Translations under genes and position numbers: made by a program
Source of the DNA: an uncultured Methanosarcinales archaeon
GTDB taxonomy: Archaea > Nanobdellota > Nanobdellia > Woesearchaeales > WAPY01
DNA length: 33,874 nt
Direction of reading: 5' to 3'
Assembly: GCA_964385745.1 (NCBI GenBank)
Contig: CAYLQB010000001.1
Span: forward strand, 1-33,874
Shown: piece after piece, positions 1 to 33,874 of the stretch
How positions within the stretch are numbered: position 1 is the first letter of the stretch
Layout: each line of letters begins with the position of its first letter
Notes under the pieces: model-generated
What the model was told of the DNA's origin: nothing
Databases searched by the model: none
What the model saw: the letters and a program-made list of their open reading frames with translations, nothing else

Positions 1-115
1 GAAGAGTAGCATAAGTAAGCTATATTTAGTAGTGATATAGATTTTACAGGGATAATTAACTTTAAACAAGCATATTAAATAGAGAATATTCTAAATTAAG
101 ATAGACAGCAGACCT

Positions 116-2554
116 ATGAGAATAAATTTTTACCCATTGGATTTTTCTATAAGAAACGAGAGAGAAGTACTCATATTTGCAAGGCAGGTCATAAATAATG
201 AGCCAGCTGAACATATTCTGCTCATTGATGAACTCAGGCCTTCTTTTTATGCCATAGGTAATGAAAAAACCGCCATGCGAATAATAAACAGTGCGAACAC
301 TCCACCGTTGAAATATATGATAGAGAACAAAAAATTCCTCGGTAAAGATGTCGAAGCAATCAAATTCTTTATGAACAACAAGAGAGAAATTAATCAGCTC
401 AAAAAAGAACTTGAGAAAATGGGAATCAGACACTTTGAAACAGACATTCCAAGTGTAAGAAAGTACCTGTATGACAGTAATATAATCCCTTTGACTTTAT
501 GCTCCGCTGAAGTTAATGAACTCACTGAAGAATCAAAGAACAGTAAAGTACGTGTTTTCAAAATAAGGCAAATACAGGAAGAATCAACAGAAGTATTTGA
601 CAGGATAAGAATCCTCGGAGTTGACATTGAAACATATGGGAATGAAATTAATTTTGACAAGAATCCAATCATAATGATAAGTTTCTATGGAGAGAACATA
701 AATAAAGTCATCACATGGTTTAAAGAAGACAACCCTGAAAGTGACTATAAAAAACCAAACTTTGTTGAGATTGTTAACAATGAAGGTGAACTCTTAAAGA
801 GATTTGAAGGGATATTAGAAGATTACAAACCCGACTTAATTGTCGGTTATTCATCCGATAATTTTGACTTTCCTTACATAAAAAGAAGAGCAGCAATAAA
901 CAACATTGAACTTAAAATTGGCTTGGATAATTCTAACTTAATTATAAAGAGAGGTGTAATAACAACAGCGAGGATAAAAGGGATAATACATATTGATTTA
1001 TTGAGGGTCATAAGAAACTTTATTGCAAGAAATCTAAAAACCAACAGATACGACCTGAACAGTGTTTCAAAGGAGATTCTGAATGAAGAAAAGGATAATG
1101 TAGAATTAAATGAACTCTCAAAGACATGGGATAATCTTAACAGGATGAACAAATTTTATTATTATAATTTAAAGGACTCTGAACTTGCTTATAAACTCAT
1201 AGAAAAAATACTTCCCATGCTTTTGGAGCTCGTAAAAATCACAGAATCGCCGCTCTATGATATTTCAAGGATGTCTTATTCTCAAATAGTAGAGGGCTAC
1301 TTAATAAGGAGAAGTTCAGAATTTAATGAGATTATACCAAACAAACCAGGCAGAGAAGAGAGCGTAACAAGAGCACGTCAGAGTTATGAAGGGGCATTTG
1401 TATTTGAGCCGGAGCCGGGAATTTACGACAAAATAATTGTTTTTGACTTTAAAAGTTTGTACCCAACAATAATAAGCAGTCATAACATAAGTCCGGATAC
1501 TTTAAACTGTGATTGCTGTAAAGATGATGTAAACGCGAGAGTCCCAGGATTAAATTATTGGTTCTGCATAAAAAGGAAGGGCTTTATTCCCAAGGTTATT
1601 GAAGAATTAATAAGAAGAAGAGCAACAGTAAAGAGCATAATAAGAAAGTTAAAAGCAGAAGGAAAAGAGAGTCCTATCTTAAAGGCGAGGCAGGAAATAT
1701 TAAAGAAGATAGCAAATTCTATGTATGGTTACATGGGCTTCCCAAGAGCAAGGTGGTATTGTATTGAATGCGCTGAAAGCGTAACCGCATACGGCAGGTA
1801 TTATATTCAGAAGGTGATAAGGAAAGCTGAGGAGAGGGGCTTCAAAATAATATACGCAGACACCGACTCAATATTTATAAATCTTAGAGAGAGAACGATG
1901 GAAGACGCGTTCGATTTTGTTGACAAGATAAATTCTACGCTTCCCGGTATAATGAAACTTGAATTTCAGGATTATTATTCAAAAGGTATATTCGTAAGTT
2001 CGAAATCAGGTGACTCCGGAGCAAAAAAGAAATACGCACTGCTAAAAGAAAATGGTAAACTGAAGATTACTGGACTCGAATTTGTCAGGCGGAATTACTG
2101 CGACCTGGCTAAAGAGGTTCAGATGAATACATTAAAGATAATTCTCAAAGATAATGATAAGAAAAAGGCCTTTGATTATGTCAAGAGCACTATCGATAAA
2201 GTCAGGAAAAAAGAAATCCCAAAGGAGAAGTTAATAATGAAAACACAACTTCAAAAACCAACAGACAGCTATGTCTCTGAAGGACCTCATGTAATCCTGG
2301 CAAAAAAAATGCAGGAGGAAGGGATTTTAGTAAAACCAGGAACAATAATAAGTTATATAGTAAAACCGGGAAAAGGTAAAATTGGAGAAAGGGTCGAACT
2401 GCCTGAGAAGTGCAAAGAAGATGAATACGACGATAATTACTACATAAGAAATCAGATTGTCCCGGTAGTCGAGAAAATTCTCGAACTCACCGGCTATTCA
2501 AAGGAAGAACTGCTCGAAGACAAAGAACAGGAGAGATTAGGTAAATTCTTTTAA
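116..2554 (+). CDS. polB: Family B DNA polymerase (archaeal PolB)
   Basis: 812-aa ORF. Exonuclease motifs GVDIETY (ExoI), SDNFDFPY (ExoII) and YNLKDSELAYKL (ExoIII). Polymerase motifs DFKSLYPTII (A), KKIANSMYGYMG (B), YADTDS (C) and KKKYA. Motif spacing is contiguous, with no intein-sized insert. Confidence 0.95.
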   Translation: MRINFYPLDFSIRNEREVLIFARQVINNEPAEHILLIDELRPSFYAIGNEKTAMRIINSANTPPLKYMIENKKFLGKDVEAIKFFMNNKREINQLKKELEKMGIRHFETDIPSVRKYLYDSNIIPLTLCSAEVNELTEESKNSKVRVFKIRQIQEESTEVFDRIRILGVDIETYGNEINFDKNPIIMISFYGENINKVITWFKEDNPESDYKKPNFVEIVNNEGELLKRFEGILEDYKPDLIVGYSSDNFDFPYIKRRAAINNIELKIGLDNSNLIIKRGVITTARIKGIIHIDLLRVIRNFIARNLKTNRYDLNSVSKEILNEEKDNVELNELSKTWDNLNRMNKFYYYNLKDSELAYKLIEKILPMLLELVKITESPLYDISRMSYSQIVEGYLIRRSSEFNEIIPNKPGREESVTRARQSYEGAFVFEPEPGIYDKIIVFDFKSLYPTIISSHNISPDTLNCDCCKDDVNARVPGLNYWFCIKRKGFIPKVIEELIRRRATVKSIIRKLKAEGKESPILKARQEILKKIANSMYGYMGFPRARWYCIECAESVTAYGRYYIQKVIRKAEERGFKIIYADTDSIFINLRERTMEDAFDFVDKINSTLPGIMKLEFQDYYSKGIFVSSKSGDSGAKKKYALLKENGKLKITGLEFVRRNYCDLAKEVQMNTLKIILKDNDKKKAFDYVKSTIDKVRKKEIPKEKLIMKTQLQKPTDSYVSEGPHVILAKKMQEEGILVKPGTIISYIVKPGKGKIGERVELPEKCKEDEYDDNYYIRNQIVPVVEKILELTGYSKEELLEDKEQERLGKFF

Positions 2555-2626
2555 ATAAAGAAGAATAAAAAGAAATACAAAGAAATATCCAAAAGTTTGT
2601 ATTAAGTTAAAAGATTCCAAAGGTAT

Positions 2627-3355
2627 TTATAAGATATTAGTACTGTGCTTTTTGACTTTCCTGGATACTCTCATATTCTTTTTTCTATAAAAATTACAAT
2701 ATGACTTTAAAGGACATATGTCGCATTTTGGCTTTATTGGCTTACATACCTCCTTACCAAAAGGAACAAAAATCGAATTAATTTTGGACCACAATTTTTC
2801 AGGAAATATTTTTGCCAAAGCCATTTCTGTCTCAAAAGGTGTCTTTGTCTTAACGAGTCCCAATCTATTGGAAATGCGGTGAACATGAATATCAACACAA
2901 ATCGCGTTTTTATTATAAGCAGTTGATAAAAAAAGATTCGCTGTCTTTCTTCCAACACCGGGCAGATTCAACAGTGCATCTAACTTATCAGGAACTTTCC
3001 ATCCATACTTTTCTTTTATTACCCTGCACAATTGCTTTATATGCTTCGCCTTTGTCCTATAAAAACCGACAGGATATATTAATGATTCAATTTTTTTCTC
3101 ATTCAAACCGCAAAGGTCAGTTGATGAATATTTTGAGAATAATCTCTCAGCCACCTCCTCTGTAAGCTCATCCTTTGTTCTGGCACTCAACATTATTGAG
3201 ATGAGAATCCTCAACTTATCAACTCGTAGCGGTTCTTTATTATGTTGCTTCCCGCCAGGTCTTAACTTATCAATATATGCTACTCTGCTTATTTCCTTAT
3301 CCATTAAATCAAGCAACTTTTCAGGCATCAAATTAAAGGATTTATGTTTTAACAA
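2627..3355 (-). CDS. nth: Endonuclease III (HhH-GPD DNA glycosylase/AP lyase, Nth family)
   Basis: 242-aa ORF with HhH motif LPGVGRKTANLF and VDIHVHRISNRLG. C-terminal 4Fe-4S ligand spacing is C-x6-C-x2-C-x5-C (CKPIKPKCDICPLKSYC). The TTG start at 3355 has GAGGT 7 nt upstream; ATG at 3328 is an alternative start. Confidence 0.9.
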   Translation of the reverse strand: MLKHKSFNLMPEKLLDLMDKEISRVAYIDKLRPGGKQHNKEPLRVDKLRILISIMLSARTKDELTEEVAERLFSKYSSTDLCGLNEKKIESLIYPVGFYRTKAKHIKQLCRVIKEKYGWKVPDKLDALLNLPGVGRKTANLFLSTAYNKNAICVDIHVHRISNRLGLVKTKTPFETEMALAKIFPEKLWSKINSIFVPFGKEVCKPIKPKCDICPLKSYCNFYRKKNMRVSRKVKKHSTNIL

Positions 3356-3439
3356 TTTGTCTACCTCTTACAGATTAATATAATTTTCAGGTTGTTTAAA
3401 TATATTTGCTAAGTTATTTGTTATATCCCAAGCATTAAA

Positions 3440-3447
3440 TTTATAAA
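3440..3447 (+). promoter_or_regulatory. Candidate TATA box (TTTATAAA) for the HTH regulator gene
   Basis: Palindromic octamer TTTATAAA ends 22 nt before ATG 3470. This spacing fits an archaeal TATA box driving a leaderless mRNA. Confidence 0.45.
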
Positions 3448-3469
3448 CTTCTTTTGTTTTATTTATACT

Positions 3470-3868
3470 ATGATTATTGAAAAGAAAATAATGATTTTAA
3501 AGATAAGAAGAAACTCAAATATGAATATCAATGACGAACTATTATGGTTCGGAAAATCCCTGGGCTTGTTCGGCAAGAGAGATAAGAATAAGACCTGTTA
3601 TAGAATGTTTGTTGAACTCTTGAAAAATAAGGGGGGATTAACATCCGACGACCTCGCTTTTAAATTCAATGTGACGAGAGCTACAATAATTCACCATTTG
3701 AAGAAACTCATAAACTCAGGGATAGTGATAAACAGTGGAAAAAAATATTTTCTGAGAATTGATAACCTGAGCGATTTAATTGACGAACTTGAGAACGATT
3801 TAAAGAGAAGTTTGGAAGAGTTAAAGAAGAGTGCTGAAAAGATAGACAAGAGTATAAATAAGAAGTGA
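3470..3868 (+). CDS. Winged-helix/HTH transcriptional regulator (ArsR-like fold), function unknown
   Basis: 132-aa ORF. Segment LTSDDLAFKFNVTRATIIHHLKKLINSGIV looks like an HTH recognition unit and is followed by a charged helical tail. A small hairpin GTGAAT..ATTCAC overlaps the stop codon. Confidence 0.6.
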   Translation: MIIEKKIMILKIRRNSNMNINDELLWFGKSLGLFGKRDKNKTCYRMFVELLKNKGGLTSDDLAFKFNVTRATIIHHLKKLINSGIVINSGKKYFLRIDNLSDLIDELENDLKRSLEELKKSAEKIDKSINKK

Positions 3869-4120
3869 ATACAAACAAAGAATTCACAAAGTAAAAAATT
3901 CTAAAAGAATACTTACTGAAATGAAGTTTCGCAAAGCAAACTTTGGGTAAAGAGCTACGCCTGATATTCTTTATCAGTCATTATGTTTTCCCAGAGTGGA
4001 GAGCAATCAGTGGGAGTAAATATCCGCCAGGCCGAGAAATTTTATGATGTGGAAGCACAGGTCTTTATTTTCCAACTGGTCTTTACTTGTTTGCTCCTGG
4101 CAGGCGAATATAACAAATAA

Positions 4121-4555
4121 TTAAACAAATTCTACATCTTCATCGTAATCTTCTTCTTCCTCTTCTTCCTTTGACTTCTTTTTCTTACGTGCCCTGTAAA
4201 TCTCTGCAAGTTTCGGGGTGACCACAATATAATCGTCACCAAAACCCGCAATGTCTCCCTCAACAGCATCAACTGTTTTCTTTACTTTGTTGATGGCTCT
4301 TTTCATTTCTATCATGTCTTTGTCCTTCAAAGGCCTTATATTTAAGAGGATGATTGTGTTTCCTTCTCTTAAAGCATCAATTACAGGTTTTATGTCTGTA
4401 AAATCAGTTAAGTTGAATGTCCTAACAATAATTTTTCCTTTTTCAGATTCCTCGAGAGAAGTATCCAATTCAACATAATCCTGCTCTTCTTCTTCATCAT
4501 AACCCTTCCCTTCTTTAACAAAAGCTTTCCTTATACTTGAGAAGAAATTCTTCAT
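4121..4555 (-). CDS. sepF: SepF-like cell division protein (DUF552 family)
   Basis: 144-aa ORF. N-terminal amphipathic MKNFFSSIRKAFV resembles a membrane-targeting helix. Core is IIVRTFNLTDFTDIKPVIDALREGNTIILLNIRPL...AINKVKKTVDAVEGDIAGFGDDYIVVTP, typical of SepF. GGAGGT lies 6 nt upstream of the ATG. Confidence 0.75.
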   Translation of the reverse strand: MKNFFSSIRKAFVKEGKGYDEEEEQDYVELDTSLEESEKGKIIVRTFNLTDFTDIKPVIDALREGNTIILLNIRPLKDKDMIEMKRAINKVKKTVDAVEGDIAGFGDDYIVVTPKLAEIYRARKKKKSKEEEEEEDYDEDVEFV

Positions 4556-4671
4556 TTTTAGACCTCCGCTTTTTAATATTCTGCTTAAAGTATTTTGTTA
4601 AATGCAATACTAAATTGGTTTACTATCACATATTTAAAGTTTACGATTTACAGGGGGTTAAAGGCAAAGAT

Positions 4672-4679
4672 TTTATAAA
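4672..4679 (+). promoter_or_regulatory. Candidate TATA box (TTTATAAA) for the NMD3-like gene
   Basis: The octamer ends 27 nt before ATG 4707. Confidence 0.4.
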
Positions 4680-4706
4680 CAGGACAACCAAACATCATAA
4701 CTTACT

Positions 4707-5795
4707 ATGGGAAAATGCATTATTTGCGGGAAGGAGATTAAACAGGGCATAATATGTGATGAATGCAAAAGGAAAGTGATAAAGGACAACCTAATAATAA
4801 ATAAAGGCCTAAAACTAAAAATTTGCCCTGTATGTGGCAGATACTTCTACAAAAACAGATGGGCTTATTTAGAAGAGAATACATTAAGTGATATTATTTT
4901 AAGGTCATTAAAGCTAAAAGACAAAGTAAAGAGTGTAGAAAGTGAATTAAAAGAGAATATGAGAAATCATATAGAAATTAAGAAGCAGAGCAATGAGAAA
5001 AACAATCTGATTATTTTATTCAGATTATACAATGAAGAATACTTGCTTGAAATACCGCTTGTAAAGGATGTGTGTCCCTCCTGCTTAAAAAAGAAAAGTC
5101 AGGCCTACAAGGGAGTTTTACAACTAAGGAATGTAAAAGATAAAGAGCTGCTCAAACAGATTGACAGAATCATAAAATTGGAAGTAAAGAGTTCAGGAGC
5201 GTTTATTACAAAATCAGAAAAAGTCAGAGATGGAAAGGACTATTATATCACAACGATGAAGGGAATAAGGAGAAGTGCTTCCAAAATTAAAGAGCTGTTC
5301 GGTAGTTATGTAAGCTACAATAGAAAACTCTTTTCAAGGGATAATTTGAGAAGCAAGAATATTTACAGAGTTAACACCCTTGTGAGGGTGCCTGATTTCA
5401 AAAAAGGGGATATTGTTAGCAACAAAAGTAACATAGTAATAATAAAAGGACATACCGGCGGATTAAGCGGGATAAACTTATTGACTGGAAAAAAGATGAT
5501 TATTAAAGAATCAAATAAAGAACAAGTTGAAGAAAACAATAGAAAACTAAAAAATCTCCCTGCTTACGAAACAATAGTGACAAGAGTAAAACCTAATTTA
5601 AGGGTTATGCATCCAAAAACCTTTCAGGAGAGTGTGGTTTCTAACCAACAGGCGTTTAATGAATTTAAAGGATTAAATACAGGAGACAGAATAAATGTTG
5701 TGCTGTGGGAAGATAAAGTACTTATACTTCCAGATAAGGAGTTAGGCGTAGATAAAGGAAGGAATCAAAAAGGCAGGGCTGAACAGAAAAAATGA
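4707..5795 (+). CDS. NMD3-family protein (archaeal homolog of the 60S subunit export/biogenesis adaptor)
   Basis: 362-aa ORF. N-terminal Cys clusters are CIICGKEIKQGIICDECKRK, CPVCGRYFYKNRW and CPSCLKKKSQAYKGVLQLR, matching the NMD3 zinc-binding N-terminal domain layout. Confidence 0.6.
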   Translation: MGKCIICGKEIKQGIICDECKRKVIKDNLIINKGLKLKICPVCGRYFYKNRWAYLEENTLSDIILRSLKLKDKVKSVESELKENMRNHIEIKKQSNEKNNLIILFRLYNEEYLLEIPLVKDVCPSCLKKKSQAYKGVLQLRNVKDKELLKQIDRIIKLEVKSSGAFITKSEKVRDGKDYYITTMKGIRRSASKIKELFGSYVSYNRKLFSRDNLRSKNIYRVNTLVRVPDFKKGDIVSNKSNIVIIKGHTGGLSGINLLTGKKMIIKESNKEQVEENNRKLKNLPAYETIVTRVKPNLRVMHPKTFQESVVSNQQAFNEFKGLNTGDRINVVLWEDKVLILPDKELGVDKGRNQKGRAEQKK

Positions 5796-5905
5796 AAGAA
5801 GAATCAAGAGATAATAAGAAAAAATAGGTAAATAGGACAAGAATAAGAAAAAAATAAGAGAGCGCAATAAGGAACAGGTCAAAATTTAAGGAATTTGAGG
5901 CAGTT

Positions 5906-6553
5906 ATGAAGAAAAAAACAAAAAGACAGGAAGGGAGCATACAACAACATGATGATATAAACCTTGAAGTCAGAAGAAAGATATTTCATATTTTTTTAGG
6001 TGTAGTCCTTGTTATCCTGATTTATTATGGGATTGTCAATGCTTTAATACTCTTCTTATTGCTTATTATTGGAGGATTAATCTCCCTGATAAGCAAATTT
6101 ACTGATATACCAGTAATAAGCTGGTTATTAAAAACATTTGAGAGACCTGAACAGTTGAAGAGATTTCCTGGAAAAGGAATGATATCCTTTTTTATTGGGG
6201 TATTATTAGTTGTAAAATTATTCCCAATGGATATAGCACTTGCCTCAATATTGATATTAAGTTTCGGTGATTCAGTATCCCACATTTATGGAACTCTTGT
6301 CGGAAAGAAAGGACTGCCGTGGAATAAGAAAAAAACAATTGAAGGAACAATATACGGGACAATTACAGCAACACTCGCCTCATCGATAATAATTAATCCC
6401 CTGTATGCGTTAATTGCATCCATCAGTGCAATGGGTTTTGAGAGTATTGAAATAAAGACCGGTGAGGAATTAACAGATGATAACATATTAATACCCCTGA
6501 TTGCCGGGACTGTCCTATTAATATTAAGGAACTATGGAGTCCTCATCTCATGA
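5906..6553 (+). CDS. Polytopic membrane protein of the dolichol kinase / CTP-dependent polyprenol kinase family (COG0170-like)
   Basis: 215-aa ORF with several hydrophobic spans. Motifs RKIFHIFLG, GDSVSHIYGTLVGK and KKTIEGTIYG resemble the Sec59/phytol-kinase signatures. Confidence 0.55.
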   Translation: MKKKTKRQEGSIQQHDDINLEVRRKIFHIFLGVVLVILIYYGIVNALILFLLLIIGGLISLISKFTDIPVISWLLKTFERPEQLKRFPGKGMISFFIGVLLVVKLFPMDIALASILILSFGDSVSHIYGTLVGKKGLPWNKKKTIEGTIYGTITATLASSIIINPLYALIASISAMGFESIEIKTGEELTDDNILIPLIAGTVLLILRNYGVLIS

Positions 6554-6701
6554 ATAAATTAAGGGATATAAAAGGTGATGAAAAATAAACCCCCTAACAA
6601 AAGCAATCTTATTATCAGCACTGCCAATATCAGAGATAAGGGGAGGAATACCCCTTGCTTTTTATTATAATATAAAATGGGCAATATGGATTTTAGTTCT
6701 T

Positions 6702-7052
6702 GTGAATATTCTTATAATCCCCTTAATCTTCCTGTTCTTAGATTACATAAACAACATACTCCTAAAAATAAAACCATACAAATTATTCTTTAACCATATA
6801 ATTAAAAGTACAAGGAGAAAGACAGAGGAAAAAATAGAAAAGTACGGTTATCTTGGATTAGCCCTGTTTGTTGCTGTCCCCTTACCTGTAACAGGAGCAT
6901 ATACAGGAACTCTGGCTGCATGGCTGTTTGGAATGAACCGAAGAAAGTCCTTTTTATCCATTGCATTAGGTGTAATAATTGCAAGCGTTATAGTTATGAT
7001 AGTATCAAGTTTAGGAATTAAAGCCCTTAGCATATTTATAAAGAATGTTTAG
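6702..7052 (+). CDS. Small multidrug-export-like membrane protein (PF06695/COG2426-like); ORF as called is N-terminally truncated
   Basis: 116-aa ORF from GTG 6702 with PLPVTGAYTGTLAAWLFGM. The same frame stays open upstream to 6582 and encodes the family's N-terminal motif ALPISEIRGGIPLA, but has no start codon there. An ATG at 6578 is in the -1 register (see finding). Confidence 0.6.
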   Translation: MNILIIPLIFLFLDYINNILLKIKPYKLFFNHIIKSTRRKTEEKIEKYGYLGLALFVAVPLPVTGAYTGTLAAWLFGMNRRKSFLSIALGVIIASVIVMIVSSLGIKALSIFIKNV

Positions 7053-8343
7053 GAGGAAAATACTTCTGTTTAACCTTTAAAACTTTCTGCTTGACATAAT
7101 CCTCATTAAACAGATGGTTCAACAATTTTTTTATACTCTTATACTTCCTTTTCTCAATCCCAAATATAAAATTACCCTTGACAAATGTCCTTTTATGAAC
7201 CCTTTTGAAGCTATCAACTGCCTTCTTGAGATTAACAGGAGGACCCTTCATTATTTTCTCATCACCAAGCTGAGGATTTCTAACAATAAAATAAAATATT
7301 GCTTCCTTATTGACATCTCTTTCCCAATAAAAATCCTTTTTTTCAATAACAAAATCATTTCTCAAAATTTCCTTAAATAAGAAGTTATAGACCTTCAACA
7401 ACTTGCAACCCGCAACATCTTCACTTTTCCTAACCGGCAAAACTTTTACCAAAATAAGGAACCTGCCTTTTTTCCTAGCAAAATTAACAATTTTATCCTG
7501 GTCAAATTCCTTAATCTCAAAGAATTTTAAGGACGGCTTCTTCAAAAACAATTCAGCCGACTTTATGAATATCTTAAATTTTTCGTATGAAAGAGAAGCA
7601 GCAGCATTCCTCTCTTTCTGCACAGGGTCAACAACTATCAGGGGGCCTTCTGTCTTTGATTTGTTCAGATTAAACAACGCTTTTCCCTTATAGAATTTCT
7701 CAACATCAATGATAACCTTCTGGCCGTTGTCTAACTTTCTCTTCCATTCAGAGGAAGCGACTTTAAGAATTTTCTCAAAAGAGCCATAATAAACCGTCAA
7801 TATATCAATAACATGACCTGAGAAGCCCTTAATAAATGACTCAGCACCGTAACACCCGCTTGCCTTACAAAACAATTTCATCAACCTAACAGAATCGCAA
7901 ATTTTCTCATCCGAGTGCTTCTTGAACCACAAAACATGCAGAGGGGAAGCATCCATAATATTGAGTGCTTTATCAGGATTTCTTATTTTCAATACAGGAA
8001 CAACCTCAAACTTCGTTTTTTCGTAAAAAAACTGGAAATAATCCCTACTACCATGAATTCTAACTGGGTTAAACCTCTTCAATACCTTAGCAAGAATATC
8101 GGATAATCTGTCATTCTTATCCTTATACTGCGAATAATTAAATCTAACAAAAACATCACAATCAGAAGAATCTTTTAAGAAAGTGTTTTTAGCAACAGAG
8201 CCACCAAGGAAGGTTCTGGCTTTAATATTATTCCTGAGTAATTCCGCATCTATCAGTTTAAGAATTTTAATGTATTTTTTGATGCTCTTACCTGGTTTTG
8301 TCCTTTCAAGAACACTTGAAAATACAATATCCACAGATTTCAT
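7036..8343 (-). CDS. cca: CCA-adding tRNA nucleotidyltransferase, archaeal class I
   Basis: 435-aa ORF. GGSVAKNTFLKDSSDCDVFVRF is the nucleotidyltransferase G-S...D-x-D motif, and GFSGHVIDILTVYYGSF is typical of archaeal Cca. Confidence 0.85.
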   Translation of the reverse strand: MKSVDIVFSSVLERTKPGKSIKKYIKILKLIDAELLRNNIKARTFLGGSVAKNTFLKDSSDCDVFVRFNYSQYKDKNDRLSDILAKVLKRFNPVRIHGSRDYFQFFYEKTKFEVVPVLKIRNPDKALNIMDASPLHVLWFKKHSDEKICDSVRLMKLFCKASGCYGAESFIKGFSGHVIDILTVYYGSFEKILKVASSEWKRKLDNGQKVIIDVEKFYKGKALFNLNKSKTEGPLIVVDPVQKERNAAASLSYEKFKIFIKSAELFLKKPSLKFFEIKEFDQDKIVNFARKKGRFLILVKVLPVRKSEDVAGCKLLKVYNFLFKEILRNDFVIEKKDFYWERDVNKEAIFYFIVRNPQLGDEKIMKGPPVNLKKAVDSFKRVHKRTFVKGNFIFGIEKRKYKSIKKLLNHLFNEDYVKQKVLKVKQKYFPPKHSL

Positions 8344-8363
8344 AACACAGGAAGATAAACTAA

Positions 8364-8371
8364 TTTATAAA
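8364..8371 (-). promoter_or_regulatory. Candidate TATA box (TTTATAAA) for cca
   Basis: The octamer lies 20 nt upstream of the cca ATG (8343), giving leaderless-type spacing. Confidence 0.4.
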
Positions 8372-8444
8372 AAGGTTTTGATTAATCAGAGTTTAATTTA
8401 TGTTAAGAAAGGTTAAATAGAATACTTAATAACCAAATTTCTGG

Positions 8445-8924
8445 TTAAGGCAATTCAACACTAACAGATTTACCCTTTCCAATTAATTTTACCCTGGCTG
8501 ACTTATTAATGCATAAAAAAGAGGAAGTAAGGTGAGAAATTTTAATTGGCTTAACACTGTAATCATTGTAAACTAAAAAGACAGTATTATTCGTATTTCC
8601 AGTTCTTTCATTGTTAATATATTGGACAACTTCTCTACTCTCACTACTTGAAGAAGGATTACATCCCTCTCCACAAAAACAAACCTGCCTCACATTAGAA
8701 GGTAAATTTAAGTTGATTGTAAGCTCCTCGCCAGAGTCAATAGAATTTATTGTCCTTTCAAGATACTTCTGAAATGTTAATAAGGCAGCATCATTGCCTG
8801 TTTTTTTTAATGTGATAAGAGTTTTAACGCCGAATATGAGAGTTAAGGAAATAATAAGAGCTGCCAGAATAAAGATAAAGACCTGACTTGATATCTGTGC
8901 CTGTTTTACGCTGTGATTAAACAT
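8445..8924 (-). CDS. Class III signal peptide (type IV pilin-like) protein, function unknown
   Basis: 159-aa ORF. N-terminus is MFNHSVKQA-QISSQVFIFILAALIISLTLIFG, i.e. K-x-A then Q followed by about 22 hydrophobic residues. A small beta-rich C-terminal part has a CFCGEGC motif. Confidence 0.5.
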   Translation of the reverse strand: MFNHSVKQAQISSQVFIFILAALIISLTLIFGVKTLITLKKTGNDAALLTFQKYLERTINSIDSGEELTINLNLPSNVRQVCFCGEGCNPSSSSESREVVQYINNERTGNTNNTVFLVYNDYSVKPIKISHLTSSFLCINKSARVKLIGKGKSVSVELP

Positions 8925-9079
8925 AAACTGAAAAAGGAAACCTCAATTTAAAAAACTTTTGGATTATAATAAGGCAGATTTAACTATCAATGAGCCGGTT
9001 AATAGTGTAACCAAGACCAGCAAAAGATTTAAATAATGACAACTAACTTAAGAGAATAACGAGCAGGCAAAGTGATAAA

Positions 9080-12000
9080 ATGAGTATAATAAAAAGCTTA
9101 ACATTGGAAGGATTCAAATCATTTGCTAAATACACTCAATTATTCTTCAGTCCAAAATTTAATGTTGTACTCGGTCCAAATGGGAGTGGAAAGTCAAACA
9201 TAACAGAAGCAATCTGCTTCGTTCTCGGCAGGTTAAGCAGTAAAAGCTTAAGGGCGGAACACTCAGCGAGTTTGATTTATAACGGGGGAAAAACAAAACA
9301 ACCTGCCAAGAAGGCAACTGTAAGCATAGTATTTGACAACTCGAAGAAAGTATTTCCAATAGAGGGAGAAGAATTAAAGATTACGAGAACAGTAAAATCA
9401 AACGGTCAGAGTATCTATATGATTAACAATAAAAGAGTTACAAGACAGCAGATCCTTGAGGTCCTGTCATATGCGAGGATAGACCCTGATGGTTACAATA
9501 TTGTTCTACAGGGGGATATTAACAAATTCATTAATATGAGCTCCATAGAGAGGAGAGAAGTTGTTGAAGAAATTGCTGGAATACAAAGTTATGAAGACAA
9601 AAAACAGAAATCCCTAAATGAACTGGAAAGAGTTGATGGGAGGATAAAGGAGGCGGAGATAGTTCTGGCTGAGAGGAAGACGTACCTGAAAGAGTTAAAG
9701 AAACAGTACGACCAGGCCTTAAAGTACAAAAAGATGAAAGAAAACATTGAGAGAAACAAGGCAACCTTCTTATATTTACAAATACAAAAGAAAACCAAAG
9801 AAAAGATGAGTATTGAAAGAGAAATTGAAAACACCAACAAAAACATAAATAAGATTCAAGACAGGATTAAAGAGTACAAAAATCAGGAAGAAGAGTTGAA
9901 GAAAAGAATAAATGAAATCTCAGAAACAATTGAAGAGAGGGGGGAGAAAGAGCAGGTTCAAGTCCAGAAAGAAGTTGAAGAATTAAAAGTAAATATTGCT
10001 AAAGAAGAAACGGACTTAAAGTCAAGCACAAATGAAATTCAGAGAATAATGTCAAGAAAGGAACAGTTAAACAAAGATATTGATGAGATTAATGATAATA
10101 TACAATCACTAAATAATGAAATTAAAGGGCTTGAACAGGAGAAAGAGAGGATAAACAAAGAGAAAGAGGAAGTAGAGAAATCGATAAAAGCATTTGAATC
10201 AGAGCATGACATAAACAAGATTACAGAAATTGAGAAGAACCTTGACAATGTAGAAAAAGAGATTGAAAAAAAGGATGAAGAGATTAAAGGCCTGATTGAG
10301 AAAAAACAGAACCTTCTCAGAGAGAAAGATAAGAAAAGTATAAAAATAGAAAATATAGAGAGCCAGATTCAAAAATTAAAAATTATTGAGAAAGAACACA
10401 AGGAAGAGCTCGATAGCTTAAAGAAGCAGAAACAAGTTTTTAAAGAGACCATTCTGGAATTGAACAAGTCATTGAGTTATGATTCTGAACTTGCGGCAAA
10501 GATAATGGAACTAAAGAAACAAATAAGCAATTTGAGGGAAGAAATAGAGAGAGTTAAGATAAAAACAATAAGGATGGAGGAGAGAATAAGCAGCAATGTC
10601 GCAGTAAAATCAATTTTAAGGAATAAGGATAAATTTGGCAGGATATACGGGATTGTATCCCAGCTTGGAAATGTGAGTGGTGAGCATAGTTTAGCATTAG
10701 ATGTTGCGTCAGGCAACAGAAAAAACAGCATAGTAGTTGACAATGATAAAACTGCAACGAACTGCATAAATTACCTGAAAAAAGAAAAACTCGGAATCGC
10801 AACATTTCTCCCTTTAAATAAAATCAGGAAGACAGAAATAAAGAATGATATAAGGGACTTGTTAAAGGTAAGAGGAGTAATTGGACTTGCGTCTGATTTA
10901 ATCAAGTGCGATACGAAATTTAAGAATGTCTTCTCATATGTATTCGGAGATACGCTCGTTGTGGATGACCTTAATGTCGCAAGAAGAATAGGAATAGGAA
11001 AGGCAAGGATGGTCACCTTAGATGGAGACCTAACCGAGAAAAGTGGAGCAATGCACGGCGGTTACAGAAAAAAGAGTAGAACAAGCTTCCAGGCAGAAAA
11101 TGATATAAAAGAGATGGAATCGCTTGAAAAGAGAGAGAAGGAATTGAGAAAACTTGAATCAGATGAAGAAAAATTGGACAAAGATAGAGAAGAGAATCTA
11201 AAAAAGATAAATGAGCTTAGAAGAAAAAAAGGAGAATTGGAAGGAGACATTATAAAAAGAGAAAAATCCTTACACCTTGATACATCTGATCTGGATGCGA
11301 ACAAGAGAGAGAAGACATTACTGAATGAAGAGATAAAAAAGATAGACAAGGAATTATCAAAAATAGAAGAGCAGGTATCAAGAAGCAATGAATCAATCGT
11401 AAAATTAAAAATCAGCAGGCAGGACTTAAAGAAAGAAATATCAAAATTGAGAAATCCTGTTATCGTTGCTGAACTCAATGCCTTTGAGAAGAAAAAAACT
11501 GAATTCAACAATGAGATTATAAGGTTAGACGAGAAGATTAAGAGCAAGAAGGAAAGAAATGAGAACATAAAAGAGGAGAAAGAAAAAACAGGCAAGATTA
11601 TAAGGCAGATAATTAAAGAAAAAGAAGAATTCGAGAAGAATATAAAAACACTAAAAGAAAAAATAAAAAAAGAAAAAGAGGAATTGGAGAAAAAAGAAAA
11701 ACTGCAGAAAGAATTCTATGCGAAATTCAAAAAACTCTTTGAGGAGAAGAATTCTTTGAATGAAAAATTGCAGAAAGTAACAAACTTAATTCTCAACAAG
11801 AACGATGAAATTAGAAGATTAGAACAAAAGATAAATAATAACTCATTAAAAAAGGCGACAGTTTCCGGAGAACTTGCAGGGTTAGAGAGGGAATTTGAGG
11901 ACTATAAGGAAGTTGAAATCTTAAAAAACAAGGAGGAAGCGGAATTAAAGTATGAAATAAAGAAGTTTGAAAAACTGCTTGAAGAATTTGGAAACATAAA

Positions 12001-12577
12001 CCTGAAAGCCCTTGATACATACGAGGAAGTTCAGAATGAATATAATGATTTAATGAAGAAAAAAGAAAAATTGACAAAAGAAAAAGATGATGTTCTTAAA
12101 TTAATCGATGAGATAGACAAAAAGAAAAAAGAGATTTTCGTAAAAACATTTGAACTTGTCAATGAGCATTTCAAAAGCTTCTTCTTAAAGCTGAGCACAA
12201 AGGGAGAAGCATATTTAAAATTAGAAGACGAGGAACAGCCATTCAATAGTGGTGTCTTGATAAGGGTAAGATTAACAAAGGAGAAATTTCTTGACATAAG
12301 ATCCTTATCAGGCGGAGAAAAAACACTAACCGCACTCGCTTTAATATTCGCAATACAGGAATTCCAACCAGCTTCCTTCTATATTCTGGATGAGGTCGAC
12401 GCCGCCCTGGATAAGAAGAACTCAGAAAAACTTGCTCAATTAATAAGCGAATACTCAAAAAAAGCACAATACATCGTAATAAGCCATAATGATTCTATAA
12501 TCTCATCGGGAGACACTCTATTTGGCGTGTCAATGAATAAAGAAGGAATCAGTAAGTTAATCTCTCTGAAAATATAA
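9080..12577 (+). CDS. smc: SMC chromosome segregation ATPase
   Basis: 1165-aa ORF with Walker A GPNGSGKSN, long coiled-coil arms and a central hinge (GRIYGIVSQLG...IATFLPLNKI). Signature motif LSGGEKTLTALALIFAIQ and Walker B FYILDEVDAALD are present. Confidence 0.95.
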   Translation: MSIIKSLTLEGFKSFAKYTQLFFSPKFNVVLGPNGSGKSNITEAICFVLGRLSSKSLRAEHSASLIYNGGKTKQPAKKATVSIVFDNSKKVFPIEGEELKITRTVKSNGQSIYMINNKRVTRQQILEVLSYARIDPDGYNIVLQGDINKFINMSSIERREVVEEIAGIQSYEDKKQKSLNELERVDGRIKEAEIVLAERKTYLKELKKQYDQALKYKKMKENIERNKATFLYLQIQKKTKEKMSIEREIENTNKNINKIQDRIKEYKNQEEELKKRINEISETIEERGEKEQVQVQKEVEELKVNIAKEETDLKSSTNEIQRIMSRKEQLNKDIDEINDNIQSLNNEIKGLEQEKERINKEKEEVEKSIKAFESEHDINKITEIEKNLDNVEKEIEKKDEEIKGLIEKKQNLLREKDKKSIKIENIESQIQKLKIIEKEHKEELDSLKKQKQVFKETILELNKSLSYDSELAAKIMELKKQISNLREEIERVKIKTIRMEERISSNVAVKSILRNKDKFGRIYGIVSQLGNVSGEHSLALDVASGNRKNSIVVDNDKTATNCINYLKKEKLGIATFLPLNKIRKTEIKNDIRDLLKVRGVIGLASDLIKCDTKFKNVFSYVFGDTLVVDDLNVARRIGIGKARMVTLDGDLTEKSGAMHGGYRKKSRTSFQAENDIKEMESLEKREKELRKLESDEEKLDKDREENLKKINELRRKKGELEGDIIKREKSLHLDTSDLDANKREKTLLNEEIKKIDKELSKIEEQVSRSNESIVKLKISRQDLKKEISKLRNPVIVAELNAFEKKKTEFNNEIIRLDEKIKSKKERNENIKEEKEKTGKIIRQIIKEKEEFEKNIKTLKEKIKKEKEELEKKEKLQKEFYAKFKKLFEEKNSLNEKLQKVTNLILNKNDEIRRLEQKINNNSLKKATVSGELAGLEREFEDYKEVEILKNKEEAELKYEIKKFEKLLEEFGNINLKALDTYEEVQNEYNDLMKKKEKLTKEKDDVLKLIDEIDKKKKEIFVKTFELVNEHFKSFFLKLSTKGEAYLKLEDEEQPFNSGVLIRVRLTKEKFLDIRSLSGGEKTLTALALIFAIQEFQPASFYILDEVDAALDKKNSEKLAQLISEYSKKAQYIVISHNDSIISSGDTLFGVSMNKEGISKLISLKI

Positions 12578-12653
12578 TAAAAGTGCAACACCAACAGAGA
12601 TAGGATTTAATTATTCTTTGTAGGCCTTATAAAAATAAATGATAAACCCCTCT

Positions 12654-13808
12654 TTATAAACTATTCAAAACCTTTCTAATTTCTTTAACCGTCCTATTAA
12701 AATCGTAATACCTTAAAATCGTTTTTCTTGCATTAAGAGACAATCTTTTGAGCTTGTCATGCTTTATTATTTCTCTAAGTTTTACAGCAAGCCCAACGTA
12801 ATCTTTTTGTTTAAAAAAGAAACCGTTAAAATTGCTCTTCACATAATTTTTCAAACAGCCCACAGGAGTAACTAAAACAGGAACACCACAACTCATCGCT
12901 TCCATAGTGGATAATGAAGAGGTCTCTGTCAGGGTGGGCAAAACATAAATATTCATAACATTCAGATAAGGAACAGCATTATTAACAGAACCCACGAATT
13001 TAACATTCTTCTTTCTCTTAAATTTATCCTCCAATTCTTTAACTCCAGAACCGACAACAAGAAGAACAGTATTCTTCAGTTTCAACATTGAGAATGCCCT
13101 TAAGAGAGTTAAAGGATCTTTTTCACGGGCAATTCGTGAGCAATAACCTATTACAAAACTGTCCTTTGGAATGTGAAGCTTCTTCCTAATTTTTCTTTTA
13201 GCTTTGCTGCTAAATGGCCTGAATTTATGAGTATTAATTCCCATATGAACAATAATTTTATCTCTCTCCACACCGACTTTTTCAAGCAGATTAGCAACTT
13301 CAAACGACGGGACAAGCAGGACCAAAGCACTGTTATAAACCAAGAGTATAAAGAACTTAATAAAAAGAGAAGTCAATGTTTTGGGTAATCCCTTCAAACC
13401 CAAACTATCAACTACAAGTTCATACTCAAGAGAATGGACATAAGCTATTCTCCTAACATTAAAGAACCTGGCGCTCATCATAGCCATTGTGCCAATAGGC
13501 CCTATATCCTGAACCCATACAATATCCGCTTTCTTAACCTCTCTGTTGATAACAGATATCTTTGGTTTAGAAAAATAATAATCTGTAACCCTTCTTTTTG
13601 AAAGTGAAAACCTGATTATCCTAACACCACTAAACGCCCTTTTAAATTCTTTGATGTCACCGAAGTCAGGAGCAAGAATAGTAATATCAAAATCACTCTT
13701 GAGTTTTGGAACTGCCTCCAACAAAAACCTCGATATACCATCCCATCTAGGCAAAAAATTATCCGTAGCAATCAGAATCTTCCTTTTTATTTTCTTAATT
13801 ATTATCAC
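12654..13808 (-). CDS. GT-B fold glycosyltransferase, family 4-like
   Basis: 384-aa ORF. N-terminal KILIATDNFLPRWDGISRF. C-terminal E-x7-E region is PTLTETSSLSTMEAMSCGVPVLVTPVG. GTG start. Confidence 0.8.
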   Translation of the reverse strand: MIIIKKIKRKILIATDNFLPRWDGISRFLLEAVPKLKSDFDITILAPDFGDIKEFKRAFSGVRIIRFSLSKRRVTDYYFSKPKISVINREVKKADIVWVQDIGPIGTMAMMSARFFNVRRIAYVHSLEYELVVDSLGLKGLPKTLTSLFIKFFILLVYNSALVLLVPSFEVANLLEKVGVERDKIIVHMGINTHKFRPFSSKAKRKIRKKLHIPKDSFVIGYCSRIAREKDPLTLLRAFSMLKLKNTVLLVVGSGVKELEDKFKRKKNVKFVGSVNNAVPYLNVMNIYVLPTLTETSSLSTMEAMSCGVPVLVTPVGCLKNYVKSNFNGFFFKQKDYVGLAVKLREIIKHDKLKRLSLNARKTILRYYDFNRTVKEIRKVLNSL

Positions 13809-13879
13809 CTGCTCATTTCATTGAAGCCCTTATTTTTAATTTTTAATGGGTCTATTTATTACTAAGGGACCGCATATAT

Positions 13880-14539
13880 TTATTTTATCCTATAAAACAC
13901 TTCTGCAAACCTTTTTCTTATTTTTGAACCATTCAAAAAAGCCCTCACATAAACACTCCAATACAGAGATATCATTGTTGATTTTTGACTTCTAAAACAC
14001 TTTAAGGCCTTTAATTTAATATTGAAAAAAGGCGTTATATCAACAAACAATTTTGGATAATTCCTCTTCTTAATTGATATGGGACTCCATAAGTTATCAA
14101 AACAATAAAGTTGTGGTTTTTCTTTCATTTTCAAAGAAGAATAAACATCCAGGAGAAGTTTAACAGTCGCAACATGGTCAGGATGCCAGTCGTCAAGGGA
14201 GTGAGTGAGAATCATATAAGGTCTAAACTTCTTAATCAAAGTTTTTAAGCGTTCTTTCACACCCCTCTTTTCAGCACAGCTTGCGAAAGAACCCTCCTTT
14301 AAACCAAAGAAAAAGGACTTGTAAATACCCACTACCTTATCAGCTTCACGGGCCTCCTTAACCCTCATCTTAATAATAATTTTTTTCCTAAGCCAGGGAT
14401 GACTCTCCTCACCATAAGACATAATGATTGAAAAGATTCTCTTACCCTGCGCTGAATACTTGGCTATGGTACCTCCTGCACCAAATACCTGATCATCAGG
14501 ATGGGCTCCAACGACAAAGATATTGTTCCTGTTAAGCAT
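13880..14539 (-). CDS. PIG-L/LmbE family N-acetylglucosaminyl deacetylase
   Basis: 219-aa ORF with the zinc-site motifs VVGAHPDDQVFGAGGTI and WHPDH. Confidence 0.85.
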   Translation of the reverse strand: MLNRNNIFVVGAHPDDQVFGAGGTIAKYSAQGKRIFSIIMSYGEESHPWLRKKIIIKMRVKEAREADKVVGIYKSFFFGLKEGSFASCAEKRGVKERLKTLIKKFRPYMILTHSLDDWHPDHVATVKLLLDVYSSLKMKEKPQLYCFDNLWSPISIKKRNYPKLFVDITPFFNIKLKALKCFRSQKSTMISLYWSVYVRAFLNGSKIRKRFAEVFYRIK

Positions 14540-14699
14540 ATTAATATAATACTTACTTGAATTAAAAAGTTTTTGTTTTACCTAAAGCAGGGGATAAGAT
14601 AAGTAAAAGGGACAGGATAAATTAAACAAGATAATGTTCCTAATATCATTGATTTTACTTTACATCCGGTTTTCTATTCTCTAAATGTTATTGGAAAAC

Positions 14700-14707
14700 T
14701 TTATAAA
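14700..14707 (+). promoter_or_regulatory. Candidate TATA box (TTTATAAA) for tRNA-Phe
   Basis: The octamer ends 28 nt before the mature tRNA 5' end (14736) and is preceded by an A-rich BRE-like GGAAAAC. Confidence 0.5.
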
Positions 14708-14735
14708 GAAAAACTAAATCCTTTTTTGTGGTATT

Positions 14736-14846
14736 GGGTCGGTAGCTCAGTGGGAGAGCACCACGCTGAAGCCGTGGGCGTCCGGGGTTCAAATTGGAAA
14801 CTATAATACCAAATTTTTAGTTTCAATGAAAGTCCCCGCCGACCCA
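14736..14846 (+). tRNA. tRNA-Phe (anticodon GAA) interrupted by a ~39-nt intron in the T-loop
   Basis: Hand-folded cloverleaf.
- Acceptor stem: GGGTCGG/CCGACCC, discriminator A.
- D arm: GCTC-AGTGGGA-GAGC.
- Anticodon arm: CCACG-CTGAAGC-CGTGG, with GAA at 14768-14770.
- Variable region: GCGTC.
- T stem: CGGGG (14783-14787) pairs with CCCCG (14834-14838).
- T loop: TTCAAAT, followed by 39 nt (14795-14833) that are not part of the tRNA.
No CCA is encoded, and a T-run follows. Confidence 0.85.
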
Positions 14847-14958
14847 TTTTCTTCTTTTAGTTTAGGTTATGAGCATAGTTGGTATGCTTCTTGGATGTCT
14901 TCCACTATTTTTGGTAAGGAGAATAATTGGTTTGTATTACTCTATAAAATAAGTATAG

Positions 14959-15292
14959 AAGTGAATATCCTCCTCAAACACCTTTTACCAGACATAAGAA
15001 AACCTGAACAGTTTTCTTTGCACAAAAACTAAAGAGTTTTTTGTGTTTTCTATGAAAATCTTAAGATGCTACTCATGTTAAGGCACGGAAGGTTCGGAGG
15101 ATTTCACAAAGTGAATATCCTCCTCAAACACCTTTTACCAGACATAAGAAAACCTGAACAGTTTTCTTTGCACAAAAACTAAAGAGTTTTTTGTGTTTTC
15201 TATGAAAATCTTAAGATGCTACTCATGTTAAGGCACGGAAGGTTCGGAGGATTTCACAAAGTGAATATCCTCCTCAAACACCTTTTACCAGA
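14959..15292. repeat. Tandem direct repeat, 150-bp unit, 2 perfect copies plus a partial third
   Basis: Block 14961-15110 is identical base for base to 15111-15260 by direct comparison. The first 32 nt recur at 15261-15292. The following TTTTCTGTGAAAATCTGAATGA resembles the unit-internal TTTTCTATGAAAATCTTAAGATG, so copy 3 looks like a deleted, diverged copy. Confidence 0.95.
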
Positions 15293-15465
15293 TTTTCTGT
15301 GAAAATCTGAATGACATCAACTCCCGACCATTTATTCCTCCTTCGTTTATAACCTCATATTTTAGTAGAACCAGAGAACAACTTAATAACCAGGAGTTAA
15401 GAACAAGCCAAGTTATTGTTATTATCTGAAGTTTGAAGTTAATAAACAATATCAAAACAAAAAAT

Positions 15466-15473
15466 TTTATAAA
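15466..15473 (+). promoter_or_regulatory. Candidate TATA box (TTTATAAA) for glyS
   Basis: The octamer ends 21 nt before ATG 15495, giving leaderless-type spacing. Confidence 0.45.
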
Positions 15474-15494
15474 GAATCATACTTAACTTAAGGT

Positions 15495-17036
15495 ATGGAA
15501 AAAATAAGCAACGCCGGGGATAAGACCAAGAATATAAAAATTAGTGATATCATCTCTTTCTGTAAAAAAAAAGGATTTGTTTTCCAAAGCTCTGAAATCT
15601 ATGGGGGCTTCGCGGGATTTTTTGATTATGGACCTTTAGGTGTAGAATTAAAGAACAAAATTAAGCAGGTATGGTGGAAAAAACATGTCAACCAGAGAGA
15701 AGATATTGTTGGAATTGACGGCTCGATAATTCTTAACCCAAAGGTTTGGGTTGCGTCTGGACACACAACAAAATTCTCTGACATTCTTGTCGAGTGCAAA
15801 AAATGCCATCAAAGATTTAGAGCTGACCAATTAATTGAGGAAAAAACAAAAAAGAATGTTGAGGGGCTTCCTGTTGAGGAACTGTCTAAATTAATCAAAG
15901 AGTATAAAATTAAATGCCCAAACTGCGGAGGCGAACTCTCAGAACCAAGAAAATTTAACATTATGTTCAAAACATATGTTGGTCCGACAGAATCGGAAGA
16001 GAACACTGCTTATTTAAGACCTGAAACAGCTCAAGTCATATTCACTGAATTTAAGAATGTACTTGATGTCTCACGTAAGAAACTTCCCTTTGGCATTGCA
16101 CAGATTGGAAAATCATTCAGAAATGAGATAAGCCCAAGGAATTTTCTCTTTAGAGCGAGGGAATTTGAGCAGGCAGAGATTGAATATTTTATAAGAGAAA
16201 AAGACATTAATAACTGCCCTTATTTTAATGAATTTGAGAATTATAGAATAAACATATTAAGCGATGACATGCAGAACAAAAATGAGAAAGAGAAGATGAT
16301 GAGTTTAAGAGAGGCGTTTGATAAGAAGATTATAAATAACGAATGGCAGGCGTTTTGGATTGGCTTTGAGCATAGTTTCCTCACCTCCTTAGGTCTAAGA
16401 CCTGAACATCTGAGAGCAAGGCAGCATTTGAGTACTGAGAGGGCTCACTACTCCCTTGACACATGGGATTTAGAATTCAAATTTCCTTTTGGCTGGAAAG
16501 AAATTGAGGGCATAGCGAATAGAACAACCTATGACATGAACAAACATATCAAATCCTCAAAAAAGGACTTAAGATATTACGATGAGGAAACAAAAGAAAA
16601 AATTGTCCCTTATGTTGTCGCTGAGCCGAGTCTTGGAATAGGGAGATTATTTTTAGCCATACTCTTCGAGGCATACAAGTATGACGAAAAGAGAGGCAAT
16701 ATTGTTTTGACATTAAAACCGGAGTTGGCTCCAATTGAGGTCGCTGTCTTTCCACTGTTATCAAACAAAAGAGAGTTACTAAGTTATGCCAAAAAAATCT
16801 TTAAAACGCTGAGTGAGGAGTTTAACTGTGTATTCGACAAATCAGGTTCGATAGGAAGAAGATACGCGAGACAGGATGAAGTAGGCACTCCTTACTGTAT
16901 AACAATTGACTTCGATTCCCTGAAAGATAAGGATTTCACATTAAGATTCAGGGACAGCACAAAACAGATTAGAGTCAGTGAATCAGAACTATTAAACAGG
17001 ATAAGGAATTTAATTAAGGAGGAAAAAACAGATTAG
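15495..17036 (+). CDS. glyS: Glycyl-tRNA synthetase, archaeal/eukaryotic dimeric class II type
   Basis: 513-aa ORF. N-terminal GFVFQSSEIYGGFAGFFDYGPLGVELKN. Class II motifs FRNEISPRNFLFRAREFEQAEIEYF and GIGRLFLAIL. C-terminal anticodon-binding domain contains GRRYARQDEVGTPYCITID. Confidence 0.95.
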   Translation: MEKISNAGDKTKNIKISDIISFCKKKGFVFQSSEIYGGFAGFFDYGPLGVELKNKIKQVWWKKHVNQREDIVGIDGSIILNPKVWVASGHTTKFSDILVECKKCHQRFRADQLIEEKTKKNVEGLPVEELSKLIKEYKIKCPNCGGELSEPRKFNIMFKTYVGPTESEENTAYLRPETAQVIFTEFKNVLDVSRKKLPFGIAQIGKSFRNEISPRNFLFRAREFEQAEIEYFIREKDINNCPYFNEFENYRINILSDDMQNKNEKEKMMSLREAFDKKIINNEWQAFWIGFEHSFLTSLGLRPEHLRARQHLSTERAHYSLDTWDLEFKFPFGWKEIEGIANRTTYDMNKHIKSSKKDLRYYDEETKEKIVPYVVAEPSLGIGRLFLAILFEAYKYDEKRGNIVLTLKPELAPIEVAVFPLLSNKRELLSYAKKIFKTLSEEFNCVFDKSGSIGRRYARQDEVGTPYCITIDFDSLKDKDFTLRFRDSTKQIRVSESELLNRIRNLIKEEKTD

Positions 17037-17105
17037 ATAATCTTAATTTATAAACAAATAATAAATGATAACAGAGTAACATCAGGATGACAGAGAAGAT
17101 GATTC

Positions 17106-18359
17106 TTATTTCCTCAACCACTCAATCTCATCATCTGAAAGATTGAGTTCTTCAATTATTTGTTTTTGCCACTGCTTATTTTTGAACATAAACTTAAGAT
17201 AATACACGTACTGCTTTGACTGATTGAATGATGAATGCTGTTTCGATGCGAGCTTTTTTGCAATAGAATTCTTTTTTGCCAGTTTATTTTTGTAAATCCA
17301 GATTTTCAGAGGCCTACCTGGTGCTTTATAATTTATTAATGATTTATTCACCTTATTTTTCGCAGATGAGATTCCATATGTTAACATAATATTTATAGGA
17401 CTTAAAAATCGCCAGTACTGCCTCCTTCTAATTCTAGCCCTTAACAAATCAGCAAAAGACAGAAGATTGTATGCATTATTTAATGACTCTCCAGAATATT
17501 CAAGCGGGAGGTTCTCATCAATCCACAAAAACTCAGTGTTAATATCAAAGTTATTAATTTGCATCGCATCAGTGGGGTTAGCTGTTTTGAATATTCTAAA
17601 CAAAAATTTTTTTATTGACAATTGCTTATTCCTATAATCAAGAAGTTTAATCCCTTTATCATTCAGCATATTAGCATAAGCAAGAACCTGAAAATCATTT
17701 ATGGCTGCCCTCGCATCTCCTGATTCCAACCGTGCTATTCTCATCATTGCAGAATCATCAACTGATATCTTTTCTGACTTCGCAATCCTCTTTAAAATAT
17801 GGAACACTACATCTGAATCTAAAGGTCTTATTTTTATAAGATTGGAAAGCTTCTTTAAAGAAGCAAACTTTGAGGCCCAGGGAACCTGTGAGGGAGCATC
17901 TAAAAAATTTGCTGTTATAATTATTGGATATCTCGTTTTGTTTACCAACTTCGCTATCTCCGACAAACCGCCGCGGTCTTTTGTTCCTGAGATTCCTTCA
18001 AGCTCATCTATTAGTATGAGTTTTCCTTTTTTGAATAATGACATTTGACTAAGAGCATTTCCTATAATATTAGACACTTGATTCTTGTTTCTAAAATCAG
18101 AAGCATTTAATTCAACAAGTTCAAGTCCAAAATCATTCGCAAGTGCGTAAGCGAGGGAGGTCTTCCCGGAGCCACTGGGACCAAAAAGAAGAACTGCTTT
18201 TTTTCTCTTTTTTAGAAATTTCTTAAAATTAAGAATATATTCCTTTAAAAAAGCGACTGCTTCGTCTTGATTAACAAAGTCAGACAACTTGTCAGGTCTG
18301 TACTTATCAATCCATGGAAGCATCTTATCTGATGCCCTGATTGCCTTCGCCATAGCCAT
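17106..18359 (-). CDS. rfcL: Replication factor C large subunit
   Basis: PWIDKYRPDKLSDFVNQDEAV (RFC box II), Walker A GPSGSGKTSLAYALA and Walker B LILIDELEG. The six-frame ORF extends to 18434, but those extra 25 codons overlap rnp4 and lie upstream of the TATA element. ATG 18359 or 18353 (MAMAKAIR...) is preferred. Confidence 0.85.
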   Translation of the reverse strand: MAMAKAIRASDKMLPWIDKYRPDKLSDFVNQDEAVAFLKEYILNFKKFLKKRKKAVLLFGPSGSGKTSLAYALANDFGLELVELNASDFRNKNQVSNIIGNALSQMSLFKKGKLILIDELEGISGTKDRGGLSEIAKLVNKTRYPIIITANFLDAPSQVPWASKFASLKKLSNLIKIRPLDSDVVFHILKRIAKSEKISVDDSAMMRIARLESGDARAAINDFQVLAYANMLNDKGIKLLDYRNKQLSIKKFLFRIFKTANPTDAMQINNFDINTEFLWIDENLPLEYSGESLNNAYNLLSFADLLRARIRRRQYWRFLSPINIMLTYGISSAKNKVNKSLINYKAPGRPLKIWIYKNKLAKKNSIAKKLASKQHSSFNQSKQYVYYLKFMFKNKQWQKQIIEELNLSDDEIEWLRK

Positions 18360-18374
18360 TAGAAATTTAGTAAT

Positions 18375-18382
18375 TTTTATAA
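18375..18382. promoter_or_regulatory. Shared near-palindromic TATA element (TTTTATAA) between divergent rfcL and rnp4
   Basis: It lies 22 nt upstream of rnp4 ATG 18405. On the other strand it lies 21 nt upstream of rfcL ATG 18353 and 15 nt upstream of ATG 18359. Confidence 0.4.
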
Positions 18383-18404
18383 GCTTAACGATAATAGTCA
18401 TATT

Positions 18405-18911
18405 ATGGTTAATAGAAATACAAAAGCAGAGCAAAATAAGGAATCAAAGGAGAATAACAAATCAGATAAAAAGATAATAAGCCATGCAGAAAAAACAAAG
18501 GCAAAGAAAATATCAAGAAAACACACTGATAAAAAGAAGTATAGAAAATACAAGAAAAAACCAAGTGAACAGAGAGAGATTGCTCTGTCAAGAATAAAAA
18601 AACTCTTTAATCTGGCGGACAAAGTTGTTAATGAATATAAGGAAGGAGACCTTGACTTTGGAAAGAAATTAGCAAACAGATATGTTGAGATTGCCAGAAG
18701 GATATCAATGAAATACAAGGTCAGGATTCCTTCAGAGCTGAAGAGAAGATTCTGCAAAAAATGTCATTCTTTCTTGATTCCTGGATTAAATGTCAGAGTA
18801 AGAATTCAAGGAAATAAAGTTGTGTATACCTGCCTCGAATGCGGCAATATAATGAGATTCCCCTATGTCAGAGAGATAAAGAAAAAGAGAAAAAGAAGAA
18901 AGATAAAATAA
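18405..18911 (+). CDS. rnp4: RNase P protein component 4 (Rpp21/Rpr2 family)
   Basis: 168-aa ORF. Core is LANRYVEIARRISMKYKVRIPSELKRRFCKKCHSFLIPGLNVRVRIQGNKVVYTCLECGNIMRFPY, the Rpr2 zinc ribbon with C-x2-C...C-x2-C. Flanked by Lys-rich N- and C-terminal extensions. Confidence 0.8.
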   Translation: MVNRNTKAEQNKESKENNKSDKKIISHAEKTKAKKISRKHTDKKKYRKYKKKPSEQREIALSRIKKLFNLADKVVNEYKEGDLDFGKKLANRYVEIARRISMKYKVRIPSELKRRFCKKCHSFLIPGLNVRVRIQGNKVVYTCLECGNIMRFPYVREIKKKRKRRKIK

Positions 18912-18927
18912 AAACAAATTTCAATGT

Positions 18928-19200
18928 TTAGCCCATACAACAATATTTGCCTTTGCTATTTGGGTCAGTCCCTGTGTAAGGAACTGCAATACCACTCGGA
19001 CAGGCACTAGGACTATCTACTGGCAGTTTAGTAGTTCCAGGACAGTATGCTGTTATATTGTTTACACCTTTATGCCACCATATAAACTTTCCTGTAAACG
19101 CTGCCACTAAAACAACAAGAACCAGCAGGGCAATTATTACAATAATAATCACATTAACAGAAAGCTCAGCTCCCTTCTTATTCTCCCTGGATTTAATCAT
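18928..19200 (-). CDS. Small class III signal peptide (pilin-like) protein; candidate structural pilin
   Basis: 90-aa ORF. MIKSRENKKG-AELSVNVIIIVIIALLVLVVLVAAF is followed by a 55-aa domain with 4 Cys. AGGAGGTG lies 5 nt upstream of the ATG, and TTTATAAA lies 72 nt upstream. Confidence 0.55.
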   Translation of the reverse strand: MIKSRENKKGAELSVNVIIIVIIALLVLVVLVAAFTGKFIWWHKGVNNITAYCPGTTKLPVDSPSACPSGIAVPYTGTDPNSKGKYCCMG

Positions 19201-19272
19201 CTAAACACCTCCTTTATTTTGCTTGTTAATTAAACATTAACTTTCTTTCAGTACATTAACAATAAATTAACC

Positions 19273-19280
19273 TTTATAAA
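19273..19280 (-). promoter_or_regulatory. Candidate TATA box (TTTATAAA) upstream of the small pilin-like gene
   Basis: The same octamer as at the other candidate promoters sits in the 134-nt gap upstream of the 18928-19200 gene. It implies a ~50-nt leader containing the Shine-Dalgarno sequence (SD). Confidence 0.35.
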
Positions 19281-19334
19281 CTTTTTTATAATTTTGCAGT
19301 TTTCACTTCCTGCCATTACCCTTGCATAGGATAT

Positions 19335-19880
19335 TTAGTCAAGACATATCTTAAGAGTTATGAGAATGTTGTCCCCTGTGAATGTCTGAATCTTTGTTGG
19401 AAAGGTCTCGTAATTCTGTGATTTACACTCTTTATTTTTAGATGTGAAACTTAAATCATTAATCCTGTGAGCATCATCCTGACCATTTTTATATACTTCA
19501 AAAGTGTAATAATCTCCTTCCTCATCAAAATAAGTTAAGGATTTCTTTATGATAAATTTAACATATTCTAATGAATCTTCTCTGTTTGAAGGGTCATCCG
19601 GGTCCACACAGGATATCAATCTGCTTCCCTTATTATAGGAAAGAGCATCGTCAAGCAGGTCTTCAACAGAATATTTTGAACATTTAGTTGTTGTTCTTAG
19701 AAGTGCATCAACAAAACTCCCTGCTATCATATTCTTTTTTGCCGCAGTTTTGATATTTACAGGAGATTTATTCGAACCAAGACCTAGCTGAAGAAGTATC
19801 AAAAAAGCAAACACAAGCACTACCACAAAAATTGCCAATCCGAATACTTCCATCTGTGCCTTCTTACTGTTCAAATTCAT
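19335..19880 (-). CDS. Class III signal peptide (pilin-like) protein
   Basis: 181-aa ORF. MNLNSKKA-QMEVFGLAIFVVVLVFAFLILL. GAGGT lies 5 nt upstream, and the gene starts 18 nt after the stop of the preceding gene. Confidence 0.55.
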   Translation of the reverse strand: MNLNSKKAQMEVFGLAIFVVVLVFAFLILLQLGLGSNKSPVNIKTAAKKNMIAGSFVDALLRTTTKCSKYSVEDLLDDALSYNKGSRLISCVDPDDPSNREDSLEYVKFIIKKSLTYFDEEGDYYTFEVYKNGQDDAHRINDLSFTSKNKECKSQNYETFPTKIQTFTGDNILITLKICLD

Positions 19881-19898
19881 CTTTAACCTCTATTATAA

Positions 19899-20393
19899 TT
19901 AACTGTATACTTTAAGTGTTAGTATAGCCAGAGAGTATGAATCAGACGAGACATTATAAATATTGACAGCTATATTCGAAGCATAAGCACTTTTATAATT
20001 TTTAGGAGTATTATTAAACACAGTAATCTCATTATCATCCGGGTATATATCTCTAATTGTTATTAAAGAGTTTCCGAATTTTGAAGTGTAAAATAAATGA
20101 GCATCAGATTCTTTCATTAAATCATGGAAGGCCAGTAGTTTATAATAATCAAAGCAGTTCTTTGTTGAATAATCATTACACCTTAACTCTGGGAGTGAGA
20201 CAATCTGGGATATTCCAATCATCCTCAAAGTTTTAACACTTTGAAACTGCTCGTTAAGAGCTGCCTCCTGTGACTTTATATAAAAACTGTAACCAAAGAG
20301 CATCATAAAAGAGAAAACAATCAAAACTACCATTATCTCCATTATCCTTATTTGAGCCGTCTTATTTAACTTGAGACCTCTTCTCAATAACAT
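19899..20393 (-). CDS. Class III signal peptide (pilin-like) protein
   Basis: 164-aa ORF. MLLRRGLKLNKTA-QIRIMEIMVVLIVFSFMMLFG. AAGGAGGT lies 6 nt upstream. Confidence 0.55.
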   Translation of the reverse strand: MLLRRGLKLNKTAQIRIMEIMVVLIVFSFMMLFGYSFYIKSQEAALNEQFQSVKTLRMIGISQIVSLPELRCNDYSTKNCFDYYKLLAFHDLMKESDAHLFYTSKFGNSLITIRDIYPDDNEITVFNNTPKNYKSAYASNIAVNIYNVSSDSYSLAILTLKVYS

Positions 20394-20458
20394 AATACAA
20401 CCTCCTTGATTATACCTAACGGATTTTTGACAAATTCTCAGTAAATTTTATCTATTTA

Positions 20459-21535
20459 TTAATACATTTCAGGACAGGAATTATAGATTAACCCCTCATT
20501 AAAGGAGTTTATCTTATTAAGCTCATCATATAAATCTTTTATTTCATTTAGTTTAATATCCTCAATTCTTTCTGCTCTTATATTATTAACTGAAACATCT
20601 GTATCTTTCAGGAGAGGTAAAGCCCGCTCCAGCCCTGTTAAACAATCAGGGCTTAATTCTGAGTCAGTCACTAACTTAGAGTATCTCAAATAATAGATTT
20701 TGATAGAATAATGAAGTTTCTTGAGCAAATTATTAAAATTACAATCATATATCTCTTTATCAGATACTGAAGCAGCTGTTAAAGTTGAGAGTCCAATATA
20801 AAAAGAAACTCCCTCCCTTTCTACTTTTTCACCATATCCTAGAATAGTGTAATAAGTCAGATTTCCAATATTATTATATTTGGACCCTGACTGGCTGGAA
20901 TATGGCTTAACATAAATGAGGGTAACATCTTTATTTGTAACAGATTCTAAGTCATATGCGGTTGGCTTAACGAAACTGATTATCCTCACTTTACTCTTAT
21001 ATCTATTCGCTGTTGATATTGCGTTTTTTAAGCCATTACTTGAACCATCAAATTGCTCAACATTAAGCCCAACAGGAAGATCTGATTTTATATCTTCAAT
21101 CAAATCCTGACTAACTTTATTAGTATTGTTAATAAATATAAATTTTGTTTCTGGTTCAACGAGCATAATCAAGTTCGTAACATAGAAAGGAACTTCAAAT
21201 TTTTTTGTGAACAAAAAAAGCTGTCCGAGTTGAGGATTCAATTCTTTATTCGAGAATATATTCATATTTAAGGAGGAACCCCCAAAAATCTTAATTCCTC
21301 TGCAAGAATTTTCTATCTTAGCACCTGCTGTTTTTATAGTAACCTCTGTCTCATCACCAGAAGAAAAACTCTGAATAGTAGTCCTAATCCTTGAACCCAC
21401 CTCAAGGTTGAGCTTTGCCTCTGAGATTGCCTTATGAAACATTGCAATCCTCAAAAACATCATCAATATTAGAACTCCAACGATAATAACAAAAATCCAA
21501 GCTATCTGACTGGCCACAACACCTCTTTTCGCCAA
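20459..21535 (-). CDS. Pilin-like N-terminus fused to a ~320-aa extracellular domain, function unknown
   Basis: 358-aa ORF. MAKRGVVAS-QIAWIFVIIVGVLILMMFL. The TTG start is supported by GGAGGTGGTG 2 nt upstream. Confidence 0.5.
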   Translation of the reverse strand: MAKRGVVASQIAWIFVIIVGVLILMMFLRIAMFHKAISEAKLNLEVGSRIRTTIQSFSSGDETEVTIKTAGAKIENSCRGIKIFGGSSLNMNIFSNKELNPQLGQLFLFTKKFEVPFYVTNLIMLVEPETKFIFINNTNKVSQDLIEDIKSDLPVGLNVEQFDGSSNGLKNAISTANRYKSKVRIISFVKPTAYDLESVTNKDVTLIYVKPYSSQSGSKYNNIGNLTYYTILGYGEKVEREGVSFYIGLSTLTAASVSDKEIYDCNFNNLLKKLHYSIKIYYLRYSKLVTDSELSPDCLTGLERALPLLKDTDVSVNNIRAERIEDIKLNEIKDLYDELNKINSFNEGLIYNSCPEMY

Positions 21536-21567
21536 AACACCACCTCCAGAAATGCGTTATCTTAACT

Positions 21568-24500
21568 TCATTTCCCTTTCTTGCGTGAGCTCCCCTTGGT
21601 TCGGCGGTTCTTACTTTTACTTTTCTGCTCGGCTAAATCTTTAAGTTTCTTGTAAACATCTTCTCCTTTCGTTTTTTTGGACAACCTGTTAAGTTCTCTA
21701 CCTACATCTTTCCCCTTAATTCTATTCCCAAGTTTATCCAACCTTTCCCAAACATCACTCTGATTTATACTTTTCTTCTCTTTAGGAAGCTCTATTTCTA
21801 TAATCTCCTGCTCATTGGGTTGTTTGTTACTTACAGAATTTGCCGCTTCAGGAGGACGATTAACACTCTTTTTCTTGTTAGTTTTAATATTCTTACTCTG
21901 GTCTGTCTTTTTAGACGTCTTAAACGCATCCATTAATTTTCTTCTCTCCTCTTCTATCCTGGCCCTTCTTCTTATTAAAGCCAGTTCATCAGGTGTCAGG
22001 GGAGTTGCCTGCTTATACTGCCCGCTTGTATATTCTGAAGTAGGTTGGGAGCCCTGTGTCTTACCTGTGTAAGAAGTTTGTTTCGGAGTTGAATAACCTC
22101 TTAAGCTAACTGTATGAGTACTTTCCTTCTGTGGCTTTTTATGAGTTTTATTCTTACTTAATTGTGTATAAGCAAAGAATCCAACAACCCCTAATATGAT
22201 AATTAATATAAGTATCCATAAGAACATTTTAGAATGACCCTCTGGATGACTATCTGGATCATTCGGGTCGGTCCCGGCATTATACTCCTGACCGTCACTA
22301 AAACCATCCCCATCTGAATCAGCAACATGAGGGTCAGTATTCAATCTGTATTCTTCTATATTAGTCAGACCATCTTTGTCAGGATCCTCATTTGCATCAC
22401 TTGGATCATTGGGGTTGAGGCCATGGTTAATTTCCCAAGTATCAGGCATACCATCATTATCACTATCTTCTACTTTCGGAGAAGGTGTTTCATTCTTTTG
22501 ATTATCTGAGCAACCATCAACATCAACTTCTGCACCCCTCTCTGTTCCCGGACATAAGTCATCTTCATTTGGGACACCATCACAATCAGAATCAATAGAT
22601 TCATCACAGGTTTTAACTTCTTTTTTACAAACGCCATTATCACAGTTGTTGCTCTTACAATCTAAATTATTATTACATTGCTCTCCAATACTGCAGGGAC
22701 CGCATAAAGAACCACCACAATCAATATCTGTCTCATCATTATCAAGTTTACCATCATTACAGTGATTTGTTTCGTTCTTTTTATTAGAAAGAAAATCGCA
22801 CTCATTGGTTTCATTGCAATAACCACCTGATAAACAATCAGAGTCCTGCTCACAATGCAAGCCGTAACCTAAATTACATCTTTTAGCGCATATATTACCA
22901 CCACAATCAACATCTGTTTCATTATTATCTGGATTCCACACATGATTAAAACATGGACTTTCAAGTATTACTGCACTCTTGTTCATAAAAACACCATTAC
23001 TCCGTACAGGAGCAGACAAAATATTTCTGCCATAATTATCCTTTGCGTTACTAGTTACCCAGACCTTAAAATAATATGTTTTATTATATTCTAAATTAAG
23101 ATTATGAGCAGTAATCCAATCCTGAGTCCAGGGAATCTTCCTTAAAGTAATAATCTGTTCACCATCCTCCTCATCACTAGCTTCAGGTGGTTTCCCTTCA
23201 TAAACCACATACCTGATTTCTTTAAGTCCTGACTCCTTATCATTAGCGTACACTTTAAACCTTAACTTATTAAGGTCTGCTGACTGTTCAGGATTCTCAT
23301 ATCTAGTAGAATCATTTACATAATAAATAACCGGCTTTGAAGAATCAACGATAAAGGAGAAAAGTTTAACAACTGGATTAGAGACACCATAGAATTCACA
23401 GGCAGTTAAAAATTGAAAATTACCTGCATGCAAAACTCTTACTCCTTCACTGAAGAGAGTGTTATCTGGTTCGTCTTCGCTATTCATCTTCCTCCAAAGA
23501 TTGGATTCGCCATTACCTAATGCAATCATATTACTAAATTGGGTTGGGGTAATAGAATAAGGATCAGCAGCAGTGTTATTAGAATAAAAGCAAGCAGCAA
23601 CATTTCTGTTTGTTTTGACCTTTATCATAACATGAGTCCCATAAGTCGAAGTGTTTGATAACCATATTGGAACTTTGGGTTCAATCAAGGTTACGGTTGG
23701 GATAGCATTGGTGTCTGTTGAGAAGTGAATCCTAACTGGATCTGAGAGGTCGTCGGAGTGACTCTTGCACTGCACAACATAATTATAATCTGTTTTGTCA
23801 TTTAGGTTATTAAAAGTATAATAATGCGCTGTTGAATAAGTATCATCATTGTCTTCATTTTCTGTACTAAAATGCGACCCTTCAGAATAACTAAGATAAT
23901 CATTCATATAATCAAAAAAGTTGTTGGGCTCAACAGTATACCCCTCAAGTGTATTCTCATCCTCAAGTTTACAGACAGCTTCCAGAGAGGTCTTCAAATA
24001 TAATTTCGTACTTAACTCTTCATTATGGTAATAAGAAACAACTGATGGTTCCACTTTATAGGATGTTATTTTTGGGATTCCTGATAGCTTAAAAGTAAGC
24101 TTTTTATCATATTCCCCACCTGAATTGTCTGTACATTTAATATAGAATACGCTTCCTGTTTTAATATTCGCCAGATGCTTAAAAAAGTGTACTTTACCAC
24201 TCTCATCTGTTTCATTAGATTCAAAGAAAGAACCATGATTGTTAGGATTAAAAGCATAATTCTGAGAGTACTTACAAGTGTCCAGGTTAGTTATGTTCGC
24301 AAGTATCTCCAAATCAAATTCGCCTGATGTTGGAAAGACATTGCCTTGACTATCCGCTAAAGGATGTAAAACAATAATACTGCTTGGTGGAAGAATCTTA
24401 ACAGACAGAGTTTCATTACTTTGAACTCCTTTATAGTAAGCAGTTATGTTTGACTCTCCAGTCATTGAAGTTGTGCTGAATGGCTTAAATCTATCATCTG

Positions 24501-26658
24501 GATAAATAATAGGAGAAGGCCTGACGCATTCATAATCAAGATCAAATAATGAAATGTTAGTGAAATTGAAAGATATACCATTTTCACAGGTGATATAATC
24601 AGAGTTATCATCAGAAACTCCAAGGTAATATTCAGTATTTGGGTTTAGAGTGTAATAAAATACATTCGAAAGATAAGAGTACCCATCTGACCATAAAGGA
24701 TAATAATATCCATCATCTTTATAAAACAAGCTTAAATGTATCTCTGATGATGTTAAAGAAGTGTTGATTGTAACACCATCACTCTCTTTGTAATCAGACC
24801 AGAGACCTGCACCATTTTGAACCCTTACCCTGAAGTAATAAGTTGAACCATTCGTTAGGACAACTCCATAATAATTACCTGGTATAAACTGAGCTTCATA
24901 GTTAATAACACCCCCATTACTTTTATTTTCATTATCAATGGTGGCATAATTAACATTTGCTATGAGGGTATCATAGTCAGGACCTTTCTTATAAACCTTA
25001 TACTCATAACCAGATACCCCGGATTGCTCATCCTTCGCGCTGAAACTGAAATCAAGTTGCTTAGGTGTGTTAGTCACATCAGGATTAGATGAGTCAGCAA
25101 CACTATCATCTAACATAGTAATCTCAGGGGGACTTGAATCAACTATGAAATTAACAGAGTCATCAGAACAATCTGCTCCTACACAACATTCAACATAAAT
25201 ATGATGTTCACCATCGCTCAAAGTTTTAGTTTCAGCATAGTGCTCGTAGGGATTATTAGGATTTAATGGCAGAGGAATTTGTTGTGTCTCATTATCAAGA
25301 TAGTAATCACATGTTGCCTGTTTCGTTGTAGTAACATCAAGGTTTGCATTTTCTCCTGCAAAACCATTATTTGCCGGACTTACGATGAATACCTGGAAGG
25401 GTAAGTTCGGATTTACACTTACAGAAACAGAACTTTTCGCTTCAACACCCAAGTAATTTTTACAGATGATATTAAAATCAAAATCAGCATTATCTTCTTT
25501 TGTCTCAAAAATAAAAAAGTGTTCTTTAGAGTATGTACTAGCATCAGAAACATTCTCCTTCGTAAGGTTGTTATAATCAAAAAAGTAATTTTGCATATTA
25601 TCAAAATTAGAAATTTCATCATTGTCTATTTTGCAAACCATATCCTCACTTGTATTGACAAGTATTAAACTTGAGTAATAACCTGAAGGATTACTTTCCG
25701 TTATAATCTGGGGATTCGCAGAAATATAAGTGATTTGTGGAAAAGCATTATCTAAGATAAAAGTGTAATTCTTATAGATAAAATCTCCTCCGGTATCATG
25801 TTGACATTTAACGTAAAAAGTTTTACCGTTAATATAATCCATACTTCCACTTATTTCAAAATCAGAAAAATTAAATTGAGTATTAGTGCTGTCCGATGAC
25901 TGAAAATCCTCCCATGAAACAGACGGGTTCCTCCTCCATTTACATGATGCTGGTGATGATGTGATAACAGATATATTGACAATATTTGAATTGACATGAA
26001 TTTTGTTGTCAGAGTCAGCCATTGGGAGAATTTTAATTATGAAAGGTAGGGGCTCAACAGTCACAGTTTTTGAATCTGATTCTCCAAAATATGTTGCAGT
26101 TATCGTTGCTGACCCCACGCCTGTTGCTGTTATTGTTGATCTGGACAGGTCAATGTTAATCTTATTTGAAGATGAAGTATCAACATTAAGGTTTGAACTG
26201 TGGGTCACATCCTCTCTTGTATTACCATCAAAATAAGCATAAACTTTAAAGAATCCGCTCTGACCTAAAGTAAGAGAATCAACGGTTTCAATACTTAAGC
26301 GAGTAGGTTTTCTCATCGATAAATTAATAGTGAAAAGTGTATATCTCTCTCCATAATTACCAAACAGGTCCATATACTCAATGCTAAAATTATAAGTATG
26401 CTTATCAACTAAAGAAGTATACGGTTGATAAGTAAAGGAGGTATTATCATCTGACTGCGAAATCAGATTAAGAGCCACCTGGTTGGAATTGCTAGTGTCA
26501 AGAAGAGACGCATCCAAGACCGTGACTGAATCGGTGAAATTAGCAATTATGGATGGTGTTTGAGTGGTTACCACTACAGTGGCGCAGACAGTTTTTAACT
26601 GAAATAAAAGCAGGAATAACAATATCAAAAAGAAAATTTCCTTATTGTTCTTCAACAT
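21568..26658 (-). CDS. Giant type I membrane surface protein (1696 aa) with Sec signal, Ig-like repeats, Cys-knot modules, TSP3-like Ca-binding repeats, one TM helix and a basic cytoplasmic tail
   Basis: Features in order:
- Signal peptide MLKNNKEIFFLILLFLLLFQLKTVCA.
- Big_2-like ITATGVGSATITATY.
- Two homologous ~550-600-aa supermodules.
- Two ETD[VI]DCGG Cys modules (22609-22959).
- D-x-D-x-DG repeats such as DSDCDGVPNEDDLCP and DSDGDGFSDGQEY (22228-22608).
- TM helix MFLWILILIIILGVVGFFAY (22168-22227).
- A 199-aa K/S/T/Q-rich tail.
GGAGGT lies 6 nt upstream of the ATG. Confidence 0.85.
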   Translation of the reverse strand: MLKNNKEIFFLILLFLLLFQLKTVCATVVVTTQTPSIIANFTDSVTVLDASLLDTSNSNQVALNLISQSDDNTSFTYQPYTSLVDKHTYNFSIEYMDLFGNYGERYTLFTINLSMRKPTRLSIETVDSLTLGQSGFFKVYAYFDGNTREDVTHSSNLNVDTSSSNKINIDLSRSTITATGVGSATITATYFGESDSKTVTVEPLPFIIKILPMADSDNKIHVNSNIVNISVITSSPASCKWRRNPSVSWEDFQSSDSTNTQFNFSDFEISGSMDYINGKTFYVKCQHDTGGDFIYKNYTFILDNAFPQITYISANPQIITESNPSGYYSSLILVNTSEDMVCKIDNDEISNFDNMQNYFFDYNNLTKENVSDASTYSKEHFFIFETKEDNADFDFNIICKNYLGVEAKSSVSVSVNPNLPFQVFIVSPANNGFAGENANLDVTTTKQATCDYYLDNETQQIPLPLNPNNPYEHYAETKTLSDGEHHIYVECCVGADCSDDSVNFIVDSSPPEITMLDDSVADSSNPDVTNTPKQLDFSFSAKDEQSGVSGYEYKVYKKGPDYDTLIANVNYATIDNENKSNGGVINYEAQFIPGNYYGVVLTNGSTYYFRVRVQNGAGLWSDYKESDGVTINTSLTSSEIHLSLFYKDDGYYYPLWSDGYSYLSNVFYYTLNPNTEYYLGVSDDNSDYITCENGISFNFTNISLFDLDYECVRPSPIIYPDDRFKPFSTTSMTGESNITAYYKGVQSNETLSVKILPPSSIIVLHPLADSQGNVFPTSGEFDLEILANITNLDTCKYSQNYAFNPNNHGSFFESNETDESGKVHFFKHLANIKTGSVFYIKCTDNSGGEYDKKLTFKLSGIPKITSYKVEPSVVSYYHNEELSTKLYLKTSLEAVCKLEDENTLEGYTVEPNNFFDYMNDYLSYSEGSHFSTENEDNDDTYSTAHYYTFNNLNDKTDYNYVVQCKSHSDDLSDPVRIHFSTDTNAIPTVTLIEPKVPIWLSNTSTYGTHVMIKVKTNRNVAACFYSNNTAADPYSITPTQFSNMIALGNGESNLWRKMNSEDEPDNTLFSEGVRVLHAGNFQFLTACEFYGVSNPVVKLFSFIVDSSKPVIYYVNDSTRYENPEQSADLNKLRFKVYANDKESGLKEIRYVVYEGKPPEASDEEDGEQIITLRKIPWTQDWITAHNLNLEYNKTYYFKVWVTSNAKDNYGRNILSAPVRSNGVFMNKSAVILESPCFNHVWNPDNNETDVDCGGNICAKRCNLGYGLHCEQDSDCLSGGYCNETNECDFLSNKKNETNHCNDGKLDNDETDIDCGGSLCGPCSIGEQCNNNLDCKSNNCDNGVCKKEVKTCDESIDSDCDGVPNEDDLCPGTERGAEVDVDGCSDNQKNETPSPKVEDSDNDGMPDTWEINHGLNPNDPSDANEDPDKDGLTNIEEYRLNTDPHVADSDGDGFSDGQEYNAGTDPNDPDSHPEGHSKMFLWILILIIILGVVGFFAYTQLSKNKTHKKPQKESTHTVSLRGYSTPKQTSYTGKTQGSQPTSEYTSGQYKQATPLTPDELALIRRRARIEEERRKLMDAFKTSKKTDQSKNIKTNKKKSVNRPPEAANSVSNKQPNEQEIIEIELPKEKKSINQSDVWERLDKLGNRIKGKDVGRELNRLSKKTKGEDVYKKLKDLAEQKSKSKNRRTKGSSRKKGK

Positions 26659-26695
26659 ATTATGACCTCCATAAAAATCATTCTTACTTTTAAGT

Positions 26696-29563
26696 TTAGT
26701 GTATTATAATAGTTACTTCCGGTGCAGTCATGTAAACGGCAAAATTAATACCATTAATATCTTTATTATCAACCGGCCCGCCGTTTAAGGTAGCATTAAC
26801 AACAAACTCACCTAGAATACCCCTCAAATCTGCGATTTTTTTATCATTATTGTCTGTTTTGTCAAGTGTAAATGTATACCTACAATAATCATTACCACAG
26901 TTAAGTTCATTAAGAGGTTTCAGCAGTACGCCATCTTCACCATTTCGTATTTTCAGATAAATACTGTTTATCTTAACTCCTGGGGTGAAGTCAGCACGAA
27001 CATTATAATGACCCCAAGTAAGCAGAGGAATCTTTGTGTTTGAGTATTTAACAGGGCTAACAGTCAGGTTGATGTACCCCTTCCCAATGCCCTTAACAAG
27101 TAATTGCCTATAAAGTTCATCTTTTCCATCTTCAGATTTACAGTCCAGATTCATAATATAAGTGCAGGGCGTGACATTATAAAAATTAACAAACATAAAA
27201 GATGAAATCCTCCCTGAAGTGTCCGATGTCGGCTCGGAAAGGATAGGTGGGTATATTGTATAAGAACAAGTCGCTCTTTTGGAAAGCTGTACAAAGGCGG
27301 ATAAATTATAAATGTCTGAGGCATTGGAGAATCTAAACAGATAATTAACTATAGACAAGTTCGACCTTGCCAAATAAAACCTTACTGTGTTTAAATTACT
27401 ATGAGTACCGAATTGATCAGTTGTAATATATCTTAAATAATAAACCCCATTATTTGCAAGAGAGAGAACAGGATTTTTGAAGAGATTAATGTTAAAACTC
27501 CTCCTATCTTCTGAAAGGTTAGCAGAAGTATCAGGACAGCACAAACCATCAGAGTCAACACAGTAAGAGGCATTGACTAAACTAATATATTGGGGAGCAC
27601 TATCACTAACCTTAAAGGATAATACAGGATTATTCCCATTGATTACTAAATTGTTATTTAAACAGGTTATGTCAGTAGGTTTGGTATCATTTATACAATT
27701 TTCATAATCAACATTTTCGGTGTTGATGCAATCTGCTTCTGAATCTCCATTCGCATCTTTAACGCATTTATTGTTTATCCAACGACAAACACCCAGACCG
27801 CATGAATCAGTGCTTCTCGCAGGCAGACAAGAGTTTGATGAGTCCCAGCCAGAACCCTCGCAGGCCTGTTCGGTTGAATAATCCTCACATCTTACATGGT
27901 CAGAGCATGCCTCACATCCAGATGATGACATGACACACTTTCCCAACAAACTACAATCAGAGGGCGTGCAGTTCATAAAGAGACCATTACAAACATCACA
28001 ATTACTCTGAGTACTCACTTCAGGATAACATATCCCTTTATTAAGCTCGGTGTTAGTGTCCTTCCAACTGCAGTTAAGCCCACAACTGTTACCTAAACAA
28101 GCATCCTTTGAATCAAGATCATAACAGGTTAATGAATCACAATCTTTACATGCATCCAATATTGTGTTTGAATAATCATAATAACAGAAGTCATTAGTAT
28201 TCAAACAAGTACCTTCATCATAAAATAAACCAAGAGGATTGCCTGAGTTGGCACAGATATTTGGTTTCTTGCAGGTTGTCTTATGATTAGGGAGTTCTAC
28301 ACATACTGCATTATAGTTACTACAATTATATGATACTCCCTCTGAGAGCGGAGCAAATGCCAGGTGATTATCCTCATCGCATGACATTCTCAAATTAGCA
28401 TCCAGGGCATCTTTCTCTTCTCCATTATAACAGAACTCATAATTAGGGAGAACACCTTCACACAGAGGATTACCTGTCATTATTGAAGCAGTTAAGGGCT
28501 CTGACAGAGAACCATCAGAATGAACAATATAAATGGAGTAATTATATCCTGTATCCCACTGGGTAGTTTTATCAACCAGAGAAGTAGCATACGGTGGAAG
28601 CATCTCATTAAAATTTGAGTTTTTTCTTTTTATCATATAACCATTAAAATCATTACACTCGTGAGGTACTGACCATATTAATTTTACAAATGGCTTACCT
28701 CTCAGGGGCTCAGCCGAAAAACCCACATTATCCAGATTACAGGAAATCTCTCCTTCACTCACAAGCGTAAAATTAACTTCTTCTTGTCCATTATCAGTCA
28801 AGGTGATAAAGGTCGAAGAGGGGGCATATTTCATACCCGCTGTTATTTTCATTGCAGTTAATGTGTACCTATCATTAGGTAAATTAATTAATTTATAAAA
28901 GCCATTTTCATCCGATAAGACCGTGTAACTATGCTCATCTGAATATGCAATAACCCTTGAATAAGCAATCGGACTGGACTCCTCATCTTTAATATAACCA
29001 TAAATAACTCCCTCTCCCATTACATTTGGTGGCTGAACAGGTTGTTGCTCATTCTCCACACAAAAACCAGATTCTTGATCACAGAATAAACCCGCTGCTG
29101 TACATAAATCAGTACCACACTCCGAGCAATTAGACACAAGTTCTCCATTGGATTTACAATAATACATTGAATTTTCAATACATCCGACTCCATAATTTTC
29201 TGTGCAGTCATACGAATAATCCTGGGGTATATGCCTACATTCATTAGCATTATTTATCTCCGGATGAAATACACCTTCCATATCATCACACCAAGAATTA
29301 GTTTCGAAATAAGGATGTATAACATTAATATTATCTATTACAAAACAACAACCCTTTTGGGCGTAATACTGTAAAGCGGGGTCATTGCAGTCAGCTTCTA
29401 CATAAAAACCATTGTTACATTCAGCTTCAACCGATGCAGGAGTAACACCCATATTATTATTGTGAACACAACAGCCAGCACTTACTGTTTGGGCGAGAAT
29501 AAGAAACGAGCCAAACACAACAAGGATTAAAAGTATTTCTGAAAAAAGTTTGCTTGTCTTCAT
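26696..29563 (-). CDS. Cysteine-rich secreted protein (955 aa) with a CarboxypepD_reg-like beta-sandwich and an FN3-like domain
   Basis: Start is taken at ATG 29563 (MKTSKLFSEILLILVVFGSFLILAQTVSA-GCC), which has AGAGGTG 6 nt upstream; the ORF-track start at 29596 has none. I count 58 Cys. GVIYGYIKDEESSPIAYSRVIAY...DENGFYKLINLPNDRYTLTA looks like a carboxypeptidase-regulatory-like fold. There is no C-terminal TM helix. Confidence 0.8.
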   Translation of the reverse strand: MKTSKLFSEILLILVVFGSFLILAQTVSAGCCVHNNNMGVTPASVEAECNNGFYVEADCNDPALQYYAQKGCCFVIDNINVIHPYFETNSWCDDMEGVFHPEINNANECRHIPQDYSYDCTENYGVGCIENSMYYCKSNGELVSNCSECGTDLCTAAGLFCDQESGFCVENEQQPVQPPNVMGEGVIYGYIKDEESSPIAYSRVIAYSDEHSYTVLSDENGFYKLINLPNDRYTLTAMKITAGMKYAPSSTFITLTDNGQEEVNFTLVSEGEISCNLDNVGFSAEPLRGKPFVKLIWSVPHECNDFNGYMIKRKNSNFNEMLPPYATSLVDKTTQWDTGYNYSIYIVHSDGSLSEPLTASIMTGNPLCEGVLPNYEFCYNGEEKDALDANLRMSCDEDNHLAFAPLSEGVSYNCSNYNAVCVELPNHKTTCKKPNICANSGNPLGLFYDEGTCLNTNDFCYYDYSNTILDACKDCDSLTCYDLDSKDACLGNSCGLNCSWKDTNTELNKGICYPEVSTQSNCDVCNGLFMNCTPSDCSLLGKCVMSSSGCEACSDHVRCEDYSTEQACEGSGWDSSNSCLPARSTDSCGLGVCRWINNKCVKDANGDSEADCINTENVDYENCINDTKPTDITCLNNNLVINGNNPVLSFKVSDSAPQYISLVNASYCVDSDGLCCPDTSANLSEDRRSFNINLFKNPVLSLANNGVYYLRYITTDQFGTHSNLNTVRFYLARSNLSIVNYLFRFSNASDIYNLSAFVQLSKRATCSYTIYPPILSEPTSDTSGRISSFMFVNFYNVTPCTYIMNLDCKSEDGKDELYRQLLVKGIGKGYINLTVSPVKYSNTKIPLLTWGHYNVRADFTPGVKINSIYLKIRNGEDGVLLKPLNELNCGNDYCRYTFTLDKTDNNDKKIADLRGILGEFVVNATLNGGPVDNKDINGINFAVYMTAPEVTIIIH

Positions 29564-29859
29564 AAACGACACCTCTTTTATGATTAATTCTTTCAATACA
29601 CAAATGGACTAAACTTCAATGCATAACATAAAAATAGGTCAAAACTTGTTATATAACTTATTTTTATGCATCACATTAATTTATACACTAACAAAATATA
29701 TTATTATTTAAATCTTTCTAAATTAGGTAGGAAATAACAGAAGAAATAAGACATAACAGGAGCATAGCAGGAAACAACGAGGAGAGGTAAAGAACTGCCC
29801 AGGAGGACTTTAGGAATAGATTATATTTCTTACTTGCCTTTATTGATTAAAAGACCTCC

Positions 29860-31254
29860 CTATTTACATATTAAATTAGAAGTACAATGACCCATAGCAC
29901 CTGAAGCGAGATTACATGTCTCACCAGGTTGTTTACCTTTATAAGTATCATCGCAGCAGGTCCCGCAACACTCAACACTTATATTTATCTCCTGCCAATC
30001 AGATTCCTTGGAAAGATCATAAACAGAAATTGTGTAGGTAACATTTTTACCTATGAAACTGGCGTTCGGTTTGAAAATATTTGTCTGAATTAAATCATTA
30101 TCCATGTCCTTAATTAATATAAATGTATAATCTTCGTCAGGATCAACAGAGCAGTTTGTAAAATTGATATACTGCATACTGTTATGACATATCGCAGGAT
30201 TAGTTCCAATAGGATTATCAATCCGCTGATAACAATATTTTCCATCACTGTTTTTTTTATTCAGATTCTTTAACACAGGCGGCCTGTTCTGCCTGAGGAA
30301 ATAGAATGTATAAGGACTCCCATCCTTCCACTTAAAAGAGTAATCCTTAACAGCGATAACATCATATAATTTTCCGTCAATAACTTTTTCAACATGAATA
30401 CTGTTAGGATAAGCGTATTCTGCTGTAGTATCACTAATATCAAAACTTGCATCGTTGACATCAGAAATAACTGCCTTGTTTACAACATCATAAATTCTCC
30501 TAAAATCTAACTGAACTTCATATGATTTAGCAGAAATGACTTTGTTGAAAAATTTAACAGGATAATAAATCTTAAAGCCAACTGCCTTTCTATCAAATGA
30601 AACATTAACATAAGGTGCTCCGACAAGGGATAATTCGCCATTGAAGGTTTTATTTAAACTCTTAAGGTCGAAGCAGTTCTCAAAGTCATTAAGGACAAAA
30701 CTCTCTATATCTCTCTTAATTGTAGGATAGGAAGGACCAAGCGGGTGAATCCTACTCTGTTCCAATAGAGGAAGATAAGGATAACCACAAGAACCGAACA
30801 GGGGATAAGAAGGCGGGAGGTCATAAGTACTGGCCAAAATCCAATAACTCATATAAAATCTGGACTTCTTTATTTTAACCTGATTACCAACTAATCTAAT
30901 GCCATTTATGGAAAAATCATCAGGTGTCCTACCTCCCTGTGTTTTGAGTATGTAACCTCCTTGTTCACCGATAAGTTTTAATGATCTCTCTGCAGAATTT
31001 TTAAGGCAATTCTGCATTTGAGTATCAATGGATAACAACCCCTTCTGATAGGAAGAAGAGAGGATACCACTCCTGAGAGTGTTTTTATAATGAGAATAGG
31101 ACAAGAGAAAGAGAACCAAAAAAACAACAAATATAACAACACCCACAACCGCAAATATGAAAATCTGCGATTTCCTGTTTATTAATAAAGTCCTGTTGCT
31201 TTTAACAAGCCCTTTTCTGTTTACTCTCTCCCTCTTAAATCTGCCGAACAACAA
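29860..31254 (-). CDS. Pilin-like N-terminus fused to a ~400-aa extracellular domain ending in a Cys cluster
   Basis: 464-aa ORF. A basic N-terminus is followed by NRKS-QIFIFAVVGVVIFVVFLVLFLL. C-terminus is ECCGTCCDDTYKGKQPGETCNLASGAMGHCTSNLICK. TTG start with AGAGGTG 7 nt upstream. Confidence 0.55.
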   Translation of the reverse strand: MLFGRFKRERVNRKGLVKSNRTLLINRKSQIFIFAVVGVVIFVVFLVLFLLSYSHYKNTLRSGILSSSYQKGLLSIDTQMQNCLKNSAERSLKLIGEQGGYILKTQGGRTPDDFSINGIRLVGNQVKIKKSRFYMSYWILASTYDLPPSYPLFGSCGYPYLPLLEQSRIHPLGPSYPTIKRDIESFVLNDFENCFDLKSLNKTFNGELSLVGAPYVNVSFDRKAVGFKIYYPVKFFNKVISAKSYEVQLDFRRIYDVVNKAVISDVNDASFDISDTTAEYAYPNSIHVEKVIDGKLYDVIAVKDYSFKWKDGSPYTFYFLRQNRPPVLKNLNKKNSDGKYCYQRIDNPIGTNPAICHNSMQYINFTNCSVDPDEDYTFILIKDMDNDLIQTNIFKPNASFIGKNVTYTISVYDLSKESDWQEINISVECCGTCCDDTYKGKQPGETCNLASGAMGHCTSNLICK

Positions 31255-31357
31255 CCAACCACACCTCTTTTTTAAGTTAAATCAACAACAATACAACAAG
31301 TATACAACAATACAAAACAAAGGAATATAAAAAGGTTTTGATAGAACAAACACAAGG

Positions 31358-31364
31358 AAAAAAA
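31358..31364 (-). terminator. Oligo-T tract (T7 on the minus strand) after the partial Cys-rich gene
   Basis: Plus-strand A7 begins 27 nt downstream of the minus-strand stop codon at 31391-31393. Archaeal termination commonly uses oligo-T tracts. Confidence 0.3.
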
Positions 31365-31390
31365 TCTTTCGAGAGTTTTGAGAGACACCT

Positions 31391-33874
31391 CTACCCTGAA
31401 GAAGGTATTGGTTCAATGTCGTAACAACAGCATACTTTACTGGAATCCGGACAGTTCCCAGAACCCCTTTCAGCAAAAATATCCCACTTTTTCCCATTAC
31501 TATTAGTATATGTACCTGACTGACCACAAACAGGTCCCTTACTTTGAGGAGTAACACAAGAACAACCTGCACGACCGGAATGGCCTGTACATGTATCAGA
31601 TGAGGAGGTAGGCGTACAATAACCCTTCGCAGAAGAAGGACAGTCCTTAACACATAGTGTTACCGGACGAACAGGGTTTTGATTATTATCACAATCATAA
31701 ATTAAATGGATAGGAATTATAGGATTTCCCTCACTGTCCTCAGCAGGATTAGCATCACAACAAGTGCATTCCTGCCCAGATGGGCATGTTTCAACTTTAG
31801 AAGGAGCGACACACGCACCATTGGAACATATACCATTCTTACCATCATTCGTAACACAGGAAGTACCATCTGCTTTATTAGAATGCCTACAAGGACCAGT
31901 AACAATAGAATCCTCCTCATCAAGACATTCACCGGACGTTATATCCTTCCTATAACAATGAATCTTCCTCTTACTACTACATGAATCAGTAGTACAAGGA
32001 TTATTATCATTACACTCAGAATCTGAATGGCAAGGACAATCAGGGCAACTCGCAGGGGTTTCACCAGAATCACAACGATTATTATGATTACAAACAGGAG
32101 GAAGATTATTTGAACAAGCACTCATATCAAACTTGCAAGTAGCATGATTACACTTCAAATTACCCCTCTTATAACCTAACTTAACACAAGTCTCACCACC
32201 CAAAACATCCTTACCCTGCACATCGTAATCACAATCCTCACCAGGATCAATAACACCATTACCACACTTACTAACAGGAGGATTATTAACACAACCATTC
32301 TCAGTACAGACCTCATTAGCATTGCAAACCTGACTTGTAAATGAACAAACACCAGCAGCAGAACCTTGCTCATTGCATCGTGCATTGTAAAAACATGTGT
32401 TGACACCATGCACAATCGCTGAATAAGATTGGCAGCAGTCAGTAGCATCACCACAAGGTTGACCACTCTGCGAACATTGACCATTATTCCGTTGTTTCAC
32501 ACACGCACCATTGACTTCTACACAAGAATAACCTGCAGGGGGCGGCACATCAAGACAATTCATACCTGGGTTAAAATCAACACAGTCCTGACCACACCAT
32601 TGACAATTTAAATGGCAATCATGGGGGCAACTCTGATGTGTCTCACCAGAATCACAGACACCATTATTATTACAGAGAGGACCGGGATTAGCTACACATT
32701 GACCATCATAACAGACATGATTACTAGAACAAGCAACCTCATTATTCCAACCAGAACCATCAGCTTTACAAACTTTATAATGAGTGTCATCAACACATTC
32801 TGCACTATTAGCATAACAAACATGGACAGGGCACTCTCCTGATGTCATATCAGAAACTCTCAAAGAACCTGTCAAATCAGACCAATAATTGATTAAAGGA
32901 GCATCAATATCAGGGGTCTTAAAAGCGAGAACATCATAAGCACAAGTCCCTGAACTAGAGCAAGAACCTTCCTGAATCTTATTAATATCATTACACATAT
33001 TAGTTTCAAAGCCATTGTAGGATAACATCATCAAAGAAGTATCTCCAATTCCATTTACAAATCCAATTATTTCTTTGTTTGCTGAATCCTTTTTTAACAT
33101 AAACAATTTATTGAAGCTTTGAATATTATTTAATTTATCCAAATCTGCACTATTTTGGGAACTAAATAGACCTTTCAAAGCATTAAACAAGGCCTCGAAT
33201 GGATTATTAAAGAATGAGACCCCATTAAAATTAATGCCCTGCTTGCTATAAATTATAAGCTGTAAATCAGGATTATACCAAACATCATTATGATGACAAG
33301 CACTCCAACCATTAGAACTCAAAGTATTATCACAATAATCAGCACTCTTATTAAATAAAATTTCAAGGTAATTGAAAGGAGCTACATCTTCAGCTGTGTT
33401 AACCTTCCAGTTTAGAGGAACACCAATGAGAGTTGGACCATTCCCTATTTTTAAAGCACAAAGGGAAGGAACACAATCAATATCAGGGGGAGCATGAGTC
33501 CAGTCAGCACCATTAAGATTGCAAGTGTTATCCTGGGCAATTATATCAGAAGATTGTATTGGTTCATAATTTAGAAAATTGCTTACCTCTCGAATATTAC
33601 CGCAATATAGAGAATAATCAGAACTGTGCTCTTTATTAACAGCAAAACCAAGCATTGACCTCGCTAACTGCTTTGTTCTGGTTGACCAGACACCATTATC
33701 ACAATAATGGTCAAAGACAAAAGTTCCTGAGTTAACACACTTTGGCTTACTACCCTGACCCTTCTTAAACCATTCCTTAACATCAACAACATCGGGCTTA
33801 CCATTTGGGTCTAACAAACATTGGTCTTGACTGGAACAAGAACCTTCAACACCATCCCAAGTGTATTTCTCAAA
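31391..33874 (-). CDS. Very cysteine-rich extracellular protein, N-terminus outside the window (partial, at least 827 aa)
   Basis: The reading frame stays open from the TTG listed at 33817 up to the window edge (FEKYTWDGVEGSCSSQDQCLLDPNG...), so the gene is truncated by the window. I count about 74 Cys in the last 808 aa. Repeated motifs include NNNGVCDSGETHQSCPHDC, NHNNRCDSGETPASCPDC and CGNGVIDPGEDCD. Confidence 0.8.
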   Translation of the reverse strand, partial: FEKYTWDGVEGSCSSQDQCLLDPNGKPDVVDVKEWFKKGQGSKPKCVNSGTFVFDHYCDNGVWSTRTKQLARSMLGFAVNKEHSSDYSLYCGNIREVSNFLNYEPIQSSDIIAQDNTCNLNGADWTHAPPDIDCVPSLCALKIGNGPTLIGVPLNWKVNTAEDVAPFNYLEILFNKSADYCDNTLSSNGWSACHHNDVWYNPDLQLIIYSKQGINFNGVSFFNNPFEALFNALKGLFSSQNSADLDKLNNIQSFNKLFMLKKDSANKEIIGFVNGIGDTSLMMLSYNGFETNMCNDINKIQEGSCSSSGTCAYDVLAFKTPDIDAPLINYWSDLTGSLRVSDMTSGECPVHVCYANSAECVDDTHYKVCKADGSGWNNEVACSSNHVCYDGQCVANPGPLCNNNGVCDSGETHQSCPHDCHLNCQWCGQDCVDFNPGMNCLDVPPPAGYSCVEVNGACVKQRNNGQCSQSGQPCGDATDCCQSYSAIVHGVNTCFYNARCNEQGSAAGVCSFTSQVCNANEVCTENGCVNNPPVSKCGNGVIDPGEDCDYDVQGKDVLGGETCVKLGYKRGNLKCNHATCKFDMSACSNNLPPVCNHNNRCDSGETPASCPDCPCHSDSECNDNNPCTTDSCSSKRKIHCYRKDITSGECLDEEDSIVTGPCRHSNKADGTSCVTNDGKNGICSNGACVAPSKVETCPSGQECTCCDANPAEDSEGNPIIPIHLIYDCDNNQNPVRPVTLCVKDCPSSAKGYCTPTSSSDTCTGHSGRAGCSCVTPQSKGPVCGQSGTYTNSNGKKWDIFAERGSGNCPDSSKVCCCYDIEPIPSSG

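Follow-up and report, generated by a model that had tools for sequence, protein, structure and literature searches.

Introns that interrupt the T loop of tRNA genes between positions 59 and 60 have been described in ARMAN-2 (Ca. Micrarchaeum), where they occur in pre-tRNA-Pro(GGG) and pre-tRNA-Cys(GCA), and the Cys intron was shown to be cleaved in vitro (Fujishima et al. 2011, PMC3239211). In the Thermoproteales, non-canonical and transposed tRNA introns are found at many positions, 59/60 among them (Sugahara 2008 and Fujishima 2010, per PMC4090602). The enzyme side of these systems is the splicing endonuclease EndA. The alpha4 enzymes are stated to act on a strict bulge-helix-bulge (BHB) motif at the canonical site (PMC3239211), and a loop around the catalytic His, as in N. 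equitans, has been discussed as a route to broad EndA specificity (PMC3488258, PMC5829648). Kaneta et al. 2018 (PMC5829648) reported alpha4-type EndA from DPANN lineages rich in disrupted tRNA genes, and one Woesearchaeota genome was included in their survey.

Here we describe a tRNA-Phe(GAA) gene interrupted at 59/60 in a Woesearchaeal DPANN archaeon. The window, which is the whole stretch of DNA analysed, comprises 33,874 nucleotides of contig 1 of an assembly of 836 kb (34.8% G+C, 76 contigs, 94% complete). The host agrees with the lineage statement of the original prediction, that introns outside 37/38 are known mainly from Thermoproteales and some DPANN lineages, which is roughly right. 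As in ARMAN-2, the host belongs to DPANN and the intron sits at 59/60 of the T loop, and the Pro intron of ARMAN-2 has a strict hBHBh' motif too. In contrast, the Cys intron of ARMAN-2 is a relaxed hBH motif of 13 nt, whereas the intron described here lies in tRNA-Phe, has the strict motif and measures 39 nt; the EndA of ARMAN-2 is a three-unit epsilon2 enzyme with a specificity loop, whereas only a plain 187-aa alpha subunit was present here.

Read directly from the sequence, the interrupted gene occupies positions 14736-14846 of the window on the + strand, as do all the features below. The 5' strand of the acceptor stem, GGGTCGG (14736-14742), is followed by the D arm, the anticodon arm CCACG-CTGAAGC-CGTGG with the GAA anticodon at 14768-14770, the variable loop GCGTC and the 5' strand of the T stem, CGGGG (14783-14787). 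In the unspliced layout, TTCAAAT (14788-14794) is separated by 39 nt (14795-14833) from the 3' strand of the T stem, CCCCG (14834-14838), after which come the 3' strand of the acceptor stem, CCGACCC (14839-14845), and the discriminator A14846 (A73). Exon 1 (14736-14793) covers tRNA positions 1-59, including T-loop nucleotides 54-59, and was delimited from the sequence, a permissive Rfam search and ARAGORN after removal of the intron. The 39-nt BHB intron at 59/60 (14794-14832) was placed by a match to the strict BHB model and by the cloverleaf that its excision restores. Exon 2 (14833-14846), supported by the sequence and by ARAGORN after intron removal, consists of T60, CCCCG, CCGACCC and A73, and it does not encode the CCA end. 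An octamer resembling a TATA box, TTTATAAA (14700-14707), is found 28 nt ahead of the 5' end of the tRNA and, from its position alone, is a putative archaeal promoter of the gene. Directly 3' of the discriminator base there is a T-rich tract, TTTTCTTCTTTT (14847-14859), which is likely to act as an archaeal termination signal.

The junctions of the insert form an hBHBh' motif (14783-14838) that was identified in the sequence and by a strict BHB scan, shuffling and folding. The outer helix H1 is the T stem itself (14783-14787 with 14834-14838, 5/5 pairs). In the central helix H2, TTCA (14788-14791) pairs with TGAA (14827-14830) at 4/4 positions. Two 3-nt bulges, AAT (14792-14794) and AGT (14831-14833), lie on opposite strands, each 3' of its H2 strand, which is the geometry of a true BHB substrate and not of its mirror image. 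The inner helix H3 (14795-14803 with 14818-14826) contains 8/9 pairs: seven base pairs (14797-14803 with 14818-14824) and, beyond one G.A mismatch (G14796.A14825), the pair T14795-A14826. Thus the helices and the two bulges were re-read as first claimed, and the inner helix, given there as 7-8 bp, was recovered at this length. With two opposed 3-nt bulges, a 4-bp centre and both flanking helices, the motif has every element of the archaeal hBHBh' type, and the proposal that it is a substrate of the archaeal splicing endonuclease was supported by the sequence-level tests that follow.

When the 39 nt were shuffled, 589 of 200000 shuffles (0.3%) gave a strict BHB whose register regenerates the tRNA, and only 10 of 200000 (0.005%) gave such a BHB together with an H3 of at least 8/9 pairs. 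The T arm with the intron folded with z = -3.0. In the minimum-energy fold of RNAfold, H1 and H3 were present and the 4-bp H2 was absent, which weighs against splicing. We also scanned the genome for strict BHB motifs, spliced each candidate in silico and submitted the products to ARAGORN. This pipeline made 0 calls from 82414 candidates in the reversed genome, while with an equal number of candidates from the real genome tRNA-Phe and other tRNAs were called.

The unspliced tRNA-Phe locus received no call from ARAGORN (default and -i) and no Rfam match at the gathering threshold; with an E-value threshold, the Rfam tRNA model matched only positions 10-42 of the unspliced gene, at 20.1 bits. 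Standard finders are blind to the locus because of the position of the intron in the T arm, and not because a gene is absent. Once 14794-14832 was deleted, ARAGORN called tRNA-Phe(gaa) with a cloverleaf, a GAA anticodon and A73, so the exon-joined sequence is accepted as tRNA-Phe and the predicted gene, with its 39-nt insert at 59/60, was confirmed by anatomy and by in-silico excision alike. Every symmetric cut within the bulges yielded a 7-nt T loop, either TTCAAGT or TTCAAAT, just as had been foreseen. With the canonical cut, which follows the second bulge base, the loop was TTCAAAT, as in the intronless orthologues, and the predicted exon junction then reads ...GGGGUUCAAA joined to UCCCCGCC. 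The same model, with cleavage after the second bulge base, placed the canonical introns of Val(GAC) and Thr(CGU) in this genome at 37/38, which serves as a check of its register. The spliced tRNA-Phe was identical at 70/72 positions to the intronless tRNA-Phe of genomes of the same family (97% across the exons).

A second tRNA-Phe gene was not found in the 94%-complete assembly, in which a DNA search of the organism's own genome returned one match. BLAST of exon 1 against the genome likewise matched only the locus on contig C1, and no other GAA anticodon arm of the genome lay in a tRNA-like context. Two ARAGORN calls elsewhere in the genome were rejected: the 'Phe(aaa)' on C14 is really a Ser(GGA) gene with two introns, one canonical and one in the T loop, and the 'Phe gaa' within Tyr on C16 is spurious, produced by wrongly excising 11 nt.

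In all five genomes of the same family (5/5), tRNA-Phe is intronless, and in most of them it adjoins glyS, as it does here. From these two facts it follows that the intron was gained in place and recently. The gain is thereby dated by its absence from sister genera, at a locus that is glyS-linked in most of them. Compared with the window at 14736-17036, both the order and the orientation of the two genes vary among the genomes: the tRNA precedes glyS here, glyS precedes the tRNA in three of the relatives (G001, G003 and G005), and the two are divergent in another (G002). Elsewhere in the order, tRNA-Phe introns were found at 37/38, at about 45-47 or at about 53/54.

We further searched the order with the signature GGTTCRA-N20-50-GAAAKTCC, which, like the pattern used for metagenomes, predetermines part of H2 and of the bulge. 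It was present in 155 of 201 genomes, and a control with the reversed pattern gave far fewer matches across the order. This genome contained 9 copies and 0 of the reversed pattern, and its family 0-4. In the metagenomes, 12 contigs (at least 9 of them distinct) carried tRNA-Phe(GAA) genes with unrelated introns of 25-50 nt at 59/60; H1 was paired 5/5 in 12/12 and H2 4/4 in 11/12, part of this pairing having been fixed by the search pattern. The Phe intron itself was not met again, since a pattern of the exact exons with a gap of 25-55 nt had no match in the metagenome contigs. In several of the metagenomic tRNA-Phe genes interrupted at 59/60, a further insert preceded the anticodon arm, around the D arm or position 26 (contigs L134, L137, L138, L140, L142, L143 and L145). 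BHB introns at 59/60 are therefore already known, from ARMAN-2, and common in this order, and the tRNA-Phe intron adds one case. What may be less appreciated is the dominance of one site in the order, the EndA without a specificity loop and the recent gains.

Standard tools find only 19-20 tRNAs in this genome. With motif scans and pattern searches, we found an insert at 59/60 in no fewer than 13 further tRNA genes or fragments of genes. Among these are Glu(CTC), Ser(UGA), Ser(GGA), Asp, Gly(GCC), Leu(UAA) and Leu(CAG), a pair of additional Leu genes, each with a canonical intron as well, a Leu gene at the start of C39 (C39(+) 1-200), Ala(CGC) (C19(-) about 11702-11366, with an intron of ~262 nt and G3:U70 present), a second Ala gene whose 3' exon is at the end of C27, and Gly(UCC), which runs from C9(-) 163-1 into C6(+) 1-110. 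Leu genes with a 59/60 intron number four or five in total. In their motifs the central helix is down to three pairs, which means that the enzyme must accept a somewhat relaxed substrate. In the Leu gene on C39, at about 30-45, the T loop reads TCCGAA, with C in place of the near-universal U at position 55. Canonical introns at 37/38 were found in Met, Thr, Val, Tyr, Trp, Ile and Asn, and Lys(UUU) has a 22-nt BHB intron in the D loop, at about position 20/21 (C16 7032-7053).

The introns of Glu(CTC) (C4 13825-13857) and Gly(GCC) (C62 4479-4511) were identical at 28/33 positions, which points to the transfer of an intron between two unrelated tRNA genes. In this respect the genome resembles the Thermoproteales, in which near-identical introns occur in unrelated tRNA genes and gains are lineage-specific; unlike there, a single site, 59/60, dominates here, and the Phe intron has no clear donor in the genome. 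A direct copy of the Phe intron from such a donor was considered and rejected, as BLAST of the 39 nt returned AT-rich chance matches only and its alignment to the Glu and Gly introns was weak. The 59/60 introns of Ala(CGC), Gly(UCC), the C39 Leu gene and the second Ala gene were long, from about 130 to more than 260 nt. They share modules such as CAGCTTTTT...AAAAACCTGGGAAAAATGCGG, and the assembly breaks inside these introns. The long Ala intron matched no Rfam family. A relaxed scan had given the Ala(CGC) intron as 139 nt, misled by an internal direct repeat; the true 3' exon is further downstream. The 5' parts on C9 and C19 had also been read as split tRNAs, and this was discarded when their 3' exons were found at the start of C6 and downstream on C19.

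The genome encodes one EndA of 187 aa (C7:11511-12071, Pfam PF02778 and PF01974), which is of the alpha type and adjoins an RNase Z-like gene. No paralogue and no gene for a second (beta) subunit was found in the genome, and the nearest relatives of the protein are Woesearchaeota or Nanoarchaeota records. It could be aligned from end to end with the M. jannaschii alpha4 enzyme (1A79, E = 5e-32), and its catalytic domain was gap-free in this alignment (residues 119-187 against 103-171). Against the N. equitans alpha subunit it showed a 6-residue deletion at the loop KKGKRSEREH around the catalytic His, and neither alignment revealed an inserted specificity loop (CSL, ASL or NEQ type) near the catalytic site. 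The enzyme thus looks like a plain alpha4 type of the narrow-specificity kind and, judging from gene content only, is presumably a homotetramer. Like the organisms of Kaneta et al. (PMC5829648), this one combines a single alpha-type EndA with a DPANN genome rich in interrupted tRNAs; those authors link the trend to the L3 loop, whereas the EndA here has no insertion there relative to M. jannaschii.

The original prediction held that an intron outside 37/38 implies an endonuclease with a relaxed substrate range. This was not borne out for tRNA-Phe, as the motif is a strict 3-4-3 hBHBh' and the single EndA lacks a specificity loop. Since the motif is strict, relaxed specificity need not be invoked. 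The T arm at 59/60 offers a 5-bp stem and a 7-nt loop cut after loop base 6, as at 37/38. It is thus the structural counterpart of the canonical site, at which an enzyme acting on strict BHB motifs needs no widened specificity. As in a canonical archaeal 37/38 intron, the first four loop bases pair with the 3' end of the intron, cleavage follows loop base 6 on one side and precedes loop base 7 on the other, and the same enzymes would serve; the difference is that the tRNA-Phe intron lies in the T arm and not in the anticodon arm. The published statement that alpha4 enzymes act on strict motifs at the canonical site weighs against such a role at 59/60.

The RtcB ligase gave no PF01139 match and no tblastn match in the 94%-complete assembly, which counts against splicing. 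All relatives searched (25/25) have RtcB, and with the assembly in 76 contigs its absence is probably an assembly gap.

On this basis we infer a pathway of tRNA-Phe maturation in which transcription, the cleavage register, ligation and the oligomeric state of EndA are all predicted. The TTTATAAA box would drive transcription of the gene. Once the precursor has folded, the outer helix would be the T stem, T-loop nucleotides 54-57 (UUCA) would pair with the terminal UGAA of the intron over 4 bp, and the 7-8-bp intron hairpin would provide the inner helix, leaving the two 3-nt bulges on opposite strands. EndA would then cleave each bulge between its second and third bases (A59|U and G|U60), and an RtcB-type ligase would join the exons to give the 7-nt T loop UUCAAAU in a tRNA of 72 nt. 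Finally, the CCA end would be added after splicing.

We are confident that 14736-14846 is the working tRNA-Phe(GAA) gene of the organism and that the 39-nt archaeal BHB intron it contains at 59/60 was acquired recently, because the spliced product matches the orthologues, the assembly holds no other Phe gene, the motif exceeds chance and the arrangement recurs. It is improbable, by comparison, that the insertion inactivated the gene and left a decaying copy, with a functional tRNA-Phe lying in the unassembled ~6% of the genome. The fragmented and incomplete assembly, the missing RtcB, the several tRNA genes broken at contig ends and the absence of the intron from all five relatives would fit such decay, but the exons are intact and close to their orthologues, a random insert rarely creates a strict BHB in register, and both the promoter-like box and the T-tract have been kept. 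Moreover, the other tRNA genes interrupted in the same way are mostly single-copy isoacceptors, and the intact Phe copy that decay calls for was not found in the assembly.

Still less credible is the view that the insert is retained and that mature tRNA-Phe has an enlarged T loop with an extra hairpin. This would destroy the interaction of the T loop with the D loop, and the BHB register is exact. In addition, the 59/60 inserts range from 25 to ~260 nt and differ in sequence while the splice motif is always kept, which is expected of a sequence that is excised and not of a functional arm. That the insert is an assembly or chimeric artefact is hardly conceivable, even for a metagenome-assembled genome with a tandem repeat close by, as it is unique in the genome, occupies one precise structural position with matched pairing, and has counterparts of the same design in independent assemblies.

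ARAGORN, and Rfam at its curated thresholds, both miss the single tRNA-Phe found, along with a dozen or more further tRNA genes of the organism. Hence, where tRNAs have been reported as 'missing' from Woesearchaeal and other DPANN genomes, the cause is likely to be a failure of detection. We further propose, tentatively and as a possibility that we hold somewhat less probable than its opposite, that a family of mobile BHB introns, still on the move from one tRNA gene to another, may land preferentially at 59/60 in Woesearchaeales, sustained by a loop-less alpha4-type EndA. This proposal draws on the recent gain in tRNA-Phe, the identity of the Glu and Gly introns and the repeated modules that the long introns of Ala, Gly and Leu have in common with intergenic repeats adjacent to tRNA genes. 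A loop-less alpha4 enzyme would suffice for it because the T arm mimics the anticodon arm. If true, it would contradict the published rule that abundant introns at non-canonical positions require a broadened EndA. As its EndA has the appearance of an alpha4 enzyme, the lineage also lends itself to asking whether such enzymes are constrained at all by where an intron sits, as distinct from the shape of its motif.

Between tRNA-Phe and glyS, the window contains a perfect 150-bp tandem repeat in 2.2 copies (14959-15292). Partial copies of it adjoin other tRNA genes on C35, C18 and C46, and the repeat may represent a family associated with tRNA loci. One 28-nt module of the repeat, GGTTCGGAGGATTTCACAAAGTGAA, recurs in the long T-loop introns at the contig ends of C6 and C27.

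Follow-up and report, generated by a model that had tools for sequence, protein, structure and literature searches.

A co-directional block of prepilin-like and giant cysteine-rich protein genes as a candidate type IV filament-like adhesive module of Woesearchaeota/Nanoarchaeota

Gene content and layout

The stretch of DNA analysed here (the window) comprises 33,874 nucleotides of contig CAYLQB010000001.1, assigned to an uncultured Methanosarcinales archaeon. According to its ORF listing, positions 18928-33874 are filled by eight co-directional reading frames, all on the minus strand; a ninth gene considered below lies outside this block.

18928-19200, minus strand: g1, 90 aa; GGAGGT ribosome-binding site
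19201-19334, minus strand: 134-nt spacer upstream of g1; TATA-like TTTATAAA and GGAGGT site
19335-19880, minus strand: g2, 181 aa; AGAGGT ribosome-binding site
19899-20393, minus strand: g3, 164 aa; GGAGGT ribosome-binding site
20459-21535, minus strand: g4, 358 aa; TTG start; GGAGGTG ribosome-binding site
21568-26658, minus strand: g5, 1696 aa; GGAGGT ribosome-binding site
26696-29563, minus strand: g6, 955 aa; AGAGGTG ribosome-binding site before the ATG at 29563
29564-29859, minus strand: 296-nt spacer between g7 and g6; AT-rich, with TATA-like runs; widest gap of the block
29860-31254, minus strand: g7, 464 aa; TTG start; AGAGGTG ribosome-binding site 7 nt before the start
31391-33874, minus strand: g8, at least 827 aa; frame open to the window end
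8445-8924, minus strand: g9, 159 aa; sixth pilin-like gene, outside the block

An earlier description of this DNA, the sequence-only reading, had listed eight minus-strand genes with gaps of 18-296 nt, and this is what is present: from g1 to g8 the gaps measure 134, 18, 65, 32, 37, 296 and 136 nt. The strong GGAGGT/AGAGGTG sites that it described were found for g1-g7, with GGAGGT 5-7 nt upstream of g1, g3, g4 and g5 and AGAGGT upstream of g2, g6 and g7, while the start of g8 lies outside the window. An upstream TTG would lengthen g6 to 966 aa in the ORF list, and the ENA contig extends g8 to at least 1057 aa, where the contig end again truncates it. In the public ENA annotation, g3, g4 and g7 begin at internal ATGs (giving 144, 334 and 385 aa), which strips these three proteins of exactly their prepilin-like N-termini. 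The TATA-like TTTATAAA lies about 75 nt before the g1 ATG, and a similar gap precedes g1-like genes in related loci L005 and L037; this spacer may provide g1 with a separate promoter, and the 296-nt spacer could possibly contain an internal one.

Prepilin-like N-termini

Five products of the block begin with a basic stretch followed by [KR]-[G/A/S] and a hydrophobic helix of 20-25 residues. All five N-termini are present as the sequence-only reading quoted them, and a sixth gene of this kind, g9, had been overlooked. The junctions (marked by a slash) read NKKG/AELSVNVIIIVIIALLV in g1, SKKA/QMEVFG in g2, NKTA/QIRIME in g3, MAKRG/VVASQIAWIFVIIVG in g4, NRKS/QIFIF in g7 and VKQA/QISSQVFIFILAAL in g9. 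Position -1 is G, A or S in all six proteins, -2 is K or R in four of the six (g3 and g9 instead carry K at -3), and +1 is Q in four of the six, with a hydrophobic domain of about 20 residues following directly. Archaeal prepilin peptidases cut before the H-domain of substrates with G/A/S at -1 and a charged -2 residue (PMC4371748), and Q at +1, as the sequence-only reading had stated, is a mark of EppA substrates (PMC4371748). The junctions as conserved in their families (below) fit this rule and the EppA +1 Q, and by rule the N-termini show the proposed class III (prepilin-type) layout.

The junction is nearly invariant among homologues. In the g3 family (104 homologues aligned), -1 is G or A in 98 of 100 ungapped sequences (G64/A34), +1 is Q in 100 of 100, +6 is E in 104 of 104, and -3 is K or R in 94%. 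The g2 family alignment (A6) has invariant K(-2), Q(+1), E(+3), G and L. In the g7 family (alignment A1, 11 sequences), Q at +1 and F at +5 are nearly invariant (10/10 sequences), -1 is S, G or A, and three motifs (GxQGG, RQNRPP and DPDED) do not vary. The g1, g4 and g9 families keep [KR][GA] directly before the helix. For g4, the sequence previously read as VAS-Q is present, but the conserved junction lies four residues further upstream: homologues with 57% and 38% identity keep K-[KR]-G followed by VVASQ unchanged, and the family as a whole reads K[KR]G/[VA]VA.Q or KKG/Q[VIM]E.TFNW. None of the housekeeping proteins of the window has the motif, which, with the near-invariance among homologues, points to more than chance. 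Selection on the junction positions is very strong in these more than 100 homologues, a pattern that ordinary signal anchors would lack. Type IV pilins typically have a conserved acidic residue early in the hydrophobic helix.

Profile searches gave a different result. The HMM check that had been proposed for the N-termini was negative throughout, since PF04021, PF07790 and TIGR02537-type models matched none of the isolated N-termini even at E <= 10; pilin and class III signal models from Pfam and NCBIfam matched none of the proteins, and no PDB pilin family was matched. In relatives, the Sec signal peptides of the giant proteins also begin with KKRG, so a basic stretch plus G is not specific by itself. 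Both observations favour an alternative in which the N-termini are uncleaved signal anchors of bitopic proteins that form, together with the giant adhesins, a fixed envelope or contact structure lacking a filament. Plain anchors, however, leave the invariant small -1 residue, the Q at +1 and the helix-start Glu unexplained in at least 100 homologues. Taking this together with the points noted below, we regard such a membrane-anchored surface complex as unlikely, though with some real chance of being correct.

Small and medium pilin-like proteins

In the g1 protein, some 27 hydrophobic residues are followed by a knob of about 50 aa that has four Cys and ends in CCMG. An exhaustive search recovered 276 representative family members at E <= 1e-3, nearly all of which have 80-100 aa and align from end to end; the family shares an invariant CC at the C-terminus and two more, nearly invariant, Cys, and 106 members compared with the pilin families of Pfam gave no match. 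In relatives, g1-like genes occur in one to three tandem copies. This small, tandem-duplicated gene resembles a polymer subunit, which speaks against a filament-free complex, and g1 is a candidate major subunit.

The g2, g3 and g4 products are candidate minor pilins. All 233 homologues of g3 recovered by profile search are annotated as hypothetical, with no Pfam domain in any of them, and two Cys are invariant in the family alignment. The AlphaFold model of g3 (pLDDT 89.7) has a lollipop shape, with a 55-residue helix (residues 11-65) and a small alpha/beta head containing a four-stranded antiparallel sheet and the conserved Cys pair. This continuous helix packed on a small sheet is pilin-like and again counts against plain membrane anchors. 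The Foldseek comparison suggested earlier, run on this confident model, returned no significant match and no solved pilin (best E = 0.22), a result in keeping with the surface-complex alternative. The g4 protein, larger than the other three conserved pilin-like products of small and medium size, found only three matches in a word-indexed search of 5.8e9 proteins, while local profiles identified 16 family members, each encoded directly upstream of g3. In a full-length alignment of g9 with 10 homologues from the same cluster position, G32, P75, C82, F116, C138 and G151 are invariant, and in relatives the g9 family lies between a giant adhesin and g4. Neither g4 nor g9 matched Pfam or NCBIfam.

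The four conserved genes (about 160, 360, 165 and 180 aa) have sizes that presumably resemble those of the GspH/K/I/J set of bacterial type II secretion. Together with the tight linkage of the pilin-like genes to giant secreted proteins, this would fit a device of the pseudopilus type, comparable to type II secretion or to the bindosome, in the form of a short piston or scaffold exporting or displaying the giant adhesins instead of a long adhesive pilus. Archaeal class III signals do serve non-pilus assemblies such as the bindosome (PMC4371748). Nevertheless, the tandem g1-like copies with their own upstream spacer suit an abundant fibre subunit, and no secretion ATPase or platform gene is found in cis, so that we consider a pseudopilus improbable.

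Large pilin-like and giant proteins

The g7 protein combines the prepilin-like N-terminus with a long helix, alpha/beta domains, an Ig/cadherin/PKD-like domain and a Cys-rich tail. Its AlphaFold model (pLDDT 70) places a helix at residues 26-97, and the best Foldseek matches were cadherin-like, PKD, RTX and SraP adhesin modules, none at E < 1e-3. By tblastn, g7 has 27 related loci in Woesearchaeota/Nanoarchaeota MAGs.

The giant products had been described as secreted or membrane-anchored, with Ca-binding repeats, and both features were recovered. The g5 protein carries a Sec-type signal peptide, repeated beta-rich modules, two DxDCGG Cys-rich modules and TSP3_bac Ca-binding repeats (Pfam, E = 4e-15), followed by a C-terminal transmembrane helix (1479-1500) and a 196-aa K/R-rich tail that is predicted to be cytoplasmic and is conserved in related loci L004 and L005. 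From these features, g5 is predicted to be a type I membrane, adhesin-like protein. The g6 protein has a Sec-type signal peptide (LAQTVSA/GCC) and a CarboxypepD_reg beta-sandwich (Pfam, E = 9e-10). In alignments, g6 corresponds to the N-terminal and middle part of a single protein of about 2060-2140 aa in relatives, and g5 to the C-terminal half of that protein. In g8, residues 1-343 of the visible part have a homologue in the protein encoded before the g7 homologue of related loci (L007, 55% identity; L005; L019; and, at the C-termini of proteins of about 1700-1860 aa, L016, L022, L026 and L032); no match to g8 was found in Pfam, NCBIfam or PDB. Cysteine makes up 9.2% of g8 and 6.0% of g6, compared with 1.0% in housekeeping proteins of the window.

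The large proteins might instead be S-layer or cell-envelope components, with the small genes as unrelated membrane proteins and chance neighbours. The C-terminal membrane anchor of g5 would suit this explanation, as would g6, whose CarboxypepD_reg domain alone gives a weak match (E = 6e-5, well under the cut-off) to an anammox S-layer glycoprotein model. S-layer-like genes are also common in archaeal T4P loci (PMC4858521). On the other hand, large and small genes keep their order at 23% to 57% identity across about 100 loci, so their adjacency is not accidental; homologues of the large proteins occupy equivalent cluster positions in relatives, which links these proteins to the pilin-like genes and is the opposite of what the sequence-only reading had named as grounds for rejecting its proposal. 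TSP3, cadherin-like and PKD-like modules combined with an extreme cysteine content are, moreover, typical of adhesins. We therefore hold the S-layer explanation to be very improbable.

Conservation and distribution of the cluster

By homology and synteny with more than 100 loci, the block is a reduced copy of a cluster conserved across Woesearchaeota/Nanoarchaeota. All titled loci belong to Woesearchaeota/Nanoarchaeota MAGs or to MAGs titled 'uncultured Methanosarcinales'. Among the 27 genome loci anchored on g7, the order big protein/g7/big protein/g9/g4/g3/g2 occurs, and giant adhesins accompany the pilin-like genes. On long contigs and in 80 g2-anchored metagenome loci the cluster reaches about 20 co-directional genes, nearly every product of which begins M..[KR][KR][GA] followed by a helix. 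The very large number of different subunits per cluster favours a fixed surface complex. The gene-order comparison, on which the earlier proposal could have failed, showed the order to be kept, and the guess of a small-genome archaeon fits relatives that are DPANN (Woesearchaeota/Nanoarchaeota) MAGs, tiny archaea that are probably host-dependent. Every homologue is annotated 'hypothetical'; the label 'uncharacterised' is thus apt for the families, but dark-matter pilin islands in DPANN are, as a general idea, already in the literature (PMC6393860).

A last alternative is that the block belongs to an integrated virus or other mobile element encoding membrane proteins. All products are ORFans against curated libraries, as would suit this origin, and related locus L006 has a Bro-N gene close to its distant g7 homologue. 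Against it, tblastn confirmed 81 relatives of g2 in JGI metagenome contigs and none in the 2.9 million contigs of IMG/VR, integrase, capsid and terminase genes are absent, and the GC content of the block is like that of the rest of the window. Furthermore, certain housekeeping genes are repeatedly found beside the cluster: several loci have an RPA-like gene downstream, many have tRNA-thiolation-like genes upstream, and in the window a gene for an RNase P subunit adjoins the block. The chance of a mobile origin appears close to negligible.

Search for assembly machinery

The absence of an assembly ATPase, platform or prepilin peptidase gene from the window, as first reported, was confirmed by a Pfam scan of the annotated ORFs of positions 1-18900. 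No secretion-ATPase Walker A motif was found in about 120 related loci (>1 Mb), and no A24 peptidase lies near the cluster in related loci save one sub-threshold candidate; the lack of all three genes in cis, in the window and the inspected loci, agrees with a filament-free complex. The candidate, in the distant relative L005, is a 376-aa polytopic protein that is encoded divergently beside the cluster and carries two Asp motifs (EDLRYGKIRN and SGDAKL); it matches Peptidase_A24 at E = 2e-4 (22.2 bits, below the Pfam gathering cut-off) and has no match in NCBIfam or PDB. The genes flaI, flaJ and flaK have been reported in most Woesearchaeota MAGs (PMC11606122).

Proposed function and comparison with known systems

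With moderate confidence, we favour the reading that the block and g9 form the structural-gene module of a Woesearchaeota/Nanoarchaeota-specific type IV filament (T4P-like) adhesive organelle whose machinery is encoded elsewhere. This reading draws on the junction conservation, the shape of the g3 model, the conserved cluster, the adhesin content, the L005 peptidase candidate, the literature and the lack of relatives in IMG/VR. Weighing against it are the missing pilin HMM and Foldseek matches, the lack of an ATPase or platform in cis, the sub-threshold score of the A24 candidate, g3 and g9 without a charged -2 residue, and KKRG on the Sec signals of giant proteins. The roughly 18 different pilin-like genes in one cluster also count against a filament, as we know of no characterised pilus that needs so many.

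In the proposed mechanism, Sec would insert the six pilin-like products through their N-terminal helix, and an A24-family prepilin peptidase of the FlaK/PibD/EppA type, encoded elsewhere, would cut after [KR]-[G/A/S] and expose the +1 residue, Q or else A/V. A FlaI/PilB-type ATPase and a FlaJ/TadC-type platform, likewise encoded elsewhere, would extract the subunits from the membrane for polymerisation through the hydrophobic helix. The g1 protein would serve as the small, Cys-stabilised major subunit, and g9, g4, g3 and g2, in conserved order, would prime and cap the fibre in the role of minor pilins. The g7 protein would be a pilin-anchored Ig/cadherin-like adhesin, and g8, g6 and g5 would be giant Ca-binding, disulfide-rich adhesins working with the fibre, of which g5 would be held to the cell by its C-terminal transmembrane helix and conserved cytoplasmic tail. 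The likely use would be attachment to surfaces or to a host cell, the host contact earlier suggested being one form that this may take.

Archaeal T4P loci, especially those of clade/system 1 (Epd-like), encode at least five minor pilins and large adhesins, and such loci also occur in DPANN (PMC4858521; preprint 10.64898/2026.04.22.720090).

Gene organization and gene calls

The left 18.9 kb of the window, whose GC content is about 34%, is occupied by archaeal housekeeping genes. These encode PolB, endonuclease III, SepF, NMD3, the CCA-adding enzyme and SMC, together with a GT1 glycosyltransferase, PIG-L, a class II aminoacyl-tRNA synthetase, an RFC-like AAA+ protein and RNase P Rpr2. The remainder is filled by eight minus-strand genes (g1 to g8), which run head to tail from 18928 to the window end with gaps of 18-296 nt. 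Five of them encode pilin-like proteins (g1, 90 aa; g2, 181 aa; g3, 164 aa; g4, 358 aa; g7, 464 aa) and three encode giant proteins (g5, g6 and g8), while a sixth pilin-like gene, g9, lies apart. The features concerned are as follows:

8445-8924, minus strand: g9, pilin-like gene (159 aa)
17106-18434, minus strand: longest ORF of the RFC-like gene
18405-18911, plus strand: Rpr2 gene, divergent from the RFC-like gene
18928-33874, minus strand: block of g1 to g8
19899-20393, minus strand: g3, pilin-like gene
20459-21535, minus strand: g4, pilin-like gene
29860-31254, minus strand: g7, pilin-like gene

The block had been described in these terms by the sequence-only reading, and the description is accurate, since the co-directional layout, the gap range and the ribosome-binding sites were all recovered. 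The claim of a strong ribosome-binding site ahead of every gene holds for seven of them, in which GGAGGT or AGAGGT stands 5-7 nt ahead of the start; the eighth gene, g8, starts beyond the window. This gene runs off the window and encodes at least 1057 aa in the 34,394-bp ENA contig of origin, which reaches about 690 bases further on the g8 side and still cuts the gene at its end. The start of g6 is an ATG at 29563, giving 955 aa, and TTG start codons are used by g4 and g7.

In the ENA gene calls, g3, g4 and g7 begin at internal ATGs (144, 334 and 385 aa), which removes their hydrophobic, class III-like N-termini. The long forms are supported by the ribosome-binding sites, by homologues and, for g3, by a Logan call of the full 164 aa. 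The erasure of these N-termini in public calls goes some way towards explaining the annotation of the system as merely 'hypothetical'. At the other side of the block boundary, the longest RFC-like ORF overlaps the Rpr2 gene by 30 nt. Its upstream TTG start probably over-extends the gene, given that the public RFC-like product has fewer residues (417 aa).

The displaced gene g9 lies 10 kb away from the block, flanked by the genes for the CCA-adding enzyme and SMC. Its full-length product can be aligned with a family whose place in relatives is within the cluster, immediately ahead of g4. Its predicted junction is VKQA↓QISSQVFIFILAAL (VKQA↓QISSQVFIF…; here and below, the arrow marks the predicted prepilin-type processing site, with -1 before it and +1 after it). 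A TATA-like element, TTTTTTAAAT, lies about 25 nt upstream of the g9 ATG and a good Shine-Dalgarno site is absent, so this gene may be leaderless.

Conservation of the N-terminal junctions

Archaeal prepilin peptidases require G, A or S at -1 and a charged residue at -2 and cut ahead of the H-domain; in EppA substrates, +1 is in addition Q and +5 acidic (PMC4371748). A basic stretch, [KR]-x(0,1)-[G/A/S] and a hydrophobic segment of 20-27 residues were recovered in all five products for which such a layout had been claimed. With g9 included, the strict class III rule applies to four of the six window proteins, namely g1 (KG↓A), g2 (KA↓Q), g4 (RG↓V) and g7 (KS↓Q); in the other two, g3 (TA↓Q) and g9 (QA↓Q), K stands at -3 rather than -2, and within their families -2 is mostly K or R. 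The H-domain expected of a member, about 20 residues long and not followed by an SPase I site, is present in all six, the first hydrophobic window starting no more than a few residues from the junction. Q occupies +1 in g2, g3, g7 and g9, whereas g1 has A and g4 has V there; in the g1-like and g4-like proteins of relatives the residue is mostly Q. Because g4 homologues keep a K[KR]G junction (K[KR]G↓VVASQ or KKG↓Q[VIM]E.TFNW), the site first named for g4, VAS↓Q, probably lies four residues too far downstream and is replaced here by the conserved KRG↓VV.

Conservation of the predicted junction positions across aligned sequences is the decisive point on these N-termini. In the g3 family (window g3 plus 103 homologues at 17-61% identity), K or R occupies -3 in 94% and -2 in 75%, while 98 of 100 sequences have either G (64) or A (34) at -1; Q stands at +1 in 100 of 100 and E at +6 in 104 of 104. 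Homologues of g7 retain [KR][KN][S/G/A]↓Q..F down to 23% identity, and K-[A/G]↓Q-x-E is kept among g2 homologues. The conserved Glu is thus found at +6 in g3 or +3 in g2, and g7 and g9 have none. The motif occurs in none of the window's housekeeping proteins, which together with its conservation among homologues ruled out a chance origin.

Family searches and predicted structures

The class III layout found no counterpart in the curated pilin models that had been put forward as a check. Neither the full proteins nor the isolated N-termini (E <= 10) matched PF04021 Class_IIIsignal, PF07790 Pilin_N, archaellin or TIGR02537-type models, a result in which very weak matches may be hidden by HMMER filters. 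All 120 g3 homologues among the matches listed are 'hypothetical' and show no Pfam domain in the precomputed column, and when 106 g1 homologues were scanned with Pfam no pilin family emerged, such weak matches as occurred being scattered, e.g. defensin-like. Pfam and NCBIfam searches with the eight proteins and with accessory proteins of relatives returned generic modules alone (TSP3_bac, CarboxypepD_reg), and PDB sequence searches with the g3 profile, g5, g6, g8 and a candidate A24-like peptidase of a related locus returned no match. An exact look-up gave no record of g5. All cluster families are without Pfam, NCBIfam or PDB coverage, and given the negative HMM, g1- and g3-homologue and PDB searches, membership in any named pilin family is unestablished. 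Between the families themselves, hhalign alignments are confined to the N-terminal KK[GA]Q-plus-helix segment (probability 8-76%), matches too weak and composition-biased to prove common descent.

An AlphaFold2 model of g3, built on a 104-sequence alignment, reached pLDDT 89.7 and pTM 0.70. It consists of a helix at 11-65 (55 residues, continuing the H-domain), two short helices and a four-stranded antiparallel sheet; this predicted order of elements is suggestive of a type IV pilin. When the g3 model was compared with the PDB by Foldseek, no match was significant and the top 50 contained no pilin. The g7 model (pLDDT 70, 11 sequences) has a 72-residue N-terminal helix followed by alpha/beta and Ig-like domains. 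Its best Foldseek matches, all non-significant, are to dystroglycan cadherin-like, PKD, Rib, SraP and RTX-adhesin modules, which agrees with the invariant RQNRPP and DPDED motifs of this protein.

Distribution and synteny

A word-indexed search with g4 yielded three matches among 5.8 billion proteins, two of them on short contigs preserving the order g5-g4-g3-g2. More relatives were found for g7, including one at 23% identity on a 124.7-kb JGI contig (L005). The order on L005 is g8-like, g7-like, one 1669-aa protein, g9-like, g4-like, g3-like, g2-like, small genes, three tandem g1-like genes and further genes; the 1669-aa protein is g6-like at its N-terminus and g5-like at its C-terminus. A g7-alignment scan of GTDB species genomes, whose representatives do not include the window contig, recovered 27 loci, all in MAGs titled Woesearchaeota, Nanoarchaeota, Nanoarchaeia or 'uncultured Methanosarcinales'. 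The title 'uncultured Methanosarcinales archaeon' is borne by L010-L017, L029, L031 and L033; on cluster-bearing MAGs it is probably a placeholder or wrong taxonomy. A viral reading of the cluster is unlikely and was rejected, as no relative of g2 turned up in IMG/VR.

Conservation of gene order, proposed as a check of the block, was borne out: wherever contigs reach far enough, a big protein (~1700-1860 aa) is followed by a g7-like protein (770-900 aa), a second big protein (~2060-2140 aa) and g9-, g4-, g3- and g2-like proteins. By BLAST, a conserved 340-aa domain of g8 matches the protein ahead of g7 in relatives, g6 corresponds to the N-terminal and middle part of the relatives' single ~2100-aa protein, and g5 to its C-terminal part. 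As g6 and g5 together form one ~2060-2140 aa protein in most Woesearchaeota loci, the gene has been split or fused. Homologues in L004 and L005 conserve the K/R-rich tail of g5 (196 aa, 52 K/R), which the predicted topology places in the cytoplasm. This positional homology of the large proteins stands against reading them solely as S-layer components unconnected with the pilin-like genes, a view that is unlikely. In the closest g8 homologue (L007 1368-4601), which is 55% identical across 343 aa, a signal peptide and long Thr/Pro linkers are accompanied by a Hint/intein-like module at the C-terminus (CFPAGTLISL…GVLVHN). The window g8 is without this module, which suggests that the giant protein processes itself in some lineages.

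In most relatives the cluster runs past g2 and comprises about 20 co-directional genes in total, as seen on long g3-homologue contigs and in 80 metagenome loci from a g2 alignment. Beyond g2 there are two genes of ~260-330 aa, tiny ones of 38-53 aa, between one and three that are g1-like and about eight others. In these extended clusters almost all products start with M..[KR][KR][G/A] and a hydrophobic helix, and an RPA-like gene marks the cluster end in several loci. The g1-like genes of relatives encode KKAQGLSLN[TV]IIIAA… with a Cys-rich end; the g1 family has 276 representatives at 50% clustering, almost all of 80-100 aa, with an invariant C-terminal CC. Measured against the extended cluster, that of the window is reduced to nine genes, of which g9 stands apart from the others. 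In L029, an MFS/ATG22-like transporter gene (13650-14903, minus strand) lies mid-cluster on the opposite strand.

Assembly machinery

A Pfam search of the window bore out the earlier statement that it holds no ATPase, platform or peptidase gene. Among cluster-linked ORFs of L005-L120, a regular expression for the T2SSE-type Walker A motif (G..GSGK[ST]T) found none, the lone match being a 178-aa ORF in L047 on the opposite strand and outside the cluster. Precomputed Pfam data for L005, L037-L040 and a JGI 537-kb contig likewise show neither T2SSE nor T2SSF up to 10 kb on either side of the cluster. The combination that defines the core of a type IV filament, a T2SSE/FlaI/PilB ATPase and a T2SSF/FlaJ/TadC platform with pilins, was therefore found neither in the window nor in the inspected loci. 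Both cluster ends in relatives adjoin housekeeping genes, which places the motor outside the cluster. The genes flaB, flaH, flaI, flaJ and flaK have been detected in most Woesearchaeota MAGs (PMC11606122), so the required machinery exists in the lineage.

A regular-expression search for A24 Asp-motif pairs across 120 loci returned nothing except a candidate in L005. This putative A24-like peptidase (6122-7252, minus strand) is a polytopic protein of 376 aa, divergent from the cluster and adjoining it, and has both expected Asp motifs, EDLRYGKIRN and SGDAKL. Its sole Pfam match, Peptidase_A24, is sub-threshold (E = 2e-4; 22.2 bits, the cut-off being 26.5), and searches of NCBIfam and the PDB gave none. 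On the same strand the candidate is followed by HxsD-like and radical SAM genes (L005 3993-7252, minus strand, candidate included). They represent a His-Xaa-Ser-type maturation system that is, as far as can be told, unrelated to the cluster.

The main rival explanation, a fixed membrane-anchored complex with uncleaved anchors, bears on this point because it accounts for the missing motor. It leaves the invariant -1, +1 and Glu positions unexplained, and is considered unlikely.

Proposed function and significance

The best-supported reading, held to be probable, is that the cluster represents the structural genes of a lineage-specific, adhesin-bearing type IV filament. In such a filament, g1 would be the small major subunit and g9, g4, g3 and g2 the conserved set of minor pilins. 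The g7 product would act as a pilin-anchored Ig/cadherin-like adhesin, and g8, g6 and g5 would be giant Ca-binding, disulfide-rich adhesins, with g5 held in the membrane through its C-terminal helix and exposing the conserved 196-aa basic tail to the cytoplasm.

A more far-reaching and quite doubtful extension is a heteropolymer machine, in which up to about 18 different prepilin-like subunits and three giant adhesins would form a complex fibre or cell-cell bridge for host contact. By analogy, it would be a hitherto undescribed, Woesearchaeota/Nanoarchaeota-specific elaboration comparable to hami or to a contact nanotube. Lacking a motor of its own in cis, such a machine might draw on archaellum-type FlaI/FlaJ/FlaK, the only such machinery reported in these genomes.

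If the motor of the proposed filament is truly encoded in trans, detection of type IV filaments anchored on ATPase and platform genes would systematically miss such systems. Woesearchaeota are among the most abundant and most diverse DPANN archaea; to our knowledge, they have no cultured representative. The phylum-wide, strongly conserved and large cluster, with nine genes here and some 20 in most relatives, offers a concrete candidate for the apparatus by which they attach to partners, a role that we infer. It also provides defined targets, namely the families g1-g9, the motif [KR][KR][G/A]↓Q…E and candidate antigens.

Comparison with known systems

Combinations of many minor pilins with adhesins are already known from archaeal type IV pilus loci, and DPANN 'dark matter' pilin islands have been noted (PMC6393860); a published description of the g1-g9 cluster was not found in the literature.

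The resemblance of g1 to Flp/Tad-type pilins lies in a precursor of about 90 aa that is mostly one hydrophobic helix when mature and in tandem paralogues. A weak Flp1_like match was obtained for one of 106 g1-family members (E = 1.3e-3), with no family threshold reached. In contrast to Flp/Tad pilins, g1 ends in a disulfide-rich knob of about 50 aa whose terminal CC is invariant, and it lacks a G↓xxxxEY motif.

The fimU-pilVWXY1E minor pilins of Pseudomonas aeruginosa prime assembly and present an adhesin at the tip. By analogy with this operon and with GspH-I-J-K, the cluster combines a conserved set of four minor pilin-like genes, among which one far exceeds the rest in size, with a large adhesin, away from motor genes; no homology to either system was detected, and the comparison is one of architecture. 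It differs in its archaeal host, which has no outer membrane or secretin, and in its junction ([KR][GA]↓Q here, G↓F/M…E5 there), and it has three giant adhesins whereas fimU-pilVWXY1E has the single PilY1. A pseudopilus-type export or display device is weighed here as a further alternative and judged improbable.

In DPANN 'dark matter' islands, runs of unannotated signal-peptide genes were read as fast-evolving pilins (Makarova, Wolf and Koonin 2019, PMC6393860), and conceptually the same reading is adopted for g1-g9. Those islands were recognised because of adjoining FlaI/TadC genes, whereas the g1-g9 cluster is without such neighbours.

Clade 1 or 'system 1' archaeal pili, exemplified by the Epd locus of Methanococcus maripaludis, comprise at least five minor pilins and large adhesins, and are reported from some DPANN (Makarova et al. 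2016, PMC4858521; preprint 10.64898/2026.04.22.720090). The Epd locus includes an ATPase (EpdL), two TadC-like platform genes (EpdJ/K) and the dedicated peptidase EppA; these are absent from the window and were not found in ~120 related loci either. DUF2341, a domain of the Epd adhesins, was undetected in g5, g6 and g8 by Pfam and NCBIfam. Further differences are the lack of sequence similarity to PF04021-type pilins, Glu at +6 (g3) or +3 (g2) rather than +5, the Cys-knob of g1 where the Epd major pilin is head-less, and the unusually many pilin-like genes in most relatives. What is shared is a single operon of many class III-signal minor pilins with large adhesin-like proteins, a very small major pilin (candidate g1), Q at +1 after [KR]-G/A (though not in the window's g1 and g4) and a comparable subunit complexity. 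Among described architectures, that of the Epd-like clade 1/system 1 pilus is the closest.

Follow-up and report, generated by a model that had tools for sequence, protein, structure and literature searches.

A giant Ig/Fn3 protein with a cysteine-rich, TSP3-repeat stalk, its family in DPANN archaea and its conserved pilin-like gene neighborhood

The window analyzed here, a stretch of DNA of 33,874 nt from a Woesearchaeota-like DPANN archaeon of marine sediment, contains at positions 21568-26658 an open reading frame for a protein of 1696 aa, which we refer to as the giant. The frame and all sequence strings quoted from it in an earlier note, made from the DNA alone, are present as stated there. 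It begins with an ATG that is preceded, at a distance of 7 nt, by a GGAGG Shine-Dalgarno site and, as do all features described below, lies on the minus strand. Sequence runs containing the giant's sequence were DNA runs only. The protein has only two hydrophobic segments, residues 6-32 and 1473-1502. The former follows a basic n-region and belongs to a Sec-type signal peptide (residues 1-27; 26578-26658) that is probably cleaved after VCA, and the latter contains a single transmembrane (TM) helix at residues about 1478-1500 (22159-22227; Kyte-Doolittle peak 2.97). The flanks of this helix have a net charge of -3 outside and of +4 inside, counted over the 15 residues after the helix, 29 of the 31 N-x-S/T sequons precede it, and so do all Cys-rich modules. 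With sequons and Cys modules before the TM helix and positive charge after it, the sequence is in agreement with a large domain outside the cell, and these features support the assignment of the giant as a surface-exposed type I membrane protein, in agreement with the Sec signal peptide and external domain proposed earlier. It had also been proposed to be the only clearly anchored protein of this type in the block, and of the large proteins of the gene cluster it is indeed the only one with a C-terminal TM helix. A lipobox signal and a class III signal at the giant's own N terminus were rejected by inspection, and PGF-CTERM/archaeosortase anchoring was ruled out by the 196 residues that follow the TM helix in place of a few basic ones.

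The ectodomain had been described as about 1200 aa of Ig-like domains. Ig/Fn3 folds are indeed predicted throughout much of it, but the region is in fact the product of an internal duplication of a unit of ~500 aa, residues 177-634 aligning with residues 729-1228 at 24% identity (self-alignment, E 1e-22). An N-terminal region (26047-26577), composed of an unassigned domain at residues 28-114 and a Big_2-like domain at residues 115-204, is followed by unit 1 (24739-26046), with four beta-sandwich domains in an AF2 model of pLDDT 86, and by a second super-unit copy (residues 641-1235; 22954-24738) with a Big_2-like domain, three Ig-like domains and one Fn3 domain. The Ig-like domains of the second copy contain the Cys pairs 795/842, 896/964 and 1023/1087, and in the alignment of the family unit (A2) six Cys are invariant, one pair in each of the Ig-like domains 1-3. 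A Foldseek search with the model of unit 1 yielded 539 matches in the PDB at E <= 1e-3, led by Ig/Fn3 arrays. Such arrays came from adhesion molecules, from large adhesins of bacteria and from an S-layer protein of an archaeon (E 1e-9 to 4e-11).

Based on the structural model, domains 1-3 of the unit, which match nothing in Pfam or NCBIfam, are assigned a predicted Ig-like beta-sandwich fold. The fourth domain is Fn3 by homology and by fold: positions 310-400 of profile A2 match titin Fn3 domains in a PDB profile search (3lpw_A, 5e-8; 8oq9_A, 7e-5), the AF2 model and the Foldseek matches agree, and the relative P0072 exceeds the Pfam fn3 cutoff. In the giant itself, Fibronectin type III (PF00041) remains below the Pfam cutoff (14.6 vs 25 bits, E 0.04). 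Big_2 (PF02368) gave no Pfam match at E <= 1, and residues 115-212 are similar by BLASTP to repeated domains of P0006 for which PF02368 is annotated from precomputed data. With modular Ig/Fn3 adhesins and receptors (6xi3, GhpA 9g8b, contactins, PTP-delta) the giant shares a tandem beta-sandwich array (Foldseek E about 1e-10), but at 7-14% identity only the fold class is in common, and anchoring and stalk differ.

Two modules of eight Cys each connect the ectodomain to the acidic region near the membrane. Module 1 (residues 1236-1287; 22798-22953) has an ETDVDCGG core at residue 1247 and module 2 (residues 1300-1351; 22606-22761) an ETDIDCGG core at residue 1309. Neither core arose in any of 2000 shuffled sequences. 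The two ETD-x-DCGG modules recognized earlier are real. There is no family match for the module in Pfam, NCBIfam or PDB sequences, the profile search against the latter yielding a chance-level match only, to the CDR3 knob of a cow antibody. In the AF2 model, which is of moderate quality for the modules (pLDDT 67.5 overall), the C-terminal half of module 2 reaches pLDDT 87-90. The best Foldseek matches of this half are knottins, at 0.8 A over 23 residues, and CEQDSDCLSGGYC of the giant resembles CKQDSDCLAGCVC of the inhibitor cystine knots (EETI-II). Because the structural similarity is non-significant (E 0.1-0.4), we withhold the knottin label. The module also differs from knottins in having eight Cys and an additional ETDxDCGG half, and in occurring as a repeat within large proteins, whereas knottins are free inhibitors. 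We found no description of the ETDxDCGG motif in the literature. The module also forms tandem arrays in Myxococcota, where 538 GTDB loci were confirmed, and its occurrence in these social, surface-active bacteria may point to a broader function in building extracellular structures.

The region between the second module and the membrane (residues 1352-1472; 22243-22605) is acidic, consists of TSP3_bac repeats and ends in GTDPNDPDSHP directly before the TM helix. The earlier note had counted at least five acidic D-x-D-x-DG-x-x-D/E repeats and called them thrombospondin-type-3-like. TSP3_bac (PF18884) indeed matches in two stretches (55.7 bits vs a cutoff of 25, E 4e-15), and there are five [DE]xDxDGxx[DN] repeats, at residues 1356, 1377, 1398, 1425 and 1447, compared to a mean of 0.02-0.04 and a maximum of 2 in shuffled sequences; strict DxDxDG is present in four of them, the remaining one being ExDxDG. 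The net charge of the stalk as a whole (residues 1228-1477) is -45, and the repeat sequence suggests that the stalk may bind Ca2+. No Pfam match at E <= 1 was obtained in the giant for the eukaryotic TSP type 3 repeat (PF02412). Among its relatives, P0085 (47 bits, above the cutoff) and P0072 match TSP_3, and TSP3_bac, TSP_3 and fn3 domains are recurrent in the family. Of the profiles that had been recommended for checking the giant, TSP3 was therefore recovered in its bacterial form, but the Big_2 and EGF/Cys-knot models of Pfam match nothing. There are weak matches to NCBIfam anchor_PA1041 and MtsD. The NCBIfam equivalog of the Amuc_1099 pilus-like system exceeded its cutoff (53.8 vs 50 bits), but membership was rejected because the match is limited to 34 residues of the TSP3 repeat.

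Bacterial TSP3 repeat proteins (PF18884; anchors of the OmpA and PA1041 types) have the same DxDxDGxxDxxE…GTDP repeat and likewise an acidic, presumably Ca-binding linker adjoining a membrane or wall anchor. The giant differs from these in its anchor, one archaeal TM helix that continues into a long cytoplasmic tail, in the 8-Cys module ahead of its repeats, for which there is no family model, and in its host, a DPANN archaeon. The type 3 repeats of thrombospondin and COMP (PF02412) share with it the DxDxDG Ca-binding logic and interleaved Cys (DSDCDGVPNEDDLCP), but the giant has neither their C-terminal lectin-like domain nor EGF repeats. Literature searches yielded no account of such repeats in DPANN archaea. 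A lack of TSP3 and Ig-like matches, or a cytoplasmic large domain, had been named as grounds for abandoning the surface-protein proposal; what we observe is a TSP3_bac match, predicted Ig-like folds and a topology that agrees with a large domain outside.

A word-indexed search with the whole giant was swamped by TSP3-rich proteins and returned partial matches only, except for P0003, and a search with unit 1 alone returned none, so that an exhaustive HMMER search was needed. At E <= 1e-3, it identified relatives in 365 cluster representatives, and 80 relatives match the whole unit end to end. Among these 80, a Cys module lies between unit and TM helix in 69, DxDxDG repeats do so in 68, and 62 have the complete order of unit, Cys module, DxDxDG and TM helix, the last DxDxDG preceding the helix in the family by a median of 25 aa. 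The giant conforms to this order, with Cys modules at residues 1247 and 1309, repeats at residues 1356-1447 and the TM helix from residue 1478. The family blueprint comprises a Sec signal peptide, a variable N-terminal part and a unit of ~400 aa (three Ig-like domains, presumably with disulfides, and one Fn3 domain), followed by one to many 8-Cys modules, TSP3_bac repeats, one TM helix and a tail. Its members, among which the named ones are hypothetical proteins of Candidatus Woesearchaeota, span 761 to 6098 aa, some with duplicated units or fusions, and the number of their Cys modules ranges from 1 to 22; no Pfam or NCBIfam model exists for the family. The giant is unusual within it only in the duplication of its unit, its closest relative, P0051, having a single one. 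The membrane-proximal TSP3 stalk, which had been considered unusual for an archaeal protein, is therefore the rule among the whole-unit relatives, and relatives with the same stalk, a search for which had been recommended, were found in DPANN, the cassette of unit, Cys module, TSP3 repeats and TM helix recurring in genomes of Woesearchaeota, Nanoarchaeota and Nanoarchaeia. These numbers make it highly improbable that the giant is a one-off archaeal surface protein for which the TSP3/Cys stalk was a rare acquisition, a view that the word-indexed results taken by themselves could encourage but which is at odds with the many HMMER relatives, their common stalk order and the recurrence of both cassette and operon in named Woesearchaeota and Nanoarchaeota genomes.

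The single C-terminal TM anchor reported earlier is likewise present, but the protein does not end there: a Lys-rich cytoplasmic tail of 196 aa follows (residues 1501-1696; 21571-22158), with a net charge of +28 and a polybasic C terminus. This tail is rich in Lys, Ser and Thr. It contains RRKLMDAF (residues 1572-1579; 21922-21945) and DVWERLDKL (residues 1635-1643; 21730-21756), instances of two short motifs with the family consensus KxxKx[LIMV]F[DE]xF and D[VI]FxxLxx[IL]. Tails of family members are 75-400 aa long (median 176 aa, 20% Lys), and the two motifs were found in 33/64 and 29/64 of them, often repeated, compared to 0.9 and 0.1 in shuffled sequences. The giant's tail can be aligned with the P0003 tail (about 30% identity). 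A phmmer search with this tail recovered the two closest relatives only, wider conservation being visible only as the short motifs, which match no described family. Neither an enzymatic nor a known signaling domain was found in the tail in Pfam and NCBIfam. Three features had escaped the earlier note: this conserved tail, the duplication within the ectodomain and the conservation of an operon that includes pilin-like genes.

A tail of this kind could belong to a membrane-spanning receptor or to a protein of cell-cell junctions that, as cadherins and integrins do, relays the binding of a partner cell, here through the tail motifs, to a cytoplasmic machine of division, cytoskeleton or transport. 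The conservation and frequent repetition of the motifs, the polybasic C terminus, the similarity to the P0003 tail and the presence of eukaryotic Ig/Fn3 receptors among the Foldseek neighbors are consistent with such a role. We nevertheless regard it as quite unlikely, given that the tail carries no enzymatic or known signaling domain, that its motifs occur in no described family and that Lys-rich tails may merely bind acidic lipids.

The giant is part of a cluster of closely spaced genes, each with its own GGAGG site. The first gene of the conserved cluster encodes a very Cys-rich protein of 808 aa with 74 Cys (31391-33817; start position uncertain) and is followed by a gene for a protein of 464 aa with a class III-like N terminus (…NRKSQIFIFAVVGVV…; 29860-31254), and both have homologues at the same position in the loci L001 and L004. 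Upstream of the giant lies a secreted Cys-rich protein of 966 aa with a CarboxypepD_reg domain in Pfam (26696-29596), which matches residues 471-978 of P0003 and the ORF L002 2-2212 (E 3e-124) and corresponds to the N-terminal part of what is a single fused protein in other genomes. Directly downstream, a GGAGG site precedes the start of a gene for a pilin-like protein of 358 aa (MAKRGVVASQIAWIFVIIVG…; 20459-21535), whose homologues follow the giant in L001, L002, L004, L027, L045, L055 and L082. Then come pilin-like proteins of 164 aa (…NKTAQIRIMEIMVVLIVF…; 19899-20393), with homologues in the same order in L001, L002, L004, L027, L045 and L055, of 181 aa (…SKKAQMEVFGLAIFVVVLVF…; 19335-19880), in the same order in L001, L002, L004, L045 and L055, and of 90 aa (…NKKGAELSVNVIIIVIIALLVLVV…; 18928-19200), with homologues in L001, L002, L004 and L045; the last is possibly a filament subunit. 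A pilin-like protein of 159 aa (8445-8924) is displaced from the cluster in the window, whereas in other loci the corresponding homologue comes immediately after the giant. The gene order is common to the window, L001, L002 and L004, and an independent search that started from the Cys module led to it again in L027, L045, L055 and L082, so that a giant followed by four or five small pilin-like proteins is present in eight loci.

All five window proteins and their homologues have class III-like N termini, with a short basic leader, a K/R-G/A/S-Q-type site and, after the site, a hydrophobic helix of about 25 aa; the small proteins of L082 have the textbook K/R-G-Q followed by a hydrophobic helix. 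No pilin or class III signal profile in Pfam or NCBIfam matches the small neighbors. Judged from their N termini, they are candidate pilins, but they could instead be membrane proteins anchored at the N terminus. A Peptidase_A24 gene adjoins the cluster in L001 only, and no gene for an assembly ATPase or a TadC/FlaJ platform lies within the 8-10 kb flanks of the cluster. DPANN genomes are described as carrying islands that encode unrecognizably diverged pilins together with specific surface proteins, in Makarova, Wolf and Koonin 2019 (PMC6393860). As far as these "dark-matter" type IV pilus islands are portrayed in the accessible text of this paper and of Makarova et al. 2016 (PMC4858521), the giant's cluster resembles them in combining profile-less signal-peptide proteins with large surface proteins, whereas the islands are recognized through FliI- or TadC-type genes, none of which is within reach of the cluster. 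The same text of the two papers describes neither a protein composed of unit, Cys module, TSP3 repeats, TM helix and tail nor the fixed gene order.

An operon consisting of a large protein with Ca motifs, four small pilin-like proteins (one of 358 aa) and a 90-aa possible major subunit parallels the arrangement of bacterial fimU-pilVWXY1E operons. The giant might accordingly be a PilY1-like partner of a minor-pilin set, in which the four small proteins assemble into a complex for priming or at the tip and the giant, possibly once it has been cleaved above the membrane, sits on a type IV filament or regulates it via Ca2+; the match to the Amuc_1099 model, confined as it is to TSP3-repeat residues, points in the same direction. 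The Pfam search, however, detected no PilY1/PilC domain (the PilY1 beta-propeller) or other homology, there is no evident cleavage site in the giant, and TM helix and conserved tail favor permanent anchoring. With this helix and its long tail the giant itself cannot ride on a pilus, and we consider a PilY1-like function rather improbable.

We favor instead, with a probability of roughly 0.55, the interpretation of the giant as a stalked adhesin or receptor of a conserved pilin-like surface apparatus of DPANN archaea. The Ig/Fn3 array of about 12 domains, which would measure tens of nanometers if extended, may be the part that reaches out and binds. With Cys modules locked by disulfides and TSP3 repeats loaded with Ca2+, the stalk would be stiff and resistant to proteases and would hold the array at a distance from the membrane, through the envelope space. 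The TM helix and tail would anchor the giant to the cell and couple it to a putative cytoplasmic partner, and the giant may cooperate with the pilin-like proteins of its operon when the archaeon attaches to a surface or to a host cell.

Archaeal S-layer glycoproteins typically have a TM anchor at the C terminus and numerous sequons for N-glycosylation. The giant has such an anchor and 29 extracellular sequons, its Foldseek matches include the S-layer protein of Haloferax volcanii (7ptp_A, E 5e-9), and its family is widespread in DPANN. It could thus be an S-layer or envelope-scaffold protein, with the Ig-like array as lattice and stalk, TM helix and tail as anchor, and its linkage to pilin-like genes would then be incidental or tied to envelope assembly. 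This appears unlikely to us, as the range in size, the duplications and fusions and the variable number of Cys modules poorly suit a regular lattice, a conserved cytoplasmic tail with motifs is not an S-layer feature, and the operon with pilin-like genes is constant across the eight loci. A stalked adhesin or receptor acting with pilin-like proteins is the interpretation that we retain.

Much of archaeal diversity belongs to DPANN, and the majority of these archaea are believed to live attached to host cells. We know of no identified attachment molecules of Woesearchaeota and Nanoarchaeota-type lineages. More speculatively, and with considerable doubt on our part, the operon may encode a hitherto undescribed organelle for the attachment of Woesearchaeota- and Nanoarchaeota-type DPANN to hosts, in which a stalked adhesin stiffened by Ca2+ and disulfides is combined with a type IV-like filament and conserved cytoplasmic motifs couple the binding of a partner outside to a machine inside, with ETDxDCGG marking a new extracellular domain family in common with Myxococcota. 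The giant would in that case be a prokaryotic analogue of receptors of the cadherin and integrin types. What had appeared as an isolated, odd giant becomes a searchable family with a fixed blueprint, a fixed gene neighborhood, an 8-Cys module unmatched in Pfam, NCBIfam and the PDB and conserved cytoplasmic motifs, and this family provides targets for domain-model annotation, metaproteomics, labeling in cryo-ET and biochemistry of the putatively Ca-dependent stalk.

The window is archaeal and AT-rich (~34% GC), and its sequence occurs in marine sediment metagenome runs (public runs, DNA data only). Its genes include those for a family B DNA polymerase, NMD3, an archaeal CCA-adding enzyme, an RFC-like AAA protein, SepF, and SMC. 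The ORF at 21568-26658 (-), with an ATG start and GGAGG 7 nt 5' of it, encodes a surface protein of 1696 aa, here called the giant; all strings quoted for it in the earlier note were found in the translation, and the ORF is real. Hydrophobic segments are confined to residues 6-32 and 1473-1502. All Cys-rich modules and 29 of 31 N-glycosylation sequons lie N-terminal to the TM, and net charge is -45 in the stalk (residues 1228-1477) and +28 in the tail. This topology fits a type I membrane protein. The TM proposed earlier as a C-terminal anchor is present, but it does not end the protein, as a 196-aa Lys-rich tail comes after it.

Within the stalk, ETDxDCGG cores at residues 1247 and 1309 precede acidic [DE]xDxDGxx[DN] repeats at residues 1356-1447. 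At least five D-x-D-x-DG repeats had been claimed; five are present, but only four carry strict DxDxDG. Across 2000 shuffles of the giant, ETDxDCGG never arose and the acidic repeat reached a maximum of 2. TSP3_bac was the one significant Pfam family (55.7 bits versus a cutoff of 25), in agreement with the TSP3-type repeats described before; all NCBIfam matches fell within these repeats, and Pfam fn3 scored below threshold.

The ectodomain is internally duplicated (residues 177-634 versus 729-1228, 24% identity, E 1e-22 by self-alignment), each copy, or unit, comprising a Big_2-like domain, three ~100-aa domains with one conserved Cys pair apiece, and a fourth domain. Modeled by AlphaFold2 from an 18-sequence family alignment, the first unit formed four successive beta-sandwich domains (pLDDT 86). 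Foldseek returned 539 PDB matches at E <= 1e-3 for this model, led by Ig/Fn3 arrays of adhesion receptors, large bacterial adhesins, and a Haloferax S-layer protein, and the fourth domain of the family profile matched titin Fn3 domains (E 5e-8, two-domain chain). Because model, structural matches, and profile match agree, the earlier designation "Ig-like" holds at the level of fold. Neither outcome named beforehand as contradicting that description, a lack of TSP3 or Ig-like matches or a cytoplasmic large domain, occurred.

By word-indexed search the giant looked like an orphan, with a single relative, P0003, matching the unit as well as the stalk, TM, and tail. Residues 36-1235, used as the query of an exhaustive HMMER search, recovered 365 cluster representatives at E <= 1e-3, 80 of which match the whole unit. 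Among these 80, the unit is followed C-terminally by an ETDxDCGG-type module in 69, DxDxDG in 68, and a TM in 74; the strict order of unit, Cys module, DxDxDG, and TM holds in 62, so that TSP3 repeats in a membrane-proximal stalk, called unusual in the earlier note, are not so within this lineage. Median values are 25 residues for the distance from the last acidic repeat to the TM and 176 aa for the length of the tail, which is 20% Lys. The stalk is a signature of the family, not an oddity. Family members span 761-6098 aa, repeatedly contain TSP3_bac, TSP_3, and fn3, and, where named, are annotated 'hypothetical protein' and come from Candidatus Woesearchaeota or an unclassified archaeon. An S-layer scaffold is an unlikely role for the giant, as length and copy number vary extremely in the family while its tail is conserved. 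In one relative, P0075, the variable N-terminal part contains the Cu-binding_MopE 'putative metal-binding motif' (PF11617, 125 bits) five times, at residues ~669-699; different Cys- and metal-type repeats are apparently exchanged in and out of these proteins.

The two Cys modules are genuine repeats. A search with their region found 37 proteins (E down to 3e-26), and 87 extracted modules share eight Cys columns, with the consensus C-x-DG-x3-G-DETD[VI]DCGG-x-C-x2-C-x2-G-x2-C-x4-DC-x-S-x2-C-x4-C. Sequence relatives were absent from Pfam, NCBIfam, and PDB, and the ETDxDCGG motif was not found in the literature searched. AlphaFold2 confidence was moderate (pLDDT 67.5; 87-90 in the C-terminal half of module 2), and the closest Foldseek neighbors were knottins, a likeness that is only a lead because E was about 0.1. 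Scanning GTDB species genomes for ETD[VIF]DCGG gave at least 538 confirmed relatives. Most of the best 80 come from Myxococcota, among them cultured strains of Minicystis, Labilithrix, Chondromyces, Nannocystis, and Polyangium; MAGs of Woesearchaeota, Nanoarchaeota/Nanoarchaeia, Altiarchaeota, and Methanosarcinales are also represented. Among the bacteria sampled, the module is arrayed in tandem, with as many as 25 copies and mostly no TM; among the archaea sampled, it lies N-terminal to a C-terminal TM, in several with TSP3 repeats between. Its occurrence in Myxococcota and in DPANN, Altiarchaeota, and Methanosarcinales reflects either an ancient extracellular module or inter-domain transfer.

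The giant gene is the center of a conserved operon, as seen by comparing the window with the loci of four relatives (L001, P0003; L002, P0051; L003, P0072; L004, P0059) and with L027, L045, L055, and L082, found independently via the Cys module. In order, the cluster encodes a large Cys-rich secreted protein, a ~450-aa protein with a pilin-like N terminus, a 966-aa secreted protein, the giant, and small proteins of ~160, 350, 165, 175, and 90 aa; L003 has weaker matches to two of the small genes, on the opposite strand. The 966-aa ORF (26696-29596 (-)) and the giant are separate genes in the window and L002, each with its own signal peptide and GGAGG, and a single fused protein in L001 (10001-16486), L004 (10001-16672), and L027 (96-9371); gene fission or fusion has occurred within the family. 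Homologs of the 808-aa ORF at 31391-33817 (-), with 74 Cys and motifs such as CGNGVIDPGEDCD, are the first gene of the cluster in L001 and L004. Because an N-terminal hydrophobic segment is missing from its listed TTG start, the real start of this ORF may be located past the end of the window (33874). A 159-aa pilin-like ORF (8445-8924 (-)) sits ~13 kb from the giant amid housekeeping genes, and its homolog lies directly 3' of the giant in L001, L004, L027, and L045, which points to local rearrangement in the window. Housekeeping genes beside the cluster (window 18405-18911 (+) and 17106-18434 (-); L002 8023-15410) form a neighborhood common to the window and L002, with an Rpr2-like RNase P subunit, an RFC-like AAA protein, a class II aaRS, SMC, and a GT4 glycosyltransferase; the window and L002 differ in the strand of some of them.

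At its N terminus, every small protein has a short basic leader, then a K/R-G/A/S-Q-type site (textbook K/R-G-Q in L082) and a ~25-residue hydrophobic helix, the arrangement of archaeal class III (prepilin) signal peptides. A Peptidase_A24 gene adjoins the cluster in L001 (27.1 bits versus a cutoff of 26.5). Because no pilin profile matches the small proteins and the cluster flanks examined hold no assembly ATPase or platform gene, we only infer that they are pilins. Makarova et al. 2019 (PMC6393860) report that DPANN pilins often escape similarity detection and are encoded in islands together with specific surface proteins. A PilY1-like partner of a minor-pilin set is a doubtful identity for the giant, which is permanently anchored and lacks a PilY1 domain. 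Upstream of the L001 cluster (1-4053), the Peptidase_A24 gene adjoins HxsD and two radical SAM genes, one with a faint SPASM match; together these make up a peptide-maturation set (His-Xaa-Ser system), which shows no evident connection with the cluster.

The tail of the giant (21571-22158 (-)) was compared with those of relatives P0051-P0199. KxxKx[LIMV]F[DE]xF occurs in 33 of 64 family tails (0.9 in shuffles) and D[VI]FxxLxx[IL], often repeated, in 29 of 64 (0.1 in shuffles); many end in a polybasic stretch. The giant has RRKLMDAF (1572) and DVWERLDKL (1635). AKKA/KKKPT repeats, present in some tails (P0072, P0138), recall polyanion-binding tails. We regard a signaling or junction receptor as improbable.

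Ig-like, Fn3, and TSP3 domain types are already known, as is the general concept of DPANN pilin islands; the fixed blueprint with its operon, the ETDxDCGG module, and the tail motifs were not found described in the libraries and literature searched. We favor, with a probability of roughly 0.55, a stalked adhesin or receptor that acts with pilin-like proteins in attachment. Its approximately twelve Ig/Fn3 domains would be the reaching and binding part, and disulfide-locked Cys modules with Ca-loaded TSP3 repeats would form a stiff acidic stalk beside the membrane. The TM and motif-bearing basic tail would anchor the giant to the cell, the tail connecting either with a partner in the cytoplasm or with the membrane's inner leaflet, and the giant and the co-encoded pilin-like proteins may cooperate in attachment.
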